Assembly (NCBI GenBank): GCA_963668695.2
Contig: CAXXLQ010000004.1
Coordinates: 3,328,001-3,392,000 of the forward strand
Direction: 5' to 3'
Source: Vicinamibacteria bacterium
GTDB lineage: Bacteria > Acidobacteriota > Vicinamibacteria > Marinacidobacterales > Marinacidobacteraceae
DNA length: 64,000 nucleotides
A program made the translations under genes and the position numbers. Of the stretch, positions 1 through 64,000 are shown piece by piece (position 1 is the first letter of the stretch; each line of letters starts with the position of its first letter). Below the pieces are notes generated by a model. That model was not told the DNA's origin. It did no database searches and saw nothing but the letters and a program-made list of their open reading frames with translations.

Positions 1-724
1 GATCACCGAGGCGGCGCTCGCACCCGGCCACTACGCCGGTTTTGTCGAACTGCACATCGAGCAGGGCCCCACCCTCGCCACCGAGGGGATCGAGATCGGG
101 GTGGTCCAGGGCATCGTCGGCATCCGCCGCTTCCGCGTCCGGGTGTCCGGATTTGCGAACCACGCGGGCACCACCGCCATGGGCATCCGCAGGGACGCGC
201 TCGTCACCGCCGGCCGCTTCCTGGTGTCGGTCCACGAGGAGACCCAGTCCTGGCCGGGGCGTCAGGTCGCGACGGTGGGGCGGATCGAGGCCCGTCCCGG
301 CGCCCCGAACGTCATTCCCGGGGAAGTCGAGCTGAGCCTCGAGATCCGGGACCTCCGGATGGAGACGATCGAGGCGCTCTACCAGCGCTTCCAGGAACTC
401 GGCAACGAACTGGCGGCGCGGAACCAGACGAGCATCGCCTTCGAGCCCTACTACCTGAGCCGGGCGGCGCCCTGCGATCCGGCCTTCATGGACGTCGTCG
501 AGGCATCCGCAGAGAGTCTCGGATTCTCACGCCTTCGCCTGCCCTCCGGCGCGGGGCACGACGCCCAATCCATCGCCGTACTCGCGCCCATCGGCATGAT
601 CTTCGTCCCGAGCCGCGACGGAATCAGTCATTCCCCCCGTGAGTTCACGAGCGTCGCCGACATCACGAATGGCGCGCGGGTCCTGATCGAGTCGCTCCGC
701 CGGCTGGACAGAGTGCTGGACTAG
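1..724 (+). CDS. M20 Zn-dependent amidohydrolase (allantoate amidohydrolase / N-carbamoyl-L-amino-acid hydrolase family), 5' truncated by window edge
   Basis: Motifs FVELHIEQGP, GFANHAGTT, PGAPNVIPG, SGAGHDAQ, GISHSPREF; frame open from window start. Confidence 0.9.
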   Translation, partial: ITEAALAPGHYAGFVELHIEQGPTLATEGIEIGVVQGIVGIRRFRVRVSGFANHAGTTAMGIRRDALVTAGRFLVSVHEETQSWPGRQVATVGRIEARPGAPNVIPGEVELSLEIRDLRMETIEALYQRFQELGNELAARNQTSIAFEPYYLSRAAPCDPAFMDVVEASAESLGFSRLRLPSGAGHDAQSIAVLAPIGMIFVPSRDGISHSPREFTSVADITNGARVLIESLRRLDRVLD

Positions 725-941
725 CAGCCTGTGGTGAAACCCACGCGGCGTTCGAGCGGCGATCCATCCCGCCTGAACCGCCCCCCCACCGGGAGAACTG
801 GCGCTTTGCGGCGCTCTGCGTTGCGTTTCGGTCGAAATACACTCGGTATTCCTCCCTCACGCGCCTTGTCAGCCGGGCGCCTCGCCCCCACCGGGAGAAC
901 TGGCCGCTCTCGGCGCTCACCCGGGTTCCACCACAGGCTGC
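724..941 (+). mobile_element. MITE family A, single head+body copy (218 bp)
   Basis: TIRs gcagcctgtggtgaaaccc / gggttccaccacaggctgc, TA on both sides; carries two tag copies. Confidence 0.85.
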
Positions 942-967
942 TAGGGAACGCCGGTGTTCACACCGGC

Positions 968-1792
968 TTAGCGGTCGTCCACCGGGATGACGGTCTCGCT
1001 GTCGGCATACCCGACGATTCCGGCGGCAATCACCCGCCGGAAGCCATCCTGGGAGGCGGAGTTCTCGTCATCCAGCTCCAGATAGAAGCCCTCCGGAAGG
1101 GCCGCAAGCTGCGGGAAGGAATGTCCGGGGCCGCTCCGAAGCGCGGCGCCGGGTTGCACCACCACCGCGACCGGTGGAGCGGTGACCCGGAGCCGCAGCA
1201 GCGCGCCCGACGCGGCCGCCGCCAACATCACCAGCCCGAGGCCCGCCACCACCAGGCGCCGCCGGCCGCGGCCAAGCATCAGGAGGGTCCAGAGCGCGCC
1301 CGCGAGGAGGGCGGACGCGCTGAGCACCCACGCGATGCGGTCCGGGGAGCTGCGGCGCAGCCAGGCCCCGAAGCCCTGCATCGAGCGGAGCAGCTCGAGC
1401 GAGAAGGTGTCCGAAGCTCCCGAAGCCGCGGCTTCGGTCAGCCGCCGATCGAGCAATTCATGGGCGAGCCCGAGGTTCGCCCGGGCGTCATCGTCGCCGG
1501 GGTGGAGGGCGAGCGACCGCTCCCAGTGGAGCATCGCGTAGCCGAGCCGGCCGGCCCGGTATTCGGCGTTTCCGAGGTTGTAGTGGAGCGCCGCCCGATC
1601 GACCCCCTCGTCGGCCTCTTGCAGCAGGCGGCGATACAGAACTCCTGCGGCCTCGTAGTCCCCCTCGTCATAGCTCCGGGCGGCGGCCGCCGCGTCCACC
1701 CCCGGACTCTCCTGAGCGCGGGCGATCCCCGGCTGGAAGCATCCCAGACCAACCGCCACCAGGAGCCAGCCCGGCACGAGCAGGCGCTTCAT
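968..1792 (-). CDS. batE: BatE-like TPR protein
   Basis: Signal peptide, TPR (LHYNLGNAEYRAGRLGYAMLHWERSL), TM pair, SH3b-like LRSGPG tail; last gene of the Bat operon. Confidence 0.8.
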   Translation of the reverse strand: MKRLLVPGWLLVAVGLGCFQPGIARAQESPGVDAAAAARSYDEGDYEAAGVLYRRLLQEADEGVDRAALHYNLGNAEYRAGRLGYAMLHWERSLALHPGDDDARANLGLAHELLDRRLTEAAASGASDTFSLELLRSMQGFGAWLRRSSPDRIAWVLSASALLAGALWTLLMLGRGRRRLVVAGLGLVMLAAAASGALLRLRVTAPPVAVVVQPGAALRSGPGHSFPQLAALPEGFYLELDDENSASQDGFRRVIAAGIVGYADSETVIPVDDR

Positions 1793-3714
1793 CCGGCTTC
1801 CCCGCCCCGCCCGAGCTGATCTTCGAGCTGGCGTATGAGTTCGGTTGCCTCGGTCGCATCGGAGTGCGCCGCATCGCCACCCCCGGGAGCGGCGAAGCGC
1901 GCACCCTCCGAGCGGGAGAGCAGCGCCCGGAAGCGGCGTGCCGCCTCGGGTTCCGCGCCCGCCGCCACGAGACGGCGGGCCGCCCCCTCGGGAGTAAAGC
2001 CGTGGCGGGAACCTCCGAGCCGCGCCGCCGCGTATTCGGTGAGGGCTTCGCCCACCCGGGCGGCGGCCTCGGGCCCGCTGCCGCCGACCCGCGCGAGCGC
2101 CCGCTGCGCGTTACGCGCCGCTCCCCGGCGGCGGTACTCGGCCGGATTCGCATCCCGCCAGGCGCGGCGGCGCCGGGCGGCGAACAGCCCGAGATTCCAG
2201 AGCACCGGCAGGCCGAGGCTCAGGAGGAAGAAGGTCCCGGGCCGCCAGGGGCCGGCCGGGCGGCCCGCTCCCTGCCCGACGGGCTTCAGGTAGCGGATGT
2301 CCTCCGCGAGACGCTCGACCGCAACCGGCCCGTCAACTCCGGGGGCGGTCGCGGTGGACCCCTCGATCCGGATCTGGAGGGGGTCGGACGCCAGCCGTTC
2401 GTAGGCGCCGGTCCGCGGATTGAACACGTCGAGCGTGACCGCACCGATGTTCCGCACGCCCCCCGCTTCGGGCACCAGCGGGAATTCCCAGATCTGGCGG
2501 CCGCCGAACGTAATCCCTTCCCCCTCGTCCCGGAGGCCGGTCTCCGCGGAGGTATCCGGATCGAAGAACCGGAAGGCCCTGCGGACCTCCGGACTCTCGG
2601 GGAGCGCCGGAACCCCTGCCGCCCGCAGATTGCCGCTGCCCTCGAGTTCGACCCGCAGGACCAGCGGCTCGCCGGCCACCGCCACCTGGTCGCCGAGCGG
2701 AGCGTCGTCGCGCGTGATCTCCGCGCTCAGCCGGTAGTCCCCCACGGCGCCGGTGAATCCGGGAGGCCGCCCCGCCTCGGGGAGGGGCTCCGCCCGAATC
2801 GTGACGGGGGGCGCTTCCCGCACCACCACCGCCTGCTCTGGTCCGAAGAAGGACCGCCGCCGCCGTTCGCCCTGGATCCCGATTTCGAAAAGCGGGCCGG
2901 CGAGCTGGCGTTCGCCCGCGCCGGTAGGAAAAACCGCCCGCATCAGCAGCGGGTAGGTCTCGTACTCCACCCCGTTCAGGGCGCGGCGTTCGCGGCGGGG
3001 TCCCGGGCGGCTCCGGCGCTCCCGTATTTCGTTGCCGCTCAGGCCGCGCTCCTGCCAGGGGACGTCGGGAAGTTCCACCTCCTCGGTCCAAAAACCCTCC
3101 GGCTGCGCCAGCTCGACCGGGCCCGCCGCGTACACCGGGAGCCGCGACCAGAGCCGGTAGAGCACGAGCACCTGCTCGCCCACCTGGACCTCGGCGCCCG
3201 GCGCTTCCGCCCGAATGAAGATGTCCTCCTCCCGAACCTCCGGGCCCCTCTGCTCCCGGCGCCGCCGGTTGAACGGATCCATCCGGCCGAACGGCGAAGA
3301 AAACGGCGACGAAAAGGGTGATGCAAACGGATCGGGGGAGCGGGGACGGACGCTTCCCTGTTCGACGCGCACCGGGATCGGAGAAGCGGGCGCGTAGCCG
3401 GGAACCGCAATCTCCGGAATCACCAGTTCCCCGACCGTGAGCGGCCGAAGCCGATAGACCCACTCGATCGCGCGGGTCATCTGCATGTTGACGATCTGTG
3501 TCTTCGAGATCCGCTGGCTGCTGAGCACCTCGAAGCCGGCGAGGTCGGGGATCACCGGCTCACCTCCGCGCTCCTCGGGCACGGACACCGTCAGCGCCAA
3601 CGTGTCTTCGATCCCGATGTGGTCGGCGTCCACGCTCGCCTCGGCAGCCTCCTGGCCGTGGACCGGTGCGACGAAGAAAACCGTGAACAGCGCGGCCACC
3701 AGCAGCCGTTTCAT
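1789..3714 (-). CDS. batD: BatD family protein
   Basis: ATG at 3714 overlaps batC stop; signal peptide MKRLLVAALFTVFF, GFWTEE, GFTGAVGDY, GSGNL, C-terminal TM. Confidence 0.85.
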   Translation of the reverse strand: MKRLLVAALFTVFFVAPVHGQEAAEASVDADHIGIEDTLALTVSVPEERGGEPVIPDLAGFEVLSSQRISKTQIVNMQMTRAIEWVYRLRPLTVGELVIPEIAVPGYAPASPIPVRVEQGSVRPRSPDPFASPFSSPFSSPFGRMDPFNRRRREQRGPEVREEDIFIRAEAPGAEVQVGEQVLVLYRLWSRLPVYAAGPVELAQPEGFWTEEVELPDVPWQERGLSGNEIRERRSRPGPRRERRALNGVEYETYPLLMRAVFPTGAGERQLAGPLFEIGIQGERRRRSFFGPEQAVVVREAPPVTIRAEPLPEAGRPPGFTGAVGDYRLSAEITRDDAPLGDQVAVAGEPLVLRVELEGSGNLRAAGVPALPESPEVRRAFRFFDPDTSAETGLRDEGEGITFGGRQIWEFPLVPEAGGVRNIGAVTLDVFNPRTGAYERLASDPLQIRIEGSTATAPGVDGPVAVERLAEDIRYLKPVGQGAGRPAGPWRPGTFFLLSLGLPVLWNLGLFAARRRRAWRDANPAEYRRRGAARNAQRALARVGGSGPEAAARVGEALTEYAAARLGGSRHGFTPEGAARRLVAAGAEPEAARRFRALLSRSEGARFAAPGGGDAAHSDATEATELIRQLEDQLGRGGEAG

Positions 3715-4598
3715 CAGTGGCGACCCCTCCGAAGCGCGCGAGCCCGGCGTTTTTCGAGACGGTCCTCCTGGAAGGCCCGCTCGACGTCGGCGAGCGCGGC
3801 GAGGATCCGCTCGGCCTGCTCGGGGCTGATTTCGGGAACCTCGCCGGGCAGGGAGTCCGGAGTGTCCGCGCCCGGCCCCGCATCCTGGGGCGGATTGCCG
3901 CTCGGGTCGTCGGCGGGCGGCTGATCCTGCCCTTCCCGAGGTTCTTGGGGAGGAGACTGCCGCCCCTCCCCGGAGTCCTGGTCCGGATCGCCGGAAGACG
4001 GCGAGTCCTGCGGCTGCTGTCCCCGATTCTGGTCCTGCTGATCCTGCTCCTGTTGCTCCTGGTCCTGTTGGTCCTGCTCCTGTTGCTCCTGGTTCTGCTG
4101 GTCCCCGCCCTGCCCCCCGTCCTGCTGTTCGTCCTGCTGTTCTTGGTCGTCGGCCGCCTGGAGCGCCCTCTCCAGATTCTGGCGCGCTTCGCGGTCGTCC
4201 GGATCCAGAGCGATGGCCTCCCCGTAAGCGGCCGCCGCTTCCCGAAACGCGCCGGCGCGGAAGAGGGTGTTCGCCAGGTTGTAGAAAGCGTCGCGCCGGA
4301 CCTCTCCGTCCGCGCCGCCCCCGAGCGCCGCCTGATAACCGCGCAGCGCTTCGGCGAGCGGGCCCTCTTCGCCGCCGGACGCCGGACCACCCTCCGCCTC
4401 TCCCAGGCGGTAGTGGACCCCGGCGATGTTGAGATCGTTCTCGGGGGCGTCCGGAAAGGCGCCCTCGGCCCGCGAAAAGGCCCGGAGCGCCTCCTCCAGC
4501 CGGCCCGCTTCGAAGTGTTCCGCTCCTTCCCGGGTGTTCTTTTCGCCGCCGCCGAACAACTGCATGGCCATCAGCAGCACGAACGCGGTGCGGATCAC
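3714..4598 (-). CDS. batC: BatC-like TPR protein with Q/D-rich linker
   Basis: TPR (AFYNLANTLFRAG...ARQNLERA), Gln-rich tract, EQAERILAAL tail. Confidence 0.8.
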   Translation of the reverse strand: MIRTAFVLLMAMQLFGGGEKNTREGAEHFEAGRLEEALRAFSRAEGAFPDAPENDLNIAGVHYRLGEAEGGPASGGEEGPLAEALRGYQAALGGGADGEVRRDAFYNLANTLFRAGAFREAAAAYGEAIALDPDDREARQNLERALQAADDQEQQDEQQDGGQGGDQQNQEQQEQDQQDQEQQEQDQQDQNRGQQPQDSPSSGDPDQDSGEGRQSPPQEPREGQDQPPADDPSGNPPQDAGPGADTPDSLPGEVPEISPEQAERILAALADVERAFQEDRLEKRRARALRRGRH

Positions 4599-5626
4599 GA
4601 GACCCCTCCTTGACCTGCCAGCCGACGGCGGCGCCGGCGGGACGGGGCGGCGAACGCGGCCCCGGCGATGGCACAGACCGCCAGTCCGGCCGGGATCCAG
4701 AACCGCTCACGGTAGCGCCGGGAGATCTGCGCCCCGAGTTCCCCGCCTTCGATCCCGGCGATCCGGGCCGTGAGTCCCTCGATCTCCCGGTCGTCGGGGG
4801 AGATCTCGAAGAAAACTCCCTCCGTGAGCGCGGCCAGTTCGGAGAGCGCCGCCCGGTCCAACCGGCTCACGATGGGAGAGCCGGCGGCGTCGCGCATCAG
4901 GGTCGGGCCCGACTCGGAGGCCGCCGGAATGGTGGCGCCGCCGGGCGTCCCCACTCCGACGGAAAGCACCGCGATGTCGTGCTCGTTCGCGATCCGGGCC
5001 ACCTCGGAGATCTCGGTGACCCGCAGGTCGTCCTGCTGCCCGTCGGTGAGCAGCACCACCACCCGGTGCCGGCTTTCCTGCCGCTCGAAGGCCCGCGCCG
5101 CCTCCTCGATCATCGCCGCCAGGTTCGTTCCGGGGCTTTCCACCGCGCCGGTGGCGATCCCGGAAAGCAGGGTCCGGACCGCGCCGAGGTCATGGGTGAG
5201 CGGGCACTGGGTAAACGCCGTCCCGGAAAACGCCACGATTCCCACCCGGTTCCCGACCATCCGGTCGAGCAGCTCCCCCGCGATGTAGCGGGCGCGCTCC
5301 ATACGCGAAGGCGCCACGTCGCGGGCGTCCATGCTGAAGGAAGTGTCCATCGCCAGCACGACGTCCACCCCCACGAGCGTCACTTCCTGCTCCTGCCTCC
5401 CCCACTGGGGACGGGCGGCAGCCGTCGCCAGCAGCAAGACCGCGCCCAGCAACAGGAAATCGCGGAACCGGCGCCGCGTCCGGCTGTCCCCCTCGATGAG
5501 CGCCGGAGTCCGGGTTCCGAAACGGTCCAGAACCGCCCGGCCGCGGCGTGCGGCCCAGAAGACGAGCGCCGCCCCCGCCGGGAAGAGGAGCAGCAGAAAC
5601 AGCGCCGCTGGCGCCCCGAAACGCAT
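4595..5626 (-). CDS. batB: BatB VWA-domain protein
   Basis: ARPQWG, MIDAS DTSFSM, DVAPSRM, CPLTHD, LLTDG, VGVGTPGG. Confidence 0.85.
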   Translation of the reverse strand: MRFGAPAALFLLLLFPAGAALVFWAARRGRAVLDRFGTRTPALIEGDSRTRRRFRDFLLLGAVLLLATAAARPQWGRQEQEVTLVGVDVVLAMDTSFSMDARDVAPSRMERARYIAGELLDRMVGNRVGIVAFSGTAFTQCPLTHDLGAVRTLLSGIATGAVESPGTNLAAMIEEAARAFERQESRHRVVVLLTDGQQDDLRVTEISEVARIANEHDIAVLSVGVGTPGGATIPAASESGPTLMRDAAGSPIVSRLDRAALSELAALTEGVFFEISPDDREIEGLTARIAGIEGGELGAQISRRYRERFWIPAGLAVCAIAGAAFAAPSRRRRRRLAGQGGVS

Positions 5627-5683
5627 CTCAGCGAACCCCCTCCAGCAGGTGTGTTCCAGGGAGCGGGGTGCGTCCGGACACAG

Positions 5684-6661
5684 TCATGGCGCGGTCCGCA
5701 ACACGGTGGCGCCGAGCGCGAGCCCGGAAAACAGGAGCATCGCCGCCCAACCGGCGAGGAGGGGTCCGTCGTCCGACCAGCTCGTCCAGGTCGGCGCCTG
5801 GATTTCGGTCCGTTCGAGCGCGTCGATCTCTTCGTAGACCGCCCTGAGGCCCTCGCTGTCGCGGGCCCGGAAATACCGGCCGCCGGTCGCGTCCGCGACC
5901 TTCGTGAGCATCTCTTCGTCGATCCCCGGCGCCCGCCGGACATCGAGCGACCCGTCGGGACGCCGCGTGACCATCTGCCCGCCCTGCTGGCTCCCGGCGC
6001 CCACCGTATAGACCCGGATCCCCCGGGTCTTGGCCAGCCCGGCGGCGGTGAGCGGATGGATCTCTCCGGCGTTCGAGACGCCGTCGGTGAGCAGGACGAT
6101 CACCCGGCTCTCGGCCTCCGAATCCACCAGCCGGTTCACCGAGGCGGCGATGGCGTTGCCGATCGCCGTGCCGTCGGGAATGTCCCCGATGTTCACCTCC
6201 CGCAGCCTCTCCGTCAGGACGCCGTGATCCAGGGTCAGCGGGCTCAGCGTCACCGCATTCCGCGCGAACGCCACGGCCCCCAGGCGGTCGTCCGTCCTCC
6301 GGTCGATGAAATCCTCGAGCACCTCCTTGGCCGCGGTAAGGCGGTTGGCGGGGGCGAAGTCCTCGGCCCGCATGCTCGAGGAAATGTCCAGCGCGAGCAC
6401 GATGTCCACTCCGAGGCTGGTGCCCGTCTCCTCGGTGATCCCGGTCTGGGGGCGGGCGAGCGCGACCGCGGCGAGAGCCAGCGAGGCGAGCACGAGCGCC
6501 CCGGGCAGGAACGCCAGTCGCGAACGAAGCGACCGGGGCAGTTCCCGGAGCCCGGCGGCTTCCGGGAACCGGAGCGCCGGAGCGGCGAACCGCCGGGCAT
6601 GCACGACGAAGAGCGGAATCAGGAGCAGAAGCAGGAGCGCCCCCGGCCACAGTAGCCGCAT
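5684..6661 (-). CDS. batA: BatA VWA-domain protein
   Basis: LARPQ, LDISSSMRAEDF, GTAIGNAI, LLTDGVSNAG, ATGGRYFRA, IDALE. Confidence 0.88.
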   Translation of the reverse strand: MRLLWPGALLLLLLIPLFVVHARRFAAPALRFPEAAGLRELPRSLRSRLAFLPGALVLASLALAAVALARPQTGITEETGTSLGVDIVLALDISSSMRAEDFAPANRLTAAKEVLEDFIDRRTDDRLGAVAFARNAVTLSPLTLDHGVLTERLREVNIGDIPDGTAIGNAIAASVNRLVDSEAESRVIVLLTDGVSNAGEIHPLTAAGLAKTRGIRVYTVGAGSQQGGQMVTRRPDGSLDVRRAPGIDEEMLTKVADATGGRYFRARDSEGLRAVYEEIDALERTEIQAPTWTSWSDDGPLLAGWAAMLLFSGLALGATVLRTAP

Positions 6662-7767
6662 TAGTGAGACTCCATCCGGGGAGACTCCATCCGGGGAGAC
6701 TCCATCCGGATGGTCGCATCCGGAGCGCCCCCGGCGGGCAGTGCGGGCGTTTCGGTTGGGCCCTCGCCCACCTCGCCTTCAGCGGTCAGGAAAGGCCGGG
6801 TCCGGTCCAGGAACATGCCGGCCTCCCGGAACCGCGCCGCCGCGGCAGCGGGTCGGAAGGACCGCTCGCTGAACTTGGCGAGATCGGCCTCGCTCAGAAT
6901 CGCCGCCAGCAGCGCCAGCGCCTCCCGGTGCTTCGGCTCGGCGCGGAGCCTCAGGTCTCGGAGGATCTCGCCGGTCGTCCGTTCGCTCCACGGGGTTTCA
7001 AACCGCCGGCCCGCGTACCGCTTCATGATCCCGGCGAGCCGGTCGTAGTAGGCCACCACCTCGCCCGCTTCGAGCAGTCCGGCGCGCGCCAGCCGAGCGA
7101 GGGCCGCTTCGGCCTCCGCTGCCGGCGGAGGAAGCGCCACGACCGGCGCGTCGCGGGCGCCCCGCCGGCGCCACCACCAGGCGGCGGCCCCCAGGACTGC
7201 GAGCAGCGCGATTGCCAGGAGGCCGATCTGCCCCCAGCGCGGAGGCAGGCTCAGATCGAAGGGCCCCCGGATGTCATGGATGTCTCCCCCGGCCTCCTCC
7301 GCGTCGGGAGGCAGCGACGAAACCACGCGCACCGGCGCCGGCGGCGTCTCGATGAGCGAAAGCTCGCCGTCCGCCGTCCGGATTCCAACGGGAACCCCGG
7401 GGATCTCATGGTCGCCGGGGAGCACGAACGCGCCGAGCTGGAGCCGGAACCGGCTCTCTCCCGGCCGGTCGTCGTCGCCTTCGAGCGGGGCCGCACCCAT
7501 CACCCGGAAGTCGCCGAGGCTTTCCTCGACCACCGGGGCAGCCTCCGCGCCTGCGAGATGCTCCACGACGATCTCCAACTCGAAGACCGAACCGACCTCA
7601 ACCGGCTCGGAGACCACTTCGGCCAGGGCGCGGGTTTCAGCGGACGGCGCCGGACCGGTCTGACCGGCCCCGCTCGCGTCGGGAGCGACCGCCGCCAGGC
7701 CCACGAGCGCCAGCGGAGCCAGACACGCGCCAAGGCCGAAGCCAACCGTCCCTCGCCCGGATGTCAT
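6661..7767 (-). CDS. Bat-operon membrane-anchored hypothetical protein
   Basis: Signal peptide, IHDIRGP before a TM, ADLAKF; lies between DUF58 and batA. Confidence 0.7.
   Translation of the reverse strand: MTSGRGTVGFGLGACLAPLALVGLAAVAPDASGAGQTGPAPSAETRALAEVVSEPVEVGSVFELEIVVEHLAGAEAAPVVEESLGDFRVMGAAPLEGDDDRPGESRFRLQLGAFVLPGDHEIPGVPVGIRTADGELSLIETPPAPVRVVSSLPPDAEEAGGDIHDIRGPFDLSLPPRWGQIGLLAIALLAVLGAAAWWWRRRGARDAPVVALPPPAAEAEAALARLARAGLLEAGEVVAYYDRLAGIMKRYAGRRFETPWSERTTGEILRDLRLRAEPKHREALALLAAILSEADLAKFSERSFRPAAAAARFREAGMFLDRTRPFLTAEGEVGEGPTETPALPAGGAPDATIRMESPRMESPRMESH
6666..6710. repeat. 15-bp tandem repeat x3 (gagactccatccggg)
   Basis: Read directly; encodes the MESPR-like C-terminal repeats and abuts the batA start. 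Confidence 0.9.
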
Positions 7768-8786
7768 CGCCGCCGCCTCTCCCGCATGCGGAAGAACTTC
7801 CGGAGCGGGGCGTCGTAGGGTTCCCCCGCCGTCACCTCGACCACGTCCACCCCGGTCTCGCGAAGCGCCCGGGAGGCAGCCGCGTGGGTCCGATGCGCAA
7901 GCTCGCGGTAGGCCTCACGGACCTGGCGGTCCGAGGTGTCGAGCCTTACGAGAGTTCCGGACTCCGCATCCTCCAGTTCCAGGAGGCCGACGTCCGGCAT
8001 CTCGTGTTCCCTCGCATCCGTGACCCGGACGGCGATCAGGTCGTGTCGCCGCGCGGCCACGCGGAGTGGAGGCAGCCAGCGCTCGGGAGGGTCTCCGCGG
8101 AAATCGCTGACCAGAAAGACCGTGGCCCGCCGGCGGACCGCCCGGTTCAGCAGGCCGAGGGCTTCGGCGATGTCGGTCCCGGCGCCCTCGGGCTCGAAGT
8201 AGAGCAGGTCGCGAAGTACCCGAAGCCCATGCCGGCGCCCCTTCCGAGCCGGGAGCCGGATCTCGGCGCGGTCGGTGAAGAGCAGCGCTCCCACCCGGTC
8301 CCCGGAACGGATCGCCGAGAAGGCGAGGGCGGCCGAGGCCTCGGCGGCGGTCGAGCGCTTGAAGTCACGGCGGCTGCCGAAGGCAAACGAGCGTGAGACG
8401 TCGAGCAGGAACAGCACCGTCTGCTCGCGTTCTTCGACGAACTTCTTGACGTGGAGGTCCCCGGTTCTCGATGTCACGTTCCAGTCCACCGACCGGATGT
8501 CGTCGCCCGGGGCGTACTCGCGCACCTCGGAGAACTCCATTCCCTGCCCCTTGAAGGTGCTGAGATAGGCGCCCGCCAGCGCCTCGGTCACGAGTTTCCG
8601 GGTGCGGATCTCGATGTGCCGCACCCTGGCGAGAAGCTCGGCGGTGGACACCGGCGCGGACCGCCGTTCCTCCTTCTCGCGTTCCTCCTTCTCGGGCGGG
8701 TTTCGCCAGGGCGCGCGCAGCGAACTCCAAAACCCGCCGCGCAGCCTTTCGCGCCGATCTTCGGTGGTGGTTCCGGAGCGGGGCAC
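7764..8786 (-). CDS. DUF58 family protein (start uncertain)
   Basis: FKGQGMEFSEVREYAPGDDIRSVDWNVT, VKKFVEERE; follows MoxR. Confidence 0.9.
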   Translation of the reverse strand: MPRSGTTTEDRRERLRGGFWSSLRAPWRNPPEKEEREKEERRSAPVSTAELLARVRHIEIRTRKLVTEALAGAYLSTFKGQGMEFSEVREYAPGDDIRSVDWNVTSRTGDLHVKKFVEEREQTVLFLLDVSRSFAFGSRRDFKRSTAAEASAALAFSAIRSGDRVGALLFTDRAEIRLPARKGRRHGLRVLRDLLYFEPEGAGTDIAEALGLLNRAVRRRATVFLVSDFRGDPPERWLPPLRVAARRHDLIAVRVTDAREHEMPDVGLLELEDAESGTLVRLDTSDRQVREAYRELAHRTHAAASRALRETGVDVVEVTAGEPYDAPLRKFFRMRERRRR

Positions 8787-8827
8787 GGCGAGATGGGAAA
8801 CGGGAAGGATCTGGAGAGGATCGGTCC

Positions 8828-9823
<996 letters not shown>

Positions 9824-9878
9824 GTGAATTGAAACTCCCGGAACTACTTGACCGTTCCCGGGAATTCTAGGCCGTGCC

Positions 9879-10105
9879 GGGAACGCCGGGATTCAGGAGC
9901 GCCGGCCTTCAGACCGGCATCGCGGCCAAGGCCGCGAAACTCCCATCGCCAACCGCAAAGAAGCGCGGGGACGGCTGGGAGCGCCGGCCTTCAGACCGGC
10001 ATCGCGGCCACAGGCCGCGAAACTCCCATCGCCAACCGCAAAGAAGCGCGCGACAGCGGGCCCCCACCGGGAGAACTGGCCACCGGCCTCCGGCCGGCAT
10101 CGCGC
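9879..10105. repeat. REP-like family B cluster (ggagcgccggccttcagaccggc..., about 82-bp unit x2 plus partial)
   Basis: Direct duplication 9896-9968 / 9978-10050; homologous to 40933-41062 and 57838-57990; third palindrome carries a tag. Confidence 0.7.
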
Positions 10106-10109
10106 GAGA

Positions 10110-10280
10110 GCGCGAAACCAGCGCCGATGACGCTCCGCCATGCCAGCGTGAGGCCCGCACCACCTTCCCATCCCGGAGGGCGCGACCGCTCGCTCTCCCG
10201 CTACCCGGGCCGTGCCTTTTTCATGACGGGCGAGGGGGTGCAGGAGGATCCGATCATGAGGGTTTCTCCCGGTGGAGCCC
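10110..10280. repeat. Dispersed element D (TCATGA-containing), copy 1
   Basis: Homologous to 35521-35636. Confidence 0.65.
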
Positions 10281-10501
10281 TTCAGACCGGCACGCCCGGC
10301 ACGCGGGGCCCGGAGGGCCGCGACAACCGCGCACCGCGGATCATCCTGAAGCGCGCAGGAAGGCAGGAACCGCGGCGAACCAATCCACGGTGCGCACTCT
10401 GGAACCGGCGCGCCGCGAACGCCCTGACGTTCGCGCTCAAAGTCGGGACTTCGCTAAAATCAACGCTTCCAGACGCCAATCGCGCTGCCACGGAGGGTTC
10501 C

Positions 10502-12124
10502 ATGTTCAAAAAACTCCGCGTCCCCGGACGCCTCTTGCTCGCTTTCGCCGCACTCGCGCTGATGGCGGCACCCGCCTTCGCCGAAGAGCCCGACCTCGGC
10601 AAAGTGGATTTCCCGAACTCCGGCTCGGAGGCCGCGCAGGAGGCTTTCCAGCGCGGGGTAGCCGCGCTCCACAGCTTCTGGTTCGAGGAGGCCGGGGAAG
10701 CGTTCAAGAACGCGCAGGAAATCGACCCCGACTTCGCCCTCGCCTACTGGGGCGAGGCGATCAGCCACAACCACCCACTGTGGTCCGAGCAGGACATCAG
10801 CGCCGCGCGGGACGTCCTGAAGCGCTTTGGGGCGACCCGTTCCGAGCGCCGTGCCAAGACTCCCACGGAGCGTGAGCGTCTGTATCTGGACACCGTGGAG
10901 ATCCTCTACGGCCCCGGTGACAAGTACGAACGCGACGAGCTGTACCACCAGGCGATGCGGCGGCTCGCCGAGGCGCACCCGGAAGACAACGAGGCCAAGG
11001 CGTTCTACGCGCTTTCCTATCTCGGCCTGGTCCGGCGCGGGGAGCCTGGCTTCCACCGGCAGATGAAGGCCGGCGCGATCGCGACCCAGCTCTTCCAGGA
11101 GCAGCCAAACCATCCGGGCGCGGCGCACTACGTGATCCATTCGTTCGACGATCCCGAGCACGCTCCGCTCGCTCTCGAGGCCGCGAACCGCTACGCCGAG
11201 ATCGCGCCCGAGGCGCACCACGCGCAGCACATGCCCTCCCACATCTTCGTGCAGCACGGCATGTGGAACCGGGTCTCGAAGTCGAACACTGTCTCCTACA
11301 ACGCTTCAGTCAAGTGGGTGGAGGCGAAGAACCTCTCCATCACCAAGCGGGACTACCACAGCCTCGAGTGGAAGGCGTACGCGGATCTGCAGCGCGGTGC
11401 GTACGGCGCGGTCCTCGGCGCGGTCGCCATCGTGGACGACGCGGTCGCCGAGACCGACGACAATCGGCTCCGGCGGATTTCCGCCTCCATCGTGGCCCGC
11501 CACGCCATCGAGACCGGGCGGTATGACGCCATCTCCCTCCCGATGGGCGACGTGGACACGAGCCGCTACAACTCGACTGCAAACCTGCTGCTCGCAGTGG
11601 GAATGAAGGCGTTTGCCGAGAAGGACGCCGCCGCCGCGAACGAAGCGGCGACACAGCTCCGGGCGCTCGCCGACAAGCGTGTCGAGGCCGGTGAGGCCTA
11701 CCAGGCCGACTCCGTCCGCATCATGCAGCACGAAGTCGAAGCGCTCGCCGCCCAGCTCGAGGGCAATACGGAAAGCGCTCTGAAGCATGCAGCGGCCGCC
11801 ACCGCCATCGAGGAGAACCAGGGTCCGCCCTCCGGTCCGACCTATCCGATGAAGCCGTCCCACGAGCTTCGCGGCGAACTCCTGCTCGCCGCCGGCAAGG
11901 CGGAGAAGGCACGCGCCCAGTTCGAAACGAGCCTGACCCGGACCCCGAACCGGACCGCCTCGCTGCTCGGCCTGGCCCGCGCCGCCACCGCGCTCGGCGA
12001 CACGGCCACCGCAAACCGCGCCTACGCCACCCTCCAGACCTTCCTGACCGAAGCCGATAGCGATGTCGCCTTCCTCGACGAAGTCCGGAGCCACGCGATG
12101 GCGACCACCGACCAGCAGCAGTAA
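10502..12124 (+). CDS. Secreted TPR-repeat protein
   Basis: GGAGG RBS, signal peptide ending PAFA, FQRGVAALHSFWF, HPGAAHYVIHSFD, HAQHMPSHIF. Confidence 0.8.
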   Translation: MFKKLRVPGRLLLAFAALALMAAPAFAEEPDLGKVDFPNSGSEAAQEAFQRGVAALHSFWFEEAGEAFKNAQEIDPDFALAYWGEAISHNHPLWSEQDISAARDVLKRFGATRSERRAKTPTERERLYLDTVEILYGPGDKYERDELYHQAMRRLAEAHPEDNEAKAFYALSYLGLVRRGEPGFHRQMKAGAIATQLFQEQPNHPGAAHYVIHSFDDPEHAPLALEAANRYAEIAPEAHHAQHMPSHIFVQHGMWNRVSKSNTVSYNASVKWVEAKNLSITKRDYHSLEWKAYADLQRGAYGAVLGAVAIVDDAVAETDDNRLRRISASIVARHAIETGRYDAISLPMGDVDTSRYNSTANLLLAVGMKAFAEKDAAAANEAATQLRALADKRVEAGEAYQADSVRIMQHEVEALAAQLEGNTESALKHAAAATAIEENQGPPSGPTYPMKPSHELRGELLLAAGKAEKARAQFETSLTRTPNRTASLLGLARAATALGDTATANRAYATLQTFLTEADSDVAFLDEVRSHAMATTDQQQ

Positions 12125-12143
12125 CTCTCCGGAAACTCCGCAG

Positions 12144-12178
12144 ACGGGGGCGGCGCATCCGCGCCGCCCTCGTTTTAT
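12144..12178 (+). terminator. Intrinsic terminator
   Basis: acgggggcggcgc-atcc-gcgccgccctcgt followed by ttta, about 20 bp after the stop. Confidence 0.75.
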
Positions 12179-12222
12179 GTACGACGCCGGGACACCCGTC
12201 GCCGTACCGTCATTCTCCGGGA

Positions 12223-12627
12223 CTAAAGCCGGTCCGGCACAGCGGAGGCACCACCCATCCGGGCAAGATCCCGATCAAAAGTGAACAGCGGCGTAGCCCC
12301 CGCACGCTGCGCAGCCGCCAGGATCATCCGGTCGGCGAACTCCGGTCCACCCCGTCCGTATTCCACTGCGGCACGGCTCACGTCGGCTGCGTCCTCGAAC
12401 AACAGGCCACTCGTGTCGAGCAACTCCACGAGAATCTCCGCTATGCGTTTGCGTGGGAGTCCATAGCCGCGGCTGAGGACCCACACGAGTTCAAGCACGA
12501 CCTCGCGAGAAACGAAACCCGGCTCCGCGGGGGTGAGGTGCTCAAGCACAGCACTCGCGTCCGCCTGCTGCTCAGCGCCATCGCCGGTGAGATACCGGAC
12601 GAGGACGTTCGTGTCGAGCCCGATCAA
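12223..12627 (-). CDS. vapC: PIN-domain toxin (VapC)
   Basis: IGLDTNVLVRYL, ELVWVL, FADRMI, LFTFDR. Confidence 0.9.
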   Translation of the reverse strand: MIGLDTNVLVRYLTGDGAEQQADASAVLEHLTPAEPGFVSREVVLELVWVLSRGYGLPRKRIAEILVELLDTSGLLFEDAADVSRAAVEYGRGGPEFADRMILAAAQRAGATPLFTFDRDLARMGGASAVPDRL

Positions 12628-12857
12628 GATTCGCAGGCGCCCTCGGCGATGGCCCGGTCCATATCCTCGAGCGAGAGAGGGGGGCCCTCGTGCTTCACGA
12701 TGCCACGCAGCCGAGAGATGGGCCGGAGCGGTCGGATGTGCGCCACGCCGTTCTCAATGGTGTATCGAACCCGATCTCCGGCCTTCAGTTCCAACGCCTT
12801 ACGTACTGCTATAGGTACCGTAGTCTGTCCTCGGGAAGTAATTGTGGATTCGATCAT
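12624..12857 (-). CDS. AbrB/MazE/SpoVT-family antitoxin
   Basis: STITSRGQTTVPIAVRKALELKAGDRV; 4-bp overlap with vapC. Confidence 0.9.
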   Translation of the reverse strand: MIESTITSRGQTTVPIAVRKALELKAGDRVRYTIENGVAHIRPLRPISRLRGIVKHEGPPLSLEDMDRAIAEGACES

Positions 12858-12869
12858 GGGTCTTTCTAG

Positions 12870-12886
12870 CGCCTTATATTATAGCG
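12870..12886 (-). promoter_or_regulatory. Putative -10 (TATAAT) within an imperfect palindrome, candidate TA operator
   Basis: TATAAT on the minus strand at 12878-12883 inside cgctataatataaggcg; no clear -35. Confidence 0.45.
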
Positions 12887-13234
12887 AGTGCCTTGTTCCG
12901 AACGACCCTGGACGAGAACTCATAGGCCCGATTCCCTTGCGGCCTCAGAAACCCGCATGATCAGGTCGGCCCGTTCACCCCGCCCGCATGAAGAAGCGCT
13001 AGAGGTCGGCGTTGCCGGGCCTGCGCGCCACCCTGCATTCAGAGGTACGCGCCGAGAAGGGAACCATTCCAACGGTTGGGGTCTGCGCCGCCGCGGCCCT
13101 CGAGGCCGCTGTGCCGGGCCCCACCGGGAGAACTGCCCAGAGGTCGGCGTTCCCTTGCCTGCGCGCGATCCGCTCGGTCGGGGGCTCGGCGCAACTGCTT
13201 TTTCAGGGCAACTGCCCGGCGGTCCCTGCCGCTC

Positions 13235-14140
13235 TCAGGGGCGCGCTACGTACCCCGGGCGGTTGCGCACCTGAACCCCCCGCCGTTTCACCCGGACTTC
13301 GATCGGCACGAACCCTTCGAATAGCGGATCGGGCGTGAAGGACAGGATGTAACGCGCCCGCAGTTCCTCCAGCACTTCCTGGTAGGCGCCCGCCAGGTCC
13401 GCATCCGATGACACTGCGAGCAGCCGGCCGCCGCTCGCCTCCGAGACGTCGCGAACCAGCCGGTAGCCGTCGTCGGTAGGACCGAAGAACGGAAGGACGC
13501 GAGGCGGACGGGCGACGATGGAATAAATCAATGCCTCGGAACCCCGGACGGCCGTCATCACGAGGTCGTCCGAGGTCCAGCTCTGGTTGTCGAAGGCGTC
13601 AGTGAACAAAAGGAGCACGCCCCTGCCTTCCTCCCGATGGAGCGTCGCGAGGGAAAGGACCACGCTGTCCCGGAGCGCGGTGGCACCCCCGGGCGGTGTG
13701 GTTTGGACATCGTTTCCGACCTTGGGGCCGCAGGGAGCGAACTCGCGGATCCAGAAGGGTTCCATCGCGAACGCGACCACCGCACAGGAATCGTGATCCG
13801 TGAGCCCCCCGGCAAAAAGGGCCGCCCCTTCCCCGAGATGGCGCTGCCGCTCTCCCACCGTGCTGGCGCTGACGTCCATGGCAAAGAGAACCGTCACCGG
13901 CAGCGACGCCGGGTCGATGACCCGGAACGGCACCCGCTCACCCTCTTCGTACAACTCGAAGTCCGCGTGGCGGAGGCCCAGGACGGGGCCGTCGTCGAAA
14001 ACGGAGACGTCGACGAGGACCGCCCGACTCTCAATCCGGAACTGGGCAGTGGCCGGCGAGCCGGCGGGGCTCAGCCCGGCCAACATCACGAGCCCCAAAC
14101 GGAGACGGCCGCGGTCTCGCCTCCCGAAGAAGCGCTTCAC
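13235..14140 (-). CDS. VWFA-related (Acidobacterial-type) domain protein
   Basis: VLVDVSV, MDVSAS, GGATALRDSV, LLFTDAFDNQS, ELRARYILSFTP, RPGY; GTG overlaps upstream stop. Confidence 0.8.
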   Translation of the reverse strand: MKRFFGRRDRGRLRLGLVMLAGLSPAGSPATAQFRIESRAVLVDVSVFDDGPVLGLRHADFELYEEGERVPFRVIDPASLPVTVLFAMDVSASTVGERQRHLGEGAALFAGGLTDHDSCAVVAFAMEPFWIREFAPCGPKVGNDVQTTPPGGATALRDSVVLSLATLHREEGRGVLLLFTDAFDNQSWTSDDLVMTAVRGSEALIYSIVARPPRVLPFFGPTDDGYRLVRDVSEASGGRLLAVSSDADLAGAYQEVLEELRARYILSFTPDPLFEGFVPIEVRVKRRGVQVRNRPGYVARP

Positions 14141-15270
14141 GCGATCCCCGCAACCTGGCGTAGCCACGGGAGCCCTTCTCCGAATTCCGCCCAGGCCGTA
14201 AGGAACGCCAGCCACGGACGCGCCTTCTCCCGAACCGAAAGGAAATCGGACGCCAGCTCTGCAGCCTCGTCCCAGCGTCCGGCGGTTTGCAGCGCGGCGA
14301 CGAGCGCTGCCACTGCCGCGGGCGAGGTCGGCTCGGTTCGGGCGGCTGCCTGGAGGCCCTCGATCGCCGGCCGGACACGATTCTCCCCGAGATCCAGTTC
14401 CGCCTGCAGCAGGAGCCGCGGCAAGCGGAGACGTGGCGCAACCTCCCCGCGAACCTCCTGGAGGTCCCGGGCCGCGGCGCGCCGGTAGCCCCGCCCGAGG
14501 GCCACCAGCGCGAGCCGCAGATGCAGATCGTCCGGATCTGCCATCGCTTGCACGATGGCGCGCGGGGACGCGCCCTTGTCCGGCAGGCTGCCCGCCCAAC
14601 GCGCGACACCGCGGCGCAACCCACCCCGCGCGTCGGGCCAGAGATGGTCGTCACGGAGATAGCGGGCCTGGAACGCGCTGGTAGTCGCGAGCTGCCACTC
14701 GGCGGCCGGATCGCGGTACTGAACCGCATAGCTCAGCACGCGACGGGCGGTCCTGATATCGAGGTGCACGAGGCGGGATCTGGCGGCCATCAGCAACACT
14801 TCGCGACGCAACAGGGCCCGCAGGTTCTCGGACGGCCGGACGCCCCACGCCTCTCGCGCTGATGCGCGCTGATCGGCCGGTATGCCGCGCGGCCACCTGG
14901 CCGGAATCGCGCGGAGAGGCTCCCCGACGAGCTGCAGCCGCTCTTCCGATCCCTCCCCGAAGTGGGCCACTACCTCGGCGTGGAACAAAGCCGTGGTGAG
15001 TCTCGCCTGGAGGCCGCGGACGGTGTCCGGTTCGCCCAGCGCCTCCAGGTAATCCCGTTGGGCCGATCGGAGCTGCCTCGTTCCCCGCCTCCGGACCGCG
15101 GCAGCCACCTCCTGCAGCCGGCCGCGCCGGTACTGTGCAATCCAGCCCGCGTACTGCGAGCGTTTCACCTCACCCCGCTGCGCCAACCCCCGAGGGATGG
15201 GAAGCGCAAGCAGGGCGCGCCGCCCAATTCCTCGCTCCCCGACCGGTCCCCGTCCGGAGCGCGCGCTCAT
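14137..15270 (-). CDS. Hypothetical alpha-helical/TPR-like protein
   Basis: 377-aa ORF coupled to the VWA gene; helical Ala/Leu/Arg pattern. Confidence 0.55.
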   Translation of the reverse strand: MSARSGRGPVGERGIGRRALLALPIPRGLAQRGEVKRSQYAGWIAQYRRGRLQEVAAAVRRRGTRQLRSAQRDYLEALGEPDTVRGLQARLTTALFHAEVVAHFGEGSEERLQLVGEPLRAIPARWPRGIPADQRASAREAWGVRPSENLRALLRREVLLMAARSRLVHLDIRTARRVLSYAVQYRDPAAEWQLATTSAFQARYLRDDHLWPDARGGLRRGVARWAGSLPDKGASPRAIVQAMADPDDLHLRLALVALGRGYRRAAARDLQEVRGEVAPRLRLPRLLLQAELDLGENRVRPAIEGLQAAARTEPTSPAAVAALVAALQTAGRWDEAAELASDFLSVREKARPWLAFLTAWAEFGEGLPWLRQVAGIA

Positions 15271-15294
15271 GGCGACGAGGAGCTTTCGCCCCTA

Positions 15295-15825
15295 GGAGCC
15301 TGTGGATAAAGTGGCGTGAGCGCCGAGAGCGGTGAGGCGCCCGGCTGACAAGGCGCGCGAGGGAGGAATACCGCGTGTATTTCGACCGAAGCGCAACGAT
15401 GAGCGACGCGAAGCGGCGCGGTGAACAGCCGGTGGTGGAACCCACGTGAGCGCCGAGGTTGGCAAGTTCTCCCGGTGGGGGCGAGGCGCCCGGCTGACAA
15501 GGCACGTGAGGGAGGAATACCGCGTGTATTTCGACCGAAGCGCAACGATGAGCGACGCGAAGCGGCACGGTGAACAGCCGGTGGTGGAACCCACGTGAGC
15601 GCCGAGGTTGGCCAGTTCTCCCGGTGGGGGCGAGGCGCCCGGCTGACAAGGCGCGTGAGGGAGGAATACCGGGTGTATTCCGACCGAAACGCAACGATGA
15701 GCGGCGCGAAGCGACGCGGTCAGCCGGGATGGATCGCCGGCCGAACGCCGCATGGGTTTCATCACCGGTTGTTTGGCCGGGATGGATCGCCGCTCGAACG
15801 CCGCGTGACTTTGTCCACAGGCTGC
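15295..15825 (-). mobile_element. MITE family A compound array (2 heads + 3 bodies)
   Basis: TA-flanked outer TIRs, internal TIR variant acagccggtggtggaaccc. Confidence 0.85.
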
Positions 15826-16955
15826 TAGGGCTCCTCCGCGGGACCCGTCATCGGTGTGCGAATCAGGTCCAGAATCGCGCCGGGGTGGGACACCCGGATG
15901 GCGGCACCCTCTGCCAACTGCACGGGTTCCCGGAAGCTGAACTTCTCCGCCCAGTCGGAATCGAAGCGGCGGATGCGCAGCAGCGGAGTCACCGCTCCGT
16001 CGCTCGCCACCGCGTCCACCGCAAATCCGTCCGGGCCGGGATCAAGTCCCTCGGGCGGCAGTACGGACAACAGCGTCGCCGGGCCCACCGGGGTGGATCC
16101 CGGCTCGACCGCCAGCATCTCAACTGTCCGGCCCCCGCCCGAATCCGGAGCAAAGACAACGATTTGCGGGTCGTCCTCGAACGCCAGACCCTCGGTATCG
16201 AACCCCTTGCGGTAAGTGAGTTGCAGGAACAGGCTCGCAGGCAGGCGGTCGACGAAGCCCTCCGGCCGCAGGCGCGGTCCCTGCCCCACCACCCAGGTGA
16301 AGATCGGCGCTCCGCTCGCGCAGTCGTCGCCGGCGTAGAGCACCGCGCGGCGAAGAATCGAAACCGCCTCACCCGGCACCAGCGCGAACCCGGCCGCGGC
16401 GTCTCCTACCCCGTCACCCCGAACCAGTGGCGCGCAAACCGCTGCCTCGGACTCCATCTCCCCGATCTGCACGGGCTCGGCGAGCGTCAGCCGGGACGCC
16501 GGCAACTCGGTTTCCATTTCGGCCGCCAGCGGCTCCTCCGCAGGTGCCGGGCCTTCCGGCGCAAGACCGATCGCCCAGTCCACCAGCAGGTCGGTCTCGC
16601 GTTCGTCGAGCGTCCGGGCATGGGCGAATTCGCCGGCGCCATCGTCGGGCAACCAAGGCGGCATCCGCCGCTCGAGTACCTGACGGGCGATGGAGTTCGC
16701 CCACGGCAGCGCCTCCAGGTACCGCATCAGGTTCACCGGGGCGGGACCGCCTCCAGAGTGGCAGGAGGCGCAGTGCTGCTCGATGACAGGGCGGATGTCG
16801 CGCCAATACGTGTACCGGGAGAGTTCGGGTTCATGAGCGGCGGCGGTACCGAACCACCCCGGGACCGCGAGCAGGACGGCGGCGACCCCTGCGGCAACGC
16901 CGGTCAGGATCGCGGCAACTCGTTTGGGTCCCTTCATTCGACTCTCCAGGGTCAC
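15825..16955 (-). CDS. Cytochrome c-type (CxxCH) exported protein
   Basis: Signal peptide, IRPVIEQHCASCH, RRMPPW motif. Confidence 0.7.
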   Translation of the reverse strand: MTLESRMKGPKRVAAILTGVAAGVAAVLLAVPGWFGTAAAHEPELSRYTYWRDIRPVIEQHCASCHSGGGPAPVNLMRYLEALPWANSIARQVLERRMPPWLPDDGAGEFAHARTLDERETDLLVDWAIGLAPEGPAPAEEPLAAEMETELPASRLTLAEPVQIGEMESEAAVCAPLVRGDGVGDAAAGFALVPGEAVSILRRAVLYAGDDCASGAPIFTWVVGQGPRLRPEGFVDRLPASLFLQLTYRKGFDTEGLAFEDDPQIVVFAPDSGGGRTVEMLAVEPGSTPVGPATLLSVLPPEGLDPGPDGFAVDAVASDGAVTPLLRIRRFDSDWAEKFSFREPVQLAEGAAIRVSHPGAILDLIRTPMTGPAEEP

Positions 16956-18049
16956 TGCGGCGCTCGCTCCGGGAGTCCTCGCATCCCCTCGGCAAATATC
17001 TCGTACGCCTCGCCAACCCGGGTCCGGTCGCCCTCATCTCCGTAGAGATCGAGCAGCCAAGCTCCCCGTACGATCCGCTTGAGCGCAACCCAGGGCCGGT
17101 CCGCCGCCCGCTCGCTGTAAGCGAGCGCCAGTTCCTTGGCTTCAAGCGCCGGAATGAAGAGGTCGGCCCAGCGGCCCTGGTCGATCAGCGCCTGTATCCG
17201 GAGGCCGCGGGCCCGGATGGCGTCCAGGATCGCTTGCGGGGAGTCGGGCACCCGCAACTCGGGCAACTCCGCCGGAGCCGCCTCCGCGGCGAGCGCCGCC
17301 CGCTCGGCGTCGGAGAGGAAGATGAAGTCGAAGCGGTCCTCCTCGTCGCGCTCCGGGAATCGCACGAAGGCGGTGAACGCCGCCCGCTCCCCGGCGTTCG
17401 CGGCAACATCGGTCTCGAGGGCGTCCGCGGCCCCGGAGAGCGCCACCGGATCGCCGAGGGGCGCGCCGTTCTGATCTGCCGGGACCAGCCGCGCCTCGAA
17501 CGAGCCGGGTTCGATCGGGCGGGTGAAGGAGTCGTAGAAGTAGAGGCGGAACGCTCCGTCCTCCAGCGTGCCCTCCAGGTGATGCGTCCCGCTCGGCGCC
17601 ATGAACAGGACTCCTCCGTGGCGCGGGTTGTGGTCCCCGTGTTCGGAGACGCGGGACGTCATCTCCCGCGGCATGTCGCCCTCACACACACCGGACTCGA
17701 CGAAGACCCGCTCGGGATCGGACGGGCAGAACCAGACCACTTCGCGCGTCGCGGGGACGAGGGGTTCTCCGGTATCGGGACAGATCCCCGGGCCCGCTTC
17801 GACCATCCCTTCCTCCTGCCCGAGGCAGACGTAGCGGGTCACCAGGGTTCGGCGGACGAGGGCCATCCCGCAAAGCGGGCAGCGGCCCTCATCGTGCGCC
17901 TGGTGGTCCCGGTGCATCGGGCAGAGCCACACGGTGTAGGCGTCCTCCGGGCCAGTCGCTTCCGTCTGAGCCGCGAAAGCACCGACGGAGGAGGACCCAA
18001 ACAGGAGCGCCAGGGTCGAGGCAGCCAGAAGGCCCATCCGGACACTCAT
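16952..18049 (-). CDS. Exported heavy-metal-binding-domain protein
   Basis: WLCPMH...GRCPLCGMALV plus two degenerate repeats; HGDHNPRHGG. Confidence 0.7.
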   Translation of the reverse strand: MSVRMGLLAASTLALLFGSSSVGAFAAQTEATGPEDAYTVWLCPMHRDHQAHDEGRCPLCGMALVRRTLVTRYVCLGQEEGMVEAGPGICPDTGEPLVPATREVVWFCPSDPERVFVESGVCEGDMPREMTSRVSEHGDHNPRHGGVLFMAPSGTHHLEGTLEDGAFRLYFYDSFTRPIEPGSFEARLVPADQNGAPLGDPVALSGAADALETDVAANAGERAAFTAFVRFPERDEEDRFDFIFLSDAERAALAAEAAPAELPELRVPDSPQAILDAIRARGLRIQALIDQGRWADLFIPALEAKELALAYSERAADRPWVALKRIVRGAWLLDLYGDEGDRTRVGEAYEIFAEGMRGLPERAPQ

Positions 18050-18125
18050 GGCCGGGAAATTAGCAGGATGCGAAATGGGCGGGGTGCCGGCTGGCTCGGG
18101 GCGGGAGCGCGCTCCCAACGCGGTG

Positions 18126-18611
18126 CTACCCATCCCTGCGGGTGAGGTTCACCACGACGGCGTTCGCGGCGCGAACGAGATCCGCGGGGGTGATGAGGAT
18201 CTCCTCGCCCCAGACCCCGGCGCCCACCCCGAGCACCGGCTCTTCCATCAGCGCCTCGTCGAGAAACGTCCTCGTACCCTCCTGCTGCCACGAGAACGGC
18301 GGGATCGAGCCGATCCGATAGCCGGTGAGCTCGATGACCGCGTCGGGGCTGGCCAGGCGAATGTTGCGGTTGCCCATCGCCTTCTTGAGTTTGCCGGAAA
18401 TGACGTTCTTGTCGCCGCCTACCGCGATGAGCGCGCGCTCGCCGGTCCCGGATTCGAAAATCAGGGTTTTGACCATTTGGCTCTCGCGGAAACCGAGAGC
18501 GTGGGCGACGGAGGCCGCGCCCTTCGCGGTCGATGCCGGGAAGGTGCGCCGCTCCCAGGCGATTCCGAGTGCATCGAGGTGCCGGTGCGCCGGCAGGCTC
18601 CCCCCGGTCAT
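18126..18611 (-). CDS. YbaK/EbsC aminoacyl-tRNA deacylase family
   Basis: MVKTLIF, TGYRIGSIPPF, VGAGVWGEEI. Confidence 0.85.
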   Translation of the reverse strand: MTGGSLPAHRHLDALGIAWERRTFPASTAKGAASVAHALGFRESQMVKTLIFESGTGERALIAVGGDKNVISGKLKKAMGNRNIRLASPDAVIELTGYRIGSIPPFSWQQEGTRTFLDEALMEEPVLGVGAGVWGEEILITPADLVRAANAVVVNLTRRDG

Positions 18612-19408
18612 CGGGGCGTCCGGTTCATCTGGCCGCCCACCATTTTCCCGAGCCAGCGCACCACGAACCGTGGCAACAACCGCGGCACGAGCGGGACCAG
18701 CCGCGGGAGAAAACCGGGGTTGATCACCACCTTCCCGCGCAACGCCCCCCGGTAGCCGGCCCGAGCTACTCCCCGCGGATCGGCGAGAGCAAGGCGGCGG
18801 ATCCCCGCGAAACCCTCGATTCCCGCCGTTCCCAAAAACGGCGTGTCCACCGGACCGGGACAGAGCACACTGACCGTCACTCCGGTTCCGGCGAGCTCGC
18901 CGGCCAACCCTTCGGTCAGGTGCAAAACGAAGGCCTTGGTGGAAGCGTAGGTGGTGAAGCCGAGGCCCGGGACATAACCGGCACCCGATCCTACGTTCAG
19001 GATCCTTCCCCTGCCCCGTTCCAGCATTCCGGGAAGGTAGAGATGGCAAAGATCGGCGAGCGCCGCCAGATTCAGCCCGATCATCGCCCGCTGGACCCGG
19101 AGGGGAACCTCGAGGAAGCGCCCGCTCATTCCGAAGCCGGCGTTGTTGATGAGGAAGTCGACGCTCATGCCGCGCTCCTCGGTTTCGGCATGGAGACGTT
19201 CGGGTGCCCCCGGCTCCGCGAGATCCATCGGCAATGCCACCGCGCGCACGCCGTAAGCGGCCCGGACCTCTCGGGCGGCCTGCTCGAGACGCCCCGCGTT
19301 TCTGGCCACGAGCACCACGTCGCGGCCGTCAGCGGCGCACAGGGACGCGAGCTCACGACCAATGCCGGTCGAACCTCCCGTGATCAGGGCCCACCCGGAA
19401 GTCGTCAT
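18608..19408 (-). CDS. Short-chain dehydrogenase/reductase
   Basis: TGGSTGIG, NNAGFG, YASTK, LCPGPVDT. Confidence 0.92.
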   Translation of the reverse strand: MTTSGWALITGGSTGIGRELASLCAADGRDVVLVARNAGRLEQAAREVRAAYGVRAVALPMDLAEPGAPERLHAETEERGMSVDFLINNAGFGMSGRFLEVPLRVQRAMIGLNLAALADLCHLYLPGMLERGRGRILNVGSGAGYVPGLGFTTYASTKAFVLHLTEGLAGELAGTGVTVSVLCPGPVDTPFLGTAGIEGFAGIRRLALADPRGVARAGYRGALRGKVVINPGFLPRLVPLVPRLLPRFVVRWLGKMVGGQMNRTPR

Positions 19409-19413
19409 GGTGA

Positions 19414-19585
19414 GCAGCCCATAGACCGGATACGCCGGCATTCGAGCGACGATCCATCCCGGCTGAATCGCTCCGCTCGGCGTTGCGATCCGGTCGAAAT
19501 ACGCAGGGTATTCCTCCCAACTCGCGCCTGCTCAGCCGGGCGCCTCCCCGCTTTCGGTGCTCGGCCTGTTCGGTCCATGGACTGC
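19414..19585 (+). mobile_element. Diverged MITE family A relative lacking the tag
   Basis: TIRs gcagcccatagacc / ggtccatggactgc; internal gatccatcccggctgaa, ggtcgaaatac, gtattcctccc, cagccgggcgcct conserved. Confidence 0.7.
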
Positions 19586-19636
19586 TAGTCTATTCACGAC
19601 AACCGCCCGGAATCCGTTCCGGGCGTCGCTTAATTC

Positions 19637-21859
19637 ATGACCCGCAACTACCGACACCGACCCAGCAAGATCATCCCGCGTGAGCTGTCGCAGGTCGCTT
19701 TCAACGGCCGGGTCCTTCAGGAGGCGCGGGACGAGACCGTCCCGTTGCTCGAGCGGCTTCGTTTCCTGGGTATCTTCTCGAGCAATCAGGACGAGTACTA
19801 CCGGGTGCGGGTAGCCGCGCTGCAACGCATCCAGAAAATCGGCTCGAATCGAAAAGGGTCTCTCGACTGGGACCCTTCCGTCCTGCTGGCCGACATCCAG
19901 CGCCAGATCCTCCGCGACCAGTCCATATTTCTCAAGACCTACGATGCGCTGGTTCGCGAACTGGAGGGGCGCGGCATTCGCATCATTACCGAAGCCGACC
20001 TGAACCCCGAACAGGGCGAGTATGTCCAGGATTACTTCGTCCGCGAGGTCCGCCCGCACCTGACCCCGATCATGCTGGGACGAAGCGGGGAGATTTTCAA
20101 TCTCGACGAACGGGACATCTACCTGGGCGTCCGGGTGCTGCGCGCGGGCCGGCGACGGCCCATGTACGCCATCGTGGACATCCCCACCCGGGCCGCGGGG
20201 CGTTTCGTTCGGGTGCCTTCGGCGCCGGGCCGGACCGATGTCATCCTCCTCGAAGACGTGATCCGGTATCGCCTTCCGCAGATCTTCTCGATCTTCCAGG
20301 TAGAGGCGGCGGAGGGCTACGTCGTCAAGATCACCCGCGATTCAGGCCTCGATCTCGGAGGCAGCCCGAAGGACAGCTACCTGCGCCGGGTGGAGAAAAG
20401 CGTGAAGCGGCGACTCACCGCCTCGCTCGTGCGTTTCGTCTTCGACGAGACCATGCCGAGCGACCTGCTGGAGGCGCTTTGCCGGAGCCTCGAGATCGAA
20501 GACCGGAGCGTGCTCGTCCCGGGTGGGCGGCACCACAACTTCAAGGACTTCATCCGCTTTCCCCGGTTGAAGAGCGGGCTTGTCTACGAACCCTGGCCTA
20601 CCCTCGGACTCCCCGCCATCGATCGCGAACGCTCCATCATGCGGGGCATGCGGCACCGCGACATCCTGATCCACACCCCCTATCAGCGCTTCTCCTATCT
20701 GATCGACCTGCTCCGGGAGGCGGCGATCAACCCCAAGGTCACGCGCATCGCGGTCACCATGTACCGGGTCGCCAACAACTCCGGAGTGGTGAACGCCCTC
20801 GTCAACGCCGCGCGCAACGGGAAGAAGGTCACGGCCGTGGTGGAACTTACGGCGCGCTTCGACGAGACCTCGAACATCGAGTTCACGGACGTGCTCGCTC
20901 GGGAAGGCGTCCGAGTGGTCTTCGGCCCCGAGGGCCTCAAGATCCACGCCAAGATGGGACTGATCGAACGCCGGGAGCGCGGCAAACCGGCCCTCTACGG
21001 ATTCATCGGCACCGGAAACCTGAACGAGGACACCGCGACCCTCTACGCCGACCACTTCCTCCTGACCACGCACGAGGGGATCTGCCGGGATCTGGGCCGG
21101 CTCTTCCGGGTCATTCGCCGGCCTTACGAGGCCCGCGAAATGGATCATCTGCTCGTTTCTCCCTGGACTCTGCGGACAACGGTGGACCATCTCATCCACG
21201 CGGAGATCGAACGCGCACGCAGAGGAGAGCCGGCGTCCATCGAAGCGAAGCTGAACCACCTGACCCACCCGGAGGTCATTGCCCTGCTGGAGGATGCCGC
21301 CGAGGCTGGCGTCAAGATCCGGCTGATCGTGCGGGGAACCTTCTCGGTCCCCACCGAGAACATCCCGGCAACGGCAGATTTCAAGGCGATCTCCATTCTG
21401 GGCCGCTACCTGGAGCACTCGCGCATCCTCGTCTTTGGAAACGGTGGCGATCCGCTCTACTACTGCACCTCCGCCGACTGGATGCCGCGCAACTTCGATC
21501 GACGAATCGAGGCCGCTTTCCCGATCTATGACTCGCGTATCAAGGCCCAGTTACGCCGCTACCTCGATCTGCAGTGGGCTGACAACTGCAAGGCCAGAAA
21601 CCACGACTCGGCGGGCCGGAACAAGCGGGTTCCGTCGGGAACGCCGAGGCGGGCCGCTCAGGAGTCCATCTATCGGTGGCTGGCGGATCAGCCCGGCGGC
21701 GAAACCGCGCAACTCCCGCGCGAAGCGGCCAGCGAACCCTCTTCTTTCTCGACGGAGGAACGCCCCACCCGGGAGCGCGAAGCCGCTCAGGCGGAGGCGC
21801 CGGGGGCGCTGCTGACCAGCAGTGCGGCCAGCGCTTCGCCGGCGTCGAGCCGAGCGTAG
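19637..21859 (+). CDS. ppk1: Polyphosphate kinase 1
   Basis: FNGRVLQEA, PLLERLRFLGIFSSN, HTPY, ELTARFDE, KIHAK, GTGN, RYLEHSR, SADWMPRNFDRRIE. Confidence 0.95.
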   Translation: MTRNYRHRPSKIIPRELSQVAFNGRVLQEARDETVPLLERLRFLGIFSSNQDEYYRVRVAALQRIQKIGSNRKGSLDWDPSVLLADIQRQILRDQSIFLKTYDALVRELEGRGIRIITEADLNPEQGEYVQDYFVREVRPHLTPIMLGRSGEIFNLDERDIYLGVRVLRAGRRRPMYAIVDIPTRAAGRFVRVPSAPGRTDVILLEDVIRYRLPQIFSIFQVEAAEGYVVKITRDSGLDLGGSPKDSYLRRVEKSVKRRLTASLVRFVFDETMPSDLLEALCRSLEIEDRSVLVPGGRHHNFKDFIRFPRLKSGLVYEPWPTLGLPAIDRERSIMRGMRHRDILIHTPYQRFSYLIDLLREAAINPKVTRIAVTMYRVANNSGVVNALVNAARNGKKVTAVVELTARFDETSNIEFTDVLAREGVRVVFGPEGLKIHAKMGLIERRERGKPALYGFIGTGNLNEDTATLYADHFLLTTHEGICRDLGRLFRVIRRPYEAREMDHLLVSPWTLRTTVDHLIHAEIERARRGEPASIEAKLNHLTHPEVIALLEDAAEAGVKIRLIVRGTFSVPTENIPATADFKAISILGRYLEHSRILVFGNGGDPLYYCTSADWMPRNFDRRIEAAFPIYDSRIKAQLRRYLDLQWADNCKARNHDSAGRNKRVPSGTPRRAAQESIYRWLADQPGGETAQLPREAASEPSSFSTEERPTREREAAQAEAPGALLTSSAASASPASSRA

Positions 21860-22833
21860 GCCTTTCCCGCTTCCGCCAGCGGGATCCGGTGGGTCACCAG
21901 CGTCTCGAGAGCGACGCTTTCGAGCAACGTCCAGGTGAGCTGGCGCCGGCGCGCGACGGTCCAGGACGGCCCCAGCGCGGGCAGGTGACTCACCTGGCTC
22001 GACACCACCCGGATTCGTCCGCGGTGGAACCAACCGCCGAGATCGAGCGCCGTCGGAGCGCCGGCCAACCACGAACCCGCGATCACCCGTCCCTCCCGGG
22101 CCGCGAGCCGGATCGCCAGATCCAAGGCCGACCGGCTCCCCGACACTTCCAGGATGAGCTCGGCTCCCCCCTGAAACGTGCCACGCACCCTCTCTTCAGC
22201 CTCTTCCGGCGCGACCGCATCGTGTGCCCCGAACTCGAGCGACAGGCGCTGCCGTTCCGGCCTGGGTTCGACAGCAATCAGCCCTCCGAGCGGATAGCGG
22301 GCGAGGAGCGCGGTGAGCGCCAGACCGAGCATCCCCTGACCCACCACAACCACCCGTTCCCCGATCCGGGGCGCGCCGTCAAGAAGCACATTCACCGCGG
22401 TCTCAAGATACGGGAAGAGAGCGGCACGGTCGTCGGAGACGGTGTCCGGAACCCGGAGCAGTTCCTCTGCCGGAGCGCAAAAGGCGCTCTGGTGGGGCAC
22501 GAAAGCGAAGACGCGGGCCCCGATCCCCGGCGCGCCTTCCGGCGGTTCGGCTCCCAGGGCTTCCACCCGACCCACCGAGGCGTAGCCATAGGGAAACGGA
22601 AAGGTGAACGATCCCTCGCGGTGCGCGCCCAGAGTTTCGTCCCGCGCCAGGCGGGGATCGAGCTGTCCGCGGTAAGCAGCCAATTCGGACCCGGTGCTGA
22701 TCGCCGAGACGCGGGTCCGTACCAGCGCCTCGCCGGCCGCGGGCCCGGAAACCGCTTCCCTCCGCACGTTCACCCGACGTGGCCCTTCGAACCACACGGA
22801 TAGCCGTTCTCCGGCAGCTTTCGACCCGGTCAC
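21787..22833 (-). CDS. Zn-binding alcohol dehydrogenase-like (MDR) protein
   Basis: SAISTGSE, FPFPYGY, ETAVN, VVGQGMLG, FHRGRIRVVSSQV; start approximate. Confidence 0.8.
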   Translation of the reverse strand: MTGSKAAGERLSVWFEGPRRVNVRREAVSGPAAGEALVRTRVSAISTGSELAAYRGQLDPRLARDETLGAHREGSFTFPFPYGYASVGRVEALGAEPPEGAPGIGARVFAFVPHQSAFCAPAEELLRVPDTVSDDRAALFPYLETAVNVLLDGAPRIGERVVVVGQGMLGLALTALLARYPLGGLIAVEPRPERQRLSLEFGAHDAVAPEEAEERVRGTFQGGAELILEVSGSRSALDLAIRLAAREGRVIAGSWLAGAPTALDLGGWFHRGRIRVVSSQVSHLPALGPSWTVARRRQLTWTLLESVALETLVTHRIPLAEAGKAYARLDAGEALAALLVSSAPGASA

Positions 22834-22837
22834 GGAG

Positions 22838-23575
22838 TTAACGATCGGTGGGACGGGAGCGTCCGGAAGCGCCGAACCGTGGACGTCCGGCGAACACCAG
22901 GTCGTCATCGAGACGCGCCCACGCGAGGCCCGAGAGATCCGCCGGCACCGGAACCCGGGCGAGGGCCGGCTCGCCGCCGACGAGCCGCGGTGCGACGGTA
23001 ATCACGACCCAGTCTGCAAGTCGCTCCGCGAACATCGAAGTCAGTACGCGGCCTCCGCCCTCCACCAGCAACCGCCGGACACCGCGCCGGTGCAGGGCGC
23101 GCATCACGGAACGAAGCGGTACCCGTCCTCCCGACTGCCGAAACCTGAGCACGGTCACGCCGTGCTCACGGAGCCGGGCGGCCTGCTCCGGCGGCGCCTC
23201 AAAGCTCGTCGCAACGAGCGGTGGGGGGGCCGTCCCGGATGTCCGGCGCTCCCGGAGCAGCCGGGCAGTGAGCGGGAGGCGAAGCCGGCCATCGAGGATC
23301 ACCGGTATGGGGTTCTCCCCCGCTGCGAGCCTTACATTGAGCCGCGGATCATCAGCCAGAACCGTGCCGATGCCCACGAGAATCGCGTCATGCCCGGCGC
23401 GCAACCGGTGCGTGAGTTCGAGCGACCGCGACCCGCTCAATCTGAGTGGCTCACCCGGCCGCGCGGCGATGGAACCGTCGAGGCTCTGGGCGTAGCTGAC
23501 CGTAACCCGGGGCCGGCGCCGCACCGACGCCGCGTCGGACGAGGTCAACTGGGCAACCAGACCTTCGAGGCCCAC
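22838..23575 (-). CDS. RibD C-terminal-domain (pyrimidine reductase-like) protein
   Basis: YAQSLDGSIA, HRLRAGHDAILVGIGTVLADDPRL, LLVEGG; start uncertain next to a MITE. Confidence 0.85.
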   Translation of the reverse strand: MGLEGLVAQLTSSDAASVRRRPRVTVSYAQSLDGSIAARPGEPLRLSGSRSLELTHRLRAGHDAILVGIGTVLADDPRLNVRLAAGENPIPVILDGRLRLPLTARLLRERRTSGTAPPPLVATSFEAPPEQAARLREHGVTVLRFRQSGGRVPLRSVMRALHRRGVRRLLVEGGGRVLTSMFAERLADWVVITVAPRLVGGEPALARVPVPADLSGLAWARLDDDLVFAGRPRFGASGRSRPTDR

Positions 23576-23602
23576 CGCGAGCGGTCCCGCGTAGCCGGCG
23601 TA

Positions 23603-23855
23603 ACAGTCTGTAGTGGAACCCGCGTGAGCGCCGAGGCCGGGGAGGCCCAGTTCTCCCGGTGGGGCCAGTCCTCCCGGTGGGGGCCCGGCTGACAAGGCGC
23701 GTGAGGGAGGAGCCCCCACCGGGAGAACTGGCCCGGGCGTATTTCGACCGAAGCGCAACGATGAGCGGCGCGAAGCGACGCGGTTCAGCCGGGATGGATC
23801 GCCGGCTGAGCCCCCACCGGGAGAACTGGGCCGCGTGGGTTTCACCACAGACTGT
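23603..23855 (-). mobile_element. MITE family A single copy with four tags
   Basis: TIRs acagtctg / cagactgt carry the same base change on both ends. Confidence 0.85.
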
Positions 23856-23861
23856 TCAACG

Positions 23862-26210
23862 TCACGAAGCGCCGCGGGCCGCCGTGACCTCCGCCGGTCC
23901 TGCGGGGGCGCTCCGAAATCCCACGTCATCCAGCAGGACGCTGCCGGCGACCTCCGCGTCAAACCGGAACCGCACCCCAATCACCGGGGGAGGCGGCGGG
24001 GCAACGGACGCGGCGCCCGGCGTGCCGTCCGGCGTGCCGTCCGGAGCAGGCGGTGGCTCCGGCGCCGCCGGCAACAGGTCGGCGCCCTTGATGGCTACCG
24101 TCTGAGGAATCTCTTCGACGATGCGGCGATAGCGCTCGCGATTCATCCGGCGGGACTTCAGGAACTGCACCTCGAACGGAGGCTCCGGAGAGAGGGCGTC
24201 CACGATTCCGATGGCCGGCCCCTCCACCCCTTCCGGAAAGAGCAGTTGCACCGTCATCGCGATCGGCGGAGCGGCGGGCGGAGGATCCGATGCCTCCTCG
24301 GGGGGAGCAGGATTCCAGACCACGGACAACACGAAATCGTCCTCTCCGGTTACCGCGATTGGTTCGGCAAGGCGGATCTCATAGGCGACCTCCTCGCCGC
24401 CATCCTCGCCCGCGGAGATCTCGAGCCGCACAGCCGACGTGGCCTGTTTGGATCCATCCCGGAACAGGACTTCCTCCTCACTCCAACCGGAAAACCCGCG
24501 GGCCTCGATCGTCGCGCCCTCGGCGGTGGCGGTTCCCAGATGGAGATCCTCCTCAAAGCCGGCGACGATGCGGGTGCGGGAGTCCGCATACTGGCTCTGG
24601 TAGCGGGTCTCGGGAAGAAACGCGGCGCCGGCGCGGTAGTCCCGCAACAACCGGACGAACCGCTCCTCTCCGAGCAGCGTGGCACGCAGGAACGCGGAGA
24701 CATACACCTCGGCGACCCGCTGCTGATCGGCCGGGGCAAGGAGCGGTGCGCTGTTCAGCCAGAACATTCCCCAAAGGCCCGAGTCCATACCCCACGTGGT
24801 GTTGAACTGCCCGTGGTTGCCGCGGTGCGCCACCAGCCCCGCCTTGAGGCGGAACCCGAGGGGCCCCCCGGGACGCTCGGCGGCTCCGTCCAGTCTCGTC
24901 CGGTGGAATTGGCGGAGTCCGTGAAAGCTCGGCTCATCGGTGTCATATGAACCCTGGAGCGCCAGGAAGTTGATGTCCTCAAGCACGATCCGCCGCGAAT
25001 AGCGGTGGTCGATCTGCGCAATCGCGACCACGGACTGGATCCCGAATCCATAGTCGAACAGGTAGTCCGCGTTATCCGGGAAGTACGGGAGATCGTTGAA
25101 CGCTGCCGCGATGGCGGCGGCTTCGCCGCCCCGCGAATGCCCGAGCAACGCGACCCGATCCAGATCGAGGCGGTTGTAGAGGGGGGAGCGCGGGTCCCGG
25201 TTCCAGGTTCGGAAGAGCCTGAGGTGCTCCAGCAGCAGTATCCCGCGGGCCGGCATCTCGCGTCCGCCGAAATCACCGGACCAGGTTCCGTTCAGGAAAT
25301 TTGCGTCGACGGAAACCGCCGCGATGCCATGGCTCGCCAGCAGGCTTCCCAAATAGTCGTAGCCGGCGTCGGAAAAGTCGTCCATCCGGTGATTTCCGTG
25401 AACGATCAGCGCCACCGGGCGCCGATCTCCGGGCTCCGTATCGGGCAAGTGGAGGCGTCCGTTCCGGGGAGCATCCTCCAGGCCGAAGCCCCACCACCAC
25501 TCGCGGTGGACCGCGCGAAACCCGCGCCATTCGGGCAGAACTTGACTGAGGTCCACGGAAGGCGCCCGGATGTTCACGTCGTCGCCGTATTCGGGTCTTC
25601 GCGAGTCGCGTCCGCTGCCGTACGTCAGGAGGCGGACCGGGTAGCGACCGCGAGCCGCGGGATCTTCCGCCAGCAGTGCGGGCGGATCCGGCTGGGGCTG
25701 CGGTCGCCGCACATAGGGATCCTGCCCGGGCGCGAAGAACCACGTCCCCCCCGCGACAATGACTGCGATCCCCGCTCCGGCAAGAACCAGACCGCCCCAC
25801 CGATACGCCGGCCGGTGCGGGCGGAACACCATCGCGAGACCGCACCCAACGAGAAACGGTCCGCCGAAGACGACCACCAGAAGTCCCGCCAGAAGCGCAT
25901 CCGGCCAACGGAACATCGTGCTCCGGAGCAACCACAGGCTCGCTCCCGCCGCCAGGAGCAGCAAGAAGGCATCGGTGGAAAGCCACCATACGAAACGCTC
26001 GGCGATCCGGCTCAGCGCGACGAAGACCACCAAAGACACCACCCCCGCCACGAGTCCGGCGAGCGCCGCCAGCAGCCAGCCGGGAATGGCCCCGAACGAA
26101 ACCGCCGCCAGAGCGTGGAGGACGACCACGCCGAGGGCGCTCGAGGCCGCGCCGGCCAACAGATAGCGCCGGACTATCGGGGAGTGGTCTCGGCTCCGCA
26201 TGCTGCTCAA
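23862..26210 (-). CDS. Membrane-anchored alpha/beta hydrolase
   Basis: N-terminal TM helices, IVHGNH, GYDYLGSLLASHG, nucleophile elbow GHSRGG, NHGQFN. Confidence 0.8.
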   Translation of the reverse strand: MSSMRSRDHSPIVRRYLLAGAASSALGVVVLHALAAVSFGAIPGWLLAALAGLVAGVVSLVVFVALSRIAERFVWWLSTDAFLLLLAAGASLWLLRSTMFRWPDALLAGLLVVVFGGPFLVGCGLAMVFRPHRPAYRWGGLVLAGAGIAVIVAGGTWFFAPGQDPYVRRPQPQPDPPALLAEDPAARGRYPVRLLTYGSGRDSRRPEYGDDVNIRAPSVDLSQVLPEWRGFRAVHREWWWGFGLEDAPRNGRLHLPDTEPGDRRPVALIVHGNHRMDDFSDAGYDYLGSLLASHGIAAVSVDANFLNGTWSGDFGGREMPARGILLLEHLRLFRTWNRDPRSPLYNRLDLDRVALLGHSRGGEAAAIAAAFNDLPYFPDNADYLFDYGFGIQSVVAIAQIDHRYSRRIVLEDINFLALQGSYDTDEPSFHGLRQFHRTRLDGAAERPGGPLGFRLKAGLVAHRGNHGQFNTTWGMDSGLWGMFWLNSAPLLAPADQQRVAEVYVSAFLRATLLGEERFVRLLRDYRAGAAFLPETRYQSQYADSRTRIVAGFEEDLHLGTATAEGATIEARGFSGWSEEEVLFRDGSKQATSAVRLEISAGEDGGEEVAYEIRLAEPIAVTGEDDFVLSVVWNPAPPEEASDPPPAAPPIAMTVQLLFPEGVEGPAIGIVDALSPEPPFEVQFLKSRRMNRERYRRIVEEIPQTVAIKGADLLPAAPEPPPAPDGTPDGTPGAASVAPPPPPVIGVRFRFDAEVAGSVLLDDVGFRSAPAGPAEVTAARGAS

Positions 26211-26239
26211 GAGGCTCCTTCGGGCGCCTTGGGTGTCCA

Positions 26240-26456
26240 GCAGCCTGTGGACAAAGTCACGCGGCCCAGTTCTCCCGGTGGGGGCTCGACCGGCGATGCA
26301 TCCCGGCTGAACCGCGCCACTTCGTGGCGCTCTGCGTTGCGCTTCGGTCGAAATACGCTCGGGCCAGTTCTCCCGGTGGGGGCTCCTCCCCCGCGCGCCT
26401 TGTCAGCCACGCGCCTCGCCGCTCTCGGCGCTCACGCCACTTTATCCACAGGCTGC
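26240..26456 (+). mobile_element. MITE family A single copy
   Basis: TIRs gcagcctgtggacaaagt / actttatccacaggctgc. Confidence 0.85.
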
Positions 26457-26839
26457 TAGTCGTCTCCCCCGCGCAGGTAAGCGTCGGTTCCGTCCAGCCA
26501 GTCCTGTCTGGGCGGGGTGAATATGTCGACGTCGAGGGTGTCTTCAAGCGCGATCGCCTTGTGGGGCACCCAGGAGGGAAGCACCAGAACCTCCCCCGCT
26601 CCCACGTCGATCGGTTCCGAATCCTCGTCCTCGATCCAGAAGCGGAGCACCCCGCTGATCACGTAGGTGATCTGTTCATTCTCGTGCGAGTGCATCGGTA
26701 CCACCGCACCCTTGTCCAGATAGACGTGGGTGAGCATGGCGCGTTCCCCGGTGATGATCCGGCGGGTAAGCCGGTCGTTCAGGCGCTCCTTGTCCATGGA
26801 TTCCCAACGGATGTGACGAACTTGATCTCTGGCTGTCAC
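26456..26839 (-). CDS. Cupin-domain protein
   Basis: VPMHSHENEQ, PSWVPH, DIFTPPRQDW. Confidence 0.9.
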   Translation of the reverse strand: MTARDQVRHIRWESMDKERLNDRLTRRIITGERAMLTHVYLDKGAVVPMHSHENEQITYVISGVLRFWIEDEDSEPIDVGAGEVLVLPSWVPHKAIALEDTLDVDIFTPPRQDWLDGTDAYLRGGDD

Positions 26840-26944
26840 GCGGCGTCCCCTTCCCGCCCCACCTTGGACGGACTCCGATGATACCCGGGCCGAAGCACCG
26901 AAGACTGCTAACAGTCGGTGCCGAAACTCTGGCGCGATCCATTC

Positions 26945-27853
26945 GCGGCGCCGAGCGCCGCGGGGGAGGGGCGTGGGGAGGGATTCCCCTCCCCACGAAA
27001 GACGATGGCGCGGATCGCGAAGCGATGCGCGCCATCACCCCGTGGGGTTAACAGCCTGTGGTGAAACCCACGCGGCGTTCGAGCGGCGATCCATCCCGCC
27101 CAAACAACCGGTAGTGAAACCCACGCGGCGTTCGGCCGGCGATCCATCCCGGCTGAACCGCGTCGCTACGCGCCGCTCATCGTTGCGTTTCGGTCGGAAT
27201 ACACCCGGGCCAGTTCTCCCGGTGGGGGCTCCTCCCTCACGCGCCTTGTCAGCCGGGCGCCTCGCCCCCACCGGGAGAACTGGCCAGCCTCGGCGCTCAC
27301 CCGGGTTCCACCAAAGGCTGTTAGCGCCCCGCATCCGAAGAATGCAGGGAGCAGGTGTGCTTTTTCGCCGGGTGGCGCGATGCCGGGTGCTTGCCCCTCG
27401 GGGAGATTCCCTCCCGGCGCGGACTCAATGCAGAGATCCGGCGGCGCGGAGCGCCGCCGGGGAGGGGTGTGGGGAGGGGTTTCCCCTCCCCACGTAAGAC
27501 GATGGCGCGGATCGCGAAGCGATGCGCGCCATCACCCCGTGGGCTGTTAGCGCCCCGCATCCGAAGAATGCAGGGAGCAGGTGTGCTTTTTCGCCGGGTG
27601 GCGCGATGCCGGGTGCTTGCCCCTCGGGGAGATTCCCTCCCGGCGCGGACTCAATGCAGAGATCTGGCGGCGCGGAGCGCCGCCGGGGAGGGGCGTGGGG
27701 AGGGATTCCCCTCCCCACGGGAAAGGGTGGGGAGAATCGCGAAGCGATTCTCGACGCCGCCCCGAGGGGTTAGCGCCCCGCATGCGAAGAATGCAGGGAG
27801 CAGATGTGCTTTTTCGCCGGGTGGCGCGATGCGGGGTGCTTGCCCCACGGGAG
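26945..27853. repeat. Repeat family C tandem array (~223-226 bp period) with GGGGAGGG..CCCTCCCC hairpin
   Basis: tagcgccccgcat at 27322, 27548 and 27771; further copy at 51248-51362. Confidence 0.85.
27051..27321 (+). mobile_element. MITE family A (2 heads + 1 body) inserted in repeat C
   Basis: TA duplication; matching empty site at about 27766-27779. Confidence 0.88.
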
Positions 27854-27854
27854 G

Positions 27855-28226
27855 TCAGTTCCAGTAACCCACCTGGAGCCCCAGAACGATTCCCGTACCC
27901 CCGACGACCAGCGGGAACAGGGCGAATCCGAGGAGGGTCCGCAATCCGAGGCTCAGGGATCCTGGGACGAACACGGCCGCCCCTTGGACGAGAAACGTTG
28001 CGTAGAGCGCGCCGTAGGCGACGTCCGGCTGCGCGCAGAAGGGGCAATCGGGCGGACCCGCCGTCTGGATGTTGCAAAACGCAGCGCCGCCGTTCCATAG
28101 CGAGACGCAGCCGCAGTCGAAGATCAGGTGGCAGACATTCAGGAAGAACGTCGCGGCGAACGCCACCATTGCCGCGAGCACGAGAAGGCGGCCCATGAGC
28201 CTGCGGGAATCGATTCGTTTGCCCAT
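27855..28226 (-). CDS. Small Cys-rich membrane hypothetical protein
   Basis: 3 TM segments; CHLIFDCGC...CN...CPFC. Confidence 0.6.
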   Translation of the reverse strand: MGKRIDSRRLMGRLLVLAAMVAFAATFFLNVCHLIFDCGCVSLWNGGAAFCNIQTAGPPDCPFCAQPDVAYGALYATFLVQGAAVFVPGSLSLGLRTLLGFALFPLVVGGTGIVLGLQVGYWN

Positions 28227-28380
28227 GCGCCGCCCCCCCTGCGATCTATCGTGCGTGACCGGAGTCTAAAGGGGGAACCGGGTCCCCTGCGGCCCCCGGA
28301 CCCTGGCAGAGGGGAATGGTCCCGGGAATGGTCGCCGCCGCCGTGCCTTCGCGTATCGCTGTTCCCTTCCCGCCCCCCGA

Positions 28381-29238
28381 GCAGCCTGTGAACAAAGTGG
28401 CGCGGCGTTCCGGCGGCGATGCATCCCGGCCAAACAGCCGGTGGTGGAACCCAAGCGGCGTTCGGCCGGCGATCCATCCCGGCTGAACCGCCAGTAATGA
28501 AACCCGCGCGGCGTTCGGCCGGCGATCCATCCCGGCTGAACCGCCAGTAATGAAACCCGCGCGGCCCAGTTCTCCCGGTGGGGGCTCGGCCGGCGATCCA
28601 TCCCGGCTGAACCGCGTCGCTGCGCGCCGCTCATCGTTGCGTTTCGGTCGCAACACACCCGGGCCAGTTCTCCCGGTGGGGGCTCCTCCTTCACGCGCCT
28701 TGTCAGCCGGGCGCCTCGCCCCCACCGGGAGAACTGGCCAGCCTCGGCGCTCACCCGGGGTCCACCACCGGCTGTTCACCGCGTCGCTTCGCGCCGCTCA
28801 TCGTTGCGTTTCGGTCGCAACACACCCGGGCCAGTTCTCCCGGTGGGGGCTCCTCCCTCACGCGCCTTGTCAGCCGGGCGCCTCGCCCCCACCGGGAGAA
28901 CTGGCCGGCCTCGGCGCTCACCCGGGTCCACCACCGGCTGTTCACCGCGTCGCTTCGCGCCGCTCATCGTTGCGCTTCGGTCGCAATACACCCGGGCCAG
29001 TTCTCCCGGTGGGGGCTCCTCCCTCACGCGCCTTGTCAGCCGGACGCCTCGCCCCCACCGGGAGAACCGGCCGGCCTCGGCGCTCACCCGGGTTCCACCA
29101 CCGGCCGTTCACCGCGCCGTTTCACGTCGCTCATCGTTGCGCTTCGGTCGAAATACACTTGGTACGCCTCCCTCGCGCGCCTTGTCAGCCGGGCGCCTCA
29201 CCGCTGTCGGCGCTCACACCACCTTGTCCGCAGGCTAC
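28381..29238 (+). mobile_element. MITE family A compound array (4 heads + 4 bodies)
   Basis: Four ~52-bp heads (the last carries a tag), then four bodies of ~167-bp period; outer TIRs. Confidence 0.85.
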
Positions 29239-29253
29239 TAGAATGCCTCGAAC

Positions 29254-30108
29254 ATGGATCGGAGTGGGCGACGGGTCGCCGGCCTGTTGCTCCTGCCGGC
29301 CCTTCTCGTCGTGGTTCTGGTGGCCGCGGTGCCCATCGGGTTGCTGTTCCGGGTAGCGCTCTATCCGCCCGGCCCGGTAGCTCCACTGAGCGGCGGTCCG
29401 GTGCTGGATTCCTTCGCCGGATTGCTGAGTGCTCCGTATCCGTCCGTGGCGCTGCGCACGCTGCGCCTGTCAGTGTTGACCACCGTTCTGGTGACGCTCC
29501 TGGGTTTTCCCGTGGCCCTGTTCCTCTCCCGCTCGCGGGGGCTCTCCCGACGGGTTCAGACGCTGCTGATCGTCTCCCCGCTACTCATGTCGGTGGTCGT
29601 CCGGGCTTACGGATGGATGTTGATTCTCGGAAGGCAGGGATTCGTCGGTGAGACGCTCGCCGCGCTGTCACTCCCCCGCGCCGGTCTCCTCCACACGGAG
29701 GCCGCGGTTCTGCTCGCGCTGACCGAATCCTTCCTTCCGTTCATGATTCTGGCGCTGGCGGCGAGCCTCGATCGGATCGATTCGGACCTCCTGGCAGCGG
29801 CGCGGGGACTGGGGGCTTCTTCGGCGCGCACCTTCTTTGCCGTCGTGGTGCCCCTCACGCTACCCGGTTTCCTCGCCGGAGCGAGCTTCGTGATGGTCGG
29901 AAGCCTCTCCGCCTACGCCATACCCTCCTTGCTCGGCGGGTCGGCCGCCCGCACCTTCGTGATGGAGATCTACGAACTGGTCACCATCAACTTCGACTGG
30001 CCCACAGCGGCCGCCGCCTCCATCGCGCTGCTCCTGTTCGCCTCGACGCTTCTCGGCGGAGCGGCGCTCCTGAGTCGCCGTCGCTCGGCGCGCGCCTTCG
30101 GGACCTGA
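29254..30108 (+). CDS. ABC permease (PotB-like)
   Basis: SVVVRAYGW, LPFMIL, AARGLGAS EAA-type loop. Confidence 0.9.
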   Translation: MDRSGRRVAGLLLLPALLVVVLVAAVPIGLLFRVALYPPGPVAPLSGGPVLDSFAGLLSAPYPSVALRTLRLSVLTTVLVTLLGFPVALFLSRSRGLSRRVQTLLIVSPLLMSVVVRAYGWMLILGRQGFVGETLAALSLPRAGLLHTEAAVLLALTESFLPFMILALAASLDRIDSDLLAAARGLGASSARTFFAVVVPLTLPGFLAGASFVMVGSLSAYAIPSLLGGSAARTFVMEIYELVTINFDWPTAAAASIALLLFASTLLGGAALLSRRRSARAFGT

Positions 30109-30113
30109 CCCGA

Positions 30114-30312
30114 GCACCCTGTGGACAAAGTCGCGCAGCGTTCCCGAGCCAGAAGGGATGGGGGTCGGGTAGTTCCGCCCCCCGTCCCTTCCGCTCCGGG
30201 GTCTACGCGGTGCTTGCGCCCCGCTCGGAAAACAAGCGGCGATGCATCCCGGCTGGCCCCCACCGGGAGAACTGGCGCTTTCGGCGCTCACGCCACCTTG
30301 CTCACAGGCTGC
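30114..30312 (+). mobile_element. Degenerate MITE family A copy with a ~90-bp foreign hairpin insert
   Basis: TIRs gcaccctgtggacaaagt / accttgctcacaggctgc; body mostly deleted at a tag. Confidence 0.7.
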
Positions 30313-30320
30313 TGCCAAAA

Positions 30321-31169
30321 ATGCGTATAGCGCTCGGAGCGATCACAGCGGTCGCCTACGCGGTGTTGCTGCTCGCTCCGCTCGCGGTGATCGTCTATTC
30401 CGTGAGTCCGGGGGCGGCGCTCGAGATCCCGCCTTCCGGCGTCAGCCTGCGTTGGTACGCGGGCCTCACCGATCAACCGCGCCTCATTTCCGGGCTCGTC
30501 ACGAGCCTGGTGCTGGGAGCGATCTCCACGGGGGCGGCCCTGATCACCGGCATTCCGGCAGCCCTGGCCCTCACCCGGGGTTCGCTTCCGGGCCGGGAGG
30601 TCTTGCTCGCGGTTCTTCTCTCGCCCCTCAGCCTCCCCGGCCTGGTGCTCGGGCTCGGGGTGCTGACCAGCGCCGCGGTGCTCGCGAGCGCTACCGGGAT
30701 TCAGGCCGCGGGAACGCTGCTGCCGTTGGTCGCAGCCCACCTCCTCATCACCATCCCGTGGGTCGTCCGCAGCGTGGCCGCCTCCTTGGAGTCCACCGAC
30801 CCCGCGCTTGAGGATCAGGCGCGCAGCCTGGGAGCCGGTCCGTTCGCCACCCTCTTCCTCGTGACCCTGCCCAGCGCCCGGGCGGGTATCGTTGCCGGCG
30901 CGGTGTCCGCCTTCGTAATCTCCTTCGGCAACTTCGCGCTCTCCCTACTCCTGGCCAGCGGCCGGACCGTCACCCTCCCCGTAGCCATCTACGAGACCAT
31001 GGACCGCTATCAGGATCCGACGGTTGCCGCCGTCAGCACGCTCACCATCGCGGCCGCGGTCGGTGCGGCCCTCCTCACGGATCGGCTGTCGGGGCCGCTC
31101 AAGGCTCGGAACGTCTCCTCCCGGAACACCAGGGGAACGAGCCCGGGCGGGGTCGAACACGCTCGATGA
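30321..31169 (+). CDS. ABC permease (PotC-like)
   Basis: SLRWY, LEDQARSLGA, AFVISFGNF, TLPVAIY. Confidence 0.9.
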   Translation: MRIALGAITAVAYAVLLLAPLAVIVYSVSPGAALEIPPSGVSLRWYAGLTDQPRLISGLVTSLVLGAISTGAALITGIPAALALTRGSLPGREVLLAVLLSPLSLPGLVLGLGVLTSAAVLASATGIQAAGTLLPLVAAHLLITIPWVVRSVAASLESTDPALEDQARSLGAGPFATLFLVTLPSARAGIVAGAVSAFVISFGNFALSLLLASGRTVTLPVAIYETMDRYQDPTVAAVSTLTIAAAVGAALLTDRLSGPLKARNVSSRNTRGTSPGGVEHAR

Positions 31170-32218
31170 ACCGCGAAAGGCGACCGCGACGGGGTGTCAA
31201 GCACCTCCGCCTCGCTCTCATTCTGGCTGGCGGGCTGCCGATCGGCTGTGGCGGACGCGCGGCCGAGGACCTGGTCATCGCGGTCCCGCCCGGCCGCATC
31301 GCCGACCTCGAGGCGCATTTCGCGGGACCCTTCGAGGCCGCGACGGGCGCGAACATCATCCCGGTCGGGCTGCGTTCGGCCGAACAGGCAGCCCGGGTAC
31401 GGGTCGAACGCGGGAATCCGTCCCTTGACGTTCTCTGGATCGACGCCGGTGAGGCGGCGCTGCTCGCCCGCGAGGGACTCATCGAAACACCGTTCGGACC
31501 AGCGGGTTCCGCGGACAGCGGTTTGCGGATTCCCAATGTCGCGTGGGCGCACCCGGAGGCCTGGTTCACCGAGGGGGCGCTCCCCGCAACCTTCGCTTCG
31601 CCCATCGGATTTTTGTACAACACGGACGCGCTCGCCTCGCATCCCGCCTCCTGGGCGGCGCTCGAAGACCCTGCCCTCCGAGGCCGGCTCGCCCTGTTCG
31701 GCTTCGGGAGCACGCTTGGTCCACTCACCGTCGCCGCCCTGGCCCGTATCGAGACCGGGAACGAAACCGACGCGGATGCCGGCTTCGCCCGACTCACCCG
31801 GCTCCAGCCCAACGTCCTCCATTACGGAACCAGCGGACCGGCAAACAACCAGCTGGTGGCGCAGGGCGAGGCCTGGCTCACTCTCGGGCTTCCATCCCAG
31901 GCGCGACACCTCGCCCGCGAGGGCGCGCCGGTCGGATGGGCTGCCCCGGCCGAGGGCGCGATCGCCCTGCCGCAGGGGGTCCAGATTGTGGCCGGGAACC
32001 GCCGCCCGGAACTTGCCCGGGCGTTTGCGGACTACATGTTCTCGCTCGAAGCGCAGCAGGTGGCGGCAAACCAACTCCAGTTGGTTCCCTCGCGCGACGA
32101 TACGGAGATTCCTCCCGGCATGCCCCCACTCGACTCGCTGATGCGGCTCGATATGGTGACCCTGGGTGACCTGCGTCCATCGTGGGCAGCCCGTTTCCGT
32201 CGCGAGATGATTCCCTGA
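31166..32218 (+). CDS. ABC substrate-binding lipoprotein (PotD/AfuA-like)
   Basis: Lipobox-like PIGC, YNTD, PASWAALEDP, PAEG, FADYMFSLEAQ. Confidence 0.8.
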   Translation: MNRERRPRRGVKHLRLALILAGGLPIGCGGRAAEDLVIAVPPGRIADLEAHFAGPFEAATGANIIPVGLRSAEQAARVRVERGNPSLDVLWIDAGEAALLAREGLIETPFGPAGSADSGLRIPNVAWAHPEAWFTEGALPATFASPIGFLYNTDALASHPASWAALEDPALRGRLALFGFGSTLGPLTVAALARIETGNETDADAGFARLTRLQPNVLHYGTSGPANNQLVAQGEAWLTLGLPSQARHLAREGAPVGWAAPAEGAIALPQGVQIVAGNRRPELARAFADYMFSLEAQQVAANQLQLVPSRDDTEIPPGMPPLDSLMRLDMVTLGDLRPSWAARFRREMIP

Positions 32219-32357
32219 TGAGTAACCCCGGATGAGCAACCCCGGATGAGTAACCCCGGATGAGTAACCCCGGATGAGTAACCCCGGATGAGCAACCCCG
32301 GATGAGTAACCCCTGATGAGTAACCCCTGATAAGCAACCCCTGATGAGTAACCCCGA
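32218..32357 (+). repeat. 14-bp tandem repeat x10 (atgagtaaccccgg / atgagtaacccctg)
   Basis: Units start at 32218, 32232 ... 32344; the last unit is the start of the next gene. Confidence 0.95.
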
Positions 32358-33996
32358 AGACCCGCCCGTTTCCCCGGAAAGCGTGGAAGCGCTCACCGCC
32401 TCCCTGATGCCCCATGCGGCTTCTCTGGGCTCCCGCGCCGCCGGCTTTCGGAGTTGGCTGGCGCGTCTGGCCGCCGGATGGGTCCAGGCCGGGATCACCG
32501 GTCCGACGCAGCTGGCGCCGGAAGGCGCCGAAGGACCGCCAAATCCGGCCGACGCGGCCCCCGACACCGTGAATCTCGTGCAGACAACACATCTGGACGA
32601 CATTCGCGAAGCAGCGGAGTGGGCGGCAAGTACGCGCTTTCTCAGCACCGAGCGGCGCGCGGCAATGAGACTGCTCACCGACGTACTGGCCATCGGGGCC
32701 GCAGCGCCCCTGCCCGCTTTCCTTTCCGGCGAGGAAGCGGGCGCCATCCTGGACTCTTTCCCCGCGGCGTCCGCCCCCCCCGTCACGCTCTGGCGAGCCG
32801 TGAACGGCCGTGAGTCGGCCGGACTCTGGTCCGCGATTCTCTGGAATCGCCTCGTGGGGGATCCTCAGGAACTCCATGCGGGGCCGGAATGCGTCGCCGC
32901 CGCGGTAGCCGTGGCCGAAGCACGCGACCGGACGCTGGGAGAGCTCCTGGACGCCATTGTGGTGGGCTGCGGCGTGGGGAATTGGCACCGAGATGCTGTC
33001 GGCGCGGCCATGGAGGAGGCCGGCATCCACACCCCGGGAGCGCTCGCTCCCGTGGCGACGGCCGCCGCGGTCGGACGCCTCGAGGGTATCGGCGCCCGAA
33101 ATCTCGGACAGAGCATCCGGCGCGCCAGTGCGCTCACTCCCATGCACCCCTACCGGGCATCGACCGAAGGGACGAGCGTCAAACTGCTTTTCGGCGCCTT
33201 CGGCCAAATGCTGGGAGCAGCGGCAGCCCTCAGCATCAAAAATCCGATCGGCCTCCTGCCCGCTCCGTCGCTCTCGCGGCGGTCCCGACAGCCAGGGGTG
33301 GTGCCCTTCGACCCGCGCGTGGCGACCAGGGCAGTTCACGGAATTCCACTCAAGGAGTACCCCGGGTCGCGGGCGGTCCAGTCCATTCTGGCGACCATCG
33401 AAAAACTGCCGCGAATCGAACCGGACGCGGTCAAATCCATCACGGTCGAGACCTACCCCTTCTCGGCAACGGTATCCGGCTGGTCCCGCCCGGACACGGG
33501 ACCGATCGCCATGCAGAGCCACATCCCGACGGCAGTCGCTTTGATGATCGCGGCCCGCGGGCAGCGGATTCCCTTTGAGGCCGGCCTCTACCCGAAATTC
33601 CGCGACCCGGGAACCATTGCGCTCGCGGAGCGGGTGATCGTGCGATCGCACGAATTCGGTGAACCGGGGGCTCCCCCGAGTCGGCGTGTCCGTTGGGCCA
33701 AGGTCACGATCCGGCCCAAGGCCGGCCCGGATCTGACCGCCTCATCGGGACCTCCCTTCGCGCCCCCGCCACCGGGAGCCATCCGGGATCGCTTCGCCAA
33801 TCTGACCCGAGGGGCCGCGGTGCAAGACCCGCATCGGTTCCCCGACTCGGCGCCGGTACGGAGCCTCTTTCCCAAGGCGCCACCCACCTCATCGGTGACG
33901 ATGCCCGCACCGACGGTACTTCCGTCAGTCGAGCTCGCCGAATCCGAGGCGACGGACAAGAAGTCCACCCACGGGACCAACAAGCTCTTCGGGTAA
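32344..33996 (+). CDS. MmgE/PrpD family protein
   Basis: ELHAG, AIVVGCGV, GIHTPG, KEYPGSRAVQ, pattern resembling PrpD; divergent. Confidence 0.65.
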   Translation: MSNPEDPPVSPESVEALTASLMPHAASLGSRAAGFRSWLARLAAGWVQAGITGPTQLAPEGAEGPPNPADAAPDTVNLVQTTHLDDIREAAEWAASTRFLSTERRAAMRLLTDVLAIGAAAPLPAFLSGEEAGAILDSFPAASAPPVTLWRAVNGRESAGLWSAILWNRLVGDPQELHAGPECVAAAVAVAEARDRTLGELLDAIVVGCGVGNWHRDAVGAAMEEAGIHTPGALAPVATAAAVGRLEGIGARNLGQSIRRASALTPMHPYRASTEGTSVKLLFGAFGQMLGAAAALSIKNPIGLLPAPSLSRRSRQPGVVPFDPRVATRAVHGIPLKEYPGSRAVQSILATIEKLPRIEPDAVKSITVETYPFSATVSGWSRPDTGPIAMQSHIPTAVALMIAARGQRIPFEAGLYPKFRDPGTIALAERVIVRSHEFGEPGAPPSRRVRWAKVTIRPKAGPDLTASSGPPFAPPPPGAIRDRFANLTRGAAVQDPHRFPDSAPVRSLFPKAPPTSSVTMPAPTVLPSVELAESEATDKKSTHGTNKLFG

Positions 33997-33998
33997 CC

Positions 33999-35111
33999 GT
34001 GAATCCGCGCAAGGCGGGGCTCGCCCTCGAAGGACTTGGCAAGCGCTTCGGAGACACGGAATCGGTGTCGGACGTCACGCTGCGGGTCGGGCCCGGGGAA
34101 CTCATGGCGCTGCTCGGCTCAAGCGGAGCCGGCAAGTCCACCATCCTTCGCTGTATCGCCGGGCACCTGGAACCGGACGCGGGGGAGATCTGGATCGGCG
34201 GCGAACGCATGGACCAGGCGCCCCCCGAGAAGCGCAACGTGGGGATGGTGTTCCAGAGCTATGCGCTCTTCCCGCATCTGAACGTGCGCCGCAATGTTGC
34301 CTTCGGACCCGAACGGCGCGGCGCATCCCGGAGCGAGGCGACCGAACTCGCGGACGAAATGCTGGACCGGGTGGGTCTCCTGGAACTCGGGGATCGCTAT
34401 CCCCGCCAGATCTCGGGCGGCGAGCAGCAGCGGGTGGCCGTCGCCCGAGCGCTCGCCATCCGACCGGAAGTCCTGCTGCTGGACGAGCCGCTCTCGAGCC
34501 TCGATCAGACGCTCCGGCGCGAACTGCGGTCGCTGTTACACAGACTGCAGCGGTCGTTCGGCGCGACGACGGTCTGGGTCACCCACGATCAGGAAGAAGC
34601 CCTGACCGTCGCCGACCGGGTGGCGGTGCTCGACCGGGGCCGTCTCCAGCAGGTCGGGACGCCTCTCGAACTCCACACCCGGCCGGCGAACACTTTCGTC
34701 GCCAGCTTCGTCGGCAAGATGAACCTGCTTCCTGCCACTCGGGAGGCCGCCAGCGGGGATGCCTTCCGGCTTGCGGACGGACCGGTCCTGCGCGTGGCGC
34801 GGGACGCGCTGCCCGGGCCTGCATCCCCCGGGCCTGCATCCAAGGATCCCGCCGGCGCGGGCGCCCGGCCCCTTCTGGCAATGCGGCCGGAGGTGGTCCA
34901 GATCGGTCACCCTCCGGCGGCACCCGGCTTCAACCGGATTGGCGCCACTGTCCGGCGGATCTCTTTCCTCGGAGATCGTCTGGAGATCGAACTCGAACTT
35001 GAGGGCGGGCACCGGTTGCTGGCGCGCGGAAACACCCTGTTCGAGAGTCTCGCCCGGGAAGGAGACCAGGTCCGCATCTACTGGCCGGTCGCCGACACCC
35101 GGCTTCTCTAA
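33999..35111 (+). CDS. ABC ATP-binding protein (PotA-like, TOBE domain)
   Basis: GSSGAGKS, VFQSYALFPHL, ISGGEQQR, LLDEP, VTHDQEEA. Confidence 0.93.
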   Translation: MNPRKAGLALEGLGKRFGDTESVSDVTLRVGPGELMALLGSSGAGKSTILRCIAGHLEPDAGEIWIGGERMDQAPPEKRNVGMVFQSYALFPHLNVRRNVAFGPERRGASRSEATELADEMLDRVGLLELGDRYPRQISGGEQQRVAVARALAIRPEVLLLDEPLSSLDQTLRRELRSLLHRLQRSFGATTVWVTHDQEEALTVADRVAVLDRGRLQQVGTPLELHTRPANTFVASFVGKMNLLPATREAASGDAFRLADGPVLRVARDALPGPASPGPASKDPAGAGARPLLAMRPEVVQIGHPPAAPGFNRIGATVRRISFLGDRLEIELELEGGHRLLARGNTLFESLAREGDQVRIYWPVADTRLL

Positions 35112-35226
35112 CAGCCTGTGGTGGAACCCGGGTGAGCGCCGAGAGCGGCCAGTTCTCCCGGTGGGGGGGCGGTTCAGGCGGGATGGATCGCCGCTCAAAC
35201 GCCGCCTGGGTTTCACCACAGGCTGT
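35111..35226 (-). mobile_element. MITE family A internal-deletion copy (116 bp)
   Basis: Matches the 724-941 copy minus the 102 bp between its two tags; TA-flanked. Confidence 0.85.
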
Positions 35227-35520
35227 TAACCCTAGGTCGAGCGTTCCGGAAGGGGGGCATGCCTCCGGGATGGCGGTACGAGAGGGCCAACGCTATTCCC
35301 CTCTCCACCCCAATCACCCTTAGCGACGCGTCTCCCAACGCGCGCTTTCCAAACCCCCTCACGGCGTAGATCCAACACACATCGCCACTTATCACCAGAG
35401 AGCGCCGGCCTTCGGCCCGCACGGCGGCCCGTAGGCAAGGGACCGCCGACCTCCCGGCAGTCGCTGTGAAAGTGCAGATCTGCGGGAACCCAGACCACCC
35501 GGATGGCGCGCGACAGCGGA

Positions 35521-35636
35521 GCGCGAAACGCGCGCCGATGACGTTGCGCCATTCCAAGGTGAGGGCCGTGCCTTTTTCATGACAGGCGAGAGTGTGCCGG
35601 AGGACCCGATCATGAAGGTGTCTCCCGGTGGGGCCC
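35521..35636. repeat. Dispersed element D, copy 2
   Basis: Homologous to 10110-10280. Confidence 0.65.
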
Positions 35637-35799
35637 GGCACAGCCCGCCGCAGGCGGGCGACCGGTGCCCGCAGGGCAGCGAAGCCTCGGCACCTACCCT
35701 CGCGGTTAGCGACAGCAGAAGCGCACAGTCCCTACCACCCTCACCTCGCCGGGCAGGCCAGCGCCACCCTCGTTGAAGCCGATCCCCGCCAGCGCGCCG

Positions 35800-37326
35800 C
35801 TACGCGATCCAGTCGAAACTCCGCTCGACGGCCTTCCTCCAGGTGACGAGCCGCGCTGCCCGATCCGCGTCGTCGATCGTGGGTTCGAAGCGGGCATCCT
35901 CTTCGAGCGCTCCCGCCAGCTCGGTCTCGGAATCCCAAAACCCGATGGCGAGACCCGCGGCAACGGCCGCTCCCAGAGCCGTGGTTTCAACGCACCGGGG
36001 ACGCACCACCGGTATCCCCAGAATGTCCGCCTGGAACGCAAGCAGGAGTGCGCTGACGGTCATGCCGCCGTCCACCCGGAGCTCCTCGGGCGCCTGGCCG
36101 GTGTCGAGGCGCATCGCCTCGAGGACCTCCCAGACCTGGAACGCGGAGGCTTCGATGGCGGCGCGGGCCAAATGGCGCCGGTCGGTGTGCCGGGTCAATC
36201 CGCAGATCACCCCTCGCGCGTCGGCGCGCCACCAGGGAGCGAAGAGCCCGGAAAACGCCGGGACGATCACGGCTCCCCCCGAATCCTCCACCTCGAGCGC
36301 CAACGCCTCGACCTCAGCCGCGGACTGCGCGAACCCCAGTTGGTCCCGGAGCCACTGGACCAGCGAGCCGGCCACCGCAACGGCTCCCTCCAGGGCGTAG
36401 TCCACCCTTTCCGAATCGCTGTAGGCGACCGTGGTCAGCAGACCGGCCTTCGACTGGATCGCTTTCCCCCCGGTGTGCATCAACAAGAAAGCGCCGGTGC
36501 CGTAGGTGCATTTGGCCTCGCCGGGCCGGCGCCGTAACTGACCAAGGAGGGCCGCCTGCTGGTCTCCAATCACCCCGGTGATCGGCACCCTGGCGCCGAA
36601 AGGGCCGCCGGAGCTCGTGTGGCCCCACGCTTCCGGGTGGGAAGAGGGAGCGATTTCCGGGAGCATCCGGCCTGGCACCCCGAGCGCATCGAGCAGTTCG
36701 TCGCTCCAGCGCAGTTCCCCAAGATCCATCATCAGGGTCCGGCTGGCGTTGGTCGCATCGGTGCGGTGCACCGCGCCCCCGGTGAGCTTCCAGACGAGCC
36801 AGGATTCCACGGTGCCGAAGACGGCGCGTCCCGCGTTCGCGCGCTCCCGGAGGCCTTCCTGATTCTCGAGAAGCCAGCGGAGCTTCGGACCCGAGAAGTA
36901 GGTGGCCGCGGGAAGTCCCGTCAGTTCGCGAAGGCGCCCGGCGCCGATCGTGCGTTCCAGATCCGCCGCGAGTCCGGCGGTACGGGTGTCCTGCCAGACG
37001 ATCGCCGGAGCGAGGGGCTCGCCCGTTGCCGGATCCCACACCACGGTGGTCTCCCGCTGGTTCGTGATTCCTACCGCCGCGACGTCGCTCCCTTCGAGCC
37101 CACCGTTGTTGAGTGCTCCGGCGACCACCTCGGCGGTCCGGTCCCATATCTCGACCGGATCGTGTTCCACCCAACCCGGACGCGGTGTGATCTGCCGGTG
37201 CTCCCGCTGCGCCGAGCCCACGACGGCGCCATCTCGTGCGAAGAGGAGACAGCGGCTGCTGGTGGTGCCCTGGTCGATCGCGGCCACCACCCGAGGCCGC
37301 AACCCCCCGGCCGCCGAGGCGGTCAA
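35800..37326 (-). CDS. glpK: Glycerol kinase
   Basis: AIDQGTTSSR, GITNQRETT, WQDTRT, YFSGPK, GDQQAAL, KCTYGTG, PAFSGLFAP. Confidence 0.96.
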   Translation of the reverse strand: MTASAAGGLRPRVVAAIDQGTTSSRCLLFARDGAVVGSAQREHRQITPRPGWVEHDPVEIWDRTAEVVAGALNNGGLEGSDVAAVGITNQRETTVVWDPATGEPLAPAIVWQDTRTAGLAADLERTIGAGRLRELTGLPAATYFSGPKLRWLLENQEGLRERANAGRAVFGTVESWLVWKLTGGAVHRTDATNASRTLMMDLGELRWSDELLDALGVPGRMLPEIAPSSHPEAWGHTSSGGPFGARVPITGVIGDQQAALLGQLRRRPGEAKCTYGTGAFLLMHTGGKAIQSKAGLLTTVAYSDSERVDYALEGAVAVAGSLVQWLRDQLGFAQSAAEVEALALEVEDSGGAVIVPAFSGLFAPWWRADARGVICGLTRHTDRRHLARAAIEASAFQVWEVLEAMRLDTGQAPEELRVDGGMTVSALLLAFQADILGIPVVRPRCVETTALGAAVAAGLAIGFWDSETELAGALEEDARFEPTIDDADRAARLVTWRKAVERSFDWIA

Positions 37327-38921
37327 GGAATATTCAGCCGCAACGCGCGCCCGGGCCTCGCCCCGGTCACTTCCCCGTCCTGGAGGACGAAGACTCCGGA
37401 GACCAGCACGTGGTGCGCACCGGTGGAGTAGTGGTGGGGATCGCCGAATTCGGCGTGGTCCTCCACGGCCGCGGGGTCGAGGACGGCGATGTCGGCGATG
37501 AACCCTTCCTCGATGACACCCCGGCCGTCGAGGCTGAGCCGTTCGGCTGGAAATGACGACATCTTGCGGACCGCCTCCTCGAGAGACAGAAGGCCCGCCT
37601 CGCGCACGTAGAGGCTCAGCACCCGCGAGAAGGTGGCGTAGTTGCGCGGGTGGGGCACCCCCTCCCCGGGCGCCACCACGCCCCCGTCGGAGGAGATCAT
37701 CGTGCGGGGATGGGCCATGATCCGGCGCACGTCGTCCTCGTGCATGGCGTGGAAGACGCCGCCGAAACCGCCCTTTTCCTGCAACTCGAGCGCCAGGGTC
37801 GCTCCGTTGTCGGTGTTCGACTCAAGGCCCCGCTCCCGCAGGATGTCGCCCATGCTCTTGCCCTCGAGCGAGGGGTCCCATTCACAACTGGCGATCTGCA
37901 CGTTGTCGGGGCTCCCGCCCCCCCGGTCCACTTCCAGATTGTTCTTGATCGCCTCGCGGATCCGTTCCCGCTGCTCCGGATCCTGGAGCCGCTCCAGGAG
38001 CGCCTCGTTCCCGCCGGCGAGGCTCCATCCGGGGAACAGGATGGTCAGTCCGGTGGACGATGCCGTGTAGGGGTACTGGTCGATCGTCACGTCCACGCCG
38101 CGCGCGACCGCCTCGTCCACGAGGCGCAGGCTCTCGGTGCTCTGACCCCACATCGGGGCGCCGACCACCTTGTGGTGGGTGATCTGGGTCGGGAGCCCTC
38201 CTTCTTCTCCGATGCGGATCGTCTCGCGCACCGAATCCATCAACGTGAGCCCCTCTTCCCGCATGTGGCTGACGTGAATGCCGCCGTAGCGGGCCGCGAC
38301 CTTGGCCAGCTCGATGACCTCCTCGGTCTCGGCGAAGGTCCCCGGTGGGTACTTGAGGCCGGTGGAGAGTCCGTAGGCGCCTTCCTGCATCGCCTGGTCC
38401 ACCAGCGCGCGCATCTCGTCGAGTTCCGCATCGGTGGGCGCACGGTCTTCGAGGCCGACCACTTCGCGGCGGATCGTGCCGTGTCCGACCATCAGCCCCA
38501 TGTTGATCGCCGCGCCCTCGGCTTCGAATTGCGCGAGCCACTCGCCGATCGGCAGCGGCGAGCCCCCATCCGGACCGCCCATGGCCGTGGTCACCCCCTG
38601 GCGGAGGTAGTTCTCGGCGAGGGGATGGCGGAGCACCCCTCGGACGGCGTGGCTGTGGAGGTCCACGAAACCGGGCACCACCGCGAGTCCCGACACGTCC
38701 ACTCTCGTCTCGGCACGGGCTCCGGAAAGATCACCCACCGTCGCCACCCGGTCGCCCCGGATCCCGACGTCCGCAATCTGGGGGGCTCCGCCCCGGCCGT
38801 CATGAACTTCGCCGCCGGTGAGCACCACGTCGTAGGGCTCCCCGCAACCGGCGGCCACCGCCGCCGTCAGCAAGAGCAGGAGTCGCATTGCGCGTTGGGC
38901 CATTGAGTCTTCCTCCGCCAT
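37323..38921 (-). CDS. N-acyl-D-amino-acid deacylase family amidohydrolase (lipoprotein)
   Basis: PGFVDLHSH, GHGTIR, STGLKYPPG, DQYPYTASST, SSDGG, HPRNYATF; lipobox AAGC. Confidence 0.9.
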   Translation of the reverse strand: MAEEDSMAQRAMRLLLLLTAAVAAGCGEPYDVVLTGGEVHDGRGGAPQIADVGIRGDRVATVGDLSGARAETRVDVSGLAVVPGFVDLHSHAVRGVLRHPLAENYLRQGVTTAMGGPDGGSPLPIGEWLAQFEAEGAAINMGLMVGHGTIRREVVGLEDRAPTDAELDEMRALVDQAMQEGAYGLSTGLKYPPGTFAETEEVIELAKVAARYGGIHVSHMREEGLTLMDSVRETIRIGEEGGLPTQITHHKVVGAPMWGQSTESLRLVDEAVARGVDVTIDQYPYTASSTGLTILFPGWSLAGGNEALLERLQDPEQRERIREAIKNNLEVDRGGGSPDNVQIASCEWDPSLEGKSMGDILRERGLESNTDNGATLALELQEKGGFGGVFHAMHEDDVRRIMAHPRTMISSDGGVVAPGEGVPHPRNYATFSRVLSLYVREAGLLSLEEAVRKMSSFPAERLSLDGRGVIEEGFIADIAVLDPAAVEDHAEFGDPHHYSTGAHHVLVSGVFVLQDGEVTGARPGRALRLNIP

Positions 38922-39036
38922 TCCGTTAGAAGTCGTTTCTCCGGAACGGGCCGCAACCGAGTCTATCGGTATGCTGACCGCCTCGGTCCCGCGCCTCCAT
39001 CATGGGCCCTGGCGGGGACCGACAAGGAGAACTCGC

Positions 39037-40929
39037 ATGCGCTGGAACCGGAATTCAACAGCCTGTGACAAAACCCACGCGGCCCAGTTCTCCCGGTGGG
39101 GGCTCGACGGGCGATCCATCCCGGCCAGACAGCCGGTAGTGAAACCCACGCGGCCCAGTTCTCCCGGTGGGGGCTCGGCCGGCGATCCATCCCGGCTGAA
39201 CCGCGTCGCTTCGCGCCGCTCATCGTTGCGTTTCGGTCGGAATACACCCGGGCCAGTTCTCCCGGTGGGGGCTCCTCCCTCACGCGCCTTGCCAGCCGGG
39301 CCCCCACCGGGAGGACTGGCCCCACCGGGAGAACTGGGCCTCGCCCCCACCGGGAGACTGGCCAGCCTCGGCGCTCACGTAGGTTCCACCACCGGCTGTT
39401 CACCGCCCCGCTTCGCGGCGCTCTGCGTTGCGTTTCGGTCGAAATACACCCGGCCCAGTTCTCCCGGTGGGGGCTCCTCCCTCACGCGCCTTGTCAGCCG
39501 GGCCCCCACCGGGAGGACTGGCCCCACCGGGAGAACTGGGCCTCGCCCGTCTCGGCGCTCACGTGGGTTTCACCACAGGCTATTAGTCATCCCCGTCCTC
39601 CTGACCGCTCTCATCCTGCCGGTGATCGCGGCCGGGCAGCCAGCCCCCACCGTTCTTCCCATGCGGGACCGGGCGGCGCTCATCGACCGCTGGCTCGAGG
39701 TGCGGTTCGAGACCGTGCTGCCGGAAATCATGCGGCGCGACGGCGTGGACATGTGGATCGTTGCGGCGAGGGAATACAACGAGGATCCGGTCATCCGGAC
39801 GATGCTCCCCTACACCTGGCTCGCGGCCCGGCGCCGCACCGTGCTCCTGTTCTTCGACCGCGGTCCGGAGGAGGGCGTCGAGCGGCTCGCGGTGGCCCGG
39901 TACGACATCGGAGGCATCCCGGGCGCCTGGGATCCCGAAACCGAACCCGATCAGTGGGCCCGGGTCGCCGAACTGGTCCGTGAGCGGAATCCCAACGTGA
40001 TTGCAGTGAACCGTTCGTCGGATTTCGGGCTGGCTGACGGGATCACCGCCACCGAATACGAGGCGCTCGGGGAGGCGCTCGGGCCTGAATTGTCACAGCG
40101 GGTAACCAGCGCCGAGACGCTGGCCATCGCCTGGCTCGAAACCCGGACTCCGGAGGAGATGGCGGTCTATCCCGCCGTCGTCCGCCTCGCCCGCTCCATC
40201 CTCTCCGAGGGCCTGTCGGAAAAGGCGATCCAGCCGGGCGTCACCACCACCCAGGATCTCTCCTGGTGGTACCGCGAGCGGATCCGCGAACTCAAACTCC
40301 AGACCTGGTTCCAGCCGGGCGTTTCGGTGCAGCGTCGCGAGGGAGCGATGTTCGGTGGCGACGCGGGAGACCAGGGCGATTTCTCTTCACGCCCCCCTCC
40401 GGACACCATCATGCCCGGCGACCTGCTGCACGTGGACTTCGGGATTACCTATCTCCGGCTCAACACGGATACCCAGATGCACGCCTACGTGCTGCGCCAC
40501 GGCGAAACGGCGGCCCCGGCGGGACTCAGTGAAGCGCTTTCCACCGGAAACCGGCTCCAGGACATCCTCACCGACGAATTCGTCACCGGCCGCACAGGAA
40601 ACGAAATCCTCGCGGCGGCGCTCGCCCAGGCGAAGAGCGAGGGCATCACTGCCTCGATCTACACCCACCCGATCGGCTTCCACGGCCACGCGGCCGGGCC
40701 CACGATCGGGCTGTGGGATCGCCAGGAAGGTGTGCCCGGCAAGGGTGACTATCCACTCTTTCCGATGACCGCGCACTCCATCGAGCTGAACGCCCGGGTC
40801 GCGGTGCCCGAGTGGGACGGCCAGGAGGTCCGGATCGCGCTGGAGGAGGACGCCATCTTCGACGGCGAATCCACGACGTATATCGATCCCCGGATGGAAC
40901 GCCTGCTGCTGATCCCCCGCCCGCGCTAG
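39037..40929 (+). CDS. M24 Xaa-Pro aminopeptidase-like protein; signal peptide interrupted in frame by a MITE
   Basis: AAGGAG RBS plus ATG 39037; REYNEDP, GDLLHVDFG, HPIGFHGHAAGP, IELN, LEED; alternative start 39661. Confidence 0.85.
   Translation: MRWNRNSTACDKTHAAQFSRWGLDGRSIPARQPVVKPTRPSSPGGGSAGDPSRLNRVASRRSSLRFGRNTPGPVLPVGAPPSRALPAGPPPGGLAPPGELGLAPTGRLASLGAHVGSTTGCSPPRFAALCVAFRSKYTRPSSPGGGSSLTRLVSRAPTGRTGPTGRTGPRPSRRSRGFHHRLLVIPVLLTALILPVIAAGQPAPTVLPMRDRAALIDRWLEVRFETVLPEIMRRDGVDMWIVAAREYNEDPVIRTMLPYTWLAARRRTVLLFFDRGPEEGVERLAVARYDIGGIPGAWDPETEPDQWARVAELVRERNPNVIAVNRSSDFGLADGITATEYEALGEALGPELSQRVTSAETLAIAWLETRTPEEMAVYPAVVRLARSILSEGLSEKAIQPGVTTTQDLSWWYRERIRELKLQTWFQPGVSVQRREGAMFGGDAGDQGDFSSRPPPDTIMPGDLLHVDFGITYLRLNTDTQMHAYVLRHGETAAPAGLSEALSTGNRLQDILTDEFVTGRTGNEILAAALAQAKSEGITASIYTHPIGFHGHAAGPTIGLWDRQEGVPGKGDYPLFPMTAHSIELNARVAVPEWDGQEVRIALEEDAIFDGESTTYIDPRMERLLLIPRPR
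39058..39583 (+). mobile_element. MITE family A nested pair (inner copy 39129-39399)
   Basis: Outer TIRs acagcctgtg / cacaggctat; inner TIRs acagccgg / ccggctgt. Confidence 0.85.
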
Positions 40930-40932
40930 GTA

Positions 40933-41062
40933 GGAGCGCCGGGCAGTCCTCCCGGTGGGGCCGTTCACACCGGCATCGCGGCCAAAGGCCGCGAAACTCC
41001 CATCTCCAACCGAGCAGAAGCGCGCGGACGGCCTGGCGCGCCGGTACTCCGATCGGCATCGC
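40933..41062. repeat. REP-like family B copy with tag insertion
   Basis: Homologous to 9896-10050. Confidence 0.65.
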
Positions 41063-41084
41063 CCACGCAGCAGGCGAAACTGCC

Positions 41085-41303
41085 TCAGCCTCTCAGCAAC
41101 AGCGTGGTGACCAGCGTCGTCAGTGTCCCAACCATCGTCCCGAGCAACAGGAACAAGAAGGTCCAGATCCGACCCAACTGCTTTTCCACCGCGTCAAGCC
41201 GGGCATTGACTGCCGTCAATCCCGTCTGAAATTGGGCGGTCTGTTCCGCCGCAGTACGCGAATCAGCGCCGTGAGCTGCTGGACCGCAGTTTGCCCGGCC
41301 ATG
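41085..41303 (-). pseudogene. Frameshifted small coiled-coil + C-terminal TM protein remnant
   Basis: MAGQTAVQQLTALIRVL continues in another frame as AEQTAQFQTGLTAVNARLDAVEKQLGRIWTFLFLLLGTMVGTLTTLVTTLLLRG*. Confidence 0.4.
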
Positions 41304-41602
41304 GACTCGATCTCCCGAACCGGGGTTAGACCTGTCCAGCGTCCCGATTTCCCGTCACCAGCAAGCGAAACAGCGCGCCCGATTCGGGCGGCGCATCCGA
41401 TTTGCCTTGGGCTCCTTCACTCTGTACGCCCGGCATGGAAGCTCCTTTGCGCCACAAATCCGGCGCGGATTGGCCGTGTCCGCTGCAGGGACGCGAACCG
41501 GGTTCCTACCTGTCATAGACGGAAACCGGGCGGGAAAATTCTCACCCGACTGAAAAAAGGTCTCCAAGCGGCCGCCCGGCACCGTGACATCCTTGCCGCC
41601 CC

Positions 41603-42958
41603 ATGACCGCCGTTCTCCTCGGCACCCTCTTCGTAGCGGTTTCGATCGGCGTCCTGCGCCTGCATCCGTTCCTCGCGCTGACGCTCGGGGCGATCCTCGC
41701 GGGGTCGCTCGGCCCCTCGGAAGCGTCCGGCCCGGAGCGTGTCTACGCGGCGCTCGAAGCGACCGGCGGCGCGTTCGGCGACCTCGTCGGAGCCATCGGA
41801 ATCGCCATCGCTCTCGCGGCGGTTATCGGGGACTGCCTCCTCCGGAGCGGGGCCGCCGACCGGATTGCGGGGGCACTACTCGGCGTCTTCGGGGAACGCC
41901 GGGCCGTGTGGGCGCTGGCGGCGGCGGCCTACGTGCTGTCGATCCCGGTGTTCTTCGACACCGTGTTCTTCCTGCTCATCCCCCTGGCCCGCGCACTCGC
42001 CCGACGCGCCCCCGGCCGCTACCCGATGTTCGTGATGGCGATCTGCGCCGGCGCCATCGCCACCCACTCCCTCGTACCGCCAACCCCGGGTCCACTTGGA
42101 ATGGCGGACACCCTCCAGCTCGACCTGGGGACCGCTATCGGGTTCGGACTGCTGCTCGGGATCCTGCCGGTCACCGCGGCACTCGTGACCGCACCGCTGT
42201 TCGCGCGGGGGATGAAGGTCGAACCGGACAACGAAGAAATCCCCAATTCCGATCCACCGGAAAACAGCGGAGCCGGCCCCGGTCTGTTTGCCTCCGTGTT
42301 TCCTATCGCGCTGCCGGTGGTTCTCATGAGCGGGGCCTCGGCGGTCTCTGCCGGCGCCGAGGGGGCGATTCCGGGCGCTGCCTGGCTGGCGGTCCTCGGA
42401 CACCGGAACGCGGCGCTCTTCCTGGCAGCGTTCGCCGCTGCTTTCGTGCTCTGGAGAACTCGCCGCCTTGCGGTGCGGCAGCTTCTCGGCTCCTTTGGCG
42501 GAGCGATCGGTGAAGCCGGTCCCATCATCCTGATCACCGCCGCCGGCGGGGCATTCGGGCGCGCCCTGGCCGGAACGGATGTCGTAGAGGCGCTGGTTGG
42601 GATCTCATCCGCCGCCAATGGAACCGTGCTGTTGCTGCTGGCGGCCGGCATCGCTTCCCTGCTCAAGCTGGCGCAGGGTTCGGGGACGGTCGCAATCCTG
42701 ACCGGGTCGGCGATCGTGGCTTCCCTGCTACCGGAGCTGGACGCCCTCGCCTTCCACCCCGGCTATCTCTTCGCGGCGGTGGGATTTGGCTCGATGGCCG
42801 CATCCTGGATGAACGACAGCGGGTTCTGGGTGGTGGGACGGATGTCCGGATTCAGCGAGGGCGAGACCTTCCGCACCTGGACGGCGGTCGCCGCCGCGGT
42901 CGGAATCTTCGGCCTGATCCAGGTGCTGGTGCTGGCCACCCTCTTCCCGCTTGTCTGA
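41603..42958 (+). CDS. GntP family permease
   Basis: LHPFLAL, LSIPVFFDTVFFLLIPLA, HSLVPPTPGP, AQGSGTVA, WMNDSGFW. Confidence 0.92.
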   Translation: MTAVLLGTLFVAVSIGVLRLHPFLALTLGAILAGSLGPSEASGPERVYAALEATGGAFGDLVGAIGIAIALAAVIGDCLLRSGAADRIAGALLGVFGERRAVWALAAAAYVLSIPVFFDTVFFLLIPLARALARRAPGRYPMFVMAICAGAIATHSLVPPTPGPLGMADTLQLDLGTAIGFGLLLGILPVTAALVTAPLFARGMKVEPDNEEIPNSDPPENSGAGPGLFASVFPIALPVVLMSGASAVSAGAEGAIPGAAWLAVLGHRNAALFLAAFAAAFVLWRTRRLAVRQLLGSFGGAIGEAGPIILITAAGGAFGRALAGTDVVEALVGISSAANGTVLLLLAAGIASLLKLAQGSGTVAILTGSAIVASLLPELDALAFHPGYLFAAVGFGSMAASWMNDSGFWVVGRMSGFSEGETFRTWTAVAAAVGIFGLIQVLVLATLFPLV

Positions 42959-43101
42959 CGGGGGGCGCTCACCTGCACTCCATGTCTCATCTGCACTTGC
43001 GGATCGACACCGACCGGCGCCGATCCGCGCTCAAGGTCCGCCTCCAGGGAGCCGTCTCGAACGCCGTGTCGCGAAAGCCCTCGATGGTCACTCCGGGCTT
43101 A

Positions 43102-44025
43102 ACAGCCTGTAGTGAAACCCACGCGGCGTTCGAGCGGCGATCCATCCCGACTAAACGACCGGTGATGAAACCCACGCGGCGTTCGGCCGGCGATCCATCC
43201 CGGCCAAACAACCGGTGATGAAACCCACGCGGCGTTCGGCCGGCGATCCATCCCGGCCAAACAACCGGTGATGAAACCCACGCGGCGTTCGGCCGGCGAT
43301 CCATCCCGGCCAAACAACCGGTGATGAAACCCACGCGGCGTTCGGCCGGCGATCCATCCCGGCCAAACAACCGGTGATGAAACCCACGCGGCGTTCGGCC
43401 GGCGATCCATCCCGGCTGACCGCGTCGCTTCGCGCCGCTCATCGTTGCGTTTCAGTCGGAATACACCCGGGCCAGTTCTCCCGGTGGGGGCTCCTCCCTC
43501 ACGCGCCTTGTCAGCCGGGCCCCCACCGGGAGGACTGGCCCCACCGGGAGAACTGGGCCTCGCCCCCACCGGGAGGACTGGCCGGCCTCGGCGCTCACCC
43601 GGGTTCCACCACCGGCTGTTCACCGCGTCGCTTCGCGCCGCTCATCGTTGCGTTTCGGTCGGAATACACCCGGGCCAGTTCTCCCGGTGGGGGCTCCTCC
43701 CTCACGCGCCTTGTCAGCCGGGCCCCCACCGGGAGGACTGGCCCCACCGGGAGAACTGGGCCTCGCCCCCACCGGGAGGACTGGCCGGCCTCGGCGCTCA
43801 CCCGGGTTCCACCACCGGCTGTTCACCGCGTCGCTTCGCGCCGCTCATCGTTGCGTTTCGGTCGGAATACACCCGGGCCAGTTCTCCCGGTGGGGGCTCC
43901 TCCCTCACGCGCCTTGTCAGCCGGGCCCCCACCGGGAGGACTGGCCCCACCGGGAGAACTGGGCCTCGCCCCCACCGGGAGGACTGGCCAGCCTCGGCGC
44001 TCACCCGGGTTCCACCACCGGCTGT
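43102..44025 (+). mobile_element. MITE family A compound array (6x53-bp heads + 3x203-bp bodies)
   Basis: Heads at 43105, 43158, 43211, 43264, 43317, 43370; bodies at 43421, 43624, 43827 with four tags each. Confidence 0.9.
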
Positions 44026-44246
44026 TGAGAATCGGGAAGCCTGCCACGTACCGGCAACCGCACCGGGTCAACCGGTCGTTCCGGCCTTCGGGTTTCGGCG
44101 CGCTCCGGCCAAATAGGCTTCCCGGGCGGCCTTCTCCTGGGTCGCATCTTCCCGTTTGGCTGGCTGGATCCGCAGGCGCTTACGCTGCCCGACCAATCCC
44201 TCGGAGACTCTCGCCCTCGCGCCGACTTCCACCAAGGACTTAGCCT

Positions 44247-45656
44247 ATGAGCGAAACACGCAAACCCAACCCCCAGGCACGCGCCCGCAGCCGGCGGGAG
44301 TTCGTCAAATCCGTCGCGGCCGGATCGGCGCTGGCCGCGGGTCTTCCGTCAGCGCTTGCGGGCGAACGTCGGACGATGGCCCGCCGGGAACTCCCCGGGC
44401 TGTCCGGGGAGTCTCCTGCCGGCCAAGTCGCCCCCTCCGACCGCATCGGCCTGGCCGTGATCGGTGCGGGCGGGATGGGCATGACGGACTTGGCCACGGC
44501 ACTGCGCATCCCCGGGATCGAACTCGTGGCCGCGTGCGACATCTTCGATGGCCGCCTGGACGCCGCCCGCGAGCGACACGGCGACATCTTCACCAGCCGC
44601 GACTATCAGGAGGTGCTCGCGCGCGACGATGTCGATGCGGTCATCGTGGGGACACCCGACCACTGGCACCAGCCGATCTCGGTCGACGCCTTGCGGGCGG
44701 GGAAGGCCGTCTACTGCGAAAAGCCGATGGTCCACAACATCGCCGAGGGCCACGGCCTGATCCAGGCCCAGGAGGAATCCGGAAGCGTCTTCCAGGTGGG
44801 CAGCCAGGGCATGAGCTCACTCGGCAACGAAAAGGCAAAGGAACTGTACGAAGAAGGCGCCATCGGCGAGCTCAACTACGCCGAGGGCTTCTGGGCGCGC
44901 AACGATCCGATCGGCGCGTGGCAGTATCCGATCCCGGCCGGCGCGTCCGAGGAGACCGTCGATTGGAAGCGCTTCCTGGGCCCGGCTCCCGAGTTTTCGT
45001 ACGACCCGCTGCGCGTCTTCCGCTGGCGCAACTACCGCGACTACGGCACCGGAGTCGCCGGGGACCTCTTCGTCCATCTTTTTTCGAGCCTGCACTTCGT
45101 CGTGAGTTCGCGGGGTCCGACGCGCGTCCAGGCGGCGGGCGGGCTGCGCTACTGGAAGGACGGTCGCGAAGTGCCGGACGTGCTCCTCGGCATCTTCGAC
45201 TATCCCGAGACCGACACGCACCCGGGGTTCAACCTGTCGCTGCGCGTCAATTTCGTGGATGGAACTTCCGGCAGCACCTTCTTGCGGCTGGTGGGGAGCG
45301 AGGGGGCGATGGACGTGACCTGGACCGACGTGGTGCTGCGCAAGAACGTCGCGGTCGACCCGATGGACGCCTTCTCCCAGGAGAAGATGGCCGAGGCGGC
45401 GAGGAACGAGGAAGGACTGCCCGCGCGGGTTCGCATGCAGCCGCCCGTCGAGGTCCGGTACGAGGTCGAGCCCGGCTATCGCGGCGCCCACGCGGACCAC
45501 TTCTTCAACTTCTTCCAGGCGGTCCGCGGCGGGCCGCCGGTGCTGGAGGACGCGGCCTTTGGCCTGCGGGCTGCCGCTCCGGCACTGGCCTGCAACATGA
45601 GCTACTTCCAGGACCGAATCGTCCACTGGGACCCCGAAGGCATGAGGCTCGTCTGA
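44247..45656 (+). CDS. Gfo/Idh/MocA oxidoreductase with Tat signal
   Basis: SRREFVK, VIGAGGMG, TPDHWH, YCEKP, QVGSQ, WRNYRDYGTG. Confidence 0.92.
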   Translation: MSETRKPNPQARARSRREFVKSVAAGSALAAGLPSALAGERRTMARRELPGLSGESPAGQVAPSDRIGLAVIGAGGMGMTDLATALRIPGIELVAACDIFDGRLDAARERHGDIFTSRDYQEVLARDDVDAVIVGTPDHWHQPISVDALRAGKAVYCEKPMVHNIAEGHGLIQAQEESGSVFQVGSQGMSSLGNEKAKELYEEGAIGELNYAEGFWARNDPIGAWQYPIPAGASEETVDWKRFLGPAPEFSYDPLRVFRWRNYRDYGTGVAGDLFVHLFSSLHFVVSSRGPTRVQAAGGLRYWKDGREVPDVLLGIFDYPETDTHPGFNLSLRVNFVDGTSGSTFLRLVGSEGAMDVTWTDVVLRKNVAVDPMDAFSQEKMAEAARNEEGLPARVRMQPPVEVRYEVEPGYRGAHADHFFNFFQAVRGGPPVLEDAAFGLRAAAPALACNMSYFQDRIVHWDPEGMRLV

Positions 45657-47002
45657 TGAGTGAAGCAAACAAAATGCACAAAGTGCTGCTCGCGATGGTT
45701 CTCGCCGCGGCCTGCGGCGGCGAGTCTCCGCGCGGCGGGAGCGCCGACTCCGAAGCCGACTCCGAAATGGTCACACCCGCCGGGGAAGCGTTCGGCCCCC
45801 CCAACACCCTCACCGAAGCCGAACGCGCCGCGGGTTGGCGCCTCCTCTTCGACGGCGAGACGACACAGGGATGGCGCGGCTACAACCGCGATGAGTTTCC
45901 GGACACCGGATGGGCGGTGATCGATGGCATGCTGGTCGTGGGCGCAACCGCCGTGGATCCGGACGTCCCGGTGGGCGGGGACCTGGTCACCACCGAATCC
46001 TTCGCCGACTTCGACCTCAAGTTCGAGTTCAGGCTCTCCGAGGTGGCCAACAGCGGCGTCCTCTACCGGGTGATTGAGGAGGAGGGCGCCGAGATCTGGT
46101 TCAACGCGCCGGAGTACCAGGTGCTGGACGACGCCGCGTACATCGAGATGGGAACGATGGATATGAAGACGCATCTCACCGGCGACAACTACGACCTGCA
46201 CGCGGCGGGCGAGAGGACTCTGCACGGACCGGGCGAGTGGAACCAGGGCCGCATCCGCGTCCTGAACAACCATGTGGAGCACTGGCTGAACGGGACGAAG
46301 ACGGTGGAGTACGAGCTCGGCTCGGCGGAATGGGAGCAATTGGTCGCGGCCAGCAAATTCGCGCCCTATCACCGTTACGGCCGCGCAATGTCGGGTCCCA
46401 TAGGCCTGCAGGACCACGGCCGCAACGTCTGGTACCGGAATATCAAGATCCTGCCGTTGGGACCGGTCTCCCTGTTCAACGGCGAGAATCTCGACGGCTG
46501 GCAGGTACACGGCACCGAGCGCTGGTACGTCGAGAACGGGGAACTGGTGTGCGAAAGCGGCCCCGACGCGGAGTATGGCTATCTCACCACGGCGCAGACG
46601 TTTCGCGATTTTGACCTGACGCTCGACTTCAAGCAGGAGGCCGACGGCAACAGCGGGGTGTTCTTCCGCGCCAGCGTCGAGGGGACGGTCGTAAGCGGCT
46701 GGCAGGCCGAGGTCGCGCCGCCCGGGCTGTTCACCGGCGGCATCTACGAGTCGTACGGCCGCGGCTGGCTGGTGCAACCCGATCCGGCGCTGGACGCGGC
46801 GCTCCGCATGGGCGACTGGAACACCATGCGCGTCCGGGCGGTGGGCGACCGGGTGACCACCTGGCTGAACGGAACCCGCATGGTGGACTTCGAGGACGAG
46901 CAGATCGGGGCGGGAGAGGGGTCGATCGCACTCCAGATCCACGACGGGGGCGGGATCACGGTGCGCTGGCGGAACATCCGGGTGGTGGACCTGGGGGGGT
47001 GA
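45656..47002 (+). CDS. Tandem DUF1080 (3-keto-disaccharide hydrolase) lipoprotein
   Basis: Lipobox AAAC; two domains LLFDG..NSGV..EYQ..LQDHG and LFNGENLDGW..NSGV..LQIH. Confidence 0.9.
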   Translation: MSEANKMHKVLLAMVLAAACGGESPRGGSADSEADSEMVTPAGEAFGPPNTLTEAERAAGWRLLFDGETTQGWRGYNRDEFPDTGWAVIDGMLVVGATAVDPDVPVGGDLVTTESFADFDLKFEFRLSEVANSGVLYRVIEEEGAEIWFNAPEYQVLDDAAYIEMGTMDMKTHLTGDNYDLHAAGERTLHGPGEWNQGRIRVLNNHVEHWLNGTKTVEYELGSAEWEQLVAASKFAPYHRYGRAMSGPIGLQDHGRNVWYRNIKILPLGPVSLFNGENLDGWQVHGTERWYVENGELVCESGPDAEYGYLTTAQTFRDFDLTLDFKQEADGNSGVFFRASVEGTVVSGWQAEVAPPGLFTGGIYESYGRGWLVQPDPALDAALRMGDWNTMRVRAVGDRVTTWLNGTRMVDFEDEQIGAGEGSIALQIHDGGGITVRWRNIRVVDLGG

Positions 47003-47099
47003 GCCACCCGTCTATGTCGGTCAACCGAGTTGCTGGACGCATGGGACTGGACTCAGCGTTATCAGAACCCGGGAAGACCGCGCCGCTCGACTGACCTGC

Positions 47100-47528
47100 G
47101 TGGAGCCGCCCGTCGGCGCGGCGTTCGGGCGGGCGCTCGCGGCCGGCGGGGTCACGGAGGACCTCGCGCGGATGTCAGCCGCCGCGGACGGCATCCTCCT
47201 CCTCTTGCTCGCCGCCGGCATCGCTTCCCTGCTCAAGCTGGCGCAGGGTTCGGGGACGGTCGCAATCCTGACCGGGTCGGCGATCGTGGCTTCCCTGCTA
47301 CCGGAGCTGGACGCCCTCGCCTTCCACCCCGGCTATCTCTTCGCGGCGGTGGGATTCGGCTCGATGGCGGCGTCCTGGATGAACGACAGTGGTTTCTGGG
47401 TGGTGGGCCGGATGTCCGGATTCAGCGAGGGAGACACCTTCCGCACCTGGACGGCCGTCGCCGCCGCAGTCGGGATTTTCGGCGTGGCGCAGGTTCTGCT
47501 CCTGGCGAGCCTCTTCCCATTCGTCTGA
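47100..47528 (+). pseudogene. Duplicated 3' fragment of the GntP permease
   Basis: Near-identical to 42643-42958 over ~310 bp; no N-terminal part. Confidence 0.85.
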
Positions 47529-47679
47529 AGAGCGAAGGGGGGAAGAAGCAGGCTGGGAAAACTTCCCAGAGAAGAGAGGATTTCGGCCTCACGGTGCACG
47601 AAGCGGACGTGTCGATGGCCTTCGGGCGCCGGACAGGCCGATGCCGGTGCGGTCGTGTGTTTCGCTACCATGATCTGCC

Positions 47680-47988
47680 GTGACCAACCCGAAAACTCAG
47701 CCGGATCCCCTGCGACCTATCGCGGTCGAGCCCCGCGATGGCTATCGCATCTGGCTCCGCTACGCCGACGGCGCAGAGGGCGAAGTGGACCTCTCTGACC
47801 TCGCGGGCAAGGGCGTCTTCGCGGCTTGGCTGGACAGGGATTTCTTTCACGACGTATGGATCGCGGAGGGAGGGGAAATCGCGTGGCGGGATGACATTGA
47901 TCTGTGCCGTCACGCGCTTTATTTCCGGCTCACCGGGAAGACCCCGGAGCAGGTGTTCCCGGGGCTGAGAAACAGGGCAAGTGCCTGA
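47680..47988 (+). CDS. DUF2442 family protein (putative antitoxin)
   Basis: VEPRDGYRIWLRYADGAEGEVDLS..GVF..IAW..IDLC. Confidence 0.85.
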   Translation: MTNPKTQPDPLRPIAVEPRDGYRIWLRYADGAEGEVDLSDLAGKGVFAAWLDRDFFHDVWIAEGGEIAWRDDIDLCRHALYFRLTGKTPEQVFPGLRNRASA

Positions 47989-48240
47989 AGTAAGCCGCTT
48001 CTACGGGATCGTCGTGCAGATCTTCTATTCGGACCACGCACCGCCCCATTTCCACGCGAAATACGCAGGGAAGAGATCCTGGTTTCCATACGAGACATGA
48101 CTGTGCTCGAAGGACGGTTGCCGCCCCGAGCACTCGGCATGGTCATGGAATGGGCGGCGATCAATCAGGCCGAGTTGCTCGACGCCTGGAACCGGGCGCA
48201 GCAACATGAGTCGCCGGGCAAAATCGCACCGCTCAGCTGA
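47981..48240 (+). pseudogene. DUF4160 family protein, 1-bp frameshift
   Basis: MPEVSRFYGIVVQIFYSDHAPPHFHAKYAG, then in a shifted frame EEILVSI..GRLPPRALGMVMEWAA..KIAPLS*; span is 260 bp. Confidence 0.8.
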
Positions 48241-48711
48241 CTGAGCGTAGAACCGCGCGCCGGCGGGGGAGCTCTCGATTTTCTCGGCGCGTTGTGTCGC
48301 CGGGGAACACCTACCCGACTCAGGGGTGTTTCATCCGATGGCTCTGTGAATGCCGCTGATGGCGTCGGCGCGCGCTACTGGCTCAACTCTCGTAGCACCC
48401 GACGCGTCCTGCCAGCAACGTGGAGCCGGATGAAGATGCGTCTTCCTCCTCAGAGCTCCAACACCCCAGTCGAAGTGATCCGGACCAACAAAACGCAAGG
48501 GACAACTGGAACCGGGAGCAATGTGGATGTCAGTTGCATACTCCCCCGGCGAATCGAACACGCTCTCGTGCGACGCGGCCACCGCCCGGAGCGCCACCAC
48601 AACTCCGCCCGCGGCCCGCGGCGCTGCGCGCCGCTGTGCCGGCCGGAGGTCGGCGGTCCCTTGCCCGGCGGTGCCGCCCTCCTTGATTGAGTGACGTTTC
48701 CTGCTGGTGCG

Positions 48712-51150
48712 CTACCGCAGGAACTCCTGGAGGCGCTGCCGGGCGAGCGCGAACCGTTCCAGAATCCGAGGGACCGGCAGCTCGCCGTACCGTGCGCGAA
48801 CCTCGGCTTCGGAGAAATCGAGAGCGCGGAGCAGATCGCGCGCCGCGGAGTCGGCCGCTCCCGGGTCGTAACTGCCCACTTCTCCGATCCATACCGGGGA
48901 CGTCTGCGCGAAGACCGAACCGTTCATGCCGGGCCAGCGCTCCTCTCCGCCGTGGGCCCGGGCCGCGACCCACCCCCCGGCCGGGAGGTTGAGGATTCCG
49001 CTCAGTTCGCGGACCCCCGGTCCATCGAGCCCCGACGCGGTGTCCACCACCTCCCCGTTCACCAGGAGATCCACCTGTCCCACCGCTCCGGTGGAAGCCA
49101 GGGTCAGAGTCCACGAGACCTCCCCACCCCGTTCGATCGCCCCGCCCGGGCGTTGCCCTTCCACCCGGAAGTCCAGGAGCGGTCCGGTGCTCACAAAGCT
49201 CCGTCCCGCGCGCAGCGCCTCCAGATACGGCCCGAGCCGGAAGGAACCCGGGACGTGTACGTAGATCCGTGCGGTACCCACCGCCATGGTCCGGTGGTAG
49301 TCGAGCATCACGTCGGTCCCGGCGGAGGCGGCGAGCGGCACCCCCAGATTCAGGAACCGGTGCCAGAGGTCCGCGGTGCCGAACTCGTTCGTCCACAGAC
49401 ACGCGACCTCCAGAGTGTCGAGATCGCCGAGCAGGGCGTCGGGTATCACCATGATCGGGATTGCGCCCAGACCGGCCTCGCTCCCGAAGGGATCCGGAAC
49501 GGACACGGGATGCATGTAGGCGCTCACCCCGCCCTGGCGCCGGGAATGTGCGAGCGCTTCGAGGTTCGGGCGGTCGTCGGCCTCATAGATCGGGTAGCCG
49601 GGCCCCCAGAACCACGGCCAGAAAGCGCTCTCGATACCGACAAGACCGAGGTGGCCCAGGAAATGGGATCGGATTTCCTGGCCGAACAGGATGGCGGGAA
49701 CGCCGTCCACCCGGCGGTCCGCGAAGAACTCGGTGTCGTTTCGCCGGTGGTGCAGGTTCGCCATCAGCGGGGTGCCGAGGTCCATGTCCTCGCCCGCGAG
49801 CAGCAACTGCAGATCGTCGGGTGAGAGTCGGGTGACGCCTCCGTAGTTGAGATGGAAGTGGTGGTCGGCGGAACGGTAACCATGAGCCCGCGCGTCCCAG
49901 AGCGGTTCGAAGACCAGATCAACTTCGGCGGTTTCCCCGGGCGACACCGCAACGGACGCCGTTGCGGGGAGACTCCCGAAGCCGTGGGTGGCGGTGATCT
50001 GCACCTCTCCCGGCGTGGCCACCGGAACTTCGACCTCGACCACGCCCGGTGAATAGAAGTAGATCCGTCCGTGGGTTCCGTCGAACCGCGGAAAGACGCC
50101 CGGGACAACCGCCGGATGCCCGACGGAGTCCAGCACCTCGAGCCGCGCCGGAACCGTCGCCCCATCCCCGGCCTTGCGCGTGGTGATCCGGACGCGGGCC
50201 AGCGGGGCGCCGAAATCCCAGCCGCGAATGGGGATATCCGTCACGGGTCCGCCCCGGGTGCTGATCTTCCGGAGGCGGAATCGTTCCGCTGCGTCCGCTT
50301 CGGTATAGATCACATGCCCGCCGTCGGCGGTAAACGCCGGAGTCAGCGGGAGTCCGCGGGCCGCTACCAGTTCCACCGGGTCCGCCTTTTCCGGATCCAG
50401 CAGCATCAGGCGGTAGCCGTCGCCCCCATCGCCCGCGGGCCAGTTCAGCGCCAGGACGGCCTGCCCGCGCGCGGCGCCGGGCCGGGCCTGAGACGCGATG
50501 GATTCCGCCCGGAGCGAGGTCTCGGCGCCGTCCGCGCTCCGCACGATCACCGCGTCCGGAGAGGACCGCCCCTTGGACAGATAGGCGAGGGATCCATCGG
50601 GGAGCGGCTGCGGCCGCACCTCCAGACCGCGGCGCTCCGTGACGCGCGAGGGTTCGCCGGTTTCGACCGACAGGCGCCAAATGTCGAGATCACCCTCGGT
50701 GGCGGCACTGAAGTAGAGGGTCTCTCCGTCGGGCGCCCACGCCGGGTCGAGAACGATGGATTCATCTTCGAAGAGCAGCGTTTCCTCACCGGTCGCGACC
50801 TCAAGCGACCAGATCGTGAGCCGCTCGGTGTCGTCGCGCAGGAACGCGAGCCGGCTGCCATCCGGATGCCACGCGGGCCTGCTGTCGGTTTCACGGCCGC
50901 TGGTCGCCCGGCGAGCCACCCCGGTCTCCGTGTCCAGCAGCCAGATCCAACCGCGAGCGGAAATCGCGATGGTCCGTCCATCCGGTGACGGGGCGGGGTC
51001 GGTGGGGCCCGCGACCAGAAGCGGCAACTCGAAACCCTCGACGTACACATGATGCGAGTAACCCGCGAGCTTCGGATAGCGGTTCGTCCACTGGGCAGAG
51101 ACGCTCCCCGGGACAAGGGCAGCCAGGATGGCCAAGGCAGCGAGTCTCAT
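48712..51150 (-). CDS. TolB-like (PD40) beta-propeller fused to a CehA/McbA-type metallohydrolase
   Basis: PAPSPDG, PAWHPDG, PAWAPDG repeats; ADHHFH, GQEIR..GH, YMHP, AGTD. Confidence 0.8.
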   Translation of the reverse strand: MRLAALAILAALVPGSVSAQWTNRYPKLAGYSHHVYVEGFELPLLVAGPTDPAPSPDGRTIAISARGWIWLLDTETGVARRATSGRETDSRPAWHPDGSRLAFLRDDTERLTIWSLEVATGEETLLFEDESIVLDPAWAPDGETLYFSAATEGDLDIWRLSVETGEPSRVTERRGLEVRPQPLPDGSLAYLSKGRSSPDAVIVRSADGAETSLRAESIASQARPGAARGQAVLALNWPAGDGGDGYRLMLLDPEKADPVELVAARGLPLTPAFTADGGHVIYTEADAAERFRLRKISTRGGPVTDIPIRGWDFGAPLARVRITTRKAGDGATVPARLEVLDSVGHPAVVPGVFPRFDGTHGRIYFYSPGVVEVEVPVATPGEVQITATHGFGSLPATASVAVSPGETAEVDLVFEPLWDARAHGYRSADHHFHLNYGGVTRLSPDDLQLLLAGEDMDLGTPLMANLHHRRNDTEFFADRRVDGVPAILFGQEIRSHFLGHLGLVGIESAFWPWFWGPGYPIYEADDRPNLEALAHSRRQGGVSAYMHPVSVPDPFGSEAGLGAIPIMVIPDALLGDLDTLEVACLWTNEFGTADLWHRFLNLGVPLAASAGTDVMLDYHRTMAVGTARIYVHVPGSFRLGPYLEALRAGRSFVSTGPLLDFRVEGQRPGGAIERGGEVSWTLTLASTGAVGQVDLLVNGEVVDTASGLDGPGVRELSGILNLPAGGWVAARAHGGEERWPGMNGSVFAQTSPVWIGEVGSYDPGAADSAARDLLRALDFSEAEVRARYGELPVPRILERFALARQRLQEFLR

Positions 51151-51247
51151 GGAATCACCTCGATTATTTGCGCTGGCGCCAACGCGCCGGTGACAGCACG
51201 GTCTTCGGGAGGTTTTGGCCGGGGGCGGGACTTACGCGCCCGGACGT

Positions 51248-51362
51248 GCGGCGCCGAGCGCCGCAGCGGTGGGGTGTGGGGAGGGGTTTCCCCTCCCCAC
51301 GAGAAACGGTGGAGAGAATCGCGAAGCGTTTCACGCCACCATTCCGTGGGAAAGCACCCCGC
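51248..51362. repeat. Repeat family C copy
   Basis: gcggcgccgagcgccgc..ggggaggggtttcccctccccacg..cgcgaagcg..ccgtgggaaagcaccccgc. Confidence 0.75.
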
Positions 51363-52257
51363 ACCCGGGGACCTCCTGAGATGTGGCGCCTCTCTCGAGC
51401 GGGACGTCATGCGGGGGGCTTTCTCCACGGATTGTCTGCTCGGCCACCGGAACATCGGTGACGAACATGAAACCCGGCGCGTGGGAAATCATGAACTCCG
51501 GTCCGGCGTTTCGACAGACGACCTGCGAGGTCACGCCGCAAGCCCAGAAGACCGGCACCTCTCCCGGGCGAAGCCCCCCGTCCTCCCCCCAATCGGGACA
51601 GGCGAGATCGTGGATCCCGAGCGCCGCCGGGTCACCGATGTGCACCGGGGCGCCGTGCGCCAGCGGCTGCTCGCCGCTGATCCGGACGGCATCGTCCACC
51701 CGCGCTGCAGGAATCGGCCTCATGGTGACCACGAGACGCCCGCGGAACGGGCCCGCGGGTTCGCAGTCGCGATCGGTGATGTACATGGGTACGACGCGGT
51801 CCTCGTCCTGATGCCGAAGCCGTATTCCGGCCTCCACCAGGCCCGCCTCGAACCCGAAACTGCAGCCGAGAAGGAAAGCGGTGAGATCCGGTTCCCATAC
51901 GTTCCGCACGTCCTGTAACTCGCGGTCCGGCGCCCCGCGCCTGGTGACCCGGTAACGGGGCAAATCAGTGCGCAGGTCGGCGCCCGGGGCGAGCGAGCGG
52001 AGCACCGGATGCTCGCTCACTGCGAGGAGCGGACAGGGGCGTGGGTTCCGCTCGCAAAACGATCGGAAATCGCCGGCAAGCGACCGTGGCAGCACGATCA
52101 GATTCGCCTGCGCGAAACCTGGGCAGACTCCGGAGGTCGTCTCCGTGAATCGCCCCTCACGACAGGCAGCACGGAGCGCCGCCGGCTCCGACCAGGGGCC
52201 GACGCTGCTTCCGGGCTTTCGCTCGTCAGAAACGGGAAGACGGCCCCGGTTCATCAT
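51331..52257 (-). CDS. DUF1445 / D-glutamate cyclase-like putative hydro-lyase
   Basis: [60 protein letters not shown]. Confidence 0.9.
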
Positions 52258-52382
52258 CGCCCCGCCGGTCGACGATGCCGCCCTGGGGGGCGGCGTTCCC
52301 TCACACATGGCAGCCCTCCATCAGCGGGACTCTACCGGGACTTCGCCTCGCCGGACCAAGGAGGGATCCCGATTCGGCTACC

Positions 52383-52411
52383 TTGACCATGATCTGCGCG
52401 CTGCCTATACT
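52383..52411 (+). promoter_or_regulatory. Sigma70-type promoter of the rplM operon
   Basis: TTGACC-17 bp-TATACT. Confidence 0.75.
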
Positions 52412-52514
52412 GCCCCCTTCGGGCGACTCCGCGATCTCCGCACGTTCCGGCGGCATTCGGACCGGGACTTGCCGAGAAGCGACCCGCCCGAATTTTTTTA
52501 CTCTGGAACGCCTC

Positions 52515-52625
52515 GACCCCGTACTGTCCGACCCCGTACTGTCCGATCCCCCGCCGTCCTACTCCCCGCCGTCCTACTCCCTGCCGTCCTACTCCCTGCC
52601 GTCCTACTCCCTGCCGTCCTACCCC
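52515..52625. repeat. Two adjacent 15-bp tandem arrays (x2 and x5) in the rplM leader
   Basis: gaccccgtactgtcc x2; c(c/t)gccgtcctactcc x5. Confidence 0.92.
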
Positions 52626-52649
52626 GATTCGACCTCCGTCCTCAGCATC

Positions 52650-53108
52650 TTGTCCCGTTCGGCAGGCACGACCTTCGCCCGCGCCGGTGAAATCAGGCGG
52701 CGCTGGTTCGTGGTGGACGCGGGAGACCAGCCTCTCGGCCGTCTCGCCAGCCGGATAGCGCTGGTGCTGAGGGGCAAACACAAGCCTTCCTGGACCCCGT
52801 TTCTGGATTGCGGCGATCACGTGATCGTCCTCAACGCCGCCCGGGTCCAGCTCACCGGCCGCAAGGAAGAGCAGAAGGTGTACCACCGGACGAGCGGACG
52901 GCCCGGCGGTCTGAAGTCCAGAACCGCCGGACAGATCCGCAGTACGCACCCCGAGCGTCTCTTTGAGAGCGCGGTGCGGGGAATGCTGCCCAAGGGGAGT
53001 CTCGGGCGTTCGCAGTTCCTGAAGCTCAAGGTGTACTCCGGCGGCGAACATCCACACGCGGCCCAACAGCCCGAACCCCTCCCGGCCCGACTCGGCCCGT
53101 CATCCTGA
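52650..53108 (+). CDS. rplM: 50S ribosomal protein L13 (TTG start inferred)
   Basis: [44 protein letters not shown]. Confidence 0.95.
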
Positions 53109-53500
53109 TGTCAGAACCCCTCGCCTACGGGACCGGCAAGCGGAAGTGCTCCATCGCGCGGGTGTACCTGCGGAGCGGTTCCGGCCAGATCCTCGTCAAT
53201 CAGCGGCCCTTCACGGACTACTTCCCGAGAGAGACCTACCAGAACTGGGTCACCCAGCCGCTGCTCGCCACCGACCAGGGCACGGCCATCGACGTGGATG
53301 CCCGGGTCAAGGGCGGAGGATTGTCAGGACAGGCGGCTGCGGTTCGCCTCGGTATTGCGCGCGCACTGGTTGACAACGACGGACGGCTCCGTCCCGAACT
53401 CAAGCGCCGGGGTTTCCTCACCCGGGACGCGCGGCGCAAGGAGCGTAAGAAATACGGGCAACCCGGAGCCCGGAAACGCTTCCAGTACTCCAAGCGCTGA
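53108..53500 (+). CDS. rpsI: 30S ribosomal protein S9
   Basis: [32 protein letters not shown]. Confidence 0.97.
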
Positions 53501-53575
53501 CGATGGCTCGTCTTCTGCTTCCGAGCCTCCTCTAGCGGTCATCCGCCGGTAGTTGATCCCCCAGTAGTTGATTCG

Positions 53576-54496
<921 letters not shown>

Positions 54497-54560
54497 CCGG
54501 ACACCCTCGTTTACTAACGCCGCATCAGCCGTACCGACGGCTGGAACAGGAGATTCCGCA

Positions 54561-55187
54561 ATGGCCGCCATCAGCGCCCAGGACGTCAAGAAGCTCCGCG
54601 ACCACACCGGAGCGGGTTTCGCCGATTGCAAGAAAGCGCTCGTGGACGCCGACGGAGATTTTGACAAGGCCATCCGGTTGTTGCGCGAGAAGGGCGCCGC
54701 GGCAGCGGAACGCCGCGCGGGAAGGATGGCCAGCGAGGGACTCATCCACTCGTACATCCACGACCACCGGATCGGCGTGATGGTTGAGCTGTCCTGCGAA
54801 ACCGATTTCGTCGCGCGGAACCAGACGTTCCGGGACCTCGCAAACGATGTGGCGATCCACATCGCCTGCGCGTACCCCGCCCCGGCCCGCTGGGTCCGGC
54901 GCGAGGACGTGCCCGAAGAGGTGATCCGCGACGAAACCGAACTCATCCGCGCGCAATTGGCGCAGGATCCGAAGAACGCCAGGAAACCGGAAGCGATTGT
55001 CGAGCGCATCGTGGCCGGGAAGCTCGACCGGTTCCTCTCCGAGCGGGTACTCCTCGAGCAGATGTACGCCCTCGACGACTCCAAGAAGATTCGCGTTCAG
55101 GACCGGGTCCTGGAAGCGGCGCAGGCGATCAAGGAAAACATCCAGGTCCGGCGCTTCGTCCGGTTCGAACGCGGCGAACACGTCTAA
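54561..55187 (+). CDS. tsf: Elongation factor Ts (short form)
   Basis: VKKLRDHTGAG, CKKAL, ELSCETDFVA, RRFVRF; AGGAG RBS. Confidence 0.95.
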   Translation: MAAISAQDVKKLRDHTGAGFADCKKALVDADGDFDKAIRLLREKGAAAAERRAGRMASEGLIHSYIHDHRIGVMVELSCETDFVARNQTFRDLANDVAIHIACAYPAPARWVRREDVPEEVIRDETELIRAQLAQDPKNARKPEAIVERIVAGKLDRFLSERVLLEQMYALDDSKKIRVQDRVLEAAQAIKENIQVRRFVRFERGEHV

Positions 55188-55313
55188 CAGCCCCCGCCGC
55201 GTCCGTCCGGGTACCATGGCACCACTCGGACAGACCAGGGACGCGCGGGGCACAGGTCCCCTCTCGGCGCGGCCGTGGTCGCCGCACCTTTGCGATCCCA
55301 TGACGGGCATCAG

Positions 55314-56030
55314 ATGACCGGACCAAGACGGGTTCTGCTCAAGCTGTCCGGCCAGGCGCTCAAGGGCGAAGAGCACGCCGGAATCTCCACCGCGGAGGTC
55401 GAGCGGATGGCCCGGCTGATCGCCGCGGTCCATGGCGACGGAATCGAGACCGCGTGTGTGATCGGGGGCGGCAACATCTTCCGCGGCCTGGGGGCCGAGA
55501 CGCGGGGGATGGACCGGGTCAGCGCGGATTCGATGGGGATGCTCGCCACCCTGATCAACGCCCTGGCGATCCAGGAGGCGCTCGAAAAGCTCAGTTGCCA
55601 GACCCGGGTGATGTCGGCCATCACCGTCCGTCAGGTCGCCGAACCCTTCATTCGTCGCAGAGCCCTGCGGCATCTCGAGAAGGGACGGATCACGCTCTTC
55701 GCGGCGGGTACCGGCAACCCCTACTTCTCGACCGATACCGCCGCCGCGCTGCGCGCCAACGAGATCCGCGCGGATGTGCTCATCAAGGCCACCCGGGTTC
55801 CGGGGGTATTCACCGGAGACCCGGAAAAGGACCCGGGGGCGCGGCCGATCCGCCGGTTAACCTATCTTGAAGCGATCCGTCAGGAGCTTCGCTTCATGGA
55901 TACCACCGCGATTTCCCTGTGCATGGAGAACGACCTCCCGATCGTGGTGTGCCACCAGGACGACATTCAGGAAGCCGCCCGGGGCGCCGACGTCGGCACC
56001 CGGGTCGAGAAGGCGACCCGCCACGAGTAG
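55314..56030 (+). CDS. pyrH: UMP kinase
   Basis: RVLLKLSG, GGGNIFRG, GTGNPYFSTDTAAALRA. Confidence 0.96.
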   Translation: MTGPRRVLLKLSGQALKGEEHAGISTAEVERMARLIAAVHGDGIETACVIGGGNIFRGLGAETRGMDRVSADSMGMLATLINALAIQEALEKLSCQTRVMSAITVRQVAEPFIRRRALRHLEKGRITLFAAGTGNPYFSTDTAAALRANEIRADVLIKATRVPGVFTGDPEKDPGARPIRRLTYLEAIRQELRFMDTTAISLCMENDLPIVVCHQDDIQEAARGADVGTRVEKATRHE

Positions 56031-56051
56031 GGTCGCGGGGGAGCGGAAGCG

Positions 56052-56609
56052 ATGGCTCACGAGATTCTGGATGACCTGAAACGCCGGATGGACAAGACGG
56101 TCGAGGTGTTCGAGCACGAACTCGCTTCGGTTCGAACCGGCCGGGCCTCGGTGGCCTTGCTGGATTCGGTTCGGGTGGACTACTACGGACAACTCCTGCC
56201 GCTGCAGCAGGTAGCCACCCTCAAGACCCCGGACGCCAGCACCATCACCGTTCAGCCCTGGGAGCGCAACCTGTTGCCCGCGGTGGACCGCGCCATCCGG
56301 GCCGCCGATCTTGACCTGAACCCCAATTCCGACGGGACGACGCTCCGCATTCCGATTCCGCCGCTCAGCCAGGAGCGGCGCAAACGGCTCGCCAAGAAGA
56401 TCAGCCGGATGGCCGAGGAACACAAGAACGCCCTCCGCCAGGTCCGCCGCGACGCCAATCAGCGCCTCAAGAAGCTGGTGAAGAACAAGGAACTTTCCGA
56501 GGACCTGGAACACGACCTCGAAGCGGACGTGCAAGAGACGACCGATGCGTACGCGAAGCGCATCGGTGACATCGCAGCTCGCAAGGAATCGAGCATCCTT
56601 TCTATCTGA
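56052..56609 (+). CDS. frr: Ribosome recycling factor
   Basis: VRTGRAS, VDYYG, NPNSDG, PPLSQERRK, RRDAN. Confidence 0.96.
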   Translation: MAHEILDDLKRRMDKTVEVFEHELASVRTGRASVALLDSVRVDYYGQLLPLQQVATLKTPDASTITVQPWERNLLPAVDRAIRAADLDLNPNSDGTTLRIPIPPLSQERRKRLAKKISRMAEEHKNALRQVRRDANQRLKKLVKNKELSEDLEHDLEADVQETTDAYAKRIGDIAARKESSILSI

Positions 56610-57832
56610 TGCTCGCGGGAGAAACCGTGGCCACGCCCTACTCTTTTCTGACCCATCTGGAGTGTTCGAGGACCGGGCATCACCACGACGCCTTCGCGCC
56701 GCAGAATCTCTCGAACGAGAAGCACCCGCTCCTCGCCTGCTACGACCTCGACGCCGCCGCGGAGACCTTCACTCCCGCGGCGATTGCGGACCGGCCCTTT
56801 GATCTCTGGCGGTACCACGAAGTGCTGCCCATCCAGGAGGAGCGCCACTGCCTGAAGCTCGGGGAAGGCGGAACGCCGCTCACCCCCGCCCCTACCCTGG
56901 GCGCCGAACTCGGTATCCGGGAGCTGTTCATCAAGAACGAGGGGATGAACCCCACCGGGAGCTTCAAGGATCGGGGACTCTGCCTGGCAGTCTCGGCCGC
57001 CTACCAGTTCGGCGCTTCCGGCATTGCCCTCCCCTCAGCCGGGAACGCCGGCGGGTCCGCCGCTGCCTATGCCGCCCGCGCCGGAATGCAGTGCGTGGTC
57101 GCGGTCCCCCGGGACTGTCCCGAGGTGAACCGGATCGAAGCGTCGGTGTACGGGGCCGAGGTGCACTCGATCGACGGCCTGATCTCCGACGCCGGCCGGA
57201 TGATCGCGGAGATGGCGCCCGGGCGAGGCCTCTTCGAGATGGCCACCCTGAAGGAGCCCTACCGCATCGAGGGCAAGAAGACCTTGGCCTACGAGGTGTT
57301 CGAACAGCTCGGACGCCTGCCCGAGGTGATGATCTACCCGACCGGTGGCGGCACCGGGCTGATCGGCATGTGGAAGGCCTTCGACGAGATGGAGCGCCTC
57401 GGCTGGATTGGCTCCGAGCGTCCGCGGATGATCGCGGTGCAGGCCGAGGGCTGCGCCCCCATTCCGAAGGCATTCGACGAAGGCGCCGAGGCCTCCGAGA
57501 TGTGGCAAGACGCCCACACCGTGGCGTCCGGGCTTCGGGTGCCCAAAGCGCTCGGGGATTTCCTGATCCTGGCGGCCGTCCGGGCGAGCGGTGGATCAGC
57601 CATCGCGGTCTCGGATGAGGAACTCATGCGGGATGCGCGCCGGATCGGCGCCGCGGAGGGCATCTTCGCCGCGCCCGAGGGGGGCGCCTGCCTGAGCGCG
57701 CTGCGTCGCCTCCGCGCTGCGGGTGACGTAGCGAAGGACGACACCGTCGTCATCTTCAACACCGGCACCGGCGCGAAGTACGTGGAAGCCTTCCTCGGGC
57801 CCGGCGCCAGCCCCGCCCACGCAGAGTTGTAG
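56609..57832 (+). CDS. thrC: Threonine synthase (PLP-dependent)
   Basis: LGEGGTPL, NPTGSFKDRG, SAGNAG, EGKKT, PTGGGTG. Confidence 0.85.
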   Translation: MLAGETVATPYSFLTHLECSRTGHHHDAFAPQNLSNEKHPLLACYDLDAAAETFTPAAIADRPFDLWRYHEVLPIQEERHCLKLGEGGTPLTPAPTLGAELGIRELFIKNEGMNPTGSFKDRGLCLAVSAAYQFGASGIALPSAGNAGGSAAAYAARAGMQCVVAVPRDCPEVNRIEASVYGAEVHSIDGLISDAGRMIAEMAPGRGLFEMATLKEPYRIEGKKTLAYEVFEQLGRLPEVMIYPTGGGTGLIGMWKAFDEMERLGWIGSERPRMIAVQAEGCAPIPKAFDEGAEASEMWQDAHTVASGLRVPKALGDFLILAAVRASGGSAIAVSDEELMRDARRIGAAEGIFAAPEGGACLSALRRLRAAGDVAKDDTVVIFNTGTGAKYVEAFLGPGASPAHAEL

Positions 57833-57837
57833 AGCCC

Positions 57838-57990
57838 AGGGAACGCCGGTGCCGGCTTCCGACTGGCAGTGTGGCGCGAAGGCTGGGAACGCCGATCTTC
57901 AGACCGGCACCCGCGGCGCGCAGCGCCGCGGAATCCCGTAGAGCGACCCATCCGATGGCGCGAGAGCGGGAACGCCGACCTCCGGCCCAC
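57838..57990. repeat. REP-like family B cluster (gggaacgccg...)
   Basis: Three gggaacgccg-headed imperfect palindromes; relatives at 944, 13003-13160, 35440, 48640 and 62712. Confidence 0.55.
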
Positions 57991-58092
57991 ACCACCCCGC
58001 AAAGCGGAGCGAAACGCCCAGTGCGAGTAAGGCAGAGTGCGTAGCTCGTTCTATCCCGTTGGCCAACTCCTGATCAATCCAATCAACACCCC

Positions 58093-59013
58093 ATGCTTGA
58101 AATCAGAAACCTCGTCAAGGTGTACCCGGGGCCGGTCGCGGCGCTCCAGGGCGTCTCGCTCAAAGCCTCCCGGGGCATGCTGGGCCTCCTCGGGCCGAAC
58201 GGCGCCGGGAAGACCACCCTCCTCCGTATCGTTGCAGGCCTCCTGGAACCGACCTCCGGAACAGTCCTCCTTGATGGCGAAGACGTAACCACCGATCCCC
58301 GGCGGATCCACCGGCAGCTCGGTTACCTGCCGCAAGACTTCGGCTTCTATCCTCACCTGACCGGGGCGGCGATGCTCCGCTTCCTGCTGGTACTCAAGGG
58401 CGTGAAGGCGCCGCAGGGCGTAACGCGGCTTGCCGCGGAACTTCTCGAGCGCGTGAACCTGCAAGACGCCGCGAAGCGCAAGGTCGGCACCTATTCGGGC
58501 GGCATGAGGCAACGGCTGGGTATCGCGCAAGCGCTGGCGGGGAACCCGCGGATCATCGTCGTTGACGAGCCTACGGCCGGGCTCGATCCCGAGGAGCGGA
58601 TGCGGTTCTACCGGCTGCTCGCCGAAGTGGCCGAAGACCGGCTGGTGCTGCTTTCCACGCATATCGTGGAGGACATCTCCGTGTTGTGTCCGAGAGTGGC
58701 CATCCTGCACAACGGACAAGCGGTGGCCGACACCACCCCGGGCGAAGCGCGCGCCCGTCTTCGGGGTGCGATCTTCGAGGGGGCAGTCGCAAAGGCCGGC
58801 ATGGATGAAATAGCGCGGCGCTTCGAGGTCACCCAGGCGGTCCTGATCGAGGGGCGCAACCGGGTACGCGTCCATGTTCCGAACGGACCGCCGCCCGAAG
58901 GTTTCGAACCGGTCGCTCCGAGCCTCGAAGACGCCTACCTCCTCCTCACGCGGGACAGTGGATCCGGAAACGGCGTGCAGCCGCCGGAGGCTGAAGCGCG
59001 CGCGGGCTCGTGA
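58093..59013 (+). CDS. ABC-2 type ATP-binding protein
   Basis: GPNGAGKTT, YSGGMRQR, VDEPTAGLDP, STH. Confidence 0.93.
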   Translation: MLEIRNLVKVYPGPVAALQGVSLKASRGMLGLLGPNGAGKTTLLRIVAGLLEPTSGTVLLDGEDVTTDPRRIHRQLGYLPQDFGFYPHLTGAAMLRFLLVLKGVKAPQGVTRLAAELLERVNLQDAAKRKVGTYSGGMRQRLGIAQALAGNPRIIVVDEPTAGLDPEERMRFYRLLAEVAEDRLVLLSTHIVEDISVLCPRVAILHNGQAVADTTPGEARARLRGAIFEGAVAKAGMDEIARRFEVTQAVLIEGRNRVRVHVPNGPPPEGFEPVAPSLEDAYLLLTRDSGSGNGVQPPEAEARAGS

Positions 59014-62000
59014 CCTCTTTCGCCAGGTGGGCCGCCGTCGCCCGCCGGGAACTGTCCTCGGCGCTGCGGCGGCCCTCCTACTGGTTTCTGTTCGGGGTTC
59101 TGGTACTGGCGGCGTGGGGGTTCTCCGAGGGGAACGTGACCATCTCCAGCGGCGACGCAACCGCGGGAGGAAACCGGTCGCACGTCACCTCCGTCTTCGC
59201 CCAGAGCATGTTCCAGTCGATCTCGATCTCGGGCATGGGCGCCTGGTTCCTGGCCATCGGGGCGGGGCTCGTGCTGGTCCGGGACGCGGAACATCGCGTG
59301 GGCGAGGTGCTCCACGCGACCCGGCTGACTCCCCGGGAGTACGTGTGGGGCAGCTTCGCCGGAGCGGTTACGGCCTTCCTGGTCATCTGGGGCCTGTACC
59401 TGGGTGCCTCCGTGGGCTTCAACCATGTCCTGGCGGCCGGAGCGGAATCCCGCCAGATCGGGCCGTTCGTTCTCGGGAACTACCTCGCTCCCACCCTGCT
59501 CCTCGGCCTTCCCCAGATCGTGTTCTTCGCGGGCGTACCACTGTTCCTCGGCGCCTGGACCCGCCGCCCGATCGTGGTCTTCGCGTTTCCGATCGCGGTG
59601 CTGCTCGTCGCCCTGGGATTTTTGGTCTCCTGGTCGCCGAGCTGGCTCGACCCGGCGATCAACCGCGCGCTGATGCTTGCGGATCCCTCGGGTTTCCGGT
59701 GGCTGAACGAGACCTTCCTGAAGATTGATCGGGGGGTTGACTTCTACAACACGGCGCCGCTGCCTCCGGACACCGGATTCCTCCTCAGCCGCATCGCTCT
59801 GGCCGCCGTCGGACTGCTGGCGGTGGAAGCCGCGGTGCGGAACACCGCCCGCCGACTCCTTCGGGGAGACATGGATTCGGTGGTGGTCGGCTTTCGCCGG
59901 AGCGGCAAGAAGAAGACGCCCGCGCCGGACCTCACGAGCGCACCGGCCCCCGCCGGGAGGACGCTGAGCGAACTCGGCATGCGGACCAGCCCCCCGGGGT
60001 TCTTCACGGCGGTTCACGCGATCGGCCGGGCCGAGGTCCGCGAGTTGCTCGTTCGGCCGGGTGTCTATCTTTTCGTCCCCCTGATCCTCTGGCAGTCGGT
60101 CAGTCAGAGTCTCTTCGCGCTCGGGCCTTTCGATTCGCCGCTGCTGGTGACTTCGGGGGCGATGGCGGCGCGGCAGTTCAACACGCTGAGCCTGCTCGTG
60201 TGCATTCTGCTGCTCTTCTACACGGTGGAGTCGCTGGTGAAGGAGCGAGCCCAGCGATTCGCCGAGATCTACCGGGCGACACCCGTCGGGACCGGGGCGA
60301 TGCTCCTCGGCAAGACCGCGGGCAGCGTCGTGTTGGCGGCGCTGGTCCTGAGCACCGCCCTGATCGCGTCCGCGACGATCATCGCGGTGCGGCAGCTTCT
60401 CGGCGATCCGGTCGGCTTCACGCTCTGGCCGTTCATTGCAGCCTGGGGCGGCGTGATGGCCCCGACGTTCATTTTCTGGACGACGTTCATCACCGCCGCC
60501 TTCGCCCTCTTCCGCAACCGCTACACGGTGTACGGACTCGGGCTGGCGATCGCGATCTACACCGTCTACCGGATGAACGCGGGCGAGGCGCTCTCGTGGG
60601 TCACCAACTGGATAGCCTGGAACTCGATCCAGTGGAGCGATATGGGCGCTTTTTCACTCCACGGCCGCGCCCTGTTGCTGAACCGCCTCCTGTACCTGAG
60701 TCTCGTCCCCCTGCTCCTGGTCCTGGCGATGCGGTGGTTCGGGCGGCAGGAGTTCGACGCCACTCGGATCCTGCACCGCCTGCGGCCGAAGGCCCTGTTG
60801 GGGAGCGGGGTGCGGCTCCTTCCTTTCGCCGTGCCGCCGGTTTTCCTCGCGTCCCTGCTGTTCTTTGGCGGACGAGCCGGCTACCAGGGACCGGGCGTTG
60901 AGGAAGCCGTCAAGAACTACTGGCGGCGCAACGTGGCCACCTGGACCGACTTCAGAATGCCGTCGGTCTCCCACGTGGACCTGGACGTCGAACTCGAGCC
61001 CCGGGCCCATTCCGCTTCGGTGTCCGGCGCCTACACGTTCTTCAACCACCGCGACTATGTGGTTCGCCAGCTTCCCATCACCGCCGGCCTCTGGGACCCC
61101 ATCGAGTGGACCCTCGACGGGGAGCCCTACGAACCGGAGGACCGCTCGGGTCTCTTTGTCTTCACCCCCGAAGAACCGCTGGCGCCCGGGGAGTCGCTCA
61201 CGGTCGGTTTCCGCTACGACCTGCAGCACCCCCGCGGCTTGAGCACGAGGGTCGGCGGCCGCGGCCAGTTCATCCTCAATTCGGGGGTCGTCCTCACCGC
61301 CTTCGCGCCCACCTTCGCTCCGGTTCCCGGGTACCTGCCGGGAATCGGCGTGGACGAAGAGAACCGGTACGACCAGCGGGAGTACCCCGACGATTTCTTC
61401 GAGGGGGAGACCGAACCGGCCTTCGGCTGGGGCGGAACGCCCCTCACCACGAGAATCCGAATCACCACGCCGGAGGAATACACCGCGAACAGCGTGGGTC
61501 GGCTGGTGAGCGACGAGGTCCGGGAGGGGCGGCGCACTGTGGTGTGGGAGTCCGACCACCCGGTCCGGCTCTTCAACATCGTCGCCGGCCGCTACGCGGT
61601 CAAGGAGGGGCGGGGCACCGCCATCTACTACCACCCGGAGCACGACTACAACGTCGAGGAGATGTCCGCCGCACTCGACGCGGCGAGGGAGCACTACTCG
61701 GAGTGGTTCCACCCCTTCCCGTGGGAACGCCTGAAGCTCTCCGAGTTCCCGGCGTTCGCCGGCTACGCGCAGGGATTCCCCACGAACATCACCTTCAGCG
61801 AGGGAATCGGCTTCCTGACGAAGAGCGATCCCCGCTCGCACGCCGCCTTCGCCATCGTGGCGCACGAAGCGGCGCACCAGTGGTGGGGGAACATCCTGAC
61901 TCCCGGACGCGGACCGGGCGGCAACATGCTGTCCGAGGGGATGTCCCACTACGCGACCATCCTGCTACACGAGCAGGTCTATGGAGACCGCCACCGGATC

Positions 62001-62648
62001 GAGTTCGTGAAACGGATCGAAGATCAATACGGCGACGCGCGGTTCGTGGATTCCGAACGGCCCCTCGTCAAGACGGACGGCTCACGATCGGGCGACGCAG
62101 CGGTCATCTACCAAAAGGGCGGGTGGGTGATGTGGATGCTCCAGCGGGAGATGGGCCGCGAAAACCTCCTGGCGGGGCTCCGCGCCTTCATCGAGGCGTA
62201 CCGCTCCAGTCCGGACTTTCCGGTCATCCAGGACATGCTGAGGGTGCTCCGGGACTACGCCCCGGACCCCGATGTCTTCGACTCGTTCACCCGGCAGTGG
62301 TTCCACGACGTGGTCGTCCCGGAGTACCGGCTCTCCCAGGTGACGAAAGAGAGGGATGGCGACGGTTGGGTCGTGCGCGGCTCGCTGGAGAACGCGGGGA
62401 CGGGACGGGTGACGGTGGAGGTGGCCGCGACGGCTGGCGAGCGTTGGTCCGACGAAGGCGACGACGCCAACCGGACGGTCGTCCGGAGCGATTACCGTGA
62501 CTCCAGGGCGGCAATCGAACTGGGCGCTGGGGAATCAGCCGACTTTCAGATCGCCACCGACTTCGATCCGGCACGCATCGTCGTCGACCCGGACGCGCTC
62601 GTACTCCAGTTGCGCCGGGAGGCCGCGGTCTTCGAGTTCCCTCAATAA
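59010..62648 (+). CDS. ABC-2 permease fused to an M1 aminopeptidase domain
   Basis: Two multi-TM blocks, then YAQGFP, HEAAHQWWG...SEG, IYQKG. Confidence 0.88.
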   Translation: MTSFARWAAVARRELSSALRRPSYWFLFGVLVLAAWGFSEGNVTISSGDATAGGNRSHVTSVFAQSMFQSISISGMGAWFLAIGAGLVLVRDAEHRVGEVLHATRLTPREYVWGSFAGAVTAFLVIWGLYLGASVGFNHVLAAGAESRQIGPFVLGNYLAPTLLLGLPQIVFFAGVPLFLGAWTRRPIVVFAFPIAVLLVALGFLVSWSPSWLDPAINRALMLADPSGFRWLNETFLKIDRGVDFYNTAPLPPDTGFLLSRIALAAVGLLAVEAAVRNTARRLLRGDMDSVVVGFRRSGKKKTPAPDLTSAPAPAGRTLSELGMRTSPPGFFTAVHAIGRAEVRELLVRPGVYLFVPLILWQSVSQSLFALGPFDSPLLVTSGAMAARQFNTLSLLVCILLLFYTVESLVKERAQRFAEIYRATPVGTGAMLLGKTAGSVVLAALVLSTALIASATIIAVRQLLGDPVGFTLWPFIAAWGGVMAPTFIFWTTFITAAFALFRNRYTVYGLGLAIAIYTVYRMNAGEALSWVTNWIAWNSIQWSDMGAFSLHGRALLLNRLLYLSLVPLLLVLAMRWFGRQEFDATRILHRLRPKALLGSGVRLLPFAVPPVFLASLLFFGGRAGYQGPGVEEAVKNYWRRNVATWTDFRMPSVSHVDLDVELEPRAHSASVSGAYTFFNHRDYVVRQLPITAGLWDPIEWTLDGEPYEPEDRSGLFVFTPEEPLAPGESLTVGFRYDLQHPRGLSTRVGGRGQFILNSGVVLTAFAPTFAPVPGYLPGIGVDEENRYDQREYPDDFFEGETEPAFGWGGTPLTTRIRITTPEEYTANSVGRLVSDEVREGRRTVVWESDHPVRLFNIVAGRYAVKEGRGTAIYYHPEHDYNVEEMSAALDAAREHYSEWFHPFPWERLKLSEFPAFAGYAQGFPTNITFSEGIGFLTKSDPRSHAAFAIVAHEAAHQWWGNILTPGRGPGGNMLSEGMSHYATILLHEQVYGDRHRIEFVKRIEDQYGDARFVDSERPLVKTDGSRSGDAAVIYQKGGWVMWMLQREMGRENLLAGLRAFIEAYRSSPDFPVIQDMLRVLRDYAPDPDVFDSFTRQWFHDVVVPEYRLSQVTKERDGDGWVVRGSLENAGTGRVTVEVAATAGERWSDEGDDANRTVVRSDYRDSRAAIELGAGESADFQIATDFDPARIVVDPDALVLQLRREAAVFEFPQ

Positions 62649-62860
62649 CGGGCGCGCGTGGCGCCGTCCCCCAACCAGGACCGCCATTCACCCAAATCGC
62701 GCCGCTGGGCTGGGAACGCCGGCCAGTTCTCCCGGTGGGGGCTTCACACCGTTCCGCGGCGCGAGCGCCGCAAAACGGTGTCGAGCTACCCGTCCCCGAT
62801 GGCCCGCGAGCGCCGGAATGCCGGTTCGAGCCGGCGTCCCCTGCGCCGCAGCCCGCGACG

Positions 62861-64000
62861 CTACTGCTGCTCGTCCGTGGCCGTCTGTTCCGGCACGTCC
62901 CCGAGGCGGACCGCCCAGAGGCCCGAGTTGCGGTCCGAGAAGAAGATGACGCCCTTATGGGGCTGGACGCCCCAGACCTGCGGCGCGTTCGGCAGGAACC
63001 CCTCGGGGTCGAGTGGCAGGAAGCGGGCGATCTCCCGGCCCTGGCGGTAAAGGTTCCCGAGCAGCTCGCCCGAGACGTCCACCACCCGGAGCCCGCCGTT
63101 GTAGAACGCCACGTACATCACGTCGTCCTCGATCCAGATGTTGTGGCTTCCCGCCTCGGGGACCTCGTAGCGGCCGACCAACCGCGGCGGCGCCTCGAAC
63201 TTCTCGTCCCACTCCAGGATGTGGATCCAGCCACGCCAGCGGGTGGGCTCGTTGTCGTACCCGGGAGTGCCGGTTCCGATCTCCGAGAGCGGGCTGTAGC
63301 GTCCGCTACGGGCGGCCTCGTCCCCGGCGAAGATGTAGAACTTGCCGGTCGAGGCGCTCCGGTAGGGATAGACCGCGTGGTTCCAGCCGGTCGGGAACGG
63401 GAACTGTCCGATGAGCTTCGGACTCTGCGGCGTGCCGCCCTTACCGGCGCCGCCCACGTCGATCACCGCGACCCCGTCGCTCCAGTTCGCCGAATAGGCG
63501 ATGCCCTCCACCACCCAGACGTCGTGGATCGAGCGCGCCGGGCTGTCGAGGGCGAAACTGCCCACCCGGTGCGGAACCGAAGGATCCTCGATGTTGATGA
63601 TGTCGAAGCGCCGGCCGCCGGAGAGGGCGTAGACGTGCCCTTCGTGGATGAAGGTGTTGTGGACGCCGCCGGTGAGTTGGTCGTCGTACTCGGCGAGCTT
63701 CTGCACTCCCTTGGCCGGGTCGGACACGTCGAGGATGACCAGTCCGTTCCGCCGGTTGGACGCTCCCTCGCGGGAGATCACCGCGGTCGCTCCGTCCTCG
63801 GAGATCTTGACGTCATTCACGGTGCGGGCGTCCACCCGCACCACGTCCACGATCTCCAGGTTCTCGGGATCGGTAACGTCCCAGATGTAGGCATGGCCGG
63901 CGGCGCTGTGGGTGCCGGTCATCGCGTAGTCGCGCCCGTTCGGCGCCTCCCAGACCCACAGATCCGAGGTCGCCCGGTCCTTTACCCGGCCGTGGCCGAC
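62861..64000 (-). CDS. LVIVD-repeat protein, 5' truncated by window edge
   Basis: GLVILDVSDP, GVHN, IHDVWV, GLRVVDVS, DRNSGLWAV. Confidence 0.8.
   Translation of the reverse strand, partial: VGHGRVKDRATSDLWVWEAPNGRDYAMTGTHSAAGHAYIWDVTDPENLEIVDVVRVDARTVNDVKISEDGATAVISREGASNRRNGLVILDVSDPAKGVQKLAEYDDQLTGGVHNTFIHEGHVYALSGGRRFDIINIEDPSVPHRVGSFALDSPARSIHDVWVVEGIAYSANWSDGVAVIDVGGAGKGGTPQSPKLIGQFPFPTGWNHAVYPYRSASTGKFYIFAGDEAARSGRYSPLSEIGTGTPGYDNEPTRWRGWIHILEWDEKFEAPPRLVGRYEVPEAGSHNIWIEDDVMYVAFYNGGLRVVDVSGELLGNLYRQGREIARFLPLDPEGFLPNAPQVWGVQPHKGVIFFSDRNSGLWAVRLGDVPEQTATDEQQ

Follow-up and report, generated by a model that had tools for sequence, protein, structure and literature searches.

The window, that is, the whole 64,000-nt stretch of DNA analysed here, contains 32 exact copies of the 17-mer found at positions 785–801 and 45 copies within two mismatches, 24 on the plus strand and 21 on the minus strand, which confirms the count of about 45 copies in both orientations made in the first-pass annotation. 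The copies of this word, referred to below as the tag, are listed with the associated features in Table 1. Every host of the tag that was seen is mobile DNA. The assignment of the open reading frame at 38971–40929 to the M24 peptidases holds, with PF00557 matched at residues 408–573; the frame stays open through the MITE copies, and its tags lie upstream of the PF00557 domain.

Table 1. Positions of tags, slots, and associated elements in the window
Position	Strand	Feature
785–801	+	17-mer reference copy in MITE slot E; the unit has 3 nt more on the left and 1 nt more on the right
887–903	+	Tag in MITE slot C, net +19 relative to the empty site near 26414
10063–10079	+	Tag in REP-family repeat inside an AA-core IS110 MITE remnant
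10080–10279	-	IS110-type MITE of which only the left end was found, abutting a left tag half at the AA core
12949–13216	+	AA-core IS110-type MITE with both ends; right tag half present, left half missing; holds the tag at 13120
13120–13136	+	Tag allele with paired -2/17 change, REP slot G
15463–15628	-	Two tags, MITE slot C
15666–15668	+	Empty slot A; three bases replaced by the unit in filled copies
23647–23829	.	A single MITE with four tags, including a tandem double, in slots A and B
26266–26380	-	Two tags, slots B and A
27210–27283	.	Two tags, slots A and C
28566–29070	.	Seven tags, nested MITE array
30259–30275	+	Tag, slot J
35149–35165	-	Chimeric tag: slot E left flank, slot C right flank
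35457–35635	-	Tag in REP slot G split into two halves by a degenerate IS110-type MITE of 179 nt; both core dinucleotides substituted
38971–40929	+	M24 peptidase open reading frame; MITE copies with 8 tags (39084–39539) in the 5' part
40943–40959	-	Tag, REP slot H
43472–43987	.	Twelve tags, triple MITE array
62723–62739	-	Tag, REP slot H

The Written Unit and Its Insertion Slots

Comparison of filled and empty sites supports the earlier proposal that the tag was inserted secondarily, at many sites unrelated to each other. Grouping the main-contig copies (1,582) by their flanks gave 135 clusters. Of these, 38 hold at least three copies (1,470 copies), and an empty counterpart was found for 37 of the 38. 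After the clusters were merged by hand, about 15 slots were obtained, located in a MITE of ~182 nt and in a REP family; the insertion at multiple sites described earlier thus stands, with about 15 slots in place of "six or more" sites. Three of the filled and empty examples cited earlier were read directly: the tag at 887 and its empty equivalent near 26414, the unoccupied slot at 15666–15668, and an empty REP at 944.

The written unit is best read as 21 nt, consisting of three bases, the 17-mer, and one further base, a size that bears out the view that the tag is too short for a normal transposon. It replaces three host bases (net +18) in slots A, B, D, E, H, I, and J and two host bases (net +19) in slots C, F, F', G, and N. 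No target duplication was found in the 38 context clusters of at least three copies, and of the 0–3 nt formerly described as lost or duplicated at the junctions, a loss of 2–3 nt was retained and the duplication was not. The tag has no terminal inverted repeats of at least 10 nt, only three to four end bases pairing (the ends self-pair over 4 bases), and its predicted fold is no stabler than those of shuffled sequences (z -0.5 to 0). With a target loss of 2–3 nt and no duplication, the tag itself is not a classical IS or MITE. The tandem double tags reported near 39301 and 43520 are present (39303/39321 and 43522/43540) and obey the same replacement rule, in that the bases lost to the second unit are those at the beginning of the first.

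The same unit occurs in a gene. In genome G023, two copies of a transposase gene, labelled IS481-like from sequence motifs rather than from a family scan, hold the unit in frame, and the same gene is empty in one further G023 copy and in three G018 copies. The empty site in this gene resembles MITE slot D over ~13 of 17 bases. Inside one MITE, slot occupancy is positively correlated (odds ratio 6.6 for slots A and B), which shows some share of inheritance or long conversion. Tag positions -2 and 17 change jointly in 32 of the 42 position-17 variants, which may represent one ancestral haplotype. In genus g4 (L332 of G023; L341 and L357–L359 of G018), the last 13 tag bases form tandem runs of up to six copies, probably generated by slippage between two occurrences of a four-base word, one inside the tag and one in the flank.

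Distribution of the Tag among Genomes

In the 4.1-Mb assembly (G000, referred to as this genome), the 17-mer occurs in 1,296 exact copies and in 1,648 copies within two mismatches, and the ~1,600 tags are grouped in 586 loci. The genome-wide count with strand bias proposed in the first-pass annotation gave near-equal strands on the main contig (780/802), with at most a weak bias when tested against local GC skew (odds ratio 1.23, p 0.04). Part-words of 9–10 nt are scarce where no full tag is present (three such words gave 16, 60, and 161 matches).

The tag is present in 27 of 61 genomes. All 15 other genomes of the same genus carry it at 11–802 copies each, and genera g2, g4, and g5 carry it at 7–262 copies; genera g3, g6, and g7, together with 33 genomes outside the family, gave 0–2 matches, and the tag pattern read backwards, which served as a control, gave 0–3 matches per genome over the 61 genomes. 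Counted within the family, 23 of the 27 other genomes contain the tag. The word is near-perfectly invariant over four related genera, while copy number among relatives spans 7 to 1,601; the single tag of G020 occupies a MITE slot. Contigs matching the tag are recorded as Ca. Marinacidobacterium and other Acidobacteriota MAGs.

The assembly is 91.7% complete with 9.3% contamination, and it mixes strains. A library adapter or a lack of read support had been raised as an objection; contigs from all four sequencing runs examined (two studies), one of which may be the source sample of the assembly, cross from the unique flank into the tag at 13120 with zero differences. The observation of the tag is genuine, reflecting neither an adapter nor an assembly artefact.

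Strain Differences and Linkage

Contigs C1 and C3 and the last 170 kb of C4 represent duplicated strain haplotypes inside the assembly; they duplicate parts of C4 at 97.5–99.7% identity, with many short tandem-repeat length differences. Tag number differs between these co-assembled strains at 10 of 80 orthologous repeat loci, comprising three loci with clean gain or loss of the unit (four tags), one with a tandem duplication, and six with a larger rearrangement or poor alignment. The clean differences consist of exactly the unit, and the near flanks are unchanged; the four events include two neighbours that possibly form one event, and gain and loss are unpolarised. Contigs of the sequencing runs break at repeats, and strain differences are therefore not visible there.

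For the four clean events, filled copies drawn at random from the slot concerned agree with the event over 20 nt on each side in 3/305, 3/305, 13/55, and 0/138 cases and over 10 nt on each side in 40%, 40%, 56%, and 0% of cases. The rarity of the 20-nt match indicates a short copied tract, although the 10-nt matches are compatible with ordinary short gene conversion. Most filled copies lie on flank haplotypes that empty copies also have, in slots A (249/306), B (266/324), C (128/180), and D (73/81), and tag-to-SNP linkage (0.01–0.33) is not clearly below SNP-to-SNP linkage (median 0.16–0.20).

Alleles of the tag recur across slots. The position-12 allele occurs in 10 clusters and the paired -2/17 allele in four, and a double allele occupies several slots of two genomes of genus g4. 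In addition, a G-to-A flank change just outside the unit is enriched in the filled copies of slots C, F, and G; for slot F, this flank base is found in 23/29 filled copies compared with at most 3/148. Recurrence of the alleles and of the flank base across slots argues for copying from other tags rather than from one free oligonucleotide, and the template is inferred to be another tag plus a few flank bases.

IS110 Elements Located within the Tag

A search with half-tags uncovered split tags, in which elements of an AA-core clade begin with the left 14 bases of the tag and end with its right four. The AA of tag positions 12–13 is present at both junctions, and taking the element out restores the tag target. 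The AA-core MITEs are ~150–430 nt long. This genome contains 24 split tags, of which 11 have a credible right end, with one in the window (35457–35635). The total of 24 was obtained from 28 rows after removal of a chance match in coding sequence, a whole tag of variant sequence, a copy duplicated between haplotypes, and a degenerate copy. In G006, 78 left-junction and 79 right-end matches were found against 53 whole tags, and both element ends lie within 138–427 nt of each other in 23 of the 40 loci retrieved. Whole and split tags use the same slots and the same junctions, and split tags in this genome favour REP slots (14/21 assignable versus 168/1,470 whole tags, p 5e-9).

The parent of the split-tag MITEs is an IS110 element. 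The intact copy L294 (G001, 419 residues) and L293 (G004, one stop) are situated inside a tag, whereas L292 and L314 (G008) are placed at the right junction of a MITE and contain a right-end/core/left-end junction in tandem. The recombinase matches PF01548 and PF02371 and aligns with IS621 at D11, E60, D102, D105, and S241, corresponding to the DEDD residues and the catalytic serine as numbered in PMC11208158. In the left non-coding end, a predicted 6-base left-target guide equals the left target plus the core in five of five element types with different targets, and the elements aimed at the tag also hold its right end in reverse-complement form. Only in these elements is the right-target guide clear; for L315 it is unclear and for L295 it is offset. 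The putative donor guide tracks each element's own right end. These guides were judged by inspection of alignments, and minimum-energy folds of the non-coding ends lacked clean guide loops. No AA-core transposase was found in this genome, and the four pattern matches in five genomes of g2, g4, and g5 included no AA-core split tag. In metagenome contigs, the long-form left end had no match, and a protein search gave two overlapping loci in which the right end is followed by the right part of the tag.

Elements of a second clade, assigned by PF02371/PF01548 matches only, use a CC core and lie between the first bases of the tag and its remainder at 10 of the 16 loci examined, distributed over four genomes (one in G000, three in G004, five in G009, and one in G014); the other six loci belong to a family without the anchor. 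The G000 element is a deleted remnant at C4 ~310,850–312,000. Both junctions are visible at nine of the ten loci, where taking the element out likewise restores the target. The predicted 3' guide is complementary, in reverse, to the 6 nt that follow the junction on its right and is exact at 9/10. The 5' guide varies with the slot, and the guides of REP-aimed relatives fit their REP sites. Two IS110 clades carry predicted bridge-RNA guides that are aimed at the tag and covary with the target. The host flanks left and right of split tags frequently belong to two different slots, which points to recombination from one tag to another. Separately, an intact IS110 element lies in the REP family in this genome (L230, C4:482,300–484,000), and its guides fit that REP site.

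Search for a Writer

The search for a writer covered five enzyme families. No reverse transcriptase (PF00078) was found in this genome or in 24 of the 28 family genomes, and two loci inspected from the other four are ordinary group II introns; two adjacent group II intron reverse transcriptase genes (L127/L131, G002:C14) are apparently nested introns. RAYT (PF01797) had no match in this genome, G004, G018, or G019, and tblastn of RAYT into this genome matched repeat-coded parts only. RAYT is present in 15 of the 28 family genomes and does not track tag number: of the six most tag-rich undoubted genomes, G001 and G008 contain it, and G000, G004, G018, and G019 do not. The REP family that hosts the tag adjoins RAYT genes in relatives, and the tag was found beside one of 12 RAYT loci. 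In G009, a RAYT gene (L126) is flanked by inverted arrays of ~121-nt units, each with the tag-hosting REP. The earlier suggestion that a HUH/RAYT enzyme or a reverse transcriptase writes a fixed oligonucleotide, with a source copy next to such a gene, thus finds no support so far in this genome, of which the assembly is 91.7% complete, and the recurrence of alleles and of the flank base across slots speaks against it. The supposition that the gene responsible lies outside the window is supported.

Cas1 was rejected as a writer, being an ordinary type I-E gene that does not track the tag. A type I-E-like CRISPR locus with an array lies at C4:3,282,600–3,285,900 of this genome (L384), where Cas1 scores only 26 bits against PF01867. 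Ku is present in this genome, and nothing connects it to the tag. Neither bacterial Rfam model of SRP RNA matched this genome among the candidates scored (150/490 and 136/222), no tag was found among the tRNAs and tmRNA listed, and a phage source was rejected after zero exact matches in viral contigs. No master copy of the tag was found; the 38 low-repeat contexts listed are mostly degenerate repeats. Mirror copying between hairpin arms, considered on one MITE fold, was also rejected, since it explains the slot pairs D/I and F/F' and not P/B. A transposase-like gene in G001 (L128:1-1300), the element end of which resembles the end of the host MITE, is a possible lead to the mover of the MITE.

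Discussion

The closest parallel to the tag is provided by SDR1–8 of Nostoc and its relatives, described by Elhai et al. in 2008, which are reportedly ~21–27 nt long, dispersed, self-nesting, and confined to one clade, with an unknown mechanism. The tag appears to work like an SDR: it is a 21-nt unit with 1,648 dispersed copies, it inserts precisely at fixed places inside other repeats and itself, and it is present or absent at homologous sites between close strains (three of 80 loci) and in transposase genes. The two differ in that the tag occurs in Acidobacteriota rather than in heterocystous cyanobacteria and consists of one near-invariant word with ~1,600 copies, a defined replacement of 2–3 bases, and a predicted role as an IS110 bridge-RNA target. 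The tag is accordingly filed by likeness of behaviour and not as a member. Insertion of an SDR within another repeat is documented for SDR5 in HIP1 (PMC4390886).

The IS110 elements share several features with IS621 and with ISPpu9 and its derivative MITEPpu9: their 2-nt core is duplicated, their guides lie in the left non-coding end, and they have given rise to non-autonomous forms (for MITEPpu9, see PMC12288879). The guide layout of the CC-core clade is as described for IS621 in PMC11208160; in contrast, the AA-core clade places the reverse-complement guide for the right target first in the RNA. In contrast to both IS621 and ISPpu9, the target here is a 21-nt insert moving among repeats rather than a REP, and two cores share one word. 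REP/REPIN sequences and RAYT (PMC3116915) resemble the present system in that the families hosting the tag include a REP that adjoins RAYT genes in relatives, but the tag is not palindromic and has only the RAYT association noted above. DNA uptake sequences spread through coding DNA by point mutation, and their part-words are abundant. The tag differs from them in that its part-words are rare and its copies arise by insertion. In the literature, as judged from search listings of incomplete coverage, nothing was found on the tag or on an IS110 element aimed at an SDR-like insert.

The most likely mechanism, given roughly an even chance of being right, is very-short-tract copying from existing tags, amplified by the host repeats and followed by use of the tag as an IS110 landing pad. 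An existing tag could serve as the template when mobile DNA that forms hairpins is nicked or broken and then repaired. A few bases of flank homology may suffice, and the copied tract would comprise the unit plus 0–3 flank bases. An unrelated site resembling an existing slot could then seed a new slot, and amplification of the MITE and REP hosts would multiply the tag. Once abundant, the tag could become a landing pad for IS110 elements with bridge RNAs re-aimed at it, much as REPs are the targets of IS621 and ISPpu9, and IS110 insertions and rearrangements would yield split tags and tags with mismatched flanks. Copying from any tag copy does not by itself explain an identical word in four genera with diverging hosts.

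That invariance would fit templated writing, in which a 21-base word is stamped into nicked mobile DNA to build a genome-wide set of identical recombination sites for RNA-guided elements, either by a dedicated enzyme with a master template or by an IS110 bridge recombinase that installs its own target. Taken as a whole, templated writing is a minority view. Its first form is slightly less probable: a dedicated enzyme, so far unrecognised, would use a master template to write the unit, by HUH strand transfer or by RNA-templated synthesis at a nick. The near-perfect invariance over four genera, the small target deletion without duplication, and the insertion in a gene outside hairpin repeats would fit such an enzyme, and a few template alleles could explain the variants, including the double allele in several slots of the two g4 genomes. 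However, among the five enzyme families searched, PF00078 and PF01797 had no match in this genome and Cas1 is ordinary; no master copy was found (the one tag of G020 sits in a MITE slot), and flank bases travel along with the tag.

It is improbable that the tag is a selected protein-binding or uptake-type signal that spreads by gene conversion biased to the filled allele, with new slots as rare accidents. Invariance, occurrence in both orientations with at most weak strand bias, and ~1,600 copies in 586 loci would suit a signal, whereas the rarity of part-words outside full tags, a copy number that varies from 7 to 1,601 among relatives, and the restriction of all seen hosts to mobile DNA, with no binding protein identified, do not.

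Still less weight is given to installation of tags by IS110, in which a long element bounded on the outside by the two tag halves would enter a slot and leave a tag footprint on excision at the 2-nt core. Split and whole tags do share slots and junctions, and the excess of left junctions over whole tags in G006 and the REP-slot preference of split tags could be read in this way, but host amplification timing could also explain the latter two. On the simplest reading, the tag preceded the IS110 elements, which are its tenants rather than its writers, because the predicted donor guides fit the inner element ends and not the tag halves, close homologues keep these ends while their targets are unrelated and their guides are changed to match, the core at which the tag is cut differs between the two clades, and the five genomes of g2, g4, and g5 lack AA-core split tags despite 7–262 tags each. 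Furthermore, strains differ in tags in this genome despite its lack of an AA-core transposase, and PMC11208160 describes IS110 excision as scarless. Identity to the end of a known IS, raised earlier as an objection, proved half right: tag halves do flank IS110 elements, but as a target site and not as element ends. Finally, an assembly or library artefact has next to no probability, since the tag recurs in contigs of the four runs from two studies and in 23 of 27 other family genomes, even though the assembly mixes strains, is contaminated, and contains duplicated regions.

The IS110 elements show that two clades have naturally redirected their predicted bridge RNAs to a single word, and the link between the tag and IS110 is new. 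The movement of ~20-base repeats has been an open question since the cyanobacterial SDRs, and the defined edit rule, the alleles, the strain polymorphism, and the in-frame coding insertion make it testable. The intact 419-residue recombinase with its predicted tag-aimed bridge RNA offers a direct handle on filled versus empty sites, and ~1,600 identical recombination targets in one bacterium could drive repeat shuffling.
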